Shown piece by piece: positions 1-37,686 of a DNA stretch of 37,686 bases; positions within the stretch are counted from its first letter, which is position 1, and the number at the start of each line of letters is the position of its first letter. The notes beneath the pieces are model-generated. The model had not been told where the DNA came from and did not search any database. It worked only from the letters and a program-made list of their open reading frames with translations. Position numbers and translations under genes: made by a program. This DNA comes from a virus (lineage: Duplodnaviria > Caudoviricetes): positions 1 to 37,686 of the IMG/VR virus record IMGVR_UViG_3300020306_000007; one strand, written 5' to 3'.

Positions 1-117
1 GAGCCATTAGCAAAAAAATTTGATGAAGGTATAGGATTTATATTAGATGATGTTTATCAGCAGTCATTTAAAAAACATGCCTCTACTTATAGACAAGATC
101 AGGTAAAAAGAATTTTT
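1..117 (+). repeat. Terminal direct repeat, left copy (imperfect)
   Basis: Matches 37570-37686 at 108 of 117 positions. Confidence 0.95.
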
Positions 118-1236
118 GACTCACATGCTGGAAAATTAAAATTTTTAGAAGATCAAGGAATAAATTTAAATCCCATTATGAAATCAACAGATTTAAGAAT
201 AAAAAAATATAAATCAAGTATTGGCAATAAAAATATGATTGGCATTTTTAATAAACTAACAGGAAAAAAAATAGAGGGTGTGCCAGAGGGCATAAGTGAT
301 GGATCTTTTCTTGTGCCTTATGGACAAAGTGGCACAGAGTATATTCAAAATCTTTACAAAGAAATGTCAAAACCAACGATTGATAAAATAAAAACAAGAA
401 CATTAATTAATAGTGCAATAGATAAATTTAAAGTATCTGATTTTAATGCCTGGAAAAAAGCAGAAATGGAAAAAATATTTAATCCAGAAAAGTTTTTTGA
501 AAGCACAAATCCTTATGCATACAATCCAAATCCAAAATTTAAAGAATATGAATTAAACAATCTAGTTAATTACATGAAAAAACAGCGACAAATTGGTGGG
601 GAACAAGGAATGGGCTCTAAGGGAGTGGGCAGATTAAAATCTGTTTTAACAGGAAAATTTAAAAACCTGGATGAAGTTAAAAAAAATAAATCACAGCTTG
701 TCGATAAAGAATTAGCTGAAAATAAAGAATTGTACGAAAAAACTCAAAATGATTTTTTTGAAATTTCTGAGGATTTGTGGGAAGGCTCTGATAAAGCTAT
801 TAATCAATTTAGTTTTATAGACACAGTTAATGATCAAATTTTTGAGGCAATTCAAAGAGGTGGATCCAAAGACGCTATTAGAAAAAGTTTTGATTTTTTA
901 GGAGATCTTCCTAATACCCAGGTTAATAAAATAGAAAAATTTATAAAAGATTTAGAAAAAGCTCCTGTTGAATACTTTGAGGCAAAACCAACAAGAGCAG
1001 TAGGGTTAGATGAATTTGCTGGAGCAATAGTTCCAACATACACAAGTCCAGAAACTTTACAGATTTTAAAAAATCTTGGCTTGAGAAGAGAGTTTTATGA
1101 TCCTAGATACCCTAAAACTAGGATCCAAGCTAGAGAAAAATTTAATAAAGAAATGTTTGCCTATCCATTAGGAATTTTAGGTGGAGGATCTTTATTCTTT
1201 AATGCCCAGGATCAAAACAACAATACAGACATTTGA
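1..1236 (+). CDS. C-terminal part of a ~621 aa gene that begins at 36940 and crosses the junction; putative ADP-ribosyltransferase-fold protein
   Basis: Frame 1 is open from base 1 through the listed ORF 178..1236; contains YFEAKPTRAVGLDEFAGAIVP and a Gly-rich hydrophobic C-terminus. Function is inferred. Confidence 0.6.
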   Translation, partial: EPLAKKFDEGIGFILDDVYQQSFKKHASTYRQDQVKRIFDSHAGKLKFLEDQGINLNPIMKSTDLRIKKYKSSIGNKNMIGIFNKLTGKKIEGVPEGISDGSFLVPYGQSGTEYIQNLYKEMSKPTIDKIKTRTLINSAIDKFKVSDFNAWKKAEMEKIFNPEKFFESTNPYAYNPNPKFKEYELNNLVNYMKKQRQIGGEQGMGSKGVGRLKSVLTGKFKNLDEVKKNKSQLVDKELAENKELYEKTQNDFFEISEDLWEGSDKAINQFSFIDTVNDQIFEAIQRGGSKDAIRKSFDFLGDLPNTQVNKIEKFIKDLEKAPVEYFEAKPTRAVGLDEFAGAIVPTYTSPETLQILKNLGLRREFYDPRYPKTRIQAREKFNKEMFAYPLGILGGGSLFFNAQDQNNNTDI

Positions 1237-1249
1237 GGTAAAATAAGCT

Positions 1250-3379
1250 ATGCAATACGAAAATCAAGAAACAGATCTTCTTGTAGAAGAGGAACAAGAT
1301 TACACAGAACTAGCATCAATCATTAAATCAGAAATGGATGATGCCCAGGATTTTTCAGAAGAGCTGGGGCAAGAGAGATCTGAAAATACAGATTACTATC
1401 TAGGAGAGGAGCCAAGTGATACCAGCGAATTGCAATCAGAGTATGTTTCAACAGATGTTAGAGAGGCTGTATTACATATTTTGCCATCAATTATGAGAGT
1501 ATTTTTTGGCACAAAAAAAGTTGTAGATTTTATTCCTAAGAACAAAGAGGATGTAGCCCTGGCAGAACAACAAACAAATTATATAAATTACATCATTAAT
1601 CAAAAAAATAATGGTTTCCAGGTTTTTTATAATGCTTTTAAAGATGCTTTGATTAGGAAAGCTGGATTTGTAAAAGCATATTTTGATGATGGCTTACAAG
1701 TCACTAATCACAATTACACAGGACTAACAGAGATCCAAAAAGATGCTTTGATTTTAGATCCTAATGTTGAGGTTGTATCTCAACAAGCAGAAATGGAAAT
1801 GATAGAAACTGTTAATGAGCTAGGAGAAACAGTTGTTCAAGAAACTCCTGTTTCTTTTGATCTAAAAATTAGAAGGATCACAAACAAAAGCAAAGTTTGT
1901 ATTGATGCTATTCCTCCAGAAGAGATTTTAATCTCCAGGGATGCCAGGACAATAGAAACAGCCGAATATGTTGCTCACAGAAAAATTTGTCCTGTTTCAG
2001 ATCTAGTAGCAATGGGTTATGACAGAGAGGAAATGTTAGAACATGCTGGAGCTGGTAAATACGATAATGAAACTTACAATGAAACAGTTGCTAGAAATCC
2101 ATTTGCAGAGCCAGATAGCACAGATAGACCTGATGATGATATGCAAAATGTTTTATATGTTGAGCATTATGTTTTGTATGATCTTGATGATGATGGTATA
2201 GCTGAAAGAATTAAAGTTTGTACTATCGGAAATGGTTGTAGGATCATAAATGTTGAGCCATGTGATGTTTTACCAATCGCAATGTTTCAATCAGATCCAG
2301 AGCCTCATACTGTCGTTGGACAATGTATGGCTGATTATTTAAAAGGGATCCAAAGTGCAAAATCACAAATTATGAGAGATACCCTAGATAGCCTGGGGCA
2401 TTCTATTTTTCCCAGGATGGTAATTACTGAGGGGCAAGTAAATATTGATGATGTTTTAAATACAGATATTGGACAGCCAATCAGAGTCAGGACTCCAGGG
2501 GCAGTACAGCCTTTGAGTGTTCCCTTTGTAGGCAAAGATGCTTTCCCTGTTTTAAATTACCTGGATAGTGTTAAAGAAGATCGTACAGGCACATCAAAAG
2601 CCTCTGCTGGATTAAATGCAGATGCATTACAAAGCTCAACTAAAACAGCAGTTGCGGCCACAATGTCAGCCTCCCAGGGCAGAACAGAATTAATCTGTAG
2701 GCATTTTGCTGAAACAGGCATGAAACCATTGTTTAAAATTATTTATAACCTGGTTGTTAGGCATCAAAACCAGGAAGAGATGTTTAGATTAAACAATGAT
2801 TTTATTCCTGTAGATCCAAGATATTGGGATGCAGATAAAGATGTAGAGATCTCAGTTGCAATCTCCAAAACCTCTGATGAGGAAAAAGGTCAGTTTTTAA
2901 CTCAGCTAGTGCAAATTCAAAAAGAGGCATTTCAACAAATGGGAGGCAACAATCCCCTTGTGACTCCACAACAATTCTCAAACACACTAGCCAAATTGAT
3001 AGAACTAGCTGGGTTTAAAGATGTTAATGAATTTATTAATACAGAGGTCGTTGTTCCTCCACAAGATCCTAGCCAGGAGAAACCAAGTGGAGAAGAATTA
3101 CTAGCAATGGCTGAGTCTGAAAAGGCAAAAGCCCAAGCAAATAAGGCCATCCTGGATGCTGAAAATGACAGATTAAAAATGATGATGGATGATGATTTCA
3201 AAAGAGATCAAGCCAACACAGATGCTCTGTTAAAAGTTATGGAATTAAATGCTAAATATGGAACTGAATTACAAATGAATGAAGTAAATGCATATTTAGA
3301 AAGAGATAAAGAAGAAATTAGGCAAAGGAATAAAAATGGATCCATTGATGGAACTCTTCCTGGAAGAACAGAGATCTAA
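1250..3379 (+). CDS. Portal protein
   Basis: 709 aa acidic protein; YYLGE..SEYVSTDVREAV..LPSIMRVF and AFKDALIRKAGFVK portal-type motifs; lies after TerL; RBS gaggt. Confidence 0.9.
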   Translation: MQYENQETDLLVEEEQDYTELASIIKSEMDDAQDFSEELGQERSENTDYYLGEEPSDTSELQSEYVSTDVREAVLHILPSIMRVFFGTKKVVDFIPKNKEDVALAEQQTNYINYIINQKNNGFQVFYNAFKDALIRKAGFVKAYFDDGLQVTNHNYTGLTEIQKDALILDPNVEVVSQQAEMEMIETVNELGETVVQETPVSFDLKIRRITNKSKVCIDAIPPEEILISRDARTIETAEYVAHRKICPVSDLVAMGYDREEMLEHAGAGKYDNETYNETVARNPFAEPDSTDRPDDDMQNVLYVEHYVLYDLDDDGIAERIKVCTIGNGCRIINVEPCDVLPIAMFQSDPEPHTVVGQCMADYLKGIQSAKSQIMRDTLDSLGHSIFPRMVITEGQVNIDDVLNTDIGQPIRVRTPGAVQPLSVPFVGKDAFPVLNYLDSVKEDRTGTSKASAGLNADALQSSTKTAVAATMSASQGRTELICRHFAETGMKPLFKIIYNLVVRHQNQEEMFRLNNDFIPVDPRYWDADKDVEISVAISKTSDEEKGQFLTQLVQIQKEAFQQMGGNNPLVTPQQFSNTLAKLIELAGFKDVNEFINTEVVVPPQDPSQEKPSGEELLAMAESEKAKAQANKAILDAENDRLKMMMDDDFKRDQANTDALLKVMELNAKYGTELQMNEVNAYLERDKEEIRQRNKNGSIDGTLPGRTEI

Positions 3380-3551
3380 ATCTAAGATCTTTCACTTGGA
3401 GGCATTTGTCCAGGACTATGCCTATATTGGCACAGACATAAAAGCTGACTCGCTAGACGAGGCAGAGTTAATTTTAAAATCTGTCTTTGGATCTGCTTTT
3501 CCAGGAGATGATCCAGAGATTTACTGTTTATCAGAGGAGTGGGTACATTAA
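3336..3551 (+). CDS. Hypothetical protein
   Basis: 71 aa ORF whose stop overlaps the next start (taatg). Confidence 0.55.
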   Translation: MDPLMELFLEEQRSKSKIFHLEAFVQDYAYIGTDIKADSLDEAELILKSVFGSAFPGDDPEIYCLSEEWVH

Positions 3552-3817
3552 TGGCAACTAAAAAAGATCCAAGATTGAAAAGAGCTGGAGTATCTGGCTT
3601 TAATAAACCAAAAAGAACACCAAGCCATCCAACTAAATCTCATGTTGTTGTCGCTAAAGAAGGCGATAAGATCAAAACGATTAGGTTTGGACAGCAAGGA
3701 GTAAGGGGCGATAGAACTATGACTAAGAGAGCTAAGTCTTTCAAAGCTAGGCATAGGAAAAATATCGCAAAAGGTAAAATGTCTGCGGCCTATTGGGCTA
3801 ACAGATCGAAATGGTAG
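3551..3817 (+). CDS. Small basic phage protein (DUF5754-like)
   Basis: KTIRFGQQG...FKARH...SAAYWA..KW motif; start taken at ATG 3551 after gaggag. Confidence 0.7.
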   Translation: MATKKDPRLKRAGVSGFNKPKRTPSHPTKSHVVVAKEGDKIKTIRFGQQGVRGDRTMTKRAKSFKARHRKNIAKGKMSAAYWANRSKW

Positions 3818-3826
3818 GAGGAAACT

Positions 3827-3991
3827 ATGCCAGGTAAAAGAGGATTGTATGCGAATATCCATGCAAAACGAAAAAGGATCAAAGCTGGATCTAAAGAAAA
3901 AATGAGAAAGCCAGGATCTAAAGGGGCCCCAACAGCCAAACAATTTAAACAAGCGGCCAAAACTGCTAAAAAACCAAAGAAGAGGAAATAA
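3827..3991 (+). CDS. 54 aa Lys/Arg-rich mini-protein (not in ORF track)
   Basis: MPGKRGLYANIHAKRKRIKAGSKEKMRKPGSKGAPTAKQFKQAAKTAKKPKKRK; strong RBS aggagg. Confidence 0.8.
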   Translation: MPGKRGLYANIHAKRKRIKAGSKEKMRKPGSKGAPTAKQFKQAAKTAKKPKKRK

Positions 3992-3992
3992 A

Positions 3993-4073
3993 ATGCCAAG
4001 AGGAAAAGGAACTTATGGGAGCAAGGTAGGAAGGCCTCCCAAAAAAAATAAAAAGAAAAATAAAAAGAAATAG
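3993..4073 (+). CDS. 26 aa Lys-rich peptide with AT-hook-like GRP (not in ORF track)
   Basis: MPRGKGTYGSKVGRPPKKNKKKNKKK; RBS gagga; fills the gap between neighbours exactly. Confidence 0.7.
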   Translation: MPRGKGTYGSKVGRPPKKNKKKNKKK

Positions 4074-4079
4074 GTAGTT

Positions 4080-4442
4080 ATGTCTTTCGAGGATCACTAT
4101 CTTGAGTTATCTATTTTTCTTTTTAGTGTCCTAGGTGGACTTATGCTGAAAGATTATTCTGTTTCTTTAATCAAAGGATTAAAGTTCAAACTTAATTCTC
4201 AATTCCAGGAAGGACAAAAAGTTCTCCTGGAAGGGGAACAGGCAATGATCGTTAAGATAGGTTGGCAAGTGACAACTTTTGGAGTTTATTCTCCCAGGGG
4301 CTACACCTGGAGATATGTTAGTAATACAAAAATAGAAAGTTTAAAATTAGAAAAAATAGTTGATGCAGATCTTCATGTGGACTCAGCTCACGAAAAAGCA
4401 ATGAAACTTAGAAATATTTTAGAAGGTAAGGAAAGTGATTGA
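4080..4442 (+). CDS. Membrane protein with MscS-like beta domain
   Basis: N-terminal TM helix, then FQEGQKVLLEGEQAMIVKIGWQVTTF..WRYVSNTKI, resembling the MscS middle domain. Confidence 0.55.
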   Translation: MSFEDHYLELSIFLFSVLGGLMLKDYSVSLIKGLKFKLNSQFQEGQKVLLEGEQAMIVKIGWQVTTFGVYSPRGYTWRYVSNTKIESLKLEKIVDADLHVDSAHEKAMKLRNILEGKESD

Positions 4443-4857
4443 TAAATTTTTACAGCCCATAACAGGGATCATAGATAAATTAGTTCCAGATAAAACAAAA
4501 AAAATGGAACTTGAACATGCAATCAAAACTCAAATGTTTGAGTTATCTAAACAACAAAACGAAGTTAATTTAGCCCAGGCAAAACATGGATCCATTTTTG
4601 TAGCTGGGGCCAGGCCTGCAATCATGTGGATTTGTGCCCTGGGGCTTTTTTGGAGTTTTTTCCTGGCTCCATTATTAAATTGGGGTGTTGTTGTATTTGG
4701 AGTAGATATACAGCCTCCAACTATAAATACCGAAGGTTTAATGACTCTTACTCTTAGCTTGTTAGGTTTAGGATCTATGAGAAGTTATGAAAAGGCTAAA
4801 GGAGTTGCCAGGAACAACATGAGAGAAGAAAATACTAAGGATGCTTATAAACCATGA
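4435..4857 (+). CDS. Holin (3TM GTA-holin family)
   Basis: RPAIMWIC and LLGLGSMRSYEKAKGV motifs; TM segments; close to the endolysin. Confidence 0.85.
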   Translation: MIDKFLQPITGIIDKLVPDKTKKMELEHAIKTQMFELSKQQNEVNLAQAKHGSIFVAGARPAIMWICALGLFWSFFLAPLLNWGVVVFGVDIQPPTINTEGLMTLTLSLLGLGSMRSYEKAKGVARNNMREENTKDAYKP

Positions 4858-5039
4858 TGTTTATTACTGAAATAAAAGTTATTAAGTCTGATGGACTTGA
4901 AGAGATCCATAGTGGGCCAATTATCCAGGCTAGATCTCACAAAGAGGCACAAGAAAAAGCCAGGACAATGAATGCAGATCTAAAAGTTGTTGGCAAATAT
5001 ATTTCTGAATTAGAGGCTAATGATGAGTTGGCAATCTGA
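4854..5039 (+). CDS. Hypothetical protein
   Basis: 61 aa ORF overlapping both neighbours. Confidence 0.6.
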   Translation: MMFITEIKVIKSDGLEEIHSGPIIQARSHKEAQEKARTMNADLKVVGKYISELEANDELAI

Positions 5040-5418
5040 CAGCAAATGGCCAGCTCCTAACTTTTCCTCGGAAGAGTTGGCATGTTCGCATTGTGGAGAA
5101 GAAGAAATGGATCATGCTTTTCTAAAAAAATTACAAGATCTTAGATCTGATTTTGGATCTCCAATGATTATTACTTCTGCTTATAGATGTGAAGATCATC
5201 CCAACGAAAAATCAAAAAAAGTTCCTGGAGCACATTGCCAGGGCAAAGCAGTAGATATTTTAATAAATAGATCTGAGGCATACAGATTACTTAGCCTGGC
5301 ATTACAGCATGGCTTCACAGGTATTGGAGTTGCCCAAAAAGGTTATAACAATTCCAGGTTTATACACTTGGATTGGAATGTAGAAGATAAACCTAGACCA
5401 ACAATCTGGAGCTACTAA
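5020..5418 (+). CDS. Endolysin, peptidase M15A family
   Basis: NFSSEELAC..C, ITSAYRC..H, H-x6-D (AHCQGKAVD) and FIHLD zinc ligands. Confidence 0.9.
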   Translation: MMSWQSDSKWPAPNFSSEELACSHCGEEEMDHAFLKKLQDLRSDFGSPMIITSAYRCEDHPNEKSKKVPGAHCQGKAVDILINRSEAYRLLSLALQHGFTGIGVAQKGYNNSRFIHLDWNVEDKPRPTIWSY

Positions 5419-5657
5419 TGGAAATAAATCCAATCATAATCTGGAATGCTATTTTGAGTTTGGTTTATGCTCCTTTGATCTATGCGATTAGATCTAATGC
5501 AAATGAGATCCAAAGAATAAATATTTTAATTAACAGAACTAGAGAAGAAATTGCTATGCATTATGTTTCAAAATCAGATAATGAAAGAGATATGGATATG
5601 TTAATTAAGAGATTTGATAAATTAGAAGAAAAATTAGATCAGGTGTTAAATGGATAA
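5418..5657 (+). CDS. Small membrane-anchored coiled-coil protein
   Basis: N-terminal hydrophobic helix; C-terminal RFDKLEEKLD heptads. Confidence 0.65.
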   Translation: MEINPIIIWNAILSLVYAPLIYAIRSNANEIQRINILINRTREEIAMHYVSKSDNERDMDMLIKRFDKLEEKLDQVLNG

Positions 5658-5916
5658 AGAAACTGAAATCAGAGAAGGCTTAGAGGCAGAAAACATTTTA
5701 AAATCTGATGTTTTTAAAAAAACTTTTATTAATTATAAAAATGAATTAATAGAAACATGGGAACAGACTTCGCCAGAGGATGTAGCTCTCAGAGAGAGTA
5801 TCTATAAGGCAATACAAATCTTACCAGAGGTTGAAAGACACCTCAGGATCATCATCAACAATGGGAAAATTACTACTCAACAAATTGAAAAAATGAGTGG
5901 TGTTTTCAAAATATAA
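5650..5916 (+). CDS. Hypothetical protein upstream of scaffold
   Basis: 88 aa helical ORF with RBS aggtg. Confidence 0.7.
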   Translation: MDKETEIREGLEAENILKSDVFKKTFINYKNELIETWEQTSPEDVALRESIYKAIQILPEVERHLRIIINNGKITTQQIEKMSGVFKI

Positions 5917-5979
5917 TTTTTTTAACCTGGATAGCTTTAGATTAAAAGTTAGAAAGGTTAAAATACAAACTATTGAGGT

Positions 5980-7005
5980 ATGAATATGTCCAATAACGAA
6001 AATGAAACGATTGGATCTCAAACTGAAATGCAAGATGCAGTTCAATCCTTCGAGGAACTTTTAACTCCTGATAATGAAAAGGAACAAGTTGAAACCCCTG
6101 AGGAAGAAATAGCAGAAAATCAAGTTGAAGAAGTTGAAGCTGAGGATCTAGATCCAGAACAGGATCTCCAGGAAACCGAAGAAGAAACAGAATTTGACGA
6201 AGATCAATCAGAAGAAGATGATATTGAAACTGATGATGAACAGGAACTTATAACCATCAAAGTTGATGGGGAAGAAATTGAAGTCAGCCTGGATGAATTA
6301 AAAAGTGGATATAGTCGGCAGAAAGATTACACGAGAAAGACACAAGAAGTTTCTAATCAAAGAAAAGATCTTGAATTAAAAACTCAAGAAGTTTCTAAGA
6401 AAGAAATGGAAATGTCTGAGGAAAGAGCTTTATACAAAGAGTTATTACCCAAAATGCAATTAATGTTGAAAAACAACATGAAAGCTGAGCCAGATTGGGC
6501 ACAACTTATTGATGAAGATCCTCAAGAGTATTTAAGGCAGAAACAAAAGTGGGAACAGCAAGGAACTACTTTGAACTTTATAGATGCTGAGCTCGAAAGA
6601 ACTAAGAATGAGGCCCTCCAGGCTGAATTAGATCTTATCGAACAGCAAAAAAATGAGGCTAAAGTAATAATTGCAGATAAGATCCCTGAGTGGAAAGACG
6701 ATAAAATCGCAGAAAAAGAGGTTAATGAGATCTCTGAGTATGCTAGATCTCTTGGCTTTACAAATGAGGAACTCTCCCAGGTTTATGATGGCAGACTTGT
6801 AGTTTTACTAAGGGATGCCTGGCAACACAGCAAAACTAAAAAAGCTGTAGCTAAAAAACCTAAAGAGTCAGCATCAAGAAGAGTTGCAAAACCAGGCACA
6901 GCTACAAAGCCAAAAGGTAATATCAATCTTAAAAAAGCTCAACAAAAACTAAGGCAATCAGGCAAAGTTTCTGATGCTACAAAAGTTTTTGAACAATTAA
7001 TTTAA
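5980..7005 (+). CDS. Capsid scaffolding protein
   Basis: Acidic N-terminus; IKVDGEEIEVSLDELKSGYSRQKDYTRKTQE motif; directly before the capsid gene. Confidence 0.9.
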   Translation: MNMSNNENETIGSQTEMQDAVQSFEELLTPDNEKEQVETPEEEIAENQVEEVEAEDLDPEQDLQETEEETEFDEDQSEEDDIETDDEQELITIKVDGEEIEVSLDELKSGYSRQKDYTRKTQEVSNQRKDLELKTQEVSKKEMEMSEERALYKELLPKMQLMLKNNMKAEPDWAQLIDEDPQEYLRQKQKWEQQGTTLNFIDAELERTKNEALQAELDLIEQQKNEAKVIIADKIPEWKDDKIAEKEVNEISEYARSLGFTNEELSQVYDGRLVVLLRDAWQHSKTKKAVAKKPKESASRRVAKPGTATKPKGNINLKKAQQKLRQSGKVSDATKVFEQLI

Positions 7006-7028
7006 ACTTTTTTTAAGAGGATAAAATC

Positions 7029-7973
7029 ATGGCAAAAATTACGAATGCTTATGACACTTATTCAGCGACTACAAATAGAGAGGCTTTGGCTAATACTATC
7101 TTTAACTTAGATCCAACTGCTACTCCATTTATGTCTGCAATAGGTACAAAAAATGTGTCCAATGTCACTTTTGATTGGAGCACAGAAAATCTCCCTAGCA
7201 TATCTGCTACAGGAGAATTAGAGGGATTTGAGATCTCTAGAGCGGCCGCAACTCCTGTTGTTCGTCAATCTAATGTATGTCAAATCAATTCAGTAAATGT
7301 GACAGTCACTAATTCACAGAACTCTATGGATGTGGCTGGTAAAAGATCTGAAATGGCACATCAAATGGCTTTACTTTCCAAAGCTCTAAAAAGAAATATG
7401 GAAACTGCTATTTGTCAAAACCAGGCTAAAAATTCTGGTAATGCGACAACGGCCAGAGCTACTAGATCTTTTGAGGCATGGCTTTCAAGCAATGTGTCTA
7501 GAGGTACAGGTGGAGCTAATGGATCTGCCTCGGCCGCGGCCACAGATGCTAGTTCTGGAAACCAAAGAGCATTAACTGAAACTTTGTTAAAAGGTGTACT
7601 CCAATCTATGTTCACTAATGGGGCTGAGCCAAACATGGCAATAGCTGGCCCACATAACAAACAAGTGATCTCTGGATTTACAGGTAGATCTAACACTAGA
7701 CAAAATATAGACAGCGATACTGTATCTGCATCTATAAGTTTGTATGCATCTGACTTTGGAACTTTGCAAATTGTTCCATCTAACAGATCAAGAGATAGAT
7801 CTTTACTATTAATAGATCCTGAATACTTGAAACATGCATTTTTGAGAACTTTCCAAACAATAGATATTTCAACTATTGGGGATGCTGAAACAAAAATGAT
7901 AGTAGCTGAACATGGACTAGAAGTGAGCTCAGAACAAGCTCATGGAATAGTTGCTGATTTAACTACTTCATAA
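7029..7973 (+). CDS. Major capsid protein (DUF5309/SU10-like)
   Basis: NREALANTIFNLDPTATPFMSAIG, SNVCQI, IGDAETKMIVAEHGLEV motifs; strong RBS; followed by a terminator. Confidence 0.9.
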   Translation: MAKITNAYDTYSATTNREALANTIFNLDPTATPFMSAIGTKNVSNVTFDWSTENLPSISATGELEGFEISRAAATPVVRQSNVCQINSVNVTVTNSQNSMDVAGKRSEMAHQMALLSKALKRNMETAICQNQAKNSGNATTARATRSFEAWLSSNVSRGTGGANGSASAAATDASSGNQRALTETLLKGVLQSMFTNGAEPNMAIAGPHNKQVISGFTGRSNTRQNIDSDTVSASISLYASDFGTLQIVPSNRSRDRSLLLIDPEYLKHAFLRTFQTIDISTIGDAETKMIVAEHGLEVSSEQAHGIVADLTTS

Positions 7974-7981
7974 TCAATTTA

Positions 7982-8009
7982 GGGGAGGGGCTTAGCCTCT
8001 CCCCATTTT
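7982..8009 (+). terminator. Intrinsic terminator after capsid gene
   Basis: GGGGAGGGGC-TTA-GCCTCTCCCC stem followed by ATTTT. Confidence 0.75.
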
Positions 8010-8019
8010 GAGATCAAGT

Positions 8020-8322
8020 ATGAGCAAAGTGACAACTGTTATAGCCCACAAGCATAATTTAACTACCTCTTTGGTTAGTGAAGATGATGCTGGAAAAACT
8101 ATTTCAACTCAGGACATAACCAAGACTTTAGAATTTGCCAAGCATCTAGGAGATACAAATAATTTTGCTCCTGGAAAAGATCTTAGGCATGTTGCAGAAG
8201 TTCCCCTGGTTATTTATGAGAAGGCAGTTTTAGAAGGATGGGCAAATGACAAAGATGCCTGGAAGAAATGGTTGAATGCTCCAGAGAATAAACCATTTCG
8301 TACCTGGCCTGGGAAGATCTAA
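8020..8322 (+). CDS. Conserved-type phage protein after capsid
   Basis: RHVAEVPLV..WKKWLNAPEN.PFRT.PG pattern; ATG at 8020. Confidence 0.7.
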   Translation: MSKVTTVIAHKHNLTTSLVSEDDAGKTISTQDITKTLEFAKHLGDTNNFAPGKDLRHVAEVPLVIYEKAVLEGWANDKDAWKKWLNAPENKPFRTWPGKI

Positions 8323-8969
8323 TGACTTATGATGAATTAAAAACAAGAATAGCTGACTATCTAAACAGATCAGATCTAGGAAGTGTGATTGATAGTTTTA
8401 TTGATCAAACTGAGTCTGAAATTAACAGAAAATTAAGACACAAAGATATGATCAAAAGATCTACAGCAGTTTTGGATAATCAATATTCGCAACTGCCTGG
8501 AGATTGGTTGGGAGCAATAAATGTGGATCTGCAAACAGGAGATCCTGTTCCATTGTTTCAAAAATCTTTAGAAAGTTTAGATCTATATAGAAACAGTATT
8601 CAAAACACATCAGGTCAGCCTAAGTATTTTGCGATTGATGGAGATACCCTTGAGGTATGTCCTACTCCAGATCAGAGTTATACAATCCAAATGACTTACT
8701 ATGCTGAGATCCCAGCTTTAAGCTCAACAGTATCAGAAAACTTTTTGTCCAGGACAGCTCCAGATGTTTATCTTTATGGAGCTCTCAAACATGCCTCTGT
8801 TTATTTAATGGAGGATGAAAGGATCCAATTTTTCGCTGGGCAATTTGAAAAAGCATTAGAAGAATTAAGGATCCAACAACAACAAGGAGCCTTTGGTAAG
8901 GGATCTCTCTTAGTAAGAAAGAGAACTTATGGAGGCAAAACTAAACCACAATATTATTACAAGTCTTAA
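8322..8969 (+). CDS. Head-tail adaptor / tail tubular protein A-like
   Basis: MTYDELK..IADYLNRSDL, GQPKYFA, PTPDQSY, PDVYLYGAL motifs. Confidence 0.8.
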   Translation: MTYDELKTRIADYLNRSDLGSVIDSFIDQTESEINRKLRHKDMIKRSTAVLDNQYSQLPGDWLGAINVDLQTGDPVPLFQKSLESLDLYRNSIQNTSGQPKYFAIDGDTLEVCPTPDQSYTIQMTYYAEIPALSSTVSENFLSRTAPDVYLYGALKHASVYLMEDERIQFFAGQFEKALEELRIQQQQGAFGKGSLLVRKRTYGGKTKPQYYYKS

Positions 8970-8987
8970 TTACCAAGGAGGTACAAA

Positions 8988-9383
8988 ATGGCTGGATTTT
9001 CGGATTATTTAGAAACAAAAGTTCTAGATCATGTTTTTGGAGGAACTTCTTATACAGCTCCTTCAACTTTATATGTGGCTCTGTTCACAGCGGCCCCTAC
9101 TGATACTGCTGGATCAGGCACAGAAGTTTCAACTTCTGGAACTGCTTATGCAAGGCAAACAATAACTTTTACAACTTCTGGTGGAACTACATCAAACACA
9201 TCTGCTGTTGAATACAGTACTGCAACTGGATCAGGTTTCGGAACTGTAGTTGCAATGGCTATTTTTGATGCATCTACAGGAGGGAACATGTTGGCCTATG
9301 GAACTTTGACTACATCTAAATCAGTTTCGGCTGGAGATGTATTCAGATTTAATGCATCAGCGATTGATATAACTCTTACATAA
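8988..9383 (+). CDS. Virion structural (tail-associated) protein
   Basis: FSDYLE.KVLDH..LYVALFTAAP..YARQ..GGNMLAYG pattern; RBS aggagg. Confidence 0.75.
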   Translation: MAGFSDYLETKVLDHVFGGTSYTAPSTLYVALFTAAPTDTAGSGTEVSTSGTAYARQTITFTTSGGTTSNTSAVEYSTATGSGFGTVVAMAIFDASTGGNMLAYGTLTTSKSVSAGDVFRFNASAIDITLT

Positions 9384-9392
9384 GGAGCTTAA

Positions 9393-10928
9393 ATGAGCTC
9401 AGTAGGATATGGAGATTTCCATTGGGGTAAATCCCATTATGGAACTCCACAATATGAAGTGGCGAGTTGCACTATTTCTGCATCTAGTGGAAGTAGTGTT
9501 TCGCCTTCTGTTCAATTTAACCTACAAAATGAAACAATAAATGCACAATCAGGGCTCTCAGGATCTATAAATATAAAAGTACAGCCCACAGCTACATCTA
9601 ATGGAGTTTCCTCGCTGATAGCAGAAATGAGGAGAATAAAATTAGGTATTCCATTAGAGCTCCTGGAAAATTCAGGATCTCTATCTCATGGAACACAAGT
9701 AGATCAAGCAGAAACATTTGTCCAGGTAAATTCTGGAATTACATCAGTTGGTAATCAAATAGACCAGGGAGAGGCTGTTATTAATGCCTCATCTGGATCT
9801 CAACAAATAGGAACACAAATAGATCTAGGTCAAACCTCCTTAACAGAAACATCCAGCTCAGCCAATGTTGGAACACAAATTGATCTAGGGCAAGTTAATC
9901 CTATTGGGGTTTCTCAAACTGTATCTGCTGGAACACAAATAGACCTGGGAGCTGTTGTTTCTTGTTTGCCAAAAAGTAATGTCACAACTTTAAATCCTCA
10001 GCATTCTCAAAACATAAACAATGTTGATATTCACAATAACGCATTTAGAGTAAATCAAACTGACAATTACATGGTTTTTAGAAGAAATGTTTTGAATGAA
10101 GTAAATCAATCAGACTCAAGCAATGTTGGAAACACTTTAGCATTGTCACAAGCTCCAGATGGCCATCACAACACAAGCACAACTCATGTTTCAGTTAGAA
10201 CTGACAGCAACTCAAATACTTATTTACAAGTTTCTGGGGCATACAATGGAACTACTCCTGGAGGATCTGCTACAAATCAAAAAAGAACGATCTACAGATA
10301 TACTCCTGATACACAAGGAGGAGCTCCAACTTACACAGGCTCAGCCTGGGCTTATGTTTATTATCAAACTTCTCCAATCGAAGATGATTTAGTCACAGCA
10401 ACTATAGGATCTGTTTTAGTTAATGGACAAAGTGTTCTTACTGTAAATGGCTATCCAGCCTATCAATTTTCAGGAGATACTTCTAAAGAAACAGCAAATG
10501 GTGTTGGTGGACATTGGGAGGCTTTTGAAATTGATGGAACTTCGCAGACAAACACAGCGACAACTTTTGTTTCAGACTCAACAATTTACGAAACAGGAAT
10601 AACAACTACAGGCACAGTTGGATCTAACAGAAAATTAAGTTTTACTCCATCTAGCTCTACTCCAGATCTTTATTATTTTTCATTGGAAAATAGCAATAAA
10701 GGAGGATTTGCAAGTGTGAGTGACTTTGCTGGTGTTGAAAGCACTTTTTTATTAGTTGGTGGATCTCAAACACAAGCAGAAAGTAATCTTTTTTCAGAAG
10801 GTGTTAGAAGGTATTTTGGTCTTGCACAAGTTAATGGATCTAGTGGAGTATCTCCTGATGGTGGGTTAAAATGGACAAATCAATCAGTACCCAACACTTC
10901 CTGGACTGAACAAAAACAAGCACAATAA
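9393..10928 (+). CDS. Ser/Thr/Gly-rich tail fibre or appendage protein
   Basis: 511 aa with internal 20-aa repeats, located in the tail module. Confidence 0.7.
   Translation: MSSVGYGDFHWGKSHYGTPQYEVASCTISASSGSSVSPSVQFNLQNETINAQSGLSGSINIKVQPTATSNGVSSLIAEMRRIKLGIPLELLENSGSLSHGTQVDQAETFVQVNSGITSVGNQIDQGEAVINASSGSQQIGTQIDLGQTSLTETSSSANVGTQIDLGQVNPIGVSQTVSAGTQIDLGAVVSCLPKSNVTTLNPQHSQNINNVDIHNNAFRVNQTDNYMVFRRNVLNEVNQSDSSNVGNTLALSQAPDGHHNTSTTHVSVRTDSNSNTYLQVSGAYNGTTPGGSATNQKRTIYRYTPDTQGGAPTYTGSAWAYVYYQTSPIEDDLVTATIGSVLVNGQSVLTVNGYPAYQFSGDTSKETANGVGGHWEAFEIDGTSQTNTATTFVSDSTIYETGITTTGTVGSNRKLSFTPSSSTPDLYYFSLENSNKGGFASVSDFAGVESTFLLVGGSQTQAESNLFSEGVRRYFGLAQVNGSSGVSPDGGLKWTNQSVPNTSWTEQKQAQ
9690..9950 (+). 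repeat. Five 60-nt (20 aa) degenerate coding repeats, G(T/N)Q(I/V)D(L/Q)G
   Basis: ggaacacaa-type units recur at about 9690, 9750, 9810, 9870 and 9930. Confidence 0.85.
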
Positions 10929-10946
10929 TTTTACGAGGAAAAAATC

Positions 10947-12071
10947 ATGGCCGATTCATTTAGTACCAATCTTAATTTAACCAAACCTGAGGTGGGAGCA
11001 TCAACAGATACCTGGGGCCAAAAAATAAATACCCAGGTTATTGATCCTATTGATGCGATATTTTCTGCAACAGGAACAGAGGTAAATGTAAGATTTAATT
11101 CAGCAAACTTTGACGATAACAAAAAAGCAATATTTGGCACAGGAGATGATCTGGAAATTTACCATGATGGATCTAATTCTGTAATTAAAGATGCTGGAAC
11201 AGGATCTTTAAATGTCCTGGCTAATATTTTTGATGTAAGAAAAGCAGATAACTCAGGATCCATTGCATCCTTTAATGATAATGGATCAGTTGCAATTACA
11301 GGAAATGTTGATGTCACAGGCAATATTACTGTTTCAGGCACAGTTGATGGTGTTGATATTGCCTCAAGAGATGCTGTTTTAACTTCAACAACTACTGCGG
11401 CCACAAATGCAAACACATTGGCCACAACTGCTAACACTACTGCAAATGCGGCCTTGCCAAAAGCTGGTGGATCAATGACAGGCTTACTCACAGCCGACTC
11501 AGGTGTAGCTATAGACGATATTACTATTGATGGCACAGAAATAGATTTATCTTCTGGAGATCTAACTCTAGATGTTGCTGGGCAAATTAATTTAGATGCT
11601 GATGGTGGATTTTGGAATTTTAATGATGGTGGTACCACAATCGGATATATAGAAAATAGCAGTAGTAATTTTGTTATAAGAAGTCATGTAAATGATAAAG
11701 ATATTATTTTTACAGGCACAGACAATAATACTGGAATTACTGCTCTTACTCTTGATATGTCTGAGGCTGGGGCGGCCACTTTTAATAATAATGTCACAGC
11801 TTTTTCAGACGAAAGATTAAAAGATAATATTGAAACTATAGAAAATGGTTTATCTAAAGTGGAGCAATTAAGAGGTGTCACTTACACTAGAGATGAGAAA
11901 AAAAATATAGGTGTCATTGCTCAGGAAGTAGAAAAAATATTACCAGAAGTAGTATTAACTGCTGATGATGAAATGGGCACAAAGTCTGTCGATTACAGCA
12001 GATTGACAGCAGTATTGATCGAGGCAGTTAAAGACTTATCAGGTAGAGTAAAAGAATTAGAGGGTAAATAA
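10947..12071 (+). CDS. Tail fibre with C-terminal intramolecular chaperone (peptidase S74)
   Basis: N-terminal LTKPEVGASTDTWG anchor; C-terminal SDERLKDNI..LRGVTY..GVIAQEVE..VDY..LIEAVKDL. Confidence 0.9.
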   Translation: MADSFSTNLNLTKPEVGASTDTWGQKINTQVIDPIDAIFSATGTEVNVRFNSANFDDNKKAIFGTGDDLEIYHDGSNSVIKDAGTGSLNVLANIFDVRKADNSGSIASFNDNGSVAITGNVDVTGNITVSGTVDGVDIASRDAVLTSTTTAATNANTLATTANTTANAALPKAGGSMTGLLTADSGVAIDDITIDGTEIDLSSGDLTLDVAGQINLDADGGFWNFNDGGTTIGYIENSSSNFVIRSHVNDKDIIFTGTDNNTGITALTLDMSEAGAATFNNNVTAFSDERLKDNIETIENGLSKVEQLRGVTYTRDEKKNIGVIAQEVEKILPEVVLTADDEMGTKSVDYSRLTAVLIEAVKDLSGRVKELEGK

Positions 12072-12871
12072 TGGCTTTACAAAGCTCAGGAGCTATCTCT
12101 TTAAATGACATCCATATAGAGGCTGGAGGAACTTCTGGTACTCAAGCATCAATTAATGATGCAGACATCAGAACAATGATTAACAAATCTTCTGGGGCTC
12201 AAGCATCTTTTTCAGAATATTATGGAGCTTCATCTAGCATAGCTACTATTAATTGCAATTTGACATTATCGAGAGAAACAATAGGAACTACATCAACTGA
12301 CTATAAGGGTAATACTACTTTTACTGCTACAGGTTATAGATACCATTTAGGTGTAAATAATTGGAATAGCATACAATCAAGCAATACAGGGATGTACGCA
12401 GTAAATCATTTTTTGGGAACTTATAGCTCAACAGCAACATCTGTTTCAGCCTCAGATAAAAATTTTATAGGATCTTTAGGTACTGGCACAAGTTATGACT
12501 CTTTAAAATTTAATCATTACACAGAAACAAATTTAAGCAATGTTAGTCAATCAAGAAATACCTATTTTAATATTTATGAAATAGGCAATGGGCCTTATAA
12601 TTATTTAACTCCAATCGCATCAGGATCAATGACTGCTCCAACATCTTGGACTAGCATTAATTTAAGTTTTTCTTATGGTGGAACAAACTATAGTTGGACT
12701 TGGACTAGAGCTAGTCATTTTAGCTATTTCAATTCTTTTGTTTATAACTTTGGAGGAACTTTATACACATCTGCTTATTTTGGTTTAGATCAAGGTGGCT
12801 CAACAGATTTTATTGGAGCTGGAACTAACACAAATATTTCCATAACAGGAGCAACATTTACAATTACTTGA
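12071..12871 (+). CDS. Tail fibre tip / receptor-binding protein
   Basis: MALQSSGAISLNDI..SFSEYYGA N-terminal adaptor; aromatic and Ser/Thr-rich beta C-terminus. Confidence 0.7.
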   Translation: MALQSSGAISLNDIHIEAGGTSGTQASINDADIRTMINKSSGAQASFSEYYGASSSIATINCNLTLSRETIGTTSTDYKGNTTFTATGYRYHLGVNNWNSIQSSNTGMYAVNHFLGTYSSTATSVSASDKNFIGSLGTGTSYDSLKFNHYTETNLSNVSQSRNTYFNIYEIGNGPYNYLTPIASGSMTAPTSWTSINLSFSYGGTNYSWTWTRASHFSYFNSFVYNFGGTLYTSAYFGLDQGGSTDFIGAGTNTNISITGATFTIT

Positions 12872-12872
12872 T

Positions 12873-13139
12873 ATGCATGAATATACAAAAAAAACTATAG
12901 ATGGAGTTGAATGGGTTTTTTATCAAAAAGACTCTGCAACTTTTGAATTTAAATTTATAGATGATGCAGATGCACAATCTCAAATAAATAAATTTTTAGA
13001 AGAAATACATATTGCAGAGCTCAAAGAAAAATATCCTGATACTTGGGAAGAAGAGTTAGCAAAAGAAAATGGATTAAGCGAGGAAGTTTCTTTAACTCCA
13101 AATTTAAATTTACCAATAGAAAATGTTGAGGAGATGTAA
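12873..13139 (+). CDS. Hypothetical acidic protein in fibre cassette
   Basis: 88 aa ORF tightly packed between neighbours. Confidence 0.65.
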   Translation: MHEYTKKTIDGVEWVFYQKDSATFEFKFIDDADAQSQINKFLEEIHIAELKEKYPDTWEEELAKENGLSEEVSLTPNLNLPIENVEEM

Positions 13140-13141
13140 AA

Positions 13142-13852
13142 ATGATTAGATACACTTTTGAAGGCATAAAAAATGTAAATATTGAAAATGAATTTCAAAT
13201 ATCTGTTGTTAAAGGAAATATTGGAGCAGAGATCTCAAGAACTGAAATAGAAGAACAGCCCAACTTTGACAAAATACAATATCTTGATGATTACAAAATA
13301 AATAAATCTTTAACTAATTATTTATTTATGGGTGGCAAAGTAAGTGTTCGTTATGAATTTGATGAAAGCGATAATATCTCTCAAAGAGATGTAGATAAAA
13401 TTATTGAGCTTAATAGAAAAAATCCAGAAGATACTCATTCCACAGAAATTGTCACAGATAATTCTTATGGTTTTGATATAGATTATGGGGGTTATGTGAA
13501 AGCCTGGAGAGAAAGATCAGCAGATTATGAGCTATCAACTAACAAGGCAAGTATGAAAGCTATCGAAGATGATACGATTATTATTTGCTGTTTGCAGAAT
13601 AACTATGGCTATAAATTTTACAATGTTGATTTAGATCCAGATGAAACAATAGAAACTCCCAAGATGGGAAATATTAATTTTTTATTAGTTGGTAATAAAT
13701 GTGAAGTCACAGTTCCCTCTCCTGATGTTATAGGAGAAGAGTTTAAATATAATTTTGATCAATATGATTGTAAAAAATTATCTAGTCAAAAATGTTTTGT
13801 AAAAAATGTAAGCGACAAAGTTTGTCGTGTTGTGATGCTATGCAGATCATAA
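13142..13852 (+). CDS. Hypothetical protein in fibre cassette
   Basis: 236 aa ORF; RBS aggag. Confidence 0.7.
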   Translation: MIRYTFEGIKNVNIENEFQISVVKGNIGAEISRTEIEEQPNFDKIQYLDDYKINKSLTNYLFMGGKVSVRYEFDESDNISQRDVDKIIELNRKNPEDTHSTEIVTDNSYGFDIDYGGYVKAWRERSADYELSTNKASMKAIEDDTIIICCLQNNYGYKFYNVDLDPDETIETPKMGNINFLLVGNKCEVTVPSPDVIGEEFKYNFDQYDCKKLSSQKCFVKNVSDKVCRVVMLCRS

Positions 13853-14592
13853 AAGGTATAAAATTTTTAAGAGCTTATGCCTCAGGCAAAAGCCATATTA
13901 ATGCAGATCTAAATTTGATTATGCAGATGGTGGATGAGCTCGATAGAGATTGCGATATAAAGTTAAAGAAAAAATTTAAAAGCCATCCTTACTCTAAAAC
14001 ATTTTATAACCAGGGAGATCTCAGAGCAGAAGTTTTAAAAGGCAGATATAAAAAAGGAACTTTTGGGAGTGAATTGAAAAAGTTTTGGAAAGAAAACAAA
14101 GAAGATCTGTTTAAAAAAAATTTAAACATTTCTAAAACAAAACATAAAAAAGATGTGGCTTACATGAAAGGTACATTGAACGAGCATGACATTATTCATT
14201 GCATTAACAAATTAGACTCAACACCTTTAGCAGAAGTTTCTGTTTTAGCTTTTACTATTGCCAAAGGTTTTAGATACAGTTTTTTTTACATACTCCTGGC
14301 AAGTGTTTTTATGGCTTTTAAAAATTCTTTTGGGAAAAAAGCTATTAAAGGTAGCTTGTTATTTAAAATAAAATATATGCCTTTTATAAGTGTAATTAGA
14401 TTAATAAAAGAGGCTTATGTAAATGGAAAAAAATCACAATGGTTTATGACTATTGATTGGAGAAAATATTTAGATAAGCCTTTTGAGGATGTTAGAAAAG
14501 AATTAAATATAAAAGATTTTCCTGTATGGGAAGATCTAAAACCTAAGTGGTATGAATTACTAGAAAGCTACAAAAAAATGGAAAGAATTTAA
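13840..14592 (+). CDS. Coq4-like metal-binding protein
   Basis: KGTFG..F and HDIIH-x11-E (HDIIHCINKLDSTPLAE) match the Coq4 HDxxH-x11-E signature; start taken at ATG 13840. Confidence 0.65.
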   Translation: MQIIKGIKFLRAYASGKSHINADLNLIMQMVDELDRDCDIKLKKKFKSHPYSKTFYNQGDLRAEVLKGRYKKGTFGSELKKFWKENKEDLFKKNLNISKTKHKKDVAYMKGTLNEHDIIHCINKLDSTPLAEVSVLAFTIAKGFRYSFFYILLASVFMAFKNSFGKKAIKGSLLFKIKYMPFISVIRLIKEAYVNGKKSQWFMTIDWRKYLDKPFEDVRKELNIKDFPVWEDLKPKWYELLESYKKMERI

Positions 14593-14593
14593 A

Positions 14594-16114
14594 ATGGCAT
14601 TACTACCAATAACACCTCCTCCTGGAGTTAAAACAAATGGCACAGAATATTCTAATAAGAATAGCTGGGTTGAGTCAGATCTTTGCAGATTTGAAAATGG
14701 TTTTTTAACAAACATAGGTGGATGGCAAAGTGCAAAACAAACTAAATTAGTTGGTACTCCTATCGGCATGTATGCTTACTATACTAATGCTGACGATAGA
14801 GTTTTAGCTATAGGCACTAGAGAGAAAGTCTATGTTAATTTTAGAGATAATTGGTATGACATTACCCCAACAGGATTTGTTGGAGATGCACAAACCTCTC
14901 CATTAGGATATGGAGCTTACAACTATAATGTTGAAGATTATGGAGATGCCAGATCTCAATCAGGATTGGCTTTTGATACAAAACCTTTTTCCTTTGATAA
15001 CTTCGGAGAAAATTTAATTTTTTGTTGTGGATCAGATGGCAAGATTTACAAATGGAGGCCTGACAGTTTAAGTGATGGATCTTATACTCCTGACAGCCAG
15101 GGCATCCAACTAGCAAATTCTCCTATAGGGGTTATGGGAATATTAGTGACTAATGAAAGACACATATTCGCTTTTGGTGTTCAAGGTAATCCAAGAAAAA
15201 TAGCCTGGAGCTCAAGAGAAACTGATAATGTTTGGACAGCATCAGCCACAAATACTGCTGGAGATCTTATTGTTAGCTCAGGAGGATCTATCCAGGGTGG
15301 AGTAAAATTTGGAGCTGATGTTATTGTTTTTACAGATGTTGGGATCCAAAAAGTTTATTATGCTGGATCTCCATTTATTTATGGGATCCAGGAGGCTGGA
15401 TCTAACTGTCGAACATCTAATATGAAAACTGTTGCCACAACAGGTAATTTTATATCCTGGATGGGAGATAACAGTTTCTATTTGTATGATGGCAGAGTAC
15501 AAAAAATTAAATCTGATGTTCACGATTTTGTTTTTGAAAACATTAGATATGATTATCGCCAGGCATCATGTGGAGGACATAATCAATTATTCACAGAGAT
15601 CTGGTGGTTTTTTCCATCAGGAGAAAGTGCACAAACACCTAACAAATATGTGATATGGAATTACATTGATAATGTTTGGGCAACAGGATCTCTAGATCGT
15701 TCAGTATGGATGGATCAAGGAGTAATGAATTATCCAATGGCATGTGCATCAGATGGATCTGTTTATGAACATGAAAAAGGTACTTTACAAGCCTCAGCAG
15801 ATATTGGATCTGCTGTACCTTTTGCAAGAACAGGGCCAATAGAAATTGCCCAGGGAGATCGTCTGGTACAAGCTAATCAAATAATTCCAGATAGTGATGC
15901 AACAACACTTCCAGGAGTGACTTTATCTTTTAAAGGTAAAAAAACACCTTTAGGACAAGAAGAAGATTTTGGATCTTTTACTTTTGACTCTGATGGTTAT
16001 CAAGATTGCAGATTTACTGCCAGGCAAATATCTTTGGAAGTCACAGGAGATAAAGTTCAAGATTTCCAAGTAGGAAATATTCGTTTAGATGTTCAAGCTA
16101 GAGGTAAAAGATGA
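14594..16114 (+). CDS. Tail nozzle / DNA stabilisation protein (P22 gp10 / tubular protein B-like)
   Basis: 506 aa beta-rich protein; PRKIAWS, NTAGD, EIWWFFPS..YVIWNY..VWATG motifs. Confidence 0.8.
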   Translation: MALLPITPPPGVKTNGTEYSNKNSWVESDLCRFENGFLTNIGGWQSAKQTKLVGTPIGMYAYYTNADDRVLAIGTREKVYVNFRDNWYDITPTGFVGDAQTSPLGYGAYNYNVEDYGDARSQSGLAFDTKPFSFDNFGENLIFCCGSDGKIYKWRPDSLSDGSYTPDSQGIQLANSPIGVMGILVTNERHIFAFGVQGNPRKIAWSSRETDNVWTASATNTAGDLIVSSGGSIQGGVKFGADVIVFTDVGIQKVYYAGSPFIYGIQEAGSNCRTSNMKTVATTGNFISWMGDNSFYLYDGRVQKIKSDVHDFVFENIRYDYRQASCGGHNQLFTEIWWFFPSGESAQTPNKYVIWNYIDNVWATGSLDRSVWMDQGVMNYPMACASDGSVYEHEKGTLQASADIGSAVPFARTGPIEIAQGDRLVQANQIIPDSDATTLPGVTLSFKGKKTPLGQEEDFGSFTFDSDGYQDCRFTARQISLEVTGDKVQDFQVGNIRLDVQARGKR

Positions 16115-16338
16115 GCAGAAAAACTTTTCCTAAACCAACAAAAGAATATGACGAGCAATATATGAATAGGTTGGTAAGTGATCTGGAACAAAGCACAACT
16201 TTGATCCTGGAAAAAGGATCCAGAATAGAGGCAAATTCAAATGACAGCACAGAAATTGTGCTTGTTTCTCCAAATGGTACAAAATATAAATTAGAGGTAA
16301 GTGATGCTGGAACAATCTCCACGACTCAAGTTGTATGA
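16111..16338 (+). CDS. Small virion-associated protein
   Basis: FPKPTKEYD..LVSPNGTKYKLEVSDAG; atga overlap with upstream gene. Confidence 0.7.
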   Translation: MSRKTFPKPTKEYDEQYMNRLVSDLEQSTTLILEKGSRIEANSNDSTEIVLVSPNGTKYKLEVSDAGTISTTQVV

Positions 16339-16696
16339 ATGGCAAGAGCAATGGGAACATGCAAAACCTTTTATAGAAAAAGCTGTAGCAGTACAAGACC
16401 TCTACACTATAGATGATGTAGCTGATAAAATAGGAGATGGATCATTCCTGTTATGGCCAGGAACAAGATCTGCAATGATCACAGAGTTTGTCGATTTCCC
16501 ACAAAAAAAAATATGCAATTTGTTATTTTGTGGTGGGGATTATGAAGAACTTGAGGCTATAACAAATCATGTAGAAATTTTTGCTAAAAGAATGGGCTGT
16601 TCTGCTCTTTATGGTGGAGGCAGACCAGGATGGGCAAGAAAAATAAAACATCTAGGTTGGAAACCAGAATATGTAATTAGGAAGGATATAAAATGA
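16301..16696 (+). CDS. GNAT-like protein preceding ejection proteins
   Basis: LFCGG..FAKRMGC..GGRPGWAR pattern; exact start uncertain. Confidence 0.65.
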   Translation: MMLEQSPRLKLYEWQEQWEHAKPFIEKAVAVQDLYTIDDVADKIGDGSFLLWPGTRSAMITEFVDFPQKKICNLLFCGGDYEELEAITNHVEIFAKRMGCSALYGGGRPGWARKIKHLGWKPEYVIRKDIK

Positions 16697-18030
16697 GTAA
16701 AGGAGCAAAAACACAAACAGCTAAAACAACTGTTCCTGAGTACCAGGAACGAGCCTATAAAGATCTTTATAACATGGCTAGATCTGAGGTTAATAAACCT
16801 TATCAGCCATATACAGGAGAAATGTTTGCAGATCGTAATCCTTTGCAAATAGGAGCTATGAATACTGCTGTTGGCATGTCTAATATGGCAAATAGATTTG
16901 ATCCTACAGCTAACTTAATGAATTTAGCTGGAATGGATAATCAAATAGATCCAACAGGCTACATAGCTAATGTAGGACAAGCTGACAATTTTGCTGGAGC
17001 TCAAAATATGAGATCTGATGTAAGGCAAACAGGCAATCAATCAGTATTGCCAGGTTTTCAGAACTACATGAATAATTTTACAGATGCTACTACTAACATT
17101 GGGCTAAGACAGTTAGATGATCAAAGATTGATGCAATTACAAAAAGATCAAGATCAACAAATTGGCAGAGGAGCTTTTGGTGGATCCAGGGGAGCATTAA
17201 TGGAAACAGAAACAAACAAAAATTTTGATCAAGCAAAAGCAGATTTTGTAGCAAAACAAAATCAACAAAATTTCTTAAATGCTATGAAATTTGCAAATCT
17301 CGATAGAGATAGACAGCTTAAAGCTACAGGTATGGACATGGGGATTGATAAAGAATTAGCCCTAGCAAATCAATCAGCATTGCAACAAGCTGGAATGCAA
17401 AATCAAGAAATGCAACAAGATTACTTATCTAAATTAGCAGATCTGCAATATGGTCAGGCACAATTAGAAAACGAAAGAAATATTAAACAAGGAGCCCTGG
17501 ATGATGCTAGAGCTCAAAGAATGCAAAGCATTTACAATGATATTTTAGGAGCCCAGGAAAAAGGCATGGCTGGTTTAACTCAGCAAGGGTTATTACAAAA
17601 TGAATATGATCAAGCTAAGTTAAACGAGGCATATAGACAATTTGTAGAACAAAGAGATTATGGAGCAAGAAATCTTGGATTATTTACTTCTGCTGTATCT
17701 GGTGTTCCATTTATGGGAGCTACTACTACAACAGAAAGAAAGAAAACAGGTTTAGGAGATGTTCTAGGAGCTGGAGTCACAATGGGATCAGCCTTCCTAG
17801 GTGGTAAATCAGATAAAAGATTAAAAACTAATATCAAAAAACTTGGATCTTTCAAAGGCATAAATATTTATTCCTGGACATGGAATAATTTAGCTAAAGC
17901 TATGGGAATACATTTAGACAATCCAAGAACAATAGGAGTCATGGCACAAGAAGTTATGCATATTCCTGGAGCTGTTAAATTAGATGATGATGGTTATTAT
18001 TCAGTAAATTATGAGGTCTTGGCACAATGA
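16693..18030 (+). CDS. Internal virion / ejection protein with C-terminal S74-like domain
   Basis: Gln/Ala-rich helical body, GAFGGSR, Gly-rich segment, then SDKRLKTNI..GVMAQEV..YSVNY. Confidence 0.75.
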   Translation: MSKGAKTQTAKTTVPEYQERAYKDLYNMARSEVNKPYQPYTGEMFADRNPLQIGAMNTAVGMSNMANRFDPTANLMNLAGMDNQIDPTGYIANVGQADNFAGAQNMRSDVRQTGNQSVLPGFQNYMNNFTDATTNIGLRQLDDQRLMQLQKDQDQQIGRGAFGGSRGALMETETNKNFDQAKADFVAKQNQQNFLNAMKFANLDRDRQLKATGMDMGIDKELALANQSALQQAGMQNQEMQQDYLSKLADLQYGQAQLENERNIKQGALDDARAQRMQSIYNDILGAQEKGMAGLTQQGLLQNEYDQAKLNEAYRQFVEQRDYGARNLGLFTSAVSGVPFMGATTTTERKKTGLGDVLGAGVTMGSAFLGGKSDKRLKTNIKKLGSFKGINIYSWTWNNLAKAMGIHLDNPRTIGVMAQEVMHIPGAVKLDDDGYYSVNYEVLAQ

Positions 18031-19652
18031 TAAATAACTTTAATTTTAATAATCCATTGCTCCAGGCAATGGAATTAGAAAAAAGAAGATTAGGTTTAGA
18101 TACAAATCCTGTTGTCGAAGTACCAAAACTAGGATCTTTAAGCAATTTAAATAACAGCTTAGATGTAAATAGTGGCTTAAATTTTAATAACCTAAATCAA
18201 ATGCCAAGCATGAATAGTTTGAATACATCATTAAATGCATTTGATCCATTTGGAGATCAAACTGCTACAAATATTGGCGAGGCTGTTGCTACAGGAAACT
18301 TTTTAGATCCTACTCCTTTTTTAAACGCAAATACTAATAATGCATTAAACAACAATCAGAGTGGATCTTCTTTAGATTATTTAAAAGAAATAACAGCTCC
18401 AGAAGTTCCTAACTATTCAAAATTTGGAAATTTCTTAGCAACAGGAATGAGGGGTGGAGTTAAAACACAAGAAGAATTAGAAAAAATGGCAATAGAAAAT
18501 CCAGAGGCATTAGCAAAATATGATCAAGATAGAAAGGATCAGAGAAATTTTGCATTATCAAATATGCTATTTAATCTGGCAGAATACATGAGAGAGGGTG
18601 GAAAACCTTTATCTCCTAATGAAATACAGCAAAGAAAAATTAGAGAAGATCAATTAAGAGTCACTAGACAAGCTCAGGAAAGATTTGATAAAGCCTATGC
18701 AAATGCTCCACAAGATGTCAAAGATCAAATGGATCTCTTAGGTAGAGATGCATGGAATGAAATGCAAGTAGAACAGTTTAAAGATAAAAATACAGCTCTA
18801 ATGAGAAATGTAAATCGTCTTAACGATATAGAAATACAAATACAAAAAGAGTTAGCTAAACCTGAAAGCCAACAAGATCCAGATCTCATAAGACAATTAC
18901 AAAACAGCAGAACAGCTTTTATGGTTGGAATTGGTGGAGATGAATATGATTTTGAGCTAGGACTTAAAGAAAGCAAAATTAATGCTAGAAAAAAACAAGA
19001 TGAGCAATTTGCTAAAGATGATCTAAAATGGCAAACAACTGATAGAGCAACTGCTTACAACAATATTATTAATGTCAGAACTGCTATGAACACATTGCAA
19101 TCTGGAGCAAATGTTTCAGGTTTAGATGTGTCTTTGTTAGATGAATTTGAATGGCTCCAGGCTGGAATATTCCCAGAGGCCGCAAACTTTAAGTCAGATA
19201 TTAGAGATATTGTTTTCCAAAGTTTAAGAGAAAAACTAGGAGCTCAATTCACAGAGAGAGAAGGGGATAGATTAGTAGCGGCCGCATTTAACTCTAAATT
19301 AACCGAAGAGGAAAACTATGCCAGGGTACAAAGATTGCTAGATGCTACTATGATGGTTTATGACAACAAGCAAAGCATGAGTAATTACTTTGCAGAGAAT
19401 GGCACATTACAAGGCTATGTAAGTAATGCTCCAGATGTTTATGAAATAACTGCAATGGTTTCTGGTATTCCTGAGGACTTTAAATCTTGGGTAGAAGATA
19501 GAGAAACTCTCAAGGCTTATAGCGAAAGTTTGATGAATGAAGATGGAAGTTTTGATAGTGATGCTGTAAATAAATTAAAAACTTTAGAGGCTTACTTAGA
19601 CAAACTTGAAAGAGAAAAAATAGCAGAAGAACGAAGAGAAAATAGAAATTAA
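18027..19652 (+). CDS. Internal virion / ejection protein
   Basis: 541 aa helical protein; LREKLGAQFTEREG motif; position in the module. Confidence 0.65.
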   Translation: MINNFNFNNPLLQAMELEKRRLGLDTNPVVEVPKLGSLSNLNNSLDVNSGLNFNNLNQMPSMNSLNTSLNAFDPFGDQTATNIGEAVATGNFLDPTPFLNANTNNALNNNQSGSSLDYLKEITAPEVPNYSKFGNFLATGMRGGVKTQEELEKMAIENPEALAKYDQDRKDQRNFALSNMLFNLAEYMREGGKPLSPNEIQQRKIREDQLRVTRQAQERFDKAYANAPQDVKDQMDLLGRDAWNEMQVEQFKDKNTALMRNVNRLNDIEIQIQKELAKPESQQDPDLIRQLQNSRTAFMVGIGGDEYDFELGLKESKINARKKQDEQFAKDDLKWQTTDRATAYNNIINVRTAMNTLQSGANVSGLDVSLLDEFEWLQAGIFPEAANFKSDIRDIVFQSLREKLGAQFTEREGDRLVAAAFNSKLTEEENYARVQRLLDATMMVYDNKQSMSNYFAENGTLQGYVSNAPDVYEITAMVSGIPEDFKSWVEDRETLKAYSESLMNEDGSFDSDAVNKLKTLEAYLDKLEREKIAEERRENRN

Positions 19653-19654
19653 AA

Positions 19655-21391
19655 ATGAGCTCATCTTTAGAATATTTAAAATCATTAGATCTTGAAACCG
19701 AGGAACAAGAGAAAAAAGATAATAGAAGTACTTTTGAAAAAGCAAATGAAACTTTTAAATCAACAGTCAAAGCAACTATTGGAGATAATTATGCTGGAGA
19801 GCTAGTAGGAAATATTCCACAGTCAGGAGTTCAATTTGTTAAAGACATAACAGCTCCATTTTTTTCTCCCATAGATACTGTCACTACCATTGGACAATTA
19901 GGAGCTGGATTAATTCAATTAGCTATTCCAGGAGAACAAGGCAACGAAGAATTAGCCAGGGCTGTTGGATCTTATTATGCAGATCGTTATGGTGGAATTG
20001 ATAATGTTTTAAAAACTTTAAAAGAAGATCCTGTTGGGATCGTTTCAGATGTTGCTTTGATGGCCACAGGTGTTGGAGCTGGTGTTAAGGCAACAGGTCA
20101 GGCAAGTAAAATTAAAAAAGTTGCTGATGTTGGAGAAACAATTAAAAAAACAGGTATAGGAATAGATCCAGCTACACCAATATTTTCAGGAACAGTTAGT
20201 GGCATGAGCAAACTTAATACTGCTCTAGATAATACTCAAACAGGATCTAAGGCAAAAGAATTTATTAAAAGCATTCCATCAGAAGTTCTGGGAAAAATGA
20301 CAGGTACAGGAGCAGAAGTTTCTCAACTTAGTTATGAGGCTGGGAGAAAAGGTGGAGAGTCACAAAAAAGATTAAGAAAAAATAGAATGGGCTTGGTTGA
20401 TGAAACCGAGGTTGTTGATGAGGCTATTGAAACATTAAATAAACAACAAAAAGCAATATCAGACGATTTCACATCAGCAAAAGGTGTTGGCAATGAAAGT
20501 GGAACTTTAAAATTAGACGAAATTGGAATGGATATGAAAGATCCATTAAAAGCACTAGACGATTTTGCTATTGATAAATCTTATCGTGGTATGACTGAGC
20601 TTAGCCCAGAGGCAACAGCCAAAATAGATGAGATCCGAAAAATCATTAAAGAATTTGGAAAGCCTGGTAGGGGCATGAATACTGCAAAAGGCATGGATCT
20701 TTTAAAGAGAAGAATTAACTCTTTGTACCAAAGAAATCCAGCAACAAATGATGTCAATGTTCCTGTCGTACACATGACTAGAAAGATAAATGAACTCATA
20801 GAAAAAAAAGTTCCTGGTTATGCAAAAGTAAATAGAGATTTTGCACAAACACAAAATCTTATAAATGACACTAAAGCTGTTTTAGGTGGCAAAAGGAATT
20901 TTATGAATAATGTACCTGGAGCCAAAGCTAAAGTTTTGAAAAAAATGCAACAAGCTATGAGAAACAAAACTAATGTTGATATGGGAGAAAATCTAAAAGC
21001 AGTTGAAAGAATAAATCCAAATTTAAAATATTCATTAGCTGGACAGGCCTCTCAAACTTTTGCCCCAAGAGGTTTGGCTGGATTAGGTTTTTCAGGCTTA
21101 GGACTTGGAGCTGGTTATGGAGCTCTTGGCCCTACAGGAATACCCCTGGCTTTATTATCTTCTCCAAGATTAGTATCTGCTGGAGCAGAAGGTTTAGGAT
21201 CTGCCATGCGAAGAACAGAAGGATTTAGAAGAGGTGTTGCAAATCAATTCCCTAATGCTTTAAGAGTTAATAGACCTATTACACAATCTGATCCCCAGGG
21301 AATAGTAGATCAGCAAAAGCAAAATGAAACTTACAAAGAGGCTATGAATGATTTGCTCAATCAACTAGATAGATTGCAAAATGTGAGGTAA
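19655..21391 (+). CDS. Internal virion / ejection protein
   Basis: 578 aa; Gly-zipper C-terminus followed by LSSPRLV; last gene of the structural block. Confidence 0.65.
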   Translation: MSSSLEYLKSLDLETEEQEKKDNRSTFEKANETFKSTVKATIGDNYAGELVGNIPQSGVQFVKDITAPFFSPIDTVTTIGQLGAGLIQLAIPGEQGNEELARAVGSYYADRYGGIDNVLKTLKEDPVGIVSDVALMATGVGAGVKATGQASKIKKVADVGETIKKTGIGIDPATPIFSGTVSGMSKLNTALDNTQTGSKAKEFIKSIPSEVLGKMTGTGAEVSQLSYEAGRKGGESQKRLRKNRMGLVDETEVVDEAIETLNKQQKAISDDFTSAKGVGNESGTLKLDEIGMDMKDPLKALDDFAIDKSYRGMTELSPEATAKIDEIRKIIKEFGKPGRGMNTAKGMDLLKRRINSLYQRNPATNDVNVPVVHMTRKINELIEKKVPGYAKVNRDFAQTQNLINDTKAVLGGKRNFMNNVPGAKAKVLKKMQQAMRNKTNVDMGENLKAVERINPNLKYSLAGQASQTFAPRGLAGLGFSGLGLGAGYGALGPTGIPLALLSSPRLVSAGAEGLGSAMRRTEGFRRGVANQFPNALRVNRPITQSDPQGIVDQQKQNETYKEAMNDLLNQLDRLQNVR

Positions 21392-21393
21392 TC

Positions 21394-21528
21394 ATGGAAG
21401 TATTGTTATGGATAATATTTATCCTTGTAGTTGGCAAGGCACTACTAAAAGCTGTAGCTCCTTACACAAATAAAGCTCTAGACGATAGACTCAAAGAGTA
21501 TTGGAAAGATCTAAAAAATTATTTCTAA
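21394..21528 (+). CDS. 44 aa membrane peptide (not in ORF track)
   Basis: MEVLLWIIFILVVGKALLKAVAPYTNKALDDRLKEYWKDLKNYF; RBS gaggt. Confidence 0.7.
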   Translation: MEVLLWIIFILVVGKALLKAVAPYTNKALDDRLKEYWKDLKNYF

Positions 21529-21534
21529 AAAATT

Positions 21535-21987
21535 ATGCCAAGGCTTACCGAAAGGATAGGCAAATCTGGAGAATATTCAGTTTGTGCTTGGCTCTCTATT
21601 CATTCAGATCTAGTAGCTTTAATTCCTCATTCCTCACACACAGATATAGTTTTTGAGTATGAGGATTTTGTAATTAGATGCCAGGTTAAAACTTGCACTA
21701 AAGAAAAAAAATATATTTCCAGGCATACAGGCAGACATTATCGTTCTGGTTGGTGTTGGGATATTAGAAAAGGATCTCACACTAAAGATAGAGAATATAA
21801 AAAAAACCAGGTAGATCTCTATGCTTTGTATTGTAAGCCTCTAGATCTAATCATTTGGATCTCAGCTAAAGATCTTGGATCTAAGAAAAAAATCACTTTT
21901 AGATCCTCAGATTTAGAAAAATACGATAGTTTTAAAGAGTGGATGATAAGTTGTGAACAAGTTGTGAACAGCTCTCAGAAAGCCTAA
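21535..21987 (+). CDS. PD-(D/E)xK endonuclease (PDDEXK_5-like)
   Basis: G..GE, TDIV, CQVKT and Y....VDLYALY motifs. Confidence 0.8.
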   Translation: MPRLTERIGKSGEYSVCAWLSIHSDLVALIPHSSHTDIVFEYEDFVIRCQVKTCTKEKKYISRHTGRHYRSGWCWDIRKGSHTKDREYKKNQVDLYALYCKPLDLIIWISAKDLGSKKKITFRSSDLEKYDSFKEWMISCEQVVNSSQKA

Positions 21988-22070
21988 AAAGTGCCTTAAA
22001 ACCCCATATTTTACTTATCTTCCTCATCCCAGGGGAGGAAAAAAATATCTAAATTATTCTTTAAATGTAG

Positions 22071-22099
22071 TTGTACTATGTAGCTAAATAGCCGATAAT
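22071..22099 (+). promoter_or_regulatory. Sigma70-type promoter of the integrase operon
   Basis: TTGTAC-17 bp-GATAAT; the -35 box overlaps an operator-like GTAGT-TGT-ACTAT. Confidence 0.6.
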
Positions 22100-22133
22100 A
22101 CTTATATGGAGTTATATATAACTACATTTGATG

Positions 22134-22185
22134 AGAGGATCTTTCGTGAACAAAATAGTGAACACGAAGGATCCTCTTTTTTTTT
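22134..22185 (+). terminator. Intrinsic terminator / attenuator in the operon leader
   Basis: 15-bp stem AGAGGATCTTTCGTG / CACGAAGGATCCTCT followed by a T run. Confidence 0.75.
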
Positions 22186-22219
22186 AACAAAATTGGATCC
22201 TAAGGATCCAGGAGAGAAA

Positions 22220-22528
22220 ATGTCACATTGGCAAACTTTACGAAGTGAAAACAGAAAAAGATCTTTTAGAAAAGATCTTTTACAAAAACTTATGATGATC
22301 CTATTAGGATCTCCTTATGTTAAGTCAAACAACTTAGCAACTGCTTGGATAAATTCAGCTTATGTAAATCAAGATTTAGATCTTATGCTTACATACGCTG
22401 AATGGTGGAATGAAACTTATAACCATGATCAAAAAATTTGGGCACATAGAGAAAAGATCTTTGACAAGATACTACTTGTTGAGTCTTTTATCTTAGGCAA
22501 AGATCATCCTTTCATGGAGGTTAAGTAA
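22220..22528 (+). CDS. Hypothetical protein
   Basis: Start moved to ATG 22220 (RBS aggag), downstream of the leader terminator. Confidence 0.65.
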   Translation: MSHWQTLRSENRKRSFRKDLLQKLMMILLGSPYVKSNNLATAWINSAYVNQDLDLMLTYAEWWNETYNHDQKIWAHREKIFDKILLVESFILGKDHPFMEVK

Positions 22529-22701
22529 TGGCTTTTGACATACAAAAAAGATCTTTAAAAAAATCTAAAAAAAACACCTGGAGCAGATCAATGAGATCTG
22601 CTCCTGGCACAAAAAAATTTGCACAGAAACTTGGTACACCTGGAGCCAGGAAAATTGCAAAACAATATCTTATCCAGGAAATGAGAGAGGTTATGCAATG
22701 A
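22528..22701 (+). CDS. 57 aa basic protein (not in ORF track)
   Basis: MAFDIQKRSLKKSKK...EMREVMQ; RBS ggagg; taatg and atga overlaps at its ends. Confidence 0.65.
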   Translation: MAFDIQKRSLKKSKKNTWSRSMRSAPGTKKFAQKLGTPGARKIAKQYLIQEMREVMQ

Positions 22702-22991
22702 GAACAATATTTAGTTTAGCTGAGAAAGGCAGAGCTAGTTATTTCGATATAAAGAAAAGGGAAGATCAATATATCTTTTTAATTATGCTTCCTAATGTTG
22801 GTGGGGTTAGACCTATTTGCAAAAATGAAAAAAATCTTAGATTGAAAACTATAATCAATACTAAGATGGATTGGTGTGATATGAGTCTTAAAGAATATCT
22901 CAACAATTCAGAGAATGAGCAATACTATTGCCAAACTTTGAAGGGTAAAACACTTTGGAAAAGAATTAAAAAAACTTTGGAGAAAATATGA
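22698..22991 (+). CDS. Hypothetical protein
   Basis: 97 aa; RBS gaggt; overlaps the integrase start. Confidence 0.65.
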   Translation: MRTIFSLAEKGRASYFDIKKREDQYIFLIMLPNVGGVRPICKNEKNLRLKTIINTKMDWCDMSLKEYLNNSENEQYYCQTLKGKTLWKRIKKTLEKI

Positions 22992-24049
22992 GAACTAGAA
23001 CTACTGATAAAAAATTTAATGGCTTGTGCTGGATCACTAGACACATCAAAGATGATCCTTCACAGCCAACATACACAACTTACTTTGCCAAAATTCCTAA
23101 TGGCAACAAATCTCCCAGGCTAGTTAAAGTTGGATCTGACAAAGATCAACTTAGCCTGGCTGTTTTAAGAGAGAGAGCTAAAGATGAGATCAGCAAAGTA
23201 AGTACCAGGGGAAACTCTGATCATACTCTTAACTCATTTTTTGATGAGATCTTTATCAAAGATAGGGAAAGAAAAAAAACTGAAACTCTCAGGCATTTCT
23301 TTTATATGTGGGATAACAATATTAGAAATACCCTGGGCATGAAAAGAATGGTAGATCTAGAAACTATAGACATTTACCAGGAGTTTATGAAGATCTCCGA
23401 AAGATCTGAGTCAGTTGCAAACAAATGCTTACAACACATCAAATCTTGTTATGCATTAGCTATGGATCTTGGCTTGGTTAAATTTAATCCAGCTAGTTCT
23501 GTTAAGAAAAATGCATCAGAAAACAGGATCAGATTTTTTAATGCTGATCAGACAGTTAGATTTAAAAAGGCATTGTTTTCATTAGGAGAGGATCACAAAT
23601 TTGCTACAGCTCTGATCTATGCTCTTTACTTAACAGGAGCAAGATTTGGAGAGCTTAGAGATGCTAAATGGTCAGATCTACATGGAAATAAAATCGTTAG
23701 ATCCAAACACAAAACTAAAAAAATTACAGGTCAGGATCGTATTATTTATTTATCTCCAGAGGCTATGGATCTGATCAACAGATTGCCCAGAGATAACGAA
23801 TACATTTTTAACTGTAAATATGTCAAAACTGCCTGGAATAAAATCAGAGAGATTGCAGATCTTAAAGAGTTTCACTTGCACGATTTAAGACACAACTTTT
23901 GTACCCAGGCTATCAACAATGGTATAGATCTAATCAGAGTTGGTAAATTGGTCGGTCATAAGTCTGTCGAAACAATGGAAAAATATGCCCATGTTTTAGA
24001 TCAGACTTCTGACAACGACATCAAACAGATTGGCAATCTTTTAAGCTAA
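22988..24049 (+). CDS. int: Tyrosine integrase
   Basis: Catalytic R (TGARFGE), K (KTK), HDLRH, VGH and Y (EKYAH); N-terminal arm-binding-like and core-binding regions. Confidence 0.92.
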   Translation: MRTRTTDKKFNGLCWITRHIKDDPSQPTYTTYFAKIPNGNKSPRLVKVGSDKDQLSLAVLRERAKDEISKVSTRGNSDHTLNSFFDEIFIKDRERKKTETLRHFFYMWDNNIRNTLGMKRMVDLETIDIYQEFMKISERSESVANKCLQHIKSCYALAMDLGLVKFNPASSVKKNASENRIRFFNADQTVRFKKALFSLGEDHKFATALIYALYLTGARFGELRDAKWSDLHGNKIVRSKHKTKKITGQDRIIYLSPEAMDLINRLPRDNEYIFNCKYVKTAWNKIREIADLKEFHLHDLRHNFCTQAINNGIDLIRVGKLVGHKSVETMEKYAHVLDQTSDNDIKQIGNLLS

Positions 24050-24345
24050 TCGTCAAACATAGGTAGATCCCTTCCTTGGGGATCTACCTCATAATATTTC
24101 TCTAAATGTAGCTCCAGGTAATGAATTGCCTTTTTAATATCTTGCACATGAAATGCTCTTCGCTTTGGATCTCTAGATCTGCAAACATATTTAATGACAT
24201 TACCTAATGCATAAGGAAGATCATTTTGCACAATAAAATCTATAGGCTCTATCATCAATCTTTTGTAGTGATCTCCTCCTACTTGGAATGAACTTGCCTT
24301 ATCAACAATTTCGTGAGCCTCTTCCATTTGTTTATCAATATCCAT
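24046..24345 (-). CDS. DUF3310 family protein (T7 gp1.7 / SaV-like)
   Basis: QVGGDHY..IEPIDFI..GNVIKYVCR..DIKKAIHYLE; RBS aggag. Confidence 0.85.
   Translation of the reverse strand: MDIDKQMEEAHEIVDKASSFQVGGDHYKRLMIEPIDFIVQNDLPYALGNVIKYVCRSRDPKRRAFHVQDIKKAIHYLELHLEKYYEVDPQGRDLPMFDD
24061..24089 (+). terminator. Hairpin just after the integrase stop
   Basis: 11-bp perfect stem AGGTAGATCCC / GGGATCTACCT; no clear U tract. Confidence 0.4.
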
Positions 24346-24400
24346 TTAATTTCTCCTAGATCTAATAAGATCTGATTTTGTTTGTAATTACAATTTTTAA

Positions 24401-24413
24401 ATAGTAAGACTAT
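24401..24413. promoter_or_regulatory. Palindromic operator-like site in divergent intergenic region
   Basis: ATAGT-AAG-ACTAT, a perfect match to the recurring consensus. Confidence 0.6.
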
Positions 24414-24508
24414 CCAAAAATTTTTTAGATCTAATTGTACTCCATATATTTACTTTCAATGCAGTTATCCCTCATAATGTGTCTTTATTTTTCAAGATGG
24501 AATTATTA

Positions 24509-24715
24509 ATGGAAGATCTCAAATGTGTAGATACTAAAGAGGCATCTAAAATTCTTGGTGTTAGCCCTAACACTTTAAATTGCTGGAGATCTCAAAGTAC
24601 ACCGAAAAATCCCAAAGGCCCTAAATGGGTAAATATAGAAAGTGCTGTCAGATATAGGATCAAAGACCTGGAAGAGTATCTGAGCAACAACACCATGGGA
24701 GAAACTAATAAATAA
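24509..24715 (+). CDS. Excisionase / AlpA-like winged HTH protein
   Basis: DTKEASKILGVSPNTLNCWR..GPKWV..VRYR..DLEEYL; start uncertain (24479-24509). Confidence 0.8.
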   Translation: MEDLKCVDTKEASKILGVSPNTLNCWRSQSTPKNPKGPKWVNIESAVRYRIKDLEEYLSNNTMGETNK

Positions 24716-24729
24716 GTGGAGAAAAAATA

Positions 24730-25494
24730 TTGCCTTCTAAACATAGTATTTTGGGGCCATCTGCTCATTCCAGGTGGAGTGTCTGTCCAGCCTCGCCAAA
24801 AAAATGTGCTGAATATCCTGGGGAAACATCCAGGGCCGCTGTCGAGGGAACTATAGTGCACAACATTTCTGAGATGATCCTTAAAGGAAGATTTAAAGAT
24901 ACAGATCCAAAAAAATATTGGGTAGGTCAGCAGATAGAATTAGAAGGAGAAATTATTACAGTTTCTCCAAACAATTATGATTGTGCTCTTTTTTATGTTG
25001 AGTATGTAAAGAAAAGAACTGAGGAGCTCCAGGGCAGATTACTAATTGAGGAGCAAGTTGAATGTACTGAAATACACGAGGCAGTTTGGGGTACTTCTGA
25101 TGCAATCATAATTGGCAAAGACAGAATTGCTGTTATTGATTACAAAAATGGCAGATGGAATGTTGAGGCAGAGAACAATTCACAATTAAAGATTTATGGT
25201 CTAGGAGCATTAGCTAAATATTCAGATGATCCTGAAACGATTATTGAACTTACAATCGTTCAGCCAAATACTCCAGGCAATAAAAAAAAGATCAAGACAG
25301 TAGAAACCACAGCAGAGCATTTAGTTGATTGGGGTTATGATGTCTTAAAACCACAAGCTGAGGCATGTTTTGAAGATGATCCAAAGTTTGTGGCTGGAGA
25401 GCATTGTCGGTTTTGTAATTACAAGCCACATTGTAAAACTAATAAAATCTATGAAAAACAAAGAGGTGGATATGACAAAGAAATTATTGGATGA
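24730..25494 (+). CDS. Cas4-like PD-(D/E)xK exonuclease (DUF2800)
   Basis: HS.LGPS...RW..CP, GT..H, WGTSD, IDYKNG, QLKIY, C-terminal HCRFC..C; TTG start. Confidence 0.88.
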   Translation: MPSKHSILGPSAHSRWSVCPASPKKCAEYPGETSRAAVEGTIVHNISEMILKGRFKDTDPKKYWVGQQIELEGEIITVSPNNYDCALFYVEYVKKRTEELQGRLLIEEQVECTEIHEAVWGTSDAIIIGKDRIAVIDYKNGRWNVEAENNSQLKIYGLGALAKYSDDPETIIELTIVQPNTPGNKKKIKTVETTAEHLVDWGYDVLKPQAEACFEDDPKFVAGEHCRFCNYKPHCKTNKIYEKQRGGYDKEIIG

Positions 25495-25813
25495 AAATCC
25501 AAAATTGAGCCGAAGTTGGGAGGAGCCTTGCTTTACAGCAGTTCAAGAAGATGGAAGCAAAATAGAATGGTATGAAAGAGATCTGGATCCTGAAACAAAG
25601 GGAGTGATGGAGAAACTTCTTATCAATCTACAACAGAGAAATGAGCTTGAGGGTAAATATCAACAAGCAATAATCATTACTCAATCAATGCAACAGATCA
25701 TGGATCTCCATGAGCTGTTTTACGAGAAGTTGCTAAACCTCAATCCAGGTAAAAAAATCGTGGAAGGTGGTACTGTGACTTTAGAAACTAACATTAAGAC
25801 TAAAGGAGATTAA
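25472..25813 (+). CDS. Hypothetical protein
   Basis: ATG 25472 after gaggtgg. Confidence 0.65.
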   Translation: MTKKLLDENPKLSRSWEEPCFTAVQEDGSKIEWYERDLDPETKGVMEKLLINLQQRNELEGKYQQAIIITQSMQQIMDLHELFYEKLLNLNPGKKIVEGGTVTLETNIKTKGD

Positions 25814-25816
25814 TTT

Positions 25817-26578
25817 ATGTCGTTAGAAAATATAAGAAAAAAAAGTGTGGTCAAAGCTCCAAGAATTTTAGCTTATGGCCCTGCTGGTATAGGAAAGTCG
25901 AGTTTTGGGGCTACCCTGGAAAACCCAATTTTCCTTCTTACTGAGGATGGCCTTGGTACATTGCAAGTGGATCATTTTCCTCTGGCAAAAACTTGGCTAG
26001 AAATAAAAGAGAGCCTTACAACTCTGCTGAAAGAAAAACATACTTTTAAAAGTTTAGTTTTAGATAGTGCAGATTGGCTAGAGCCATTGATCTGGGATCA
26101 TGTTTGTAAAGAAAATGATTGGGCAGACATTGGATCGGCCGCTTATGGAAAAGGCTATACTGCGGCCTTAGAAATTTGGAGAGAGTACATAGCTCTAACA
26201 AATGCTCTGAGAGATCAAAAAGGAATGACAATCTTAAATTTAGCTCATGTGCTAATCAGAAGATTTGAGGATCCTGTCACAGAGGCTTATGATCGCATGG
26301 AGATCAAACTCCACAGAAAGGCCGCTGACTTGCTCATAGAAAATTCTGATGCAGTCTTTTACATGGCTTATAAAAAAGGAACTGTTCAAACTGCTGGTAA
26401 AGGTGGAACACAAACTAAAGTTCTTAATGGAGATAGAACTATATTTTGTGAAGAACAAGCGGCCTACTTGGCAAAGAATAGGTATCAACTAAAACCTGAA
26501 ATGCCTTTTTCCTGGAAGAGCATTTCTGAGATGATCAGAGAAAATGCAAAAGCTAACACCTCTGAAAAAGAGTCTTAA
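25817..26578 (+). CDS. Sak4-like ssDNA annealing ATPase (AAA_24)
   Basis: YGPAGIGKS Walker A, VLDSADWLE, YGKGY, LAH and AKNRY motifs. Confidence 0.88.
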   Translation: MSLENIRKKSVVKAPRILAYGPAGIGKSSFGATLENPIFLLTEDGLGTLQVDHFPLAKTWLEIKESLTTLLKEKHTFKSLVLDSADWLEPLIWDHVCKENDWADIGSAAYGKGYTAALEIWREYIALTNALRDQKGMTILNLAHVLIRRFEDPVTEAYDRMEIKLHRKAADLLIENSDAVFYMAYKKGTVQTAGKGGTQTKVLNGDRTIFCEEQAAYLAKNRYQLKPEMPFSWKSISEMIRENAKANTSEKES

Positions 26579-26781
26579 TGGTTGAAGATCTAATTAAGTT
26601 GTTAAAGGAGATCTCTGATCAACTTGATAGCTTTAGACAGGAGAATGGTGGGCTAGACATGGAAAATGAACAGCACACAGATTTTCCTACAGGAACTATG
26701 AAAAGTTTAGATCTCATACAACATGAGATTGATACTTCAATAGATTGGCTTGAAGATCCTAATACTTATGATCCAGGTTAG
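26578..26781 (+). CDS. Hypothetical acidic protein
   Basis: 67 aa; taatg overlap with upstream gene. Confidence 0.6.
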   Translation: MVEDLIKLLKEISDQLDSFRQENGGLDMENEQHTDFPTGTMKSLDLIQHEIDTSIDWLEDPNTYDPG

Positions 26782-26832
26782 CCCTGGATCTAGGATCTTT
26801 GTTTTTAATAATAAAAAAGTAAGGAGGTCAAA

Positions 26833-27435
26833 ATGGGAATACCTTTTGATTTTGATGAAAATGAAGTGCCTGAGGCTAGTGTATCTGGATCCTCAGGTAA
26901 TTTACCAAATGGGATCTACAACTTAGTTTTTAACAGAGTTGCAGATGCCAATGATAATGCTGATGAAAATGGGCAAGTATCAGGTAAAAATGATTGGAAA
27001 GCATTAAAGATCTATTTCACTTTGAAATGTACTAGCGACATGGAAAAGCCAATAGTCTTAGATGCTACTTTTCAATCTGACTATGATCCAACAATCACAG
27101 GAAAGGATGGCAATCCTATGAGAGATTGGATGATAGAAAATGGCAAAGCATCTTACAAAGCAATGATGTTTTATTCAGGAGCTACAGATCTCAGAGATCC
27201 TAAAACTAGCTTGGTGGGTAGAGAATTATCATGCTTAGTTGAAAAAGATGATGCTGGGTATTTAAAATTAGTACCTGGTAGCAAAGGGCAAAATTGGGGA
27301 GAGCTCCAAGATCTAGATAAACCAGAAATAAATGTGACAGCAGAAAAAGTTGAAGTCACAAATTCTGAAAGTGGTTTAGATAAAGTTGTTCCTAAAACAG
27401 ATCCTCAAGGATTTGACGAGGAAATACCCTTTTAA
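26833..27435 (+). CDS. Single-stranded DNA-binding protein (DUF669-like)
   Basis: LPNGIY start of the fold; acidic DEEIPF C-terminus; follows Sak4; RBS taaggagg. Confidence 0.75.
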   Translation: MGIPFDFDENEVPEASVSGSSGNLPNGIYNLVFNRVADANDNADENGQVSGKNDWKALKIYFTLKCTSDMEKPIVLDATFQSDYDPTITGKDGNPMRDWMIENGKASYKAMMFYSGATDLRDPKTSLVGRELSCLVEKDDAGYLKLVPGSKGQNWGELQDLDKPEINVTAEKVEVTNSESGLDKVVPKTDPQGFDEEIPF

Positions 27436-27794
27436 TGTATAGACATAAATCTCCTTCCTTATGTGGATATTGTTTGAAACCAGGAAGGGGATTTTTTGTC
27501 ACTATAGATAGTAAAGTTTGGGCATCATGCTCAATAGAACACATGGATAAAATTAAAGAGAGAATAGCAAACAAGGAGAGCCTGGGGATCAATGCAGTAT
27601 CAAATCCACAAGGAGTTGATTATGCTTTGAAACAAGTTAAAGAGAATTACAAGTCTTATGCAAAGAAAAATGGATCCTGGATTTTGCATCAATGGGATCC
27701 TATGGATAAAAAAATGTTTTTTCAGATCTTCTTATCTCATTATCTCTCTTATGAAAGCAAATTAGCTGACAGAGGTATGGATGGACATAAATAA
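27435..27794 (+). CDS. Hypothetical zinc-finger protein
   Basis: CGYC...CSIEH. Confidence 0.65.
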   Translation: MYRHKSPSLCGYCLKPGRGFFVTIDSKVWASCSIEHMDKIKERIANKESLGINAVSNPQGVDYALKQVKENYKSYAKKNGSWILHQWDPMDKKMFFQIFLSHYLSYESKLADRGMDGHK

Positions 27795-29628
27795 TGTATG
27801 GGATGATTTAGGATCTAATGATCATTTAGCTTATAAAGGATCTTCAAGATCTATTGCAGATCTAATCCAGGAAATGAACAACAATGGGCTGGATATTGTC
27901 AGCCTAGATACTTCTGGAGAGGTTAATAGAGTAAGGGTAAAGGCAACGCCTAACACCAGACCTGATCGTTCTGGAGAGGCCTCAGGATGGTATTTTTTTT
28001 ATGACAATGGCAATAATAATTTTTTCTGCAATTATGGAAATTGGAGAACAGGCGAAACCTATAAATTTTCCTCTGTAGATACTCAATATATGTCTGTCCA
28101 GGAACAGGCAAAAATTAAACAAGAATTAGATAAAAGGTATAAAGAGCAACAGGAAAGGAGGGAAGAGAACTATAGAGAAGTTGCAAAGGAAGTACAGGTT
28201 AGGTTTCAAAAAACTAAAGATCTTAAAGAACATGAATATCTCTCATTAAAAGGTGTTAAAAATTATGGGTTTAAAGAGTTAAATGGAAATTTAACAATTC
28301 CTCTGCATGATACTACTGTTCCAGATTTTCCTGTATGTTCTATGCAAACAATCTATAAAGATGGAACTAAAAGATTTGTTTCTGGCTCCAGAGTCAAAGG
28401 ATCTTTTTTTCCTTTAGGCTTTTCCATAAATGAGATCTCAAATTTAGACAAGATCATAATTACTGAGGGATTGGCCACAAGTTGTTCTGTTTATGAGGCA
28501 ACTAATCTTCCTGTTATTTGTGTTTTTTCTGCAAACTTTGGATTGGAATGTTTAACCAATCTTCGTAAATATACTCAGGCTAAATTCATCTTGGCTTTTG
28601 ATAATGATACTCACTATGTTGGGCAAGAACAGGCAAAGAAGATCCAGGCATCAATAAACAATGTTGAAGTTAAGATCCCAAATAAGCCTGGATATGATTT
28701 CAACGACATACACAAAGAAGATGGTTTAGCAGAAGTAAAAAGCCAACTTATGATCTCTGCTTTTGACATTAAAGCAATTTCATTAAGACAGTTTGATACA
28801 AATCCTCCAAAGAGATCCTGGCTGGTAAAAAATTTAATTGAGTCAGCTAAGACAGGCCTGATAGCTAGTGCTGGTGGCATAGGCAAGAGTTTTTTAAATT
28901 TATCTTTAGCTTTTAATTGTGCTAGGGGAGAAGGATCCTTTCTAGGTAATCCAATAGAGAAATTTGGAAATTGTGTTTTGCTAGTTGCTGAGGATGATGT
29001 GGCTGAGATCCATAGAAGGATCCAAATGTTAGATCCTAACAACACCAGGAAAAATTCTTTGTATGATGTTTATATTATTTCTGTACCAGAGTTAGGAAAA
29101 CCTTTGACTTTGATCAAAGAAGATCTTAATCAAGGCTTACACATCACATCTGAGGCTTACGATATTATTGATGGGCTATCAGCCATACCAGATCTAGTTA
29201 TGGTGTCTATTGATCCATTACAGGCTTTTATAGGGGCACAAACCAATAGTAATGAAGTAGGGCAGTTATATTCTATTTATGCCCAGATGATTGCGACAAG
29301 ATTTGAAACATCAGTTATTGGGATCCATCATTTATCTAAATCTGGTTTAAAAGAAGATCTGCAATTTTTAGAAATGAGGGCCAGCATCAGAGGAGCTAGT
29401 TCATTTGTGGACTCTTCAAGATGGGTTTTAGGATTAAGCACAGCAGATCCAGAGAGTGCAAAGCAGATCTGCATAGAAAATAATGAAGAGTGGGATCCTC
29501 TTAAAGTTATTAGATGTGGCATTGTCAAAGCAAACTCTGAGGCAGATATGAATGTCAAAACATTGATCAGAAAAAATGGGATCCTGGAGCTTGTAAGGGA
29601 GCCAGGCAACATTATTTGGGAAGAATGA
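27781..29628 (+). CDS. Primase-helicase (TOPRIM plus RepA/AAA_25 helicase)
   Basis: SGWY..GNWR, ITEGLAT, AFDND, DFND, then SAGGIGKS, AEDD, IDP, HHLSK, IRGASS. Confidence 0.9.
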   Translation: MDINNVWDDLGSNDHLAYKGSSRSIADLIQEMNNNGLDIVSLDTSGEVNRVRVKATPNTRPDRSGEASGWYFFYDNGNNNFFCNYGNWRTGETYKFSSVDTQYMSVQEQAKIKQELDKRYKEQQERREENYREVAKEVQVRFQKTKDLKEHEYLSLKGVKNYGFKELNGNLTIPLHDTTVPDFPVCSMQTIYKDGTKRFVSGSRVKGSFFPLGFSINEISNLDKIIITEGLATSCSVYEATNLPVICVFSANFGLECLTNLRKYTQAKFILAFDNDTHYVGQEQAKKIQASINNVEVKIPNKPGYDFNDIHKEDGLAEVKSQLMISAFDIKAISLRQFDTNPPKRSWLVKNLIESAKTGLIASAGGIGKSFLNLSLAFNCARGEGSFLGNPIEKFGNCVLLVAEDDVAEIHRRIQMLDPNNTRKNSLYDVYIISVPELGKPLTLIKEDLNQGLHITSEAYDIIDGLSAIPDLVMVSIDPLQAFIGAQTNSNEVGQLYSIYAQMIATRFETSVIGIHHLSKSGLKEDLQFLEMRASIRGASSFVDSSRWVLGLSTADPESAKQICIENNEEWDPLKVIRCGIVKANSEADMNVKTLIRKNGILELVREPGNIIWEE

Positions 29629-29687
29629 TTGGGTACCCCTATGGTCAGAAACAGGCAAGGTATTGGGAACACATGTGGTCACAATGA

Positions 29688-29736
29688 CATATCTATTACA
29701 TATAGATATGGGGAATGCCCCTTGGGGCATTTCCCC
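29688..29736. other. Tandem inverted repeats after primase-helicase (candidate origin)
   Basis: CATATCTAT-5-ATAGATATG abutting GGGGAATGCCCC-TT-GGGGCATTTCCCC. Confidence 0.5.
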
Positions 29737-30218
29737 TATCAAAGAGAATTGTTTTGAAAAAGTTTTATAACAAACATCCTGACTTCTCGAACTATTGGTG
29801 GATCACATCAGCTTTACCTGGAGAGGAGAGTGCTGAGATTAATTTAGATTTAGCTTTAGCTAACAAAGATTTTATAAAGCTCAAGGCAAATGCCTGGAGG
29901 TGGTTTAGAGATCAGATACAGAGAAAGGATCTAAAACTATCTTCCAGGGAGCAAATAGTTTTATGGGCATTGATCGAGAGGATCAGGGGTAAGAGTTTTT
30001 CAGTATGGTGTTCCTACCTTTACCTCAGCAGAATGCTGAATAAAGATAGGAAAACAATAGCGAAGGCAATAAATAACCTGGCTGAGCAAAATGTAATTTG
30101 GCTTGTCCAGGAGGGAAGGGAGAGGGTAGCAATGAGATCCTTACCAGCTCAGAAGAGAGTAAAGAAACATATCATCCTGGTAGGGTTAAATGCCTATTTA
30201 GGGGATTTAGAGGGGTAA
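29715..30218 (+). CDS. Winged-HTH DNA-binding protein
   Basis: LSSREQIVLWAL..SYLYLSRMLNKDRKTIAKAINNLAEQNVI; the true start may be TTG at about 29754. Confidence 0.65.
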   Translation: MPLGAFPLSKRIVLKKFYNKHPDFSNYWWITSALPGEESAEINLDLALANKDFIKLKANAWRWFRDQIQRKDLKLSSREQIVLWALIERIRGKSFSVWCSYLYLSRMLNKDRKTIAKAINNLAEQNVIWLVQEGRERVAMRSLPAQKRVKKHIILVGLNAYLGDLEG

Positions 30219-30289
30219 AGTGAGAAAAATGAGCTCCATAGAGGCTCTCTAAGGGCTAAAAAGGGTTAGGGTAAGGGTTTAGTACCTCC

Positions 30290-30318
30290 AAAAGAAAAGG
30301 GCTCCCTGAGGAGCCCTT
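30290..30318 (-). terminator. Terminator between convergent operons
   Basis: AAGGGCTCC-CTGA-GGAGCCCTT stem; upstream A tract gives a U tail on the minus strand. Confidence 0.75.
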
Positions 30319-30340
30319 CTGATCTTAACCCAAGATCTAA

Positions 30341-30613
30341 TTAGAACTTCCAGGGATCTTTGCTTGGATCTACAAAACTTTCTTTCTCTAGCAAGTCTTT
30401 GATCTCAGCTTTTCTTTCCTGGATGAAAAATTGGATCTGAGAGTTCAGATCCAAGGCATTGTTTAAAGTTTCAAGGATCTTACTTAGATCAGCAGAACTG
30501 CTTTGATAGTCTTTTAAAACATCTTCTAAGTCAAGAGTGACACCTTTTGCTTTAGAGATCTCATCTTCAAATTCTGCTATGAAGATCTCTCTATCAGTTA
30601 TTGCTCTTTCCAT
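30341..30613 (-). CDS. Hypothetical coiled-coil protein
   Basis: 90 aa; RBS ggaagg; has its own upstream regulatory region. Confidence 0.65.
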   Translation of the reverse strand: MERAITDREIFIAEFEDEISKAKGVTLDLEDVLKDYQSSSADLSKILETLNNALDLNSQIQFFIQERKAEIKDLLEKESFVDPSKDPWKF

Positions 30614-30664
30614 CTTACCTTCCTGGGCATTGCCCTATTAGTTAATCGTGGAGCTATTATAAAC

Positions 30665-30698
30665 ATAGTATTACTATCATTAGCAATAGTCACACTAG
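30665..30698. promoter_or_regulatory. Two operator-like palindromes
   Basis: ATAGT-ATT-ACTAT (30665-30677) and ATAGT-CAC-ACTAG (30686-30698), next to a minus-strand TATAAT. Confidence 0.6.
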
Positions 30699-30772
30699 AT
30701 ATATTTCCATGTTCCAAACAAAGATCATAATAATTGCAAACATTAACATTATGATCCAATCCTTAGGCTCTC

Positions 30773-31633
30773 TCATCTGTTGTATCTCAACTTAGCTATC
30801 TTTGGCATAGCATGATGTCTTGAGATGAAATGTTTAAGAATAGATGTTGTTGGATTTGGGAAAGTTTCTCTCTCTAACTGAGCTAAGGTTTTGCCTTCTA
30901 TCAATCCAGATCTAATCCAATCTAATTTCTTTTGGATCTTATCTTGATCTAATTTAACTGCCTCAACTTGAGTGGGATTGACTGCACTATATAAACCAAT
31001 TTGTTTTAGATCTCTCAAGTAATTTGTGATCATAGGTTTAGAAACTCCCATAATGTTTTTGCAATCATCTATGGAAACTCCATTCATTCTAAGATTAAGA
31101 ACTCTCATGTGATTTTCACTAACACTAAAATCATGTTTGTAATTATCTAAAGGATCTAATTTTTTTTGTTTCCAAAGCCTAGTCAAAGTTTCTTGCAAAA
31201 GTTTTCTATAAATCCTTCCTGGATGTTTCTGAAAAAAATTATCTCGCCATTCAAAATATTCTGCTGTGCCATTGCCATATAGTTTGCTCAAAGCAAAAAC
31301 TACATCTGGAATGACAGACTCTAATCTGTTGATGGTTAGATGTTTAGTTCTGTCCAGGGTAGATCTAATTTCAAAACCAAGAGATCTGGCTTTGTTTAAT
31401 ATCTGCCTGATCCTCTCTCTGCTTACTCCATAAATATCTCCCAGGGATTGATAAGTATGAGTGTGATCCATATTCCAGAGAGTGATCACTTCCATATTTC
31501 TTTGGCTTTTTAAAAACCTATATTTTTTGTGTGTTGCTTTTAATTCAGCAACAATATTTAAAAGATGCTTTTTTAAAGCTCTTTCAGTTTTGAGGTTTTC
31601 TAACCTCTCTTTGTTGGTACAAATTTTATCCAT
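30773..31633 (-). CDS. Multi-HTH protein with sigma70 region 4-like domain
   Basis: TYQSLGDIYGVSRERIRQIL; second HTH GVSIDDCKNIMGVSKPMITNYL; start taken at MDKIC after gaggag. Confidence 0.75.
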   Translation of the reverse strand: MDKICTNKERLENLKTERALKKHLLNIVAELKATHKKYRFLKSQRNMEVITLWNMDHTHTYQSLGDIYGVSRERIRQILNKARSLGFEIRSTLDRTKHLTINRLESVIPDVVFALSKLYGNGTAEYFEWRDNFFQKHPGRIYRKLLQETLTRLWKQKKLDPLDNYKHDFSVSENHMRVLNLRMNGVSIDDCKNIMGVSKPMITNYLRDLKQIGLYSAVNPTQVEAVKLDQDKIQKKLDWIRSGLIEGKTLAQLERETFPNPTTSILKHFISRHHAMPKIAKLRYNR

Positions 31634-31784
31634 CTTTTTGCTCCTCTGATTTATTATCAGTTTTGTTTTTCTTGCCAAAGATCCTTTCAAAGTTTTCTTC
31701 AAATTTTTCTTTGGATATATCCATTGGTCTAGGATCAGATCCCTTTCCTAATTCATTCAGAATTTGTTGTAGGTTGTTCTCCAT
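31626..31784 (-). CDS. 52 aa phage protein
   Basis: GKGSDPRP..FEENFERIF motif; start taken at MENN. Confidence 0.6.
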   Translation of the reverse strand: MENNLQQILNELGKGSDPRPMDISKEKFEENFERIFGKKNKTDNKSEEQKDG

Positions 31785-31983
31785 AGTTCTCTCGGATGTG
31801 GTTAGTAAATTCTGCCATGAGATAAGATCTATTGGCTGAGATATATTCCTCATACTCAATAGGATCTTCCCCATAAGCCCTTCTCTCTGACAAACATTCT
31901 GCATGTTTCTCTTTACAGAATGCCTGGAAGAGAGTTTCTTGATCAAAGTCTATGACTTTGGATCCTTTATTTTTATCATTCAT
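31753..31983 (-). CDS. Hypothetical protein
   Basis: 76 aa; RBS gaggt. Confidence 0.65.
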   Translation of the reverse strand: MNDKNKGSKVIDFDQETLFQAFCKEKHAECLSERRAYGEDPIEYEEYISANRSYLMAEFTNHIRENYGEQPTTNSE

Positions 31984-31992
31984 AATTACCTC

Positions 31993-32070
31993 TCAAAATA
32001 AATATAAAATTAAATAGGTATAAACAATTATGGCTGTGTACCAGAGGATCAAATACCAATATCCTTTCAT
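31993..32070 (-). CDS. 25 aa hydrophobic peptide (not in ORF track)
   Basis: MKGYWYLILWYTAIIVYTYLILYLF; atga overlap with upstream gene. Confidence 0.45.
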   Translation of the reverse strand: MKGYWYLILWYTAIIVYTYLILYLF

Positions 32071-32219
32071 CTGCCTTGCCCTCTGTATGATTTGTAAGAT
32101 CTTCTTTTATGTTTATTCATGGTAGCTGTTGAAACATTCCTCCTGGATCCCTGGGAAGTCTTTTTTCCACGAGCTCCTGTCTTTTGCTCATGCTTAACAT
32201 TTTTGAAGATTTTAGCCAT
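32067..32219 (-). CDS. 50 aa basic mini-protein (not in ORF track)
   Basis: MAKIFK..KKTSQG..MNKHKRRSYKSYRGQGR, a pattern recalled from marine phages. Confidence 0.7.
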   Translation of the reverse strand: MAKIFKNVKHEQKTGARGKKTSQGSRRNVSTATMNKHKRRSYKSYRGQGR

Positions 32220-32234
32220 TGGTGGAGATCCTTC

Positions 32235-32519
32235 TTAATCCAGGCTGGGGGGGTTAGCCTGGCTTGTTTTGGTTTTAGGAGAGAATGAAGGATCTCCTGT
32301 TTCTTGTATTCTAGTTTGTAATTGATAATTTGTATAACTCAACAATGCAACTAGCAATCTCGTAGCCTCTGGTTTTAAGGATCCTGTTTCCCCTGACTCC
32401 CAAAAGTTTATTAATTTTTTTATGACTTCAATCATTACTTTGTCATTGACTGCATAATCGTCAGCATAAGCATCAAAGAAATCTTGTGCCATTATATTTA
32501 GATCATTTGTATTAACCAT
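32235..32519 (-). CDS. Hypothetical protein
   Basis: 94 aa; RBS aggag; overlaps the glycosyltransferase stop. Confidence 0.65.
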   Translation of the reverse strand: MVNTNDLNIMAQDFFDAYADDYAVNDKVMIEVIKKLINFWESGETGSLKPEATRLLVALLSYTNYQLQTRIQETGDPSFSPKTKTSQANPPSLD

Positions 32520-33393
32520 AATTTTTGCTCCTGGTCTTTACTAACTTCATACCATATTCATTAATCCCATCTGGGATCTCTAAGCCTGGTATTTTTTTTA
32601 GTGGGTTATCTTTAAAAGAACTGTAATCAACTTCGTGATGCCATCTGCCATACCTGAAAACCAATGATGTTATTTCAGGATGCATATCAACTAACATCTG
32701 AGATTTATTTTTAGTTCCTTCTCCATCATAAAACTCTGCTGAGTTTCCTCCTCTCATTGTTGATGTTCTAAGTTTGTTTTGTAAAAAAGCCTGGAACAAT
32801 AATGTTGCCCAGCCATCTTTTAACATTCTTAATGAGAGATCTGTATCTTCGTTGTATCTGCCTCTCCATCTGTAAGGCACATCATTTCTAATTAAATTAC
32901 ACGAATAAATCCTGGTGTTTGTTCTGTAAGGAGGTTTTTTTCTCCTGGATCCTCCAGCAAAAAATCTGTATTCAAATCCAGACATGGCTATATTTTCATA
33001 TCTATCAACAAAATCTTCTGATGCTCTAAATATGGCTCCAGATCTACAATTAATTCTTTCGTTGCGATTAAATCTACAGAAACCAGCGATATTATCATCC
33101 ATTACCCAATGCTTATCGTGTCCTTGAGCAATAGAGTGATCCCAAGCATAGTTCCTGGCTCCTCCAGGCCCTTTCCTGGGATCATCATCTTTCCAAAAGG
33201 TATCATACTCATCTAGATACTTTTTAGGCAGTACCAGGAGCTTATCTTCGCCTAAGGATCTTGCATAAAGATCAAACTCTTGCTCTTCTACTATTACCTG
33301 GTAAGGAACATTCATTAGATCTAAATGCTTTGCAGTTATGGGATTTTCATATCTGCCTTTTGATGGGATATAAATTGGAGATCTAGGTTTCAT
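32512..33393 (-). CDS. TET-associated (TAGT / GREB1-like) GT-A fold glycosyltransferase
   Basis: IYIPSKGR, ARNYAWD, HWVMDDNI, RIYSCNLI, WRGRYNEDTDLSL, GGNS motifs. Confidence 0.8.
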   Translation of the reverse strand: MKPRSPIYIPSKGRYENPITAKHLDLMNVPYQVIVEEQEFDLYARSLGEDKLLVLPKKYLDEYDTFWKDDDPRKGPGGARNYAWDHSIAQGHDKHWVMDDNIAGFCRFNRNERINCRSGAIFRASEDFVDRYENIAMSGFEYRFFAGGSRRKKPPYRTNTRIYSCNLIRNDVPYRWRGRYNEDTDLSLRMLKDGWATLLFQAFLQNKLRTSTMRGGNSAEFYDGEGTKNKSQMLVDMHPEITSLVFRYGRWHHEVDYSSFKDNPLKKIPGLEIPDGINEYGMKLVKTRSKNYG

Positions 33394-33649
33394 CTATATA
33401 CTCCATTTTGTCTTTATCAATGACAGGAAAAAATATTCCCTTGGTTTCCATTGTGATATTTCTGCCTATCAGATCTGAAAACTTTTTCATATCATCCTCA
33501 GTTTCAAAACTTATGACAATTTGTTTGATAGCCTCTTTATTCTCACAAATATATTCAGGCATTTGTTTCCATTCAGATCTCCAGCTCTCATCATCCTTGT
33601 TAAGAACTTTAGGATCTGGCAGTTCAAATAATTCTTTTTGGATCTCCAA
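33383..33649 (-). CDS. Small partner protein of the glycosyltransferase
   Basis: EWKQMPEY..IVISFETEDD..F..LI..IT..TK.IFFP; TTG start; overlaps the GT start. Confidence 0.7.
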   Translation of the reverse strand: MEIQKELFELPDPKVLNKDDESWRSEWKQMPEYICENKEAIKQIVISFETEDDMKKFSDLIGRNITMETKGIFFPVIDKDKMEYIDET

Positions 33650-33871
33650 CTAATACTCCTCAACATTAGCCTGGTACTTATCTGGATTTTCAGATCCATT
33701 TAAGATCTCAGGATCTTGTTCTCCTCTTTGCAAAGACAAATGATCATTTCTTAACATTGCTCCCATACTTTTAATTTTTGCTGTCCATTGCTTTGGGATC
33801 CATAAAGTGACTTTGACTAATCCTTGCTCCTTTTGTTTTTGTTCGTATCTATTCTGTGGTTTATATTTCAT
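33650..33871 (-). CDS. Small basic protein, possible ribbon-helix-helix DNA binder
   Basis: RYEQKQKEQGLVKVTLWIP; start taken at ATG 33871. Confidence 0.55.
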   Translation of the reverse strand: MKYKPQNRYEQKQKEQGLVKVTLWIPKQWTAKIKSMGAMLRNDHLSLQRGEQDPEILNGSENPDKYQANVEEY

Positions 33872-34151
33872 TTGGCATTTCTCCGAAAATTTCTGGGTGG
33901 TTGATAACATGATCTGCAACTTCACAAATAAGACGATTTCTTATTTCCTCATCAAAGTTGTAATGTTCTATTCGTTGTTTGAATTGTGATGGAAAGTTCC
34001 AGATAGGAATACTATCTTCCCATTTATAAAAATAAAATCTCAATGACATCTTTTGCCCAAACAACTCAGACAATGTTTTGGAGTGACAGACATGCAATGA
34101 TAAGCCAGATCTTGTTTCTCTAGATCCAGAGAGCTCATAAACATTATTCAT
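33861..34151 (-). CDS. Hypothetical protein
   Basis: 96 aa ORF overlapping neighbours. Confidence 0.6.
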   Translation of the reverse strand: MNNVYELSGSRETRSGLSLHVCHSKTLSELFGQKMSLRFYFYKWEDSIPIWNFPSQFKQRIEHYNFDEEIRNRLICEVADHVINHPEIFGEMPNEI

Positions 34152-34350
34152 AATACTCTCTCATCCTGAGCTGATCTGCTCTGAAAGTTTTTGTTTCAAC
34201 TTCTCGCTTTTCCTCATCATAAAGTTTGTAGCGATCTCCAGGCAATACTCTCCAAATAGTACATTTGAAAGTAGTACCTTTCCTCCAAACACGATCATTG
34301 ATCCTATATGTAGATTGTGGCTCTACAAAGCCATCCTTATAAATACTCAA
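34144..34350 (-). CDS. Hypothetical protein
   Basis: 68 aa; TTG start; beta-rich. Confidence 0.55.
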   Translation of the reverse strand: MSIYKDGFVEPQSTYRINDRVWRKGTTFKCTIWRVLPGDRYKLYDEEKREVETKTFRADQLRMREYYE

Positions 34351-34352
34351 AC

Positions 34353-34598
34353 TTAAAATGGATTTTTGTATTCAATTTCCCTTGGCTCCCAGCTACTAAC
34401 CTTTTTCTCAACTCTTTGGAAATCAGTCACTAGCAAAGTTTCGCATCCAGGAACTTCCTCTTCACATTGGATCTTTACATCTTGATAGCCTTTGGATATT
34501 AAATTATCTGCCTGGCTAACAGCTTGATCTTTATTTTCGTAAGCAACAACTAAAGAGCTCTCAATAATTGGCTCGAAAAAACTAACTTTATAAAACAT
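34353..34598 (-). CDS. Hypothetical protein, first gene of the leftward operon
   Basis: 81 aa; strong RBS taaggagg. Confidence 0.7.
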   Translation of the reverse strand: MFYKVSFFEPIIESSLVVAYENKDQAVSQADNLISKGYQDVKIQCEEEVPGCETLLVTDFQRVEKKVSSWEPREIEYKNPF

Positions 34599-34621
34599 AA
34601 AACCTCCTTATGTCTTGATCA

Positions 34622-34664
34622 ATAGTCACATTATCGTTCATAGGAATACTATTAGTCAAACTAT
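34622..34664 (-). promoter_or_regulatory. Leftward promoter overlaid by three operator-like palindromes
   Basis: Minus strand TTGACT-18 bp-GATAAT; ATAGT-N3-ACTAT variants at 34622, 34640 and 34652. Confidence 0.6.
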
Positions 34665-34735
34665 GTAAAAGATTAAAACTCTTCGCTGTTCTTATAAATC
34701 AACAGCATTTATAATTATCGGAACAAAATTGAACT

Positions 34736-35260
34736 ATGAATGAACAAAAGAAAAAGCCTGGTAGAAAAATGAAAACACTTGGAGAAGAGCATGTTGAACA
34801 GATCATTCAGCTTGGAGCTCAAGGTTTAGGCATCATGCAGATCTGTCAGGCTTTAGATATATCATGGGATGTTTTCAACAGAGAAAGGGGTAAAAAGGAA
34901 ATATCGGAAGCCTTAAAAAAAGGCCAAGCACTTGGGATCAAGGCAGTCACAAATTCTTTGTTCAATCAAGCAACTAATGGGAAAAATACTGTGGCCTCCA
35001 TCTTTTATTTGAAAAATCGAGATCCAGATAATTGGGCAGATAAACAAGAAACAGAGGTCAATATCAATTTAAGAGAGATCTTAGACAATGCATCAACAAG
35101 AATTAGTGAACAGCAAGTGAACACAATAGATATAACACCTGAAAAGCCTTTAGATATAGGGAATGACAAAGAGATCCTCATCCCTAGTAAGAATGATAGT
35201 GAAATAATCCAGGATCCAGAGGAGAGATCCTCCAGATCTAGAGATCTAAAAGATGATTGA
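34736..35260 (+). CDS. terS: Terminase small subunit
   Basis: KPGRK plus HTH, EALKKG..SLF..A..G..ASIFYLKNR..W.DKQE; upstream of TerL. Confidence 0.8.
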   Translation: MNEQKKKPGRKMKTLGEEHVEQIIQLGAQGLGIMQICQALDISWDVFNRERGKKEISEALKKGQALGIKAVTNSLFNQATNGKNTVASIFYLKNRDPDNWADKQETEVNINLREILDNASTRISEQQVNTIDITPEKPLDIGNDKEILIPSKNDSEIIQDPEERSSRSRDLKDD

Positions 35261-35403
35261 GCAAAGTCTATTCTCCATCTTATCCAATTTGCTTTTTCAT
35301 TTAGAGGGAGCCCAGATTTTCTCCGATTTTGGGCCCCCTCGATTTTCCTGGAGCCCCCATAGTTATATTTAACAGTAGGATTAAAATTTTTTAATTTTTT
35401 TAT

Positions 35404-36939
35404 ATGAAATATTCAGCACAAGACGAAAAAAGATTAATGTCAGAAATTTGGAGCATGGAGATTAAGAACTCTCCTCTCAAATTTGTAAAATATATTTTTG
35501 AGTGGGGCAAAGAAGGTACCCCCCTGGAAAAATTTACAGGCCCAAGGAAGTGGCAAGAAAAAATTTTGAAAGAAATGGAGATCCATATTGCCAGGAACAA
35601 TGGAGAAATGGATCCATCAATGTTTAGAAAAGCAGTTGCCTCTGGTCGTGGCATAGGAAAGTCAGCTTTTGTGTCCTGGATCGTATTATGGATGTTATCT
35701 ACCAGGCTTGGATCTACTGTTATTGTCACAGCAAACACAGAACAACAGCTCAGATCCAGGACATGGGCAGAATTAGGAAAATGGATGACTCTTGCTCTTA
35801 ACAATCATTGGTTTGTTAGATCTGCGACAACAATAAAACCAGCTCCCTGGTTTGAGGAACTCTTAAAAAGGGATCTCAAAATAGACACAGGTTATTACTA
35901 TGCTCAGGCACAGCTTTGGTCAGCAGAAACTCCTGATGCTTTCGCTGGTGTGCATTCTCATTATGGCTGTATGCTTTTAATGGATGAGGCATCTGGTATT
36001 CCTCAAAATATTTATTCTGTAAGTGAAGGATTTTTTACTGAGCCAATCGAAGATCGTTATTGGTTTTGCTTTTCTAACCCCAGGAGAAATACAGGGCCTT
36101 TTTATGAGTGCTTTCATAGTGCCAGGAGCTTTTGGTCAGGAGATCAAATAGACTCCAGGAAAGTAGAAGGTACTGATAAAGAGCTTTTTAATTCTATGAT
36201 TGAGCAATATGGAGAAGATAGCACAGTTGCCAGGGTAGAAGTTAAAGGAGAATTTCCTACTGCTGACTCAGATACAGTCGTTCCCCTGGATCTAGTCAAA
36301 TCGGCAGTAGAAAGAGATGTTGCCCTCCAAACATCAGCTCCAATTATTTGGGGTTTAGATGTTGCCAGGCAAGGAGCTGACAAATCTGCTCTTTGTATTC
36401 GCCAGGGAAACCATGTGCTTGAAATACAAACTATAAATTCTCCAGATCTGATGCAACTTTGTGGAAGGATCAAAGCCAAATATGACGAAGAGCAGTCTAT
36501 GAATAGACCACATGAAATTTTAGTGGATGCAATCGGATTAGGAGCTGGGGTAGTAGATAGGCTCCTGGAACAAAATTTACCTGTTAGGGGTATTAATGTT
36601 GCAGAGGTACCCAGCACAAAAGGAACATATTTAAATCTTAGGGCAGAGCTCTGGTTTAAGATAAAAGAATGGTTGGGGGGAAGAGATGTTAGGCTCCCTG
36701 ATGATGATGGCCTGGTAAGTGAGATCTCTTCCCCTATCTATAAATTTAATTCAACAGGCAAAATAAAAGTTGAGTCAAAAGAAGATATGAAAAAGAGAGG
36801 AATTAAATCTCCAGACAAAGCAGATGCCCTGGCATTAACAATGGCTAGTGAAGGAGCATCTTTTGGAGGATCTAAAGAAAGTTTTATGGGGTATAATTTC
36901 AGGAAACCTCTCAAATCAAAAATTTTACGAGTCGGATAA
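35404..36939 (+). CDS. terL: Terminase large subunit
   Basis: ASGRGIGKS Walker A, MDEASG Walker B, SNPRR, GLDVARQGAD nuclease motif, SPDKADAL. Confidence 0.95.
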   Translation: MKYSAQDEKRLMSEIWSMEIKNSPLKFVKYIFEWGKEGTPLEKFTGPRKWQEKILKEMEIHIARNNGEMDPSMFRKAVASGRGIGKSAFVSWIVLWMLSTRLGSTVIVTANTEQQLRSRTWAELGKWMTLALNNHWFVRSATTIKPAPWFEELLKRDLKIDTGYYYAQAQLWSAETPDAFAGVHSHYGCMLLMDEASGIPQNIYSVSEGFFTEPIEDRYWFCFSNPRRNTGPFYECFHSARSFWSGDQIDSRKVEGTDKELFNSMIEQYGEDSTVARVEVKGEFPTADSDTVVPLDLVKSAVERDVALQTSAPIIWGLDVARQGADKSALCIRQGNHVLEIQTINSPDLMQLCGRIKAKYDEEQSMNRPHEILVDAIGLGAGVVDRLLEQNLPVRGINVAEVPSTKGTYLNLRAELWFKIKEWLGGRDVRLPDDDGLVSEISSPIYKFNSTGKIKVESKEDMKKRGIKSPDKADALALTMASEGASFGGSKESFMGYNFRKPLKSKILRVG

Positions 36940-37686
36940 ATGAAAAATTTATTAATGCCACAGTCAAAATATAGAATAGAGTCTTATGAGCCCTCTCCTG
37001 GGCAAAAAAGAACTGAAAATATGTCTAATTTTTTACAGGCTATTGGAGGTTTTACAGATCGCAACAACATACCTTTTTTAAGTTCTTTTGCAGACGAAAG
37101 AAATGCATATCGAATGGCTAACAAACTTAATAATGCTTATGAAACAGTTGGAGATTTTATTCCAGGGCTTTCTTATGAGTTAGCAAAAGAGAGAGAGGAT
37201 GATTTAGGACAAAACCTGGCTATGTTGGATCTAATTCCTGGAGGAGCTATACCAAAACAAGTAGTTAAGAAAACTATTAAAGATGCAGACGAAGTTAAAG
37301 ACATGATGTTTTTGCATAATACAAGCTCAGAGGCTTTAGAAAATTATCAAAACTTAGGAGGATTGCCATCTCCCAGCATGGCAGTCACACAAAAGGATCT
37401 TCCTTTTGAGGGTTTTGGAGATATTACTTTAGTTGGTAAGCCAGGCAATTTTGATCCTAAAGTTTCTGCATCAAATAAAATTTATAGCTCTGATGCTTAT
37501 ACTCCAAGAGCTCCAGCTCCTATACAAACTACTAAAAGAAATGCTTATGATTATTTATTAGAAAATTATGAGCCATTAGCGAAAAAATTTGATGAAGGTA
37601 TAGGATTTATATTAGATGATGTTTATCAGCAGTCATTTAAAAAACATGCCTCTAGTCGTAGGCAAAATCAGGTAAAAGAAATTTTC
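36940..37686 (+). CDS. N-terminal part of the junction-spanning gene; putative ADP-ribosyltransferase-fold protein (not in ORF track)
   Basis: ATG directly after the TerL stop and open to the window end; FLHNTSSEAL..LGGLPSPSMAV..FGDITLVG..DP..IYSSDAYTPR; in frame with base 1 via the repeat. Confidence 0.65.
   Translation, partial: MKNLLMPQSKYRIESYEPSPGQKRTENMSNFLQAIGGFTDRNNIPFLSSFADERNAYRMANKLNNAYETVGDFIPGLSYELAKEREDDLGQNLAMLDLIPGGAIPKQVVKKTIKDADEVKDMMFLHNTSSEALENYQNLGGLPSPSMAVTQKDLPFEGFGDITLVGKPGNFDPKVSASNKIYSSDAYTPRAPAPIQTTKRNAYDYLLENYEPLAKKFDEGIGFILDDVYQQSFKKHASSRRQNQVKEIF
37570..37686 (+). repeat. Terminal direct repeat, right copy (imperfect)
   Basis: Matches 1-117 with 9 substitutions and no indels. 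Confidence 0.95.

Follow-up and report, generated by a model that had tools for sequence, protein, structure and literature searches.

The closest described parallels to the genome reported here are the cyanobacterial HIPs (HIP1 and the alternative HIPs) and the CCGG excess of Helicobacter. According to the excerpts of the literature on which our comparisons draw, HIPs are methylase-type palindromes over-represented in coding as well as non-coding DNA, and which word is involved switches from lineage to lineage (PMC4390886, PMC5861425); our phage shares both features. Elhai's model ties such palindromes to the gain of a cognate methyltransferase and allows for the excess being a by-product (PMC4390886). 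In Helicobacter, one restriction-type word is enriched and many others are avoided, a combination that recurs in our phage; its authors propose that methylation is advantageous (PMC4687349). Phages are usually expected to lose restriction sites or to ignore them. That many type II-like sites are eliminated completely, as they are here too, is known from dsDNA phages, mainly non-temperate ones, and the available part of that survey describes no type II site that is strongly hoarded in them (PMC6286503).

The window analysed is the whole stretch of 37,686 nucleotides, the 37.7-kb genome of a marine, podovirus-like phage. The genome looks complete, with a CheckV completeness of 100% and ends that overlap by 116 bp at 93% identity. 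An assembly artefact was ruled out, since the pattern recurs in relatives from other samples and the TAGT slot is bridged by contigs of other runs. Searches of the phage found no tRNA or att-like RNA, and no RNA holder was listed when one was looked for. The features that matter for the argument are as follows.

1..37686, no strand: excess of RGATCY and CCWGG, whole genome
1..37686, no strand: purge of other restriction-type words, whole genome
12071..14592, plus strand: tail-fibre-associated low-GC block, sparse in both motifs (GATC 4.8 per kb, CCWGG 1.2 per kb)
22988..24049, plus strand: tyrosine integrase, 23 GATC (3.5 expected) and 7 CCWGG
26770..26800, no strand: motif cluster pointed out by the initial annotation, 3 GATC and 2 CCWGG
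32512..33393, minus strand: TAGT-family predicted DNA glycosyltransferase (PF20691)
33383..33649, minus strand: small ORF, a TAGT companion in many phages, part of the swappable slot
35404..36939, plus strand: terminase large subunit (terL), 14 GATC and 16 CCWGG (1.5 CCWGG expected)
36940..37686, running on into 1-1236 over the genome ends, plus strand: PBECR5-like gene, which fits a circular or complete map

The initial annotation had reported a strong enrichment of GATC and CCWGG. Its count for the integrase proved exact, those for terL and the 26770-26800 cluster were confirmed, and the enrichment is larger than first reported: genome-wide, base composition predicts 123 GATC and 24 CCWGG, and 424 and 192 are present. 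The codon-shuffled controls that it had proposed did not give similar counts, since synonymous shuffling of the 55 ORFs yields 236±9 GATC against 412 observed and 59±5 CCWGG against 180. When eight such shuffles were also made to forbid absent or nearly absent words (the avoidance-constrained null), expectations rose to 262-282 and 67-82, so that both words stay above all three nulls. Under this last null the GATC excess is really one of RGATCY (260 in ORFs against 110-132), and GATC outside RGATCY shows no excess (152 against about 150); genome-wide, 269 of the 424 GATC sites are RGATCY. A decoy, GCGGCC, behaves differently from RGATCY and CCWGG: its excess is fully reproduced by the constrained null (18 against 18-19) and was rejected as true hoarding, being a forced by-product of Ala-Ala. 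The 1977 intergenic bases hold 21 GATC and 14 CCWGG. Even spacing and short periodicity were ruled out, as the spacing of the motifs is Poisson-like (CV 1.03), the pattern of a random process.

The excess alters which codons are chosen and is accompanied by a change in dipeptide use. The Ile codon ATC is used in 63% of cases when preceded by G against 12-21% elsewhere, Leu is encoded by CTN in 84% of cases following GAT against 36-37% elsewhere, and X-Gln-G is encoded with CCAGG at 34% against 1%. The Asp-Pro dipeptide stands at 1.9-2.05 times expectation in the clade of the phage and at 0.93-1.25 in other groups. Words one step away from the motifs are mostly undrained relative to the codon shuffle, which agrees with the prediction of selection. 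At the other extreme, words wholly absent though at least 10 copies of each are expected number 4 among the four-mers, 45 among the five-mers (10 of these free of CpG) and 97 among the six-mers (46 free of CpG; 15 palindromes), the counts of longer words including those that contain a shorter absent one. CpG itself stands at 0.2 of expectation. Type II-like words lie near zero, as in restriction-site avoidance, and many of the purged words are non-palindromic. The low-GC block nearly obeys the same rules, with two hits of avoided words.

All 17 close-relative loci, some of which come from the same phages, are enriched (GATC 2.7-4.7, CCWGG 4.7-10.2). The density of the motifs is maintained while individual sites turn over. 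At 80% identity, 0.56-0.57 of GATC and 0.34-0.47 of CCWGG sites are retained, not clearly above control words (0.12-0.65), which counts against a reading by selection. In a comparison of lineages on a quick MCP tree, the palindromes hoarded by sister lineages are others (GGCC, GCGC, GCWGC and GCSGC), which cousin lineages lack altogether, so that the hoarded words switch lineage by lineage; all words hoarded across the family are, we presume, typical methylase targets. The idea that a phage C5-methyltransferase drives the excess of GCGC seen in relatives was unsupported: the gene occurs in 3 of 16 records, L055 has it with GCGC at 1.0, and the complete L068 has GCGC at 3.1 without it.

The search for a host gave no usable lead. 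Cultured phages offered no close match (about 51% at best for terL, about 31% for the integrase), a search of GTDB genomes with the integrase was negative, and none of the integrase homologues carried a host name. Matches to terL at 72-74% occur on a Flavobacteriales and a Saccharibacteria contig within MAGs; both are probably binned phage DNA, and the Flavobacteriales contig shows no motif excess. When the patterns were counted in 401 genomes and afterwards in 30, all Pseudomonadota, no chromosome matched the phage. AT-flanked CCWGG peaks at about 98 per Mb among the 401 chromosomes (G404 is included, its own count unused) against about 210 in the phage (8 sites), and RGATCY at about 106 per Mb among the 30 re-tested chromosomes against 716.

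The initial annotation held that the phage is selected to accumulate modified sites and that these might be self-modified or serve as handles for further modification. The first half stands in part, the excess being non-random, dependent on context, extended into protein sequence and made of methylase-type words, with selection and host modification as inferences; the second is unsupported. Six-frame profile searches of the genome (PF00145, PF01555, PF02086) and Pfam/PHROGs scans of the 55 ORFs bear out its statement that there is no methyltransferase, but it overlooked the TAGT gene, a DNA-modification-type enzyme (153.8 bits, E 7.5e-45). That the words are handles for TAGT glycosylation, or for a methyltransferase of the slot, present or past, could be argued from this gene, from the amino-methyltransferase that the siblings L003, L005 and L164 carry where our phage has TAGT and the small ORF, from the full enrichment of both cassette genes, and from the marine viral m4C motifs, which include CCWGG (PMC8919816, in part). 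Nevertheless, the excess is equal when the slot holds TAGT, the amino-methyltransferase or, as in L004, nothing. Self-modification as its cause is unlikely because neither enzyme goes with joint enrichment elsewhere (0 of 80 TAGT loci, 0 of 78 slot-methyltransferase loci). The TET dioxygenase and C5-methyltransferase partners of TAGT were not found in the genome, and a sister lineage that hoards CCWGG has a different, ParB-fused methyltransferase in 2 of 4 partial records. Moreover, hypermodified coliphages show no site avoidance in the available part of PMC6286503, whereas our phage purges heavily. PDB sequence searches with both enzymes were uninformative. GATC is a known Dnd motif, and L003 has a PAPS-reductase-like ORF, so phosphorothioate marks might be considered; they are highly improbable, for CCWGG is not covered, the excess is limited to RGATCY, a PADLOC scan of 29 ORFs of the window gave no match to Dnd, and the PAPS-like gene is absent from the 37,686-nt window and carries no CCWGG. 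The Dam label of the initial annotation fits as poorly as its Dnd label, the excess being tied to RGATCY rather than independent of the flanks.

Three further explanations invoke neither enzyme of the slot. In favor of very-short-patch repair of the Vsr type at 5mC sites, CCWGG is the classic Dcm/Vsr word, and GATT/AATC stand at 0.79 of the codon-shuffle expectation. This Dcm/Vsr route is very unlikely: CTAGG (0.93), CTTGG (0.87) and the outer-C neighbours of CCWGG (0.99-1.04) are hardly depleted, GATA (0.81) is as low as GATT, and the pool of T precursors is too little drained to feed a 3-fold excess. Avoidance of many words, some perhaps longer or gapped, could funnel the sequence into the few that are allowed; it accounts for GCGGCC, forces CCWGG at Pro-Gly and slightly lifts the constrained expectations. 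As the source of the main excess it is improbable, since RGATCY remains at 2.1x and CCWGG at 2.4x, relatives at 80% identity avoid fewer words yet are about equally enriched, and L189 and L190 avoid a different set and hoard the same words. The main rival, possible but doubtful, is a HIP1-like neutral ratchet, in which host methylases mark new sites and repair guided by the methyl marks makes gains permanent and undoes losses, multiplying the words with no benefit to the phage. The random spacing, the sparser motifs of the low-GC block and the lineage-wise switching all fit, the integrase allows long residence in a host, and the process is in line with Elhai's model (PMC4390886, in part). That model, however, requires G-meC, which, read from the sequence, is absent from both CCWGG and RGATCY; no sampled chromosome is equally enriched, though the host may lie outside the sample, and the near-total purging is what one would expect of a phage whose genome was molded mainly while not in a chromosome (PMC6286503, in part).

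We tentatively favor, at a probability of roughly 40%, the reading that RGATCY and CCWGG are host-methylated sites under weak positive selection. The two words are likely targets of methyltransferases that are a constant feature of the host lineage, and would thus be methylated and safe as part of the permanent methylome of the host population, while the purged words would be those cut by its variable restriction systems. Weak selection would then likely favor every additional methylated site if methylation dampens the action of nucleases from which purging offers the phage no escape, candidates being those with long or gapped sites and methylation-sensing defences. The gain per site may be small, yet large marine phage populations could act on it. 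It would be weaker than that from avoidance, because the low-GC block, probably newer, is almost free of avoided words and not yet enriched. Nothing in the Poisson-like spacing points to selection for evenly distributed sites. In Class 1 DISARM, targeting rises with the number of unmethylated sites, and protection against phages did not scale with site number (10.1101/2021.12.28.474362); thus, as far as the accessible text goes, no known system rewards density. Mutation or repair bias also predicts much the same equilibrium as selection. A stronger version, which we consider rather unlikely, is a methylation "passport": lineages would pile up the target words of the permanent methylases of their host because a missing-self defence, as yet undescribed, would destroy DNA with too few methyl marks. 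If true, the hoarded and purged words together would be a readable record of the host methylome and restriction arsenal.

In our literature search, no phage family turned up in which motifs alternate between being purged and being hoarded. A family in which the same words move between zero and up to 8-10x points to a second, positive force on methylase targets. With small phage genomes and many sister lineages, the question of selection versus repair by-product raised by HIPs becomes testable, and the hoarded and purged words could help to predict the hosts of uncultured marine phages.

Compared with HIPs (on the available text), our palindromes likewise lie far above compositional and codon nulls, but here two unrelated words are hoarded by a phage genome without its own cognate methylase, at 2-8x rather than 15-300x, with no G-meC inside the words; a HIP-type periodicity would be one of 10-90 kb, and the phage shows no spacing pattern at the scale that 37.7 kb allows. 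Helicobacter, in turn, is a bacterial chromosome with its own R-M genes and a ratio of about 1.4-1.5 (PMC4687349, in part), and the excess in the phage is stronger. With the TET/C5-MTase/glycosyltransferase pathways of hypermodification, as far as these are set out in the accessible part of 10.1101/2023.12.21.572611, our phage shares the TAGT-family gene; TET and C5-MTase were not found here, and the excess does not track the enzyme. Finally, in contrast to the site avoidance described for dsDNA phages, the phage reported here has an integrase, purges extensively and hoards two words.

The initial annotation had described GATC and CCWGG as strongly enriched; its counts proved exact on recount, and the enrichment is real, strong and wider in extent than first noticed. 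Across the whole window, GATC occurs 424 times against 123 expected and CCWGG 192 times against 24, and a maximal-order Markov null ranks them first among 4-mers and 5-mers, respectively. The excess also survives a synonymous-codon shuffle of 55 ORFs (GATC 412 versus 236±9; CCWGG 180 versus 59±5). Since the genome forbids many words, we added a constrained null in which the absent and nearly absent words were also forbidden during codon shuffling (8 samples). This null reproduces a decoy excess, GCGGCC, which is forced at Ala-Ala, and yields just 262-282 GATC and 67-82 CCWGG in the ORFs. The observed 260 RGATCY stand against 110-132 in this null and the remaining 152 GATC against about 150; the enriched word is therefore RGATCY, not GATC. 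Codon choice in the window shifts toward the hoarded words, and in the window clade Asp-Pro is found at about twice its expected frequency.

At the other extreme, 4 four-mers, 45 five-mers and 97 six-mers are at zero in the window though each is expected at least 10 times (longer words containing a shorter absent word are included). Examples are CCGG, GCGC, ACGT, GCWGC, GGWCC, CASTG, GAGAC and GGTGA, along with many palindromes of 6 bases; there is a single GAWTC. We take these to be restriction-type words, and the window hoards two such words while purging dozens of others. The capsid relatives L189 and L190 purge harder (35-38 near-absent non-CpG 5-mers versus 13; AGCT and CATG at zero). TATAAT/ATTATA is depleted in window ORFs (9 versus 41 expected), as expected from avoidance of sigma-70 -10 boxes.

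The portal, capsid and adaptor genes of this genome (37,686 bases, 35% GC, rated 100% complete) are of SU10 type, and it also encodes an integrase, a Sak4-like recombinase, a primase-helicase and a terminase. Within one gene, its two ends share a 116-base overlap at 93% identity, and contigs from three further runs extend beyond 37685 into sequence that by eye resembles the window start. Most datasets containing it are marine metagenomes, and its terL is about 51% identical to that of the nearest phage-collection record. Three further features, and the swappable slot as found in the window and its siblings, are as follows.

Window 36940-37686 and 1-1236: large PBECR5-like gene that separates terL from the portal gene in the window, L001 and L004 but is missing from L002 and L003, whose terL and portal genes are adjacent
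Window 3829-3990 (+): lysine-rich frame of <60 codons amid late genes, conserved at the DNA level in L004-L006; possibly a small basic DNA-binding protein
Window 22529-22697: intergenic, upstream of the integrase module, an inverted repeat made of CCWGG and GATC words; candidate regulatory or attachment region
Window 32512-33649: slot, TAGT glycosyltransferase and small companion ORF
L003 4434-5450 and L005 1787-2806: slot, 338-residue SPPY-type amino-MTase
L004 about 990: slot, empty

As had been claimed, the phage lacks a methyltransferase: six-frame searches of the window for C5-MTase, N4/N6-MTase, Dam-family MTase and TET came back empty. The proposal that the sites are self-modified was not supported, since these siblings (terL identity 95-99%) are all enriched whatever the slot contains, and both words are enriched (thresholds: GATC 2.5, CCWGG 4) in none of 80 loci with TAGT relatives and none of 78 other loci carrying a member of the slot MTase family. 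The phage's own enzymes do not explain the excess. Both cassette genes carry the enrichment themselves and have therefore long been under the same force. TAGT without TET looks common, with no TET or C5-MTase match among 59 scanned flanking ORFs of TAGT loci (chosen from 89 listed). For the nearest homologues of the slot MTase (L266-L277), every locus has GGWCC at 0.0-0.3 of expectation; because the window and many relatives lack GGWCC as well, this does not reveal the enzyme's target. PAPS-reductase-like accessory ORFs occur in L003 (1241-2119, +, NCBIfam) and L347 (5720-6535, -, by eye only).

All 17 close-relative loci examined are enriched (duplicates L163, L165, L166, L173, L175 and L186 excluded; some loci are from the same phages). 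Both words are enriched in none of 75 terL relatives at 71-78% identity, many of which carry GCGC at up to 7.4x, and in 4 of 75 capsid relatives (L189, L190, L195, L196). Other capsid relatives favour CCWGG and GGCC without GATC (L191-L194, L225), GCSGC and CCGG (L200-L206) or GCWGC; L198, L199, L208-L210 and L230 have no CCWGG, and L199 has no GATC either. In a quick capsid tree (57 rows; loci <7 kb and identical proteins excluded), one well-supported group (SH-aLRT 98) unites the window clade, the CCWGG+GGCC clade and unenriched loci including L006, L188 and L252, and the states have therefore switched more than once. Four partial records of the CCWGG+GGCC clade contain no C5 or Dam-family MTase, and two of the four carry a ParB-fused amino-MTase. 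Four terL relatives at 72-75% (L024, L392, L399, L406) show a CCWGG excess of 5.0-5.4x without one of GATC, possibly further separate gains of CCWGG. A C5-MTase lies beside the primase in L015, L030, L075 and L055; its presence does not track GCGC excess.

The force on these words differs by lineage, does not depend on phage enzymes and is directed at methylase-type words, which suggests that host methylases define the hoarded words. Host methylases would set the words, and weak selection would favour methylated sites, a reading to which we give a probability of roughly 0.4. We place it above a HIP-like ratchet, in which methyl-directed repair pumps the words up with no benefit to the phage and which we consider rather unlikely, because neighbouring words are undrained, the effect reaches protein sequence and the window phage exceeds every sampled chromosome in enrichment; the ratchet ranks second among the readings. 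The one-step T-neighbours of CCWGG stand at 0.87-1.04 of expectation, arguing against a simple Vsr pump; GATT (0.79) is low, but so is GATA (0.81). Counting against weak selection, the search for a host came up empty, spacing is random rather than even (CV 1.03 for GATC; for CCWGG 1.22, including a single 2.3-kb gap), and site conservation is not clearly above controls: single sites turn over between relatives, with 56-57% of GATC sites and 34-47% of CCWGG sites retained at 80% identity, within the control-word range. In addition, DISARM protection against phages did not scale with site number, according to 10.1101/2021.12.28.474362. A low-GC block (12071-14592) has 4.8 GATC and 1.2 CCWGG per kb versus about 11 and 5 genome-wide, yet only 2 avoided-word matches, from which purging would be fast and hoarding slow.

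No report of RGATCY/CCWGG hoarding by phages, or of lineage-wise flips, was found in a literature search that left subscription journals mostly uncovered. Two papers list CCWGG and GGCC among the methylated motifs found exclusively in marine viral MAGs (PMC9516812) and describe m4C at CCWGG in myovirus-like MAGs (PMC8919816), so these words can be methylated in marine viruses; the motif tables of both papers may also be relevant to the host. PMC4687349, PMC6286503, 10.1101/2023.12.21.572611, PMC4390886 and PMC5861425 were also drawn on. Since the test for an in-genome methylase was negative, the window case is not classed with the highly iterated palindromes (HIPs) of cyanobacteria, although the two work alike.

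Follow-up and report, generated by a model that had tools for sequence, protein, structure and literature searches.

The TAGT family of glycosyltransferases (GTs), reportedly named by Iyer et al. in 2013, has among its members the T2/T6 beta-glucosyl-HMC-alpha-glucosyltransferase (PF20691, phrog_842). This enzyme, which puts a second glucose on alpha-glucosyl-hmC, requires a hydroxymethylase and an alpha-GT (PMC13216743). GT-A enzymes with R..DD..ED motifs also include the base-J glucosyltransferase and the GTs of phage clusters that join a C5-MT, a TET enzyme (5mYOX) and a GT-A (PMC8256090; bioRxiv 10.1101/2023.12.21.572611), and the characterised TAGTs in the surveyed literature all use a hydroxyl acceptor (PMC13216743; bioRxiv 10.1101/2023.12.21.572611). 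Two kinds of auxiliary arrangement have been described. One proposal has ParB guide modification at the packaging stage (PMC8256090), and a ParB helper without a DNA-binding domain activates phage T-dioxygenases, its C-terminal domain being needed by the adjacent DNA-modifying enzyme (PMC13229309). Other phage proteins are tethered to sliding clamps, such as the T4 alpha-GT, which binds its clamp gp45 (PMC13216743), and Mor/MuC of Mu, which dock on the beta-clamp through a short, tested consensus, Qx[D/E][L/M]F (PMC12867686).

The TAGT family and its solitary occurrence are already known: a solitary TAGT is present in 288 of 753 GT-bearing phage genomes (PMC13216743), and about 65% of GT contigs have no 5mYOX/ThyS neighbour, a class that the authors left untested and whose GTs Pyle et al. 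considered less likely to modify DNA (bioRxiv 10.1101/2023.12.21.572611). Across published surveys, phage TAGT/GT-A genes that lack an acceptor-making partner and whose substrate is left open number in the hundreds to thousands. New here is that near-identical strains of one phage carry an N4/N6 methyltransferase-like gene in exactly the slot where others carry a TAGT and its small partner. The locus is therefore a natural experiment, with isogenic-like strains bearing either a sugar transferase pair or a methylase, and it also names a missing cofactor protein for the GT. The literature searched describes no WxxMPE partner, clamp motif, exchange with a methylase allele or DNA chemistry of cultured carriers, although Table S4 and Fig. 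S13 of Pyle et al. and Fig. S2 of PMC13216743 may list the clade; PMC13326640 names neither TAGT nor Aeh1, Kuja or POP12, and the Brig3/BapA preprint concerns a glycosylase and a hydrolase, not a GT.

The phage and its glycosyltransferase-partner pair

The window, by which we mean the whole stretch of DNA analysed (positions 1..37686), is a complete-looking 37.7-kb marine phage with an SU10-type portal, capsid, adaptor, integrase, primase/helicase and terminase. An earlier note made from the sequence alone had called the genome apparently complete, which is borne out by the record's completeness rating of 100% and by a sister contig that joins the window's end to its start. The phage was found in 19 DNA runs, from marine, seawater or vent metagenomes; its capsid has a best match of only 50% among cultured phages, and no polymerase was matched in the genome, though a primase/helicase is present.

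The GT (32512..33393, minus strand) is a basic protein of 293 aa (pI 9.1). Its TAGT-type motifs had been noticed by eye, and profile comparison confirms the family, with a match to Pfam TAGT (PF20691) at E 7.5e-45 and 153.8 bits against a cut-off of 27.5, covering positions 2-205 of the 205 in the profile, and to phrog_842 at E 2.1e-49. An AlphaFold model (pLDDT 89) matches GT-A folds, resembling a viral TAGT model at TM 0.82 and a T-even-type TAGT member at E 1.3e-9, TM 0.57 and 13% identity, so that the window enzyme shares Pfam family and fold with the T2/T6 enzyme. Solved structures yielded GT-A matches to the model at E 1e-5 and no match in a sequence search. The predicted donor/metal motif D99-D100-N101 (33091..33099, minus strand) is invariant in 50 relatives, and the predicted catalytic-base motif E182-D183-T184 (32842..32850, minus strand) follows an invariant RWRGRYN. 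Arginine R80 and the pairs D99-D100 and E182-D183 are invariant, but the last residues of the two motifs are N101 and T184 throughout the 50 sequences, where characterised phage GT-A/JGT enzymes follow R...DDD...EDY/F (bioRxiv 10.1101/2023.12.21.572611). The clade also has a C-terminal R-x-HH, and the pI exceeds 8 in 49 of the 50 relatives. Both the DDN/EDT reading and the companionship of a WxxMPE partner set it apart from the T2/T6 enzyme and other solitary TAGTs.

That partner is an acidic protein of 88 aa (pI 4.5; 33383..33649, minus strand), which starts with TTG 6 nt downstream of a Shine-Dalgarno-like GAGGAG (33656..33661, minus strand) and whose gene overlaps that of the GT by 11 nt. 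It bears the motif EWKQMPEY, with the core WKQMPEY at 33551..33571 (minus strand), in which W27, M30 and P31 are invariant in 37 partners. It belongs to no family in Pfam, PHROG, NCBIfam or PADLOC, its monomer model (pTM 0.43) has no structural match at Z of at least 2, its neighbours in the structure atlas are all unnamed viral clusters, and comparisons with a ParB-methylase and with the ParB of phage Cooper gave no match.

Matches to the GT in stored viral stretches number an estimated ~2,600, of which the best 80 (54-65% identical) were used, and 25 cultured-phage records match it, 23 of them over most of its length, including Aeh1, 65, POP12, PTm1 and Kuja. Across 85 loci, namely those best 80 of the estimated ~2,600 and 5 from cultured phages, the WxxMPE domain is an obligate companion: it accompanies the GT in 83, and the two loci without it are both cut at the locus edge. 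It is free in 48 loci, C-terminal on longer, mostly ParB-type proteins in 19, and fused to the N-terminus of the GT in 16. Cultured carriers of this fused form include Aeh1, 65 and Vibrio phage 1.076.O, the last of which gave no thymidylate-synthase hit. The strain SNPs are synonymous in the partner (2/2) and in the GT (8/8), all 10 variants across both genes in four other runs being synonymous, with no weight given to the short partial contigs of run X10. Partner and GT thus form a coupled pair that is conserved as a unit and subject to purifying selection, as the note had supposed for the coupling from the sequence of one genome. The commonest layout in bacterial genomes is ParB-partner, TAGT, terS, terL, in prophages; phage Cooper has ParB, a TET-like gene, terS and terL, the same order with the TAGT at the position of the TET-like gene. 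The note's word 'orphan' holds in that the GT has no TET partner, but this is the normal state of its clade and not an oddity of this genome.

A slot shared with DNA-modifying-type genes

Partner and GT fill an exchangeable slot (32520..33625, minus strand) between two genes common to both alleles, an upstream one (33650..33925, minus strand) that abuts the partner start and a downstream one (32235..32519, minus strand) that overlaps the GT by 8 nt. Among the closest strains, those whose sequence extends into the slot fall into two sets: L225 and L226 carry the pair, and L227, L228 and L184 a single ORF of 338-339 aa. By blastn against the strains with this second allele, DNA similarity stops at 33626 and resumes at 32519, and the terminases are 99.4% (L227, L228) and 95% (L184) identical to that of the window. 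The replacing ORF has motif I and an SPPY motif, matches Pfam N6_N4_Mtase (5e-9) and PADLOC MTase_II (2.5e-10), and finds its best cultured match in a protein annotated as an N4-cytosine methylase. More distant family members have a ParB-methylase, a phrog_757 methylase, ArdA or ArdC, that is, methylases or anti-restriction genes, directly upstream of the terminase small and large subunits (34736..36939, plus strand, in the window). The exchange recurs in an unrelated lineage, where L274 has an ABC-ATPase/GNAT exactly in place of the pair of L003, the flanks being 95% and 92% identical, and where further, more distant relatives have C5 and N6/N4 methylases at the equivalent position. ABC-ATPase/GNAT fusions have been predicted to acylate a DNA base (PMC7824862).

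Because the pair swaps with DNA-modifying-type enzymes, DNA is quite likely its substrate, in keeping with the note's reading of a DNA system; this guilt by substitution is the strongest evidence that we have.

In the further relatives of the second lineage the slot is also often empty or holds unknown genes, which makes it a general accessory hot spot, an observation that tells against the account given below.

The missing acceptor-making genes

Relatives of the pair resemble the 5mYOX/GT-A clusters in their ParB and terminase neighbours and in the R..DD..ED motifs, but neither a methylase nor a dioxygenase is present in the window or in 50 carrier records. The first inspection had reported no TET/JBP, methyltransferase, hydroxymethylase or sugar-nucleotide gene, and wider searches agree. 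A scan of 56 window ORFs matched no Pfam family of TET/JBP, DNA methylase (C5-cytosine methyltransferases included), thymidylate synthase or sugar-nucleotide enzymes, and no second GT, priming alpha- or beta-GT or dCMP hydroxymethylase, so that the two enzymes on which the T2/T6 enzyme depends are both absent. A search for Tet_JBP in all six frames found nothing in this genome or in three complete carriers, with phage Cooper as positive control at 4e-8, and Tet_JBP was found in none of 50 carrier records (45 of the best 80 viral and 5 cultured; 10 at least 90% complete). Among 92 selected ORFs of four complete carriers, a Pfam scan likewise matched neither TET nor thymidylate synthase nor DNA methylase; one of the four has a UDP-glucose dehydrogenase and an epimerase. 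In some cassettes the partner and the TAGT are separated by a second GT or an FkbM methylase, again with no TET, an arrangement that would fit a priming TAGT.

A clamp-type motif and its ParB counterpart

The partner's N-terminus carries QKELF (residues 4-8; 33626..33640, minus strand), which fits both the bacterial clamp motif QL[S/D]LF (PMC9690074) and the Mor/MuC consensus (PMC12867686). Both alleles open with M-E-I-Q-x-x-L-F (QKELF in one, QEQLF in the other), and the DNA common to them ends right after these eight codons, the last before the junction. Counted under a strict pattern at most 30 residues upstream of the partner core, the motif occurs in 15/39 free, 9/28 GT-fused and 0/40 ParB or long partners, against a background of 28/2343 (about 1%) in other N-termini; it is thus present in 24 of 67 non-ParB partners and absent from 43, and 10 of 24 dereplicated clusters of free partners have it. 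An independent protein set gave 10/25 GT-fused, 2/61 ParB-like and 5/34 other, and among relatives of the alternative methylase the motif is found in only 13/120. The mutual exclusion of motif and ParB is statistically weak, because the ParB forms arose only a few times on a FastTree tree (6 changes, at least 2).

On this basis we think it rather probable that the partner would tether the GT to the host beta-clamp. Such co-replicational DNA glycosylation would recall T4, and the short N-terminal motif recalls Mor/MuC, but, unlike in the T4 and Mu proteins, the motif sits on a separate adaptor, through which a GT-A enzyme would make use of the host clamp. The 19 of 85 loci with C-terminal partner domains recall the ParB-activated T-dioxygenases, from which the window's system differs in that the client is a GT and the partner has no ParB N-terminal domain, which is present on partners of relatives.

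Proposed mechanism and alternatives

Our leading account, which we hold tentatively, is that the exchangeable cassette, predicted to be clamp-tethered, serves as a counter-defence that glycosylates freshly replicated phage DNA, with an unmodified base as its probable acceptor. Action on the phage's new DNA is suggested by the near-identical strains that replace the cassette with a DNA-methylase-like gene. The fusions suggest that the WxxMPE domain would bind the GT as an adaptor or activator, the acidic partner pairing with the basic enzyme, while QKELF would dock in the host beta-clamp and bring the GT to nascent DNA; in relatives, the ParB N-terminal domain may take the place of the clamp motif. 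Family membership implies that the GT-A would use a host NDP-sugar and a divalent metal. The least certain step is that the GT itself would make the first attachment, which is suggested by the want of a TET or hydroxymethylase. The first choice of acceptor would be the exocyclic amine of adenine or cytosine, since unmodified bases are the known or predicted substrates of what the replacing genes encode (N4/N6 methylase, ABC-GNAT). An attack straight on an unmodified base is possible, though we would not yet bet on it: no precedent for a sugar on an unmodified base was found in the literature searches, and no modified nucleoside is reported there for any member of the TAGT/WxxMPE clade. That the widespread clade as a whole places sugar straight onto an unmodified base (N-glycosylated adenine or cytosine), with the adaptor working through the host beta-clamp or a ParB domain, is a more doubtful generalisation. 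Were DNA glycosylated without a hydroxylated precursor, this would be a new base chemistry, a new route of counter-defence and possibly a DNA-labelling tool; were the unmodified-base reading true, it would be a one-step, precursor-free DNA hypermodification that yields a new DNA base and is interchangeable with methylases.

An acceptor from outside the cassette is an unlikely alternative, in which the GT would act on a hydroxylated base (5hmC, 5hmU or 5-hydroxy-C) that comes from the host, from a co-infecting phage or from a phage enzyme that has escaped recognition. The hydroxyl chemistry of all characterised TAGTs speaks for it, as do the thymidylate-synthase-family genes of the large cultured carriers and the finding that 5-17% of contigs with a phage-5mYOX profile lack a Pfam TET annotation (PMC13229309). 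In one carrier lineage, G055/L008, the ORF immediately upstream of the GT is unannotated and 2OG-Fe(II)-oxygenase-like, but among all ORFs compared it is confined to that lineage and one non-carrier. The window's ORFs with HxD..H are only an adaptor, a nuclease, an HTH protein, a 119-aa Zn-finger-like ORF and the GT, and no second family travels with the pair in the compared loci, where the neighbours are terminases, ERF and exonucleases; the hosts of carriers, moreover, span many phyla, which makes it unlikely that they share a rare base.

The acceptor may also not be DNA: the enzyme, clamp-tethered or free, would then glycosylate a host protein of the replisome, of restriction or of defence, a protein of the virion, or, for superinfection exclusion, a surface glycan, a reading that we regard as improbable. 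The phage's integrase would suit it, and the closest PDB folds to the GT are collagen and LARGE1 glycosyltransferases, but at TM about 0.4 and 9-13% identity these matches are weak; TarP is the top PDB match of phage GT-As in Pyle et al. (bioRxiv 10.1101/2023.12.21.572611). Some carriers have glycan-type neighbours (GT9, GT1, DXD GT, FkbM methylase, UDP-glucose dehydrogenase), and the partner domain is also fused to a DXD-type GT (P0020). The swaps with DNA methylases and GNAT in two lineages tell against it, and the ParB fusions, the position in terminase operons and the basic enzyme all point to DNA. The protein- and glycan-type fold neighbours and the glycan-type gene neighbours in some carriers count, for their part, against our leading account.

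Decidedly improbable is a sugar on the DNA backbone, where the enzyme would cap a hydroxyl of the sugar-phosphate chain, either at a 3' end left by a nick or a terminase cut or at the 2'-OH of an embedded ribonucleotide, and shield ends from host nucleases. This would retain O-glycosyl chemistry without a TET and fits clamp tethering, the terminase neighbourhood, the position beside a DNA end protector in Kuja and the continued avoidance of restriction sites (see below); yet no precedent was found, the exchange partners act on bases, and blocked nicks or primers would be expected to harm replication at the fork.

Counter-defence by the cassette, as we propose it, would be partial. The words ACGT, CCGG, GCGC, GAWTC, GCWGC, GGWCC and GTWAC are nearly absent from the whole genome, and since restriction-type words are so heavily avoided, restriction still bites and the cassette's protection cannot be a general blanket; the sugar mark is probably sparse or sequence-limited.

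The excess of GATC and CCWGG

Across the window (1..37686), the near-absence of these words goes together with an excess of GATC and CCWGG. GATC has 424 sites, 3.4x the zero-order expectation, and is the top 4-mer (Markov z 19.7); CCWGG has 192, 8x zero-order, and is the top 5-mer (z 11.6). The excess is synonymous, coding DNA holding 392 GATC against 208±8 and 184 CCWGG against 51±4 in synonymous-codon shuffles, and it extends to the cassette itself (14 and 10 in 1130 bp).

The earlier note had suggested that these words are enriched as the cassette's target sites, and its proposed comparison with related phages speaks against this. In the homologous 3.3-kb flank the window has 40 GATC and 23 CCWGG, and L227 and L228, with the methyltransferase allele, have 39 and 23. 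Both enrichments together occur in none of 80 other carriers (the best 80 of an estimated ~2,600): GATC exceeds 1.5x in 18 of these loci and CCWGG 2x in none, 40 have no CCWGG at all, and some have neither word. Conversely, a search of 50 out of 80 retrieved capsid relatives (6 of the 50 at least 90% complete) found no TAGT in any of them; among these relatives CCWGG is enriched in G002 (60 vs 15 expected) and G007 (229 vs 43; 87% complete) and GATC in G013 (226 vs 102) and G015 (260 vs 107), while G011 has neither word. A methyl mark offers no hydroxyl. That the words serve as target sites, perhaps after host Dam/Dcm methylation, is thus highly improbable, for all their strong synonymous enrichment also within the cassette, and the link is largely refuted as the cause of the enrichment. 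Because strains without the pair show the same counts, the excess belongs to the lineage as a separate trait, independent of the cassette and as yet unexplained, and we set it apart.

Two further ideas about CCWGG were considered. A specific purging of the word by carriers finds no support in matched controls in which 6 or more sites are expected: CCWGG is wanting in 4/8 carriers and 11/70 non-carriers of an ERF-linked set, and in 0/4 carriers and 6/8 non-carriers of a terminase-linked set, non-carrier status being judged on the fetched flank in both, and 4 TAGT-free capsid relatives also have none. Vsr-type repair as a source of CCWGG appears doubtful: its near-cognates CTAGG and CCAAG are only mildly low (33/52 and 64/79), while GCAGG and CCAGT are nearly absent (2/45 and 3/48).

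Word composition and the cassette

GATC and CCWGG are strongly over-represented in word counts across the whole window (1-37686), an enrichment that an earlier note had tentatively attributed to selection for target sites of the TAGT glycosyltransferase; GCSGC is likewise in excess (4.3x), and alongside these three, other restriction-type words are almost gone. Biases differ among the relatives, with some words enriched and others purged: among TAGT-free capsid relatives, CCWGG and GGCC are up in G007, GATC, CCGG and GGCC are up in G013/G015, and all four of GATC, CCWGG, CCGG and GGCC are missing from G011. The window's word excess and word loss are independent of the cassette formed by the glycosyltransferase and its WxxMPE partner.

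Alternative occupants and arrangements

The slot of the pair is filled in three related strains by a 338-aa N4/N6 methyltransferase-like ORF (L227:4434-5450; L228:1476-2492; L184:1787-2806), whose family numbered 1790 homologs in a protein search. A slot that holds the pair in L285 and a C5 methylase in L253 is occupied in L247 by a 346-aa protein (L247:6970-8010) that has no Pfam or NCBIfam match and is a candidate further DNA-modifying enzyme.

Partner and glycosyltransferase (GT) also occur in other arrangements. In enterobacterial prophages (L343, L344, L057, L059 and L070), GT9-like, methyltransferase and MptE-like genes precede a ParB-type partner, TAGT and terminase, while elsewhere a second GT or an FkbM methylase lies in the partner-TAGT interval (L377:7042-7995; L385:6899-7984; L379:7351-7995; L392:358-1005). 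The cultured carriers Aeh1 (L081:5897-6097) and POP12 (L083:5858-6037) have an extra free partner-like domain immediately after the fused GT, and in P0020 the partner domain is fused to a DXD-type GT.

In one carrier lineage (G055/L008), fused partner-TAGT is directly preceded by an unannotated 2OG-Fe(II)-oxygenase-like ORF. This ORF, with coordinates L008:8883-9608 and L322:5483-6085, has WelO5/2OG-FeII_Oxy_3 as atlas neighbours and occurs in a non-carrier too. Mycobacterium phage Cooper gp2 (L426:785-1753), despite its annotation as queuine tRNA-ribosyltransferase, matches Tet_JBP at E 4e-8, under the curated cut-off.

Other variable genes

A PAPS-reductase-like insertion following the replication initiator, not found in the window, is present in one strain of each type, L227 (1241-2119; methylase allele) and L226 (8-694; pair allele), and this position is a second variable slot. 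At 30773-31702 the window encodes a protein of 309 aa whose two HTH regions resemble sigma-70 region 4; L227/L228 carry a 31-33% identical allele in its place, and L184 lacks a counterpart. Across the record's ends (36940-37686 and 1-1236), a PBECR5/phrog_22978-like gene forms an insertion between terminase and portal; strain comparison found none in L226-L229 and a shorter version in L184. The two ends of the window (~115 nt each) resemble one another without being identical, so this gene may contain a repeat or be incompletely assembled. Amid the tail genes, a Coq4-like gene (window 13792-14592) is shared with the TAGT-free relatives G011 and G021.
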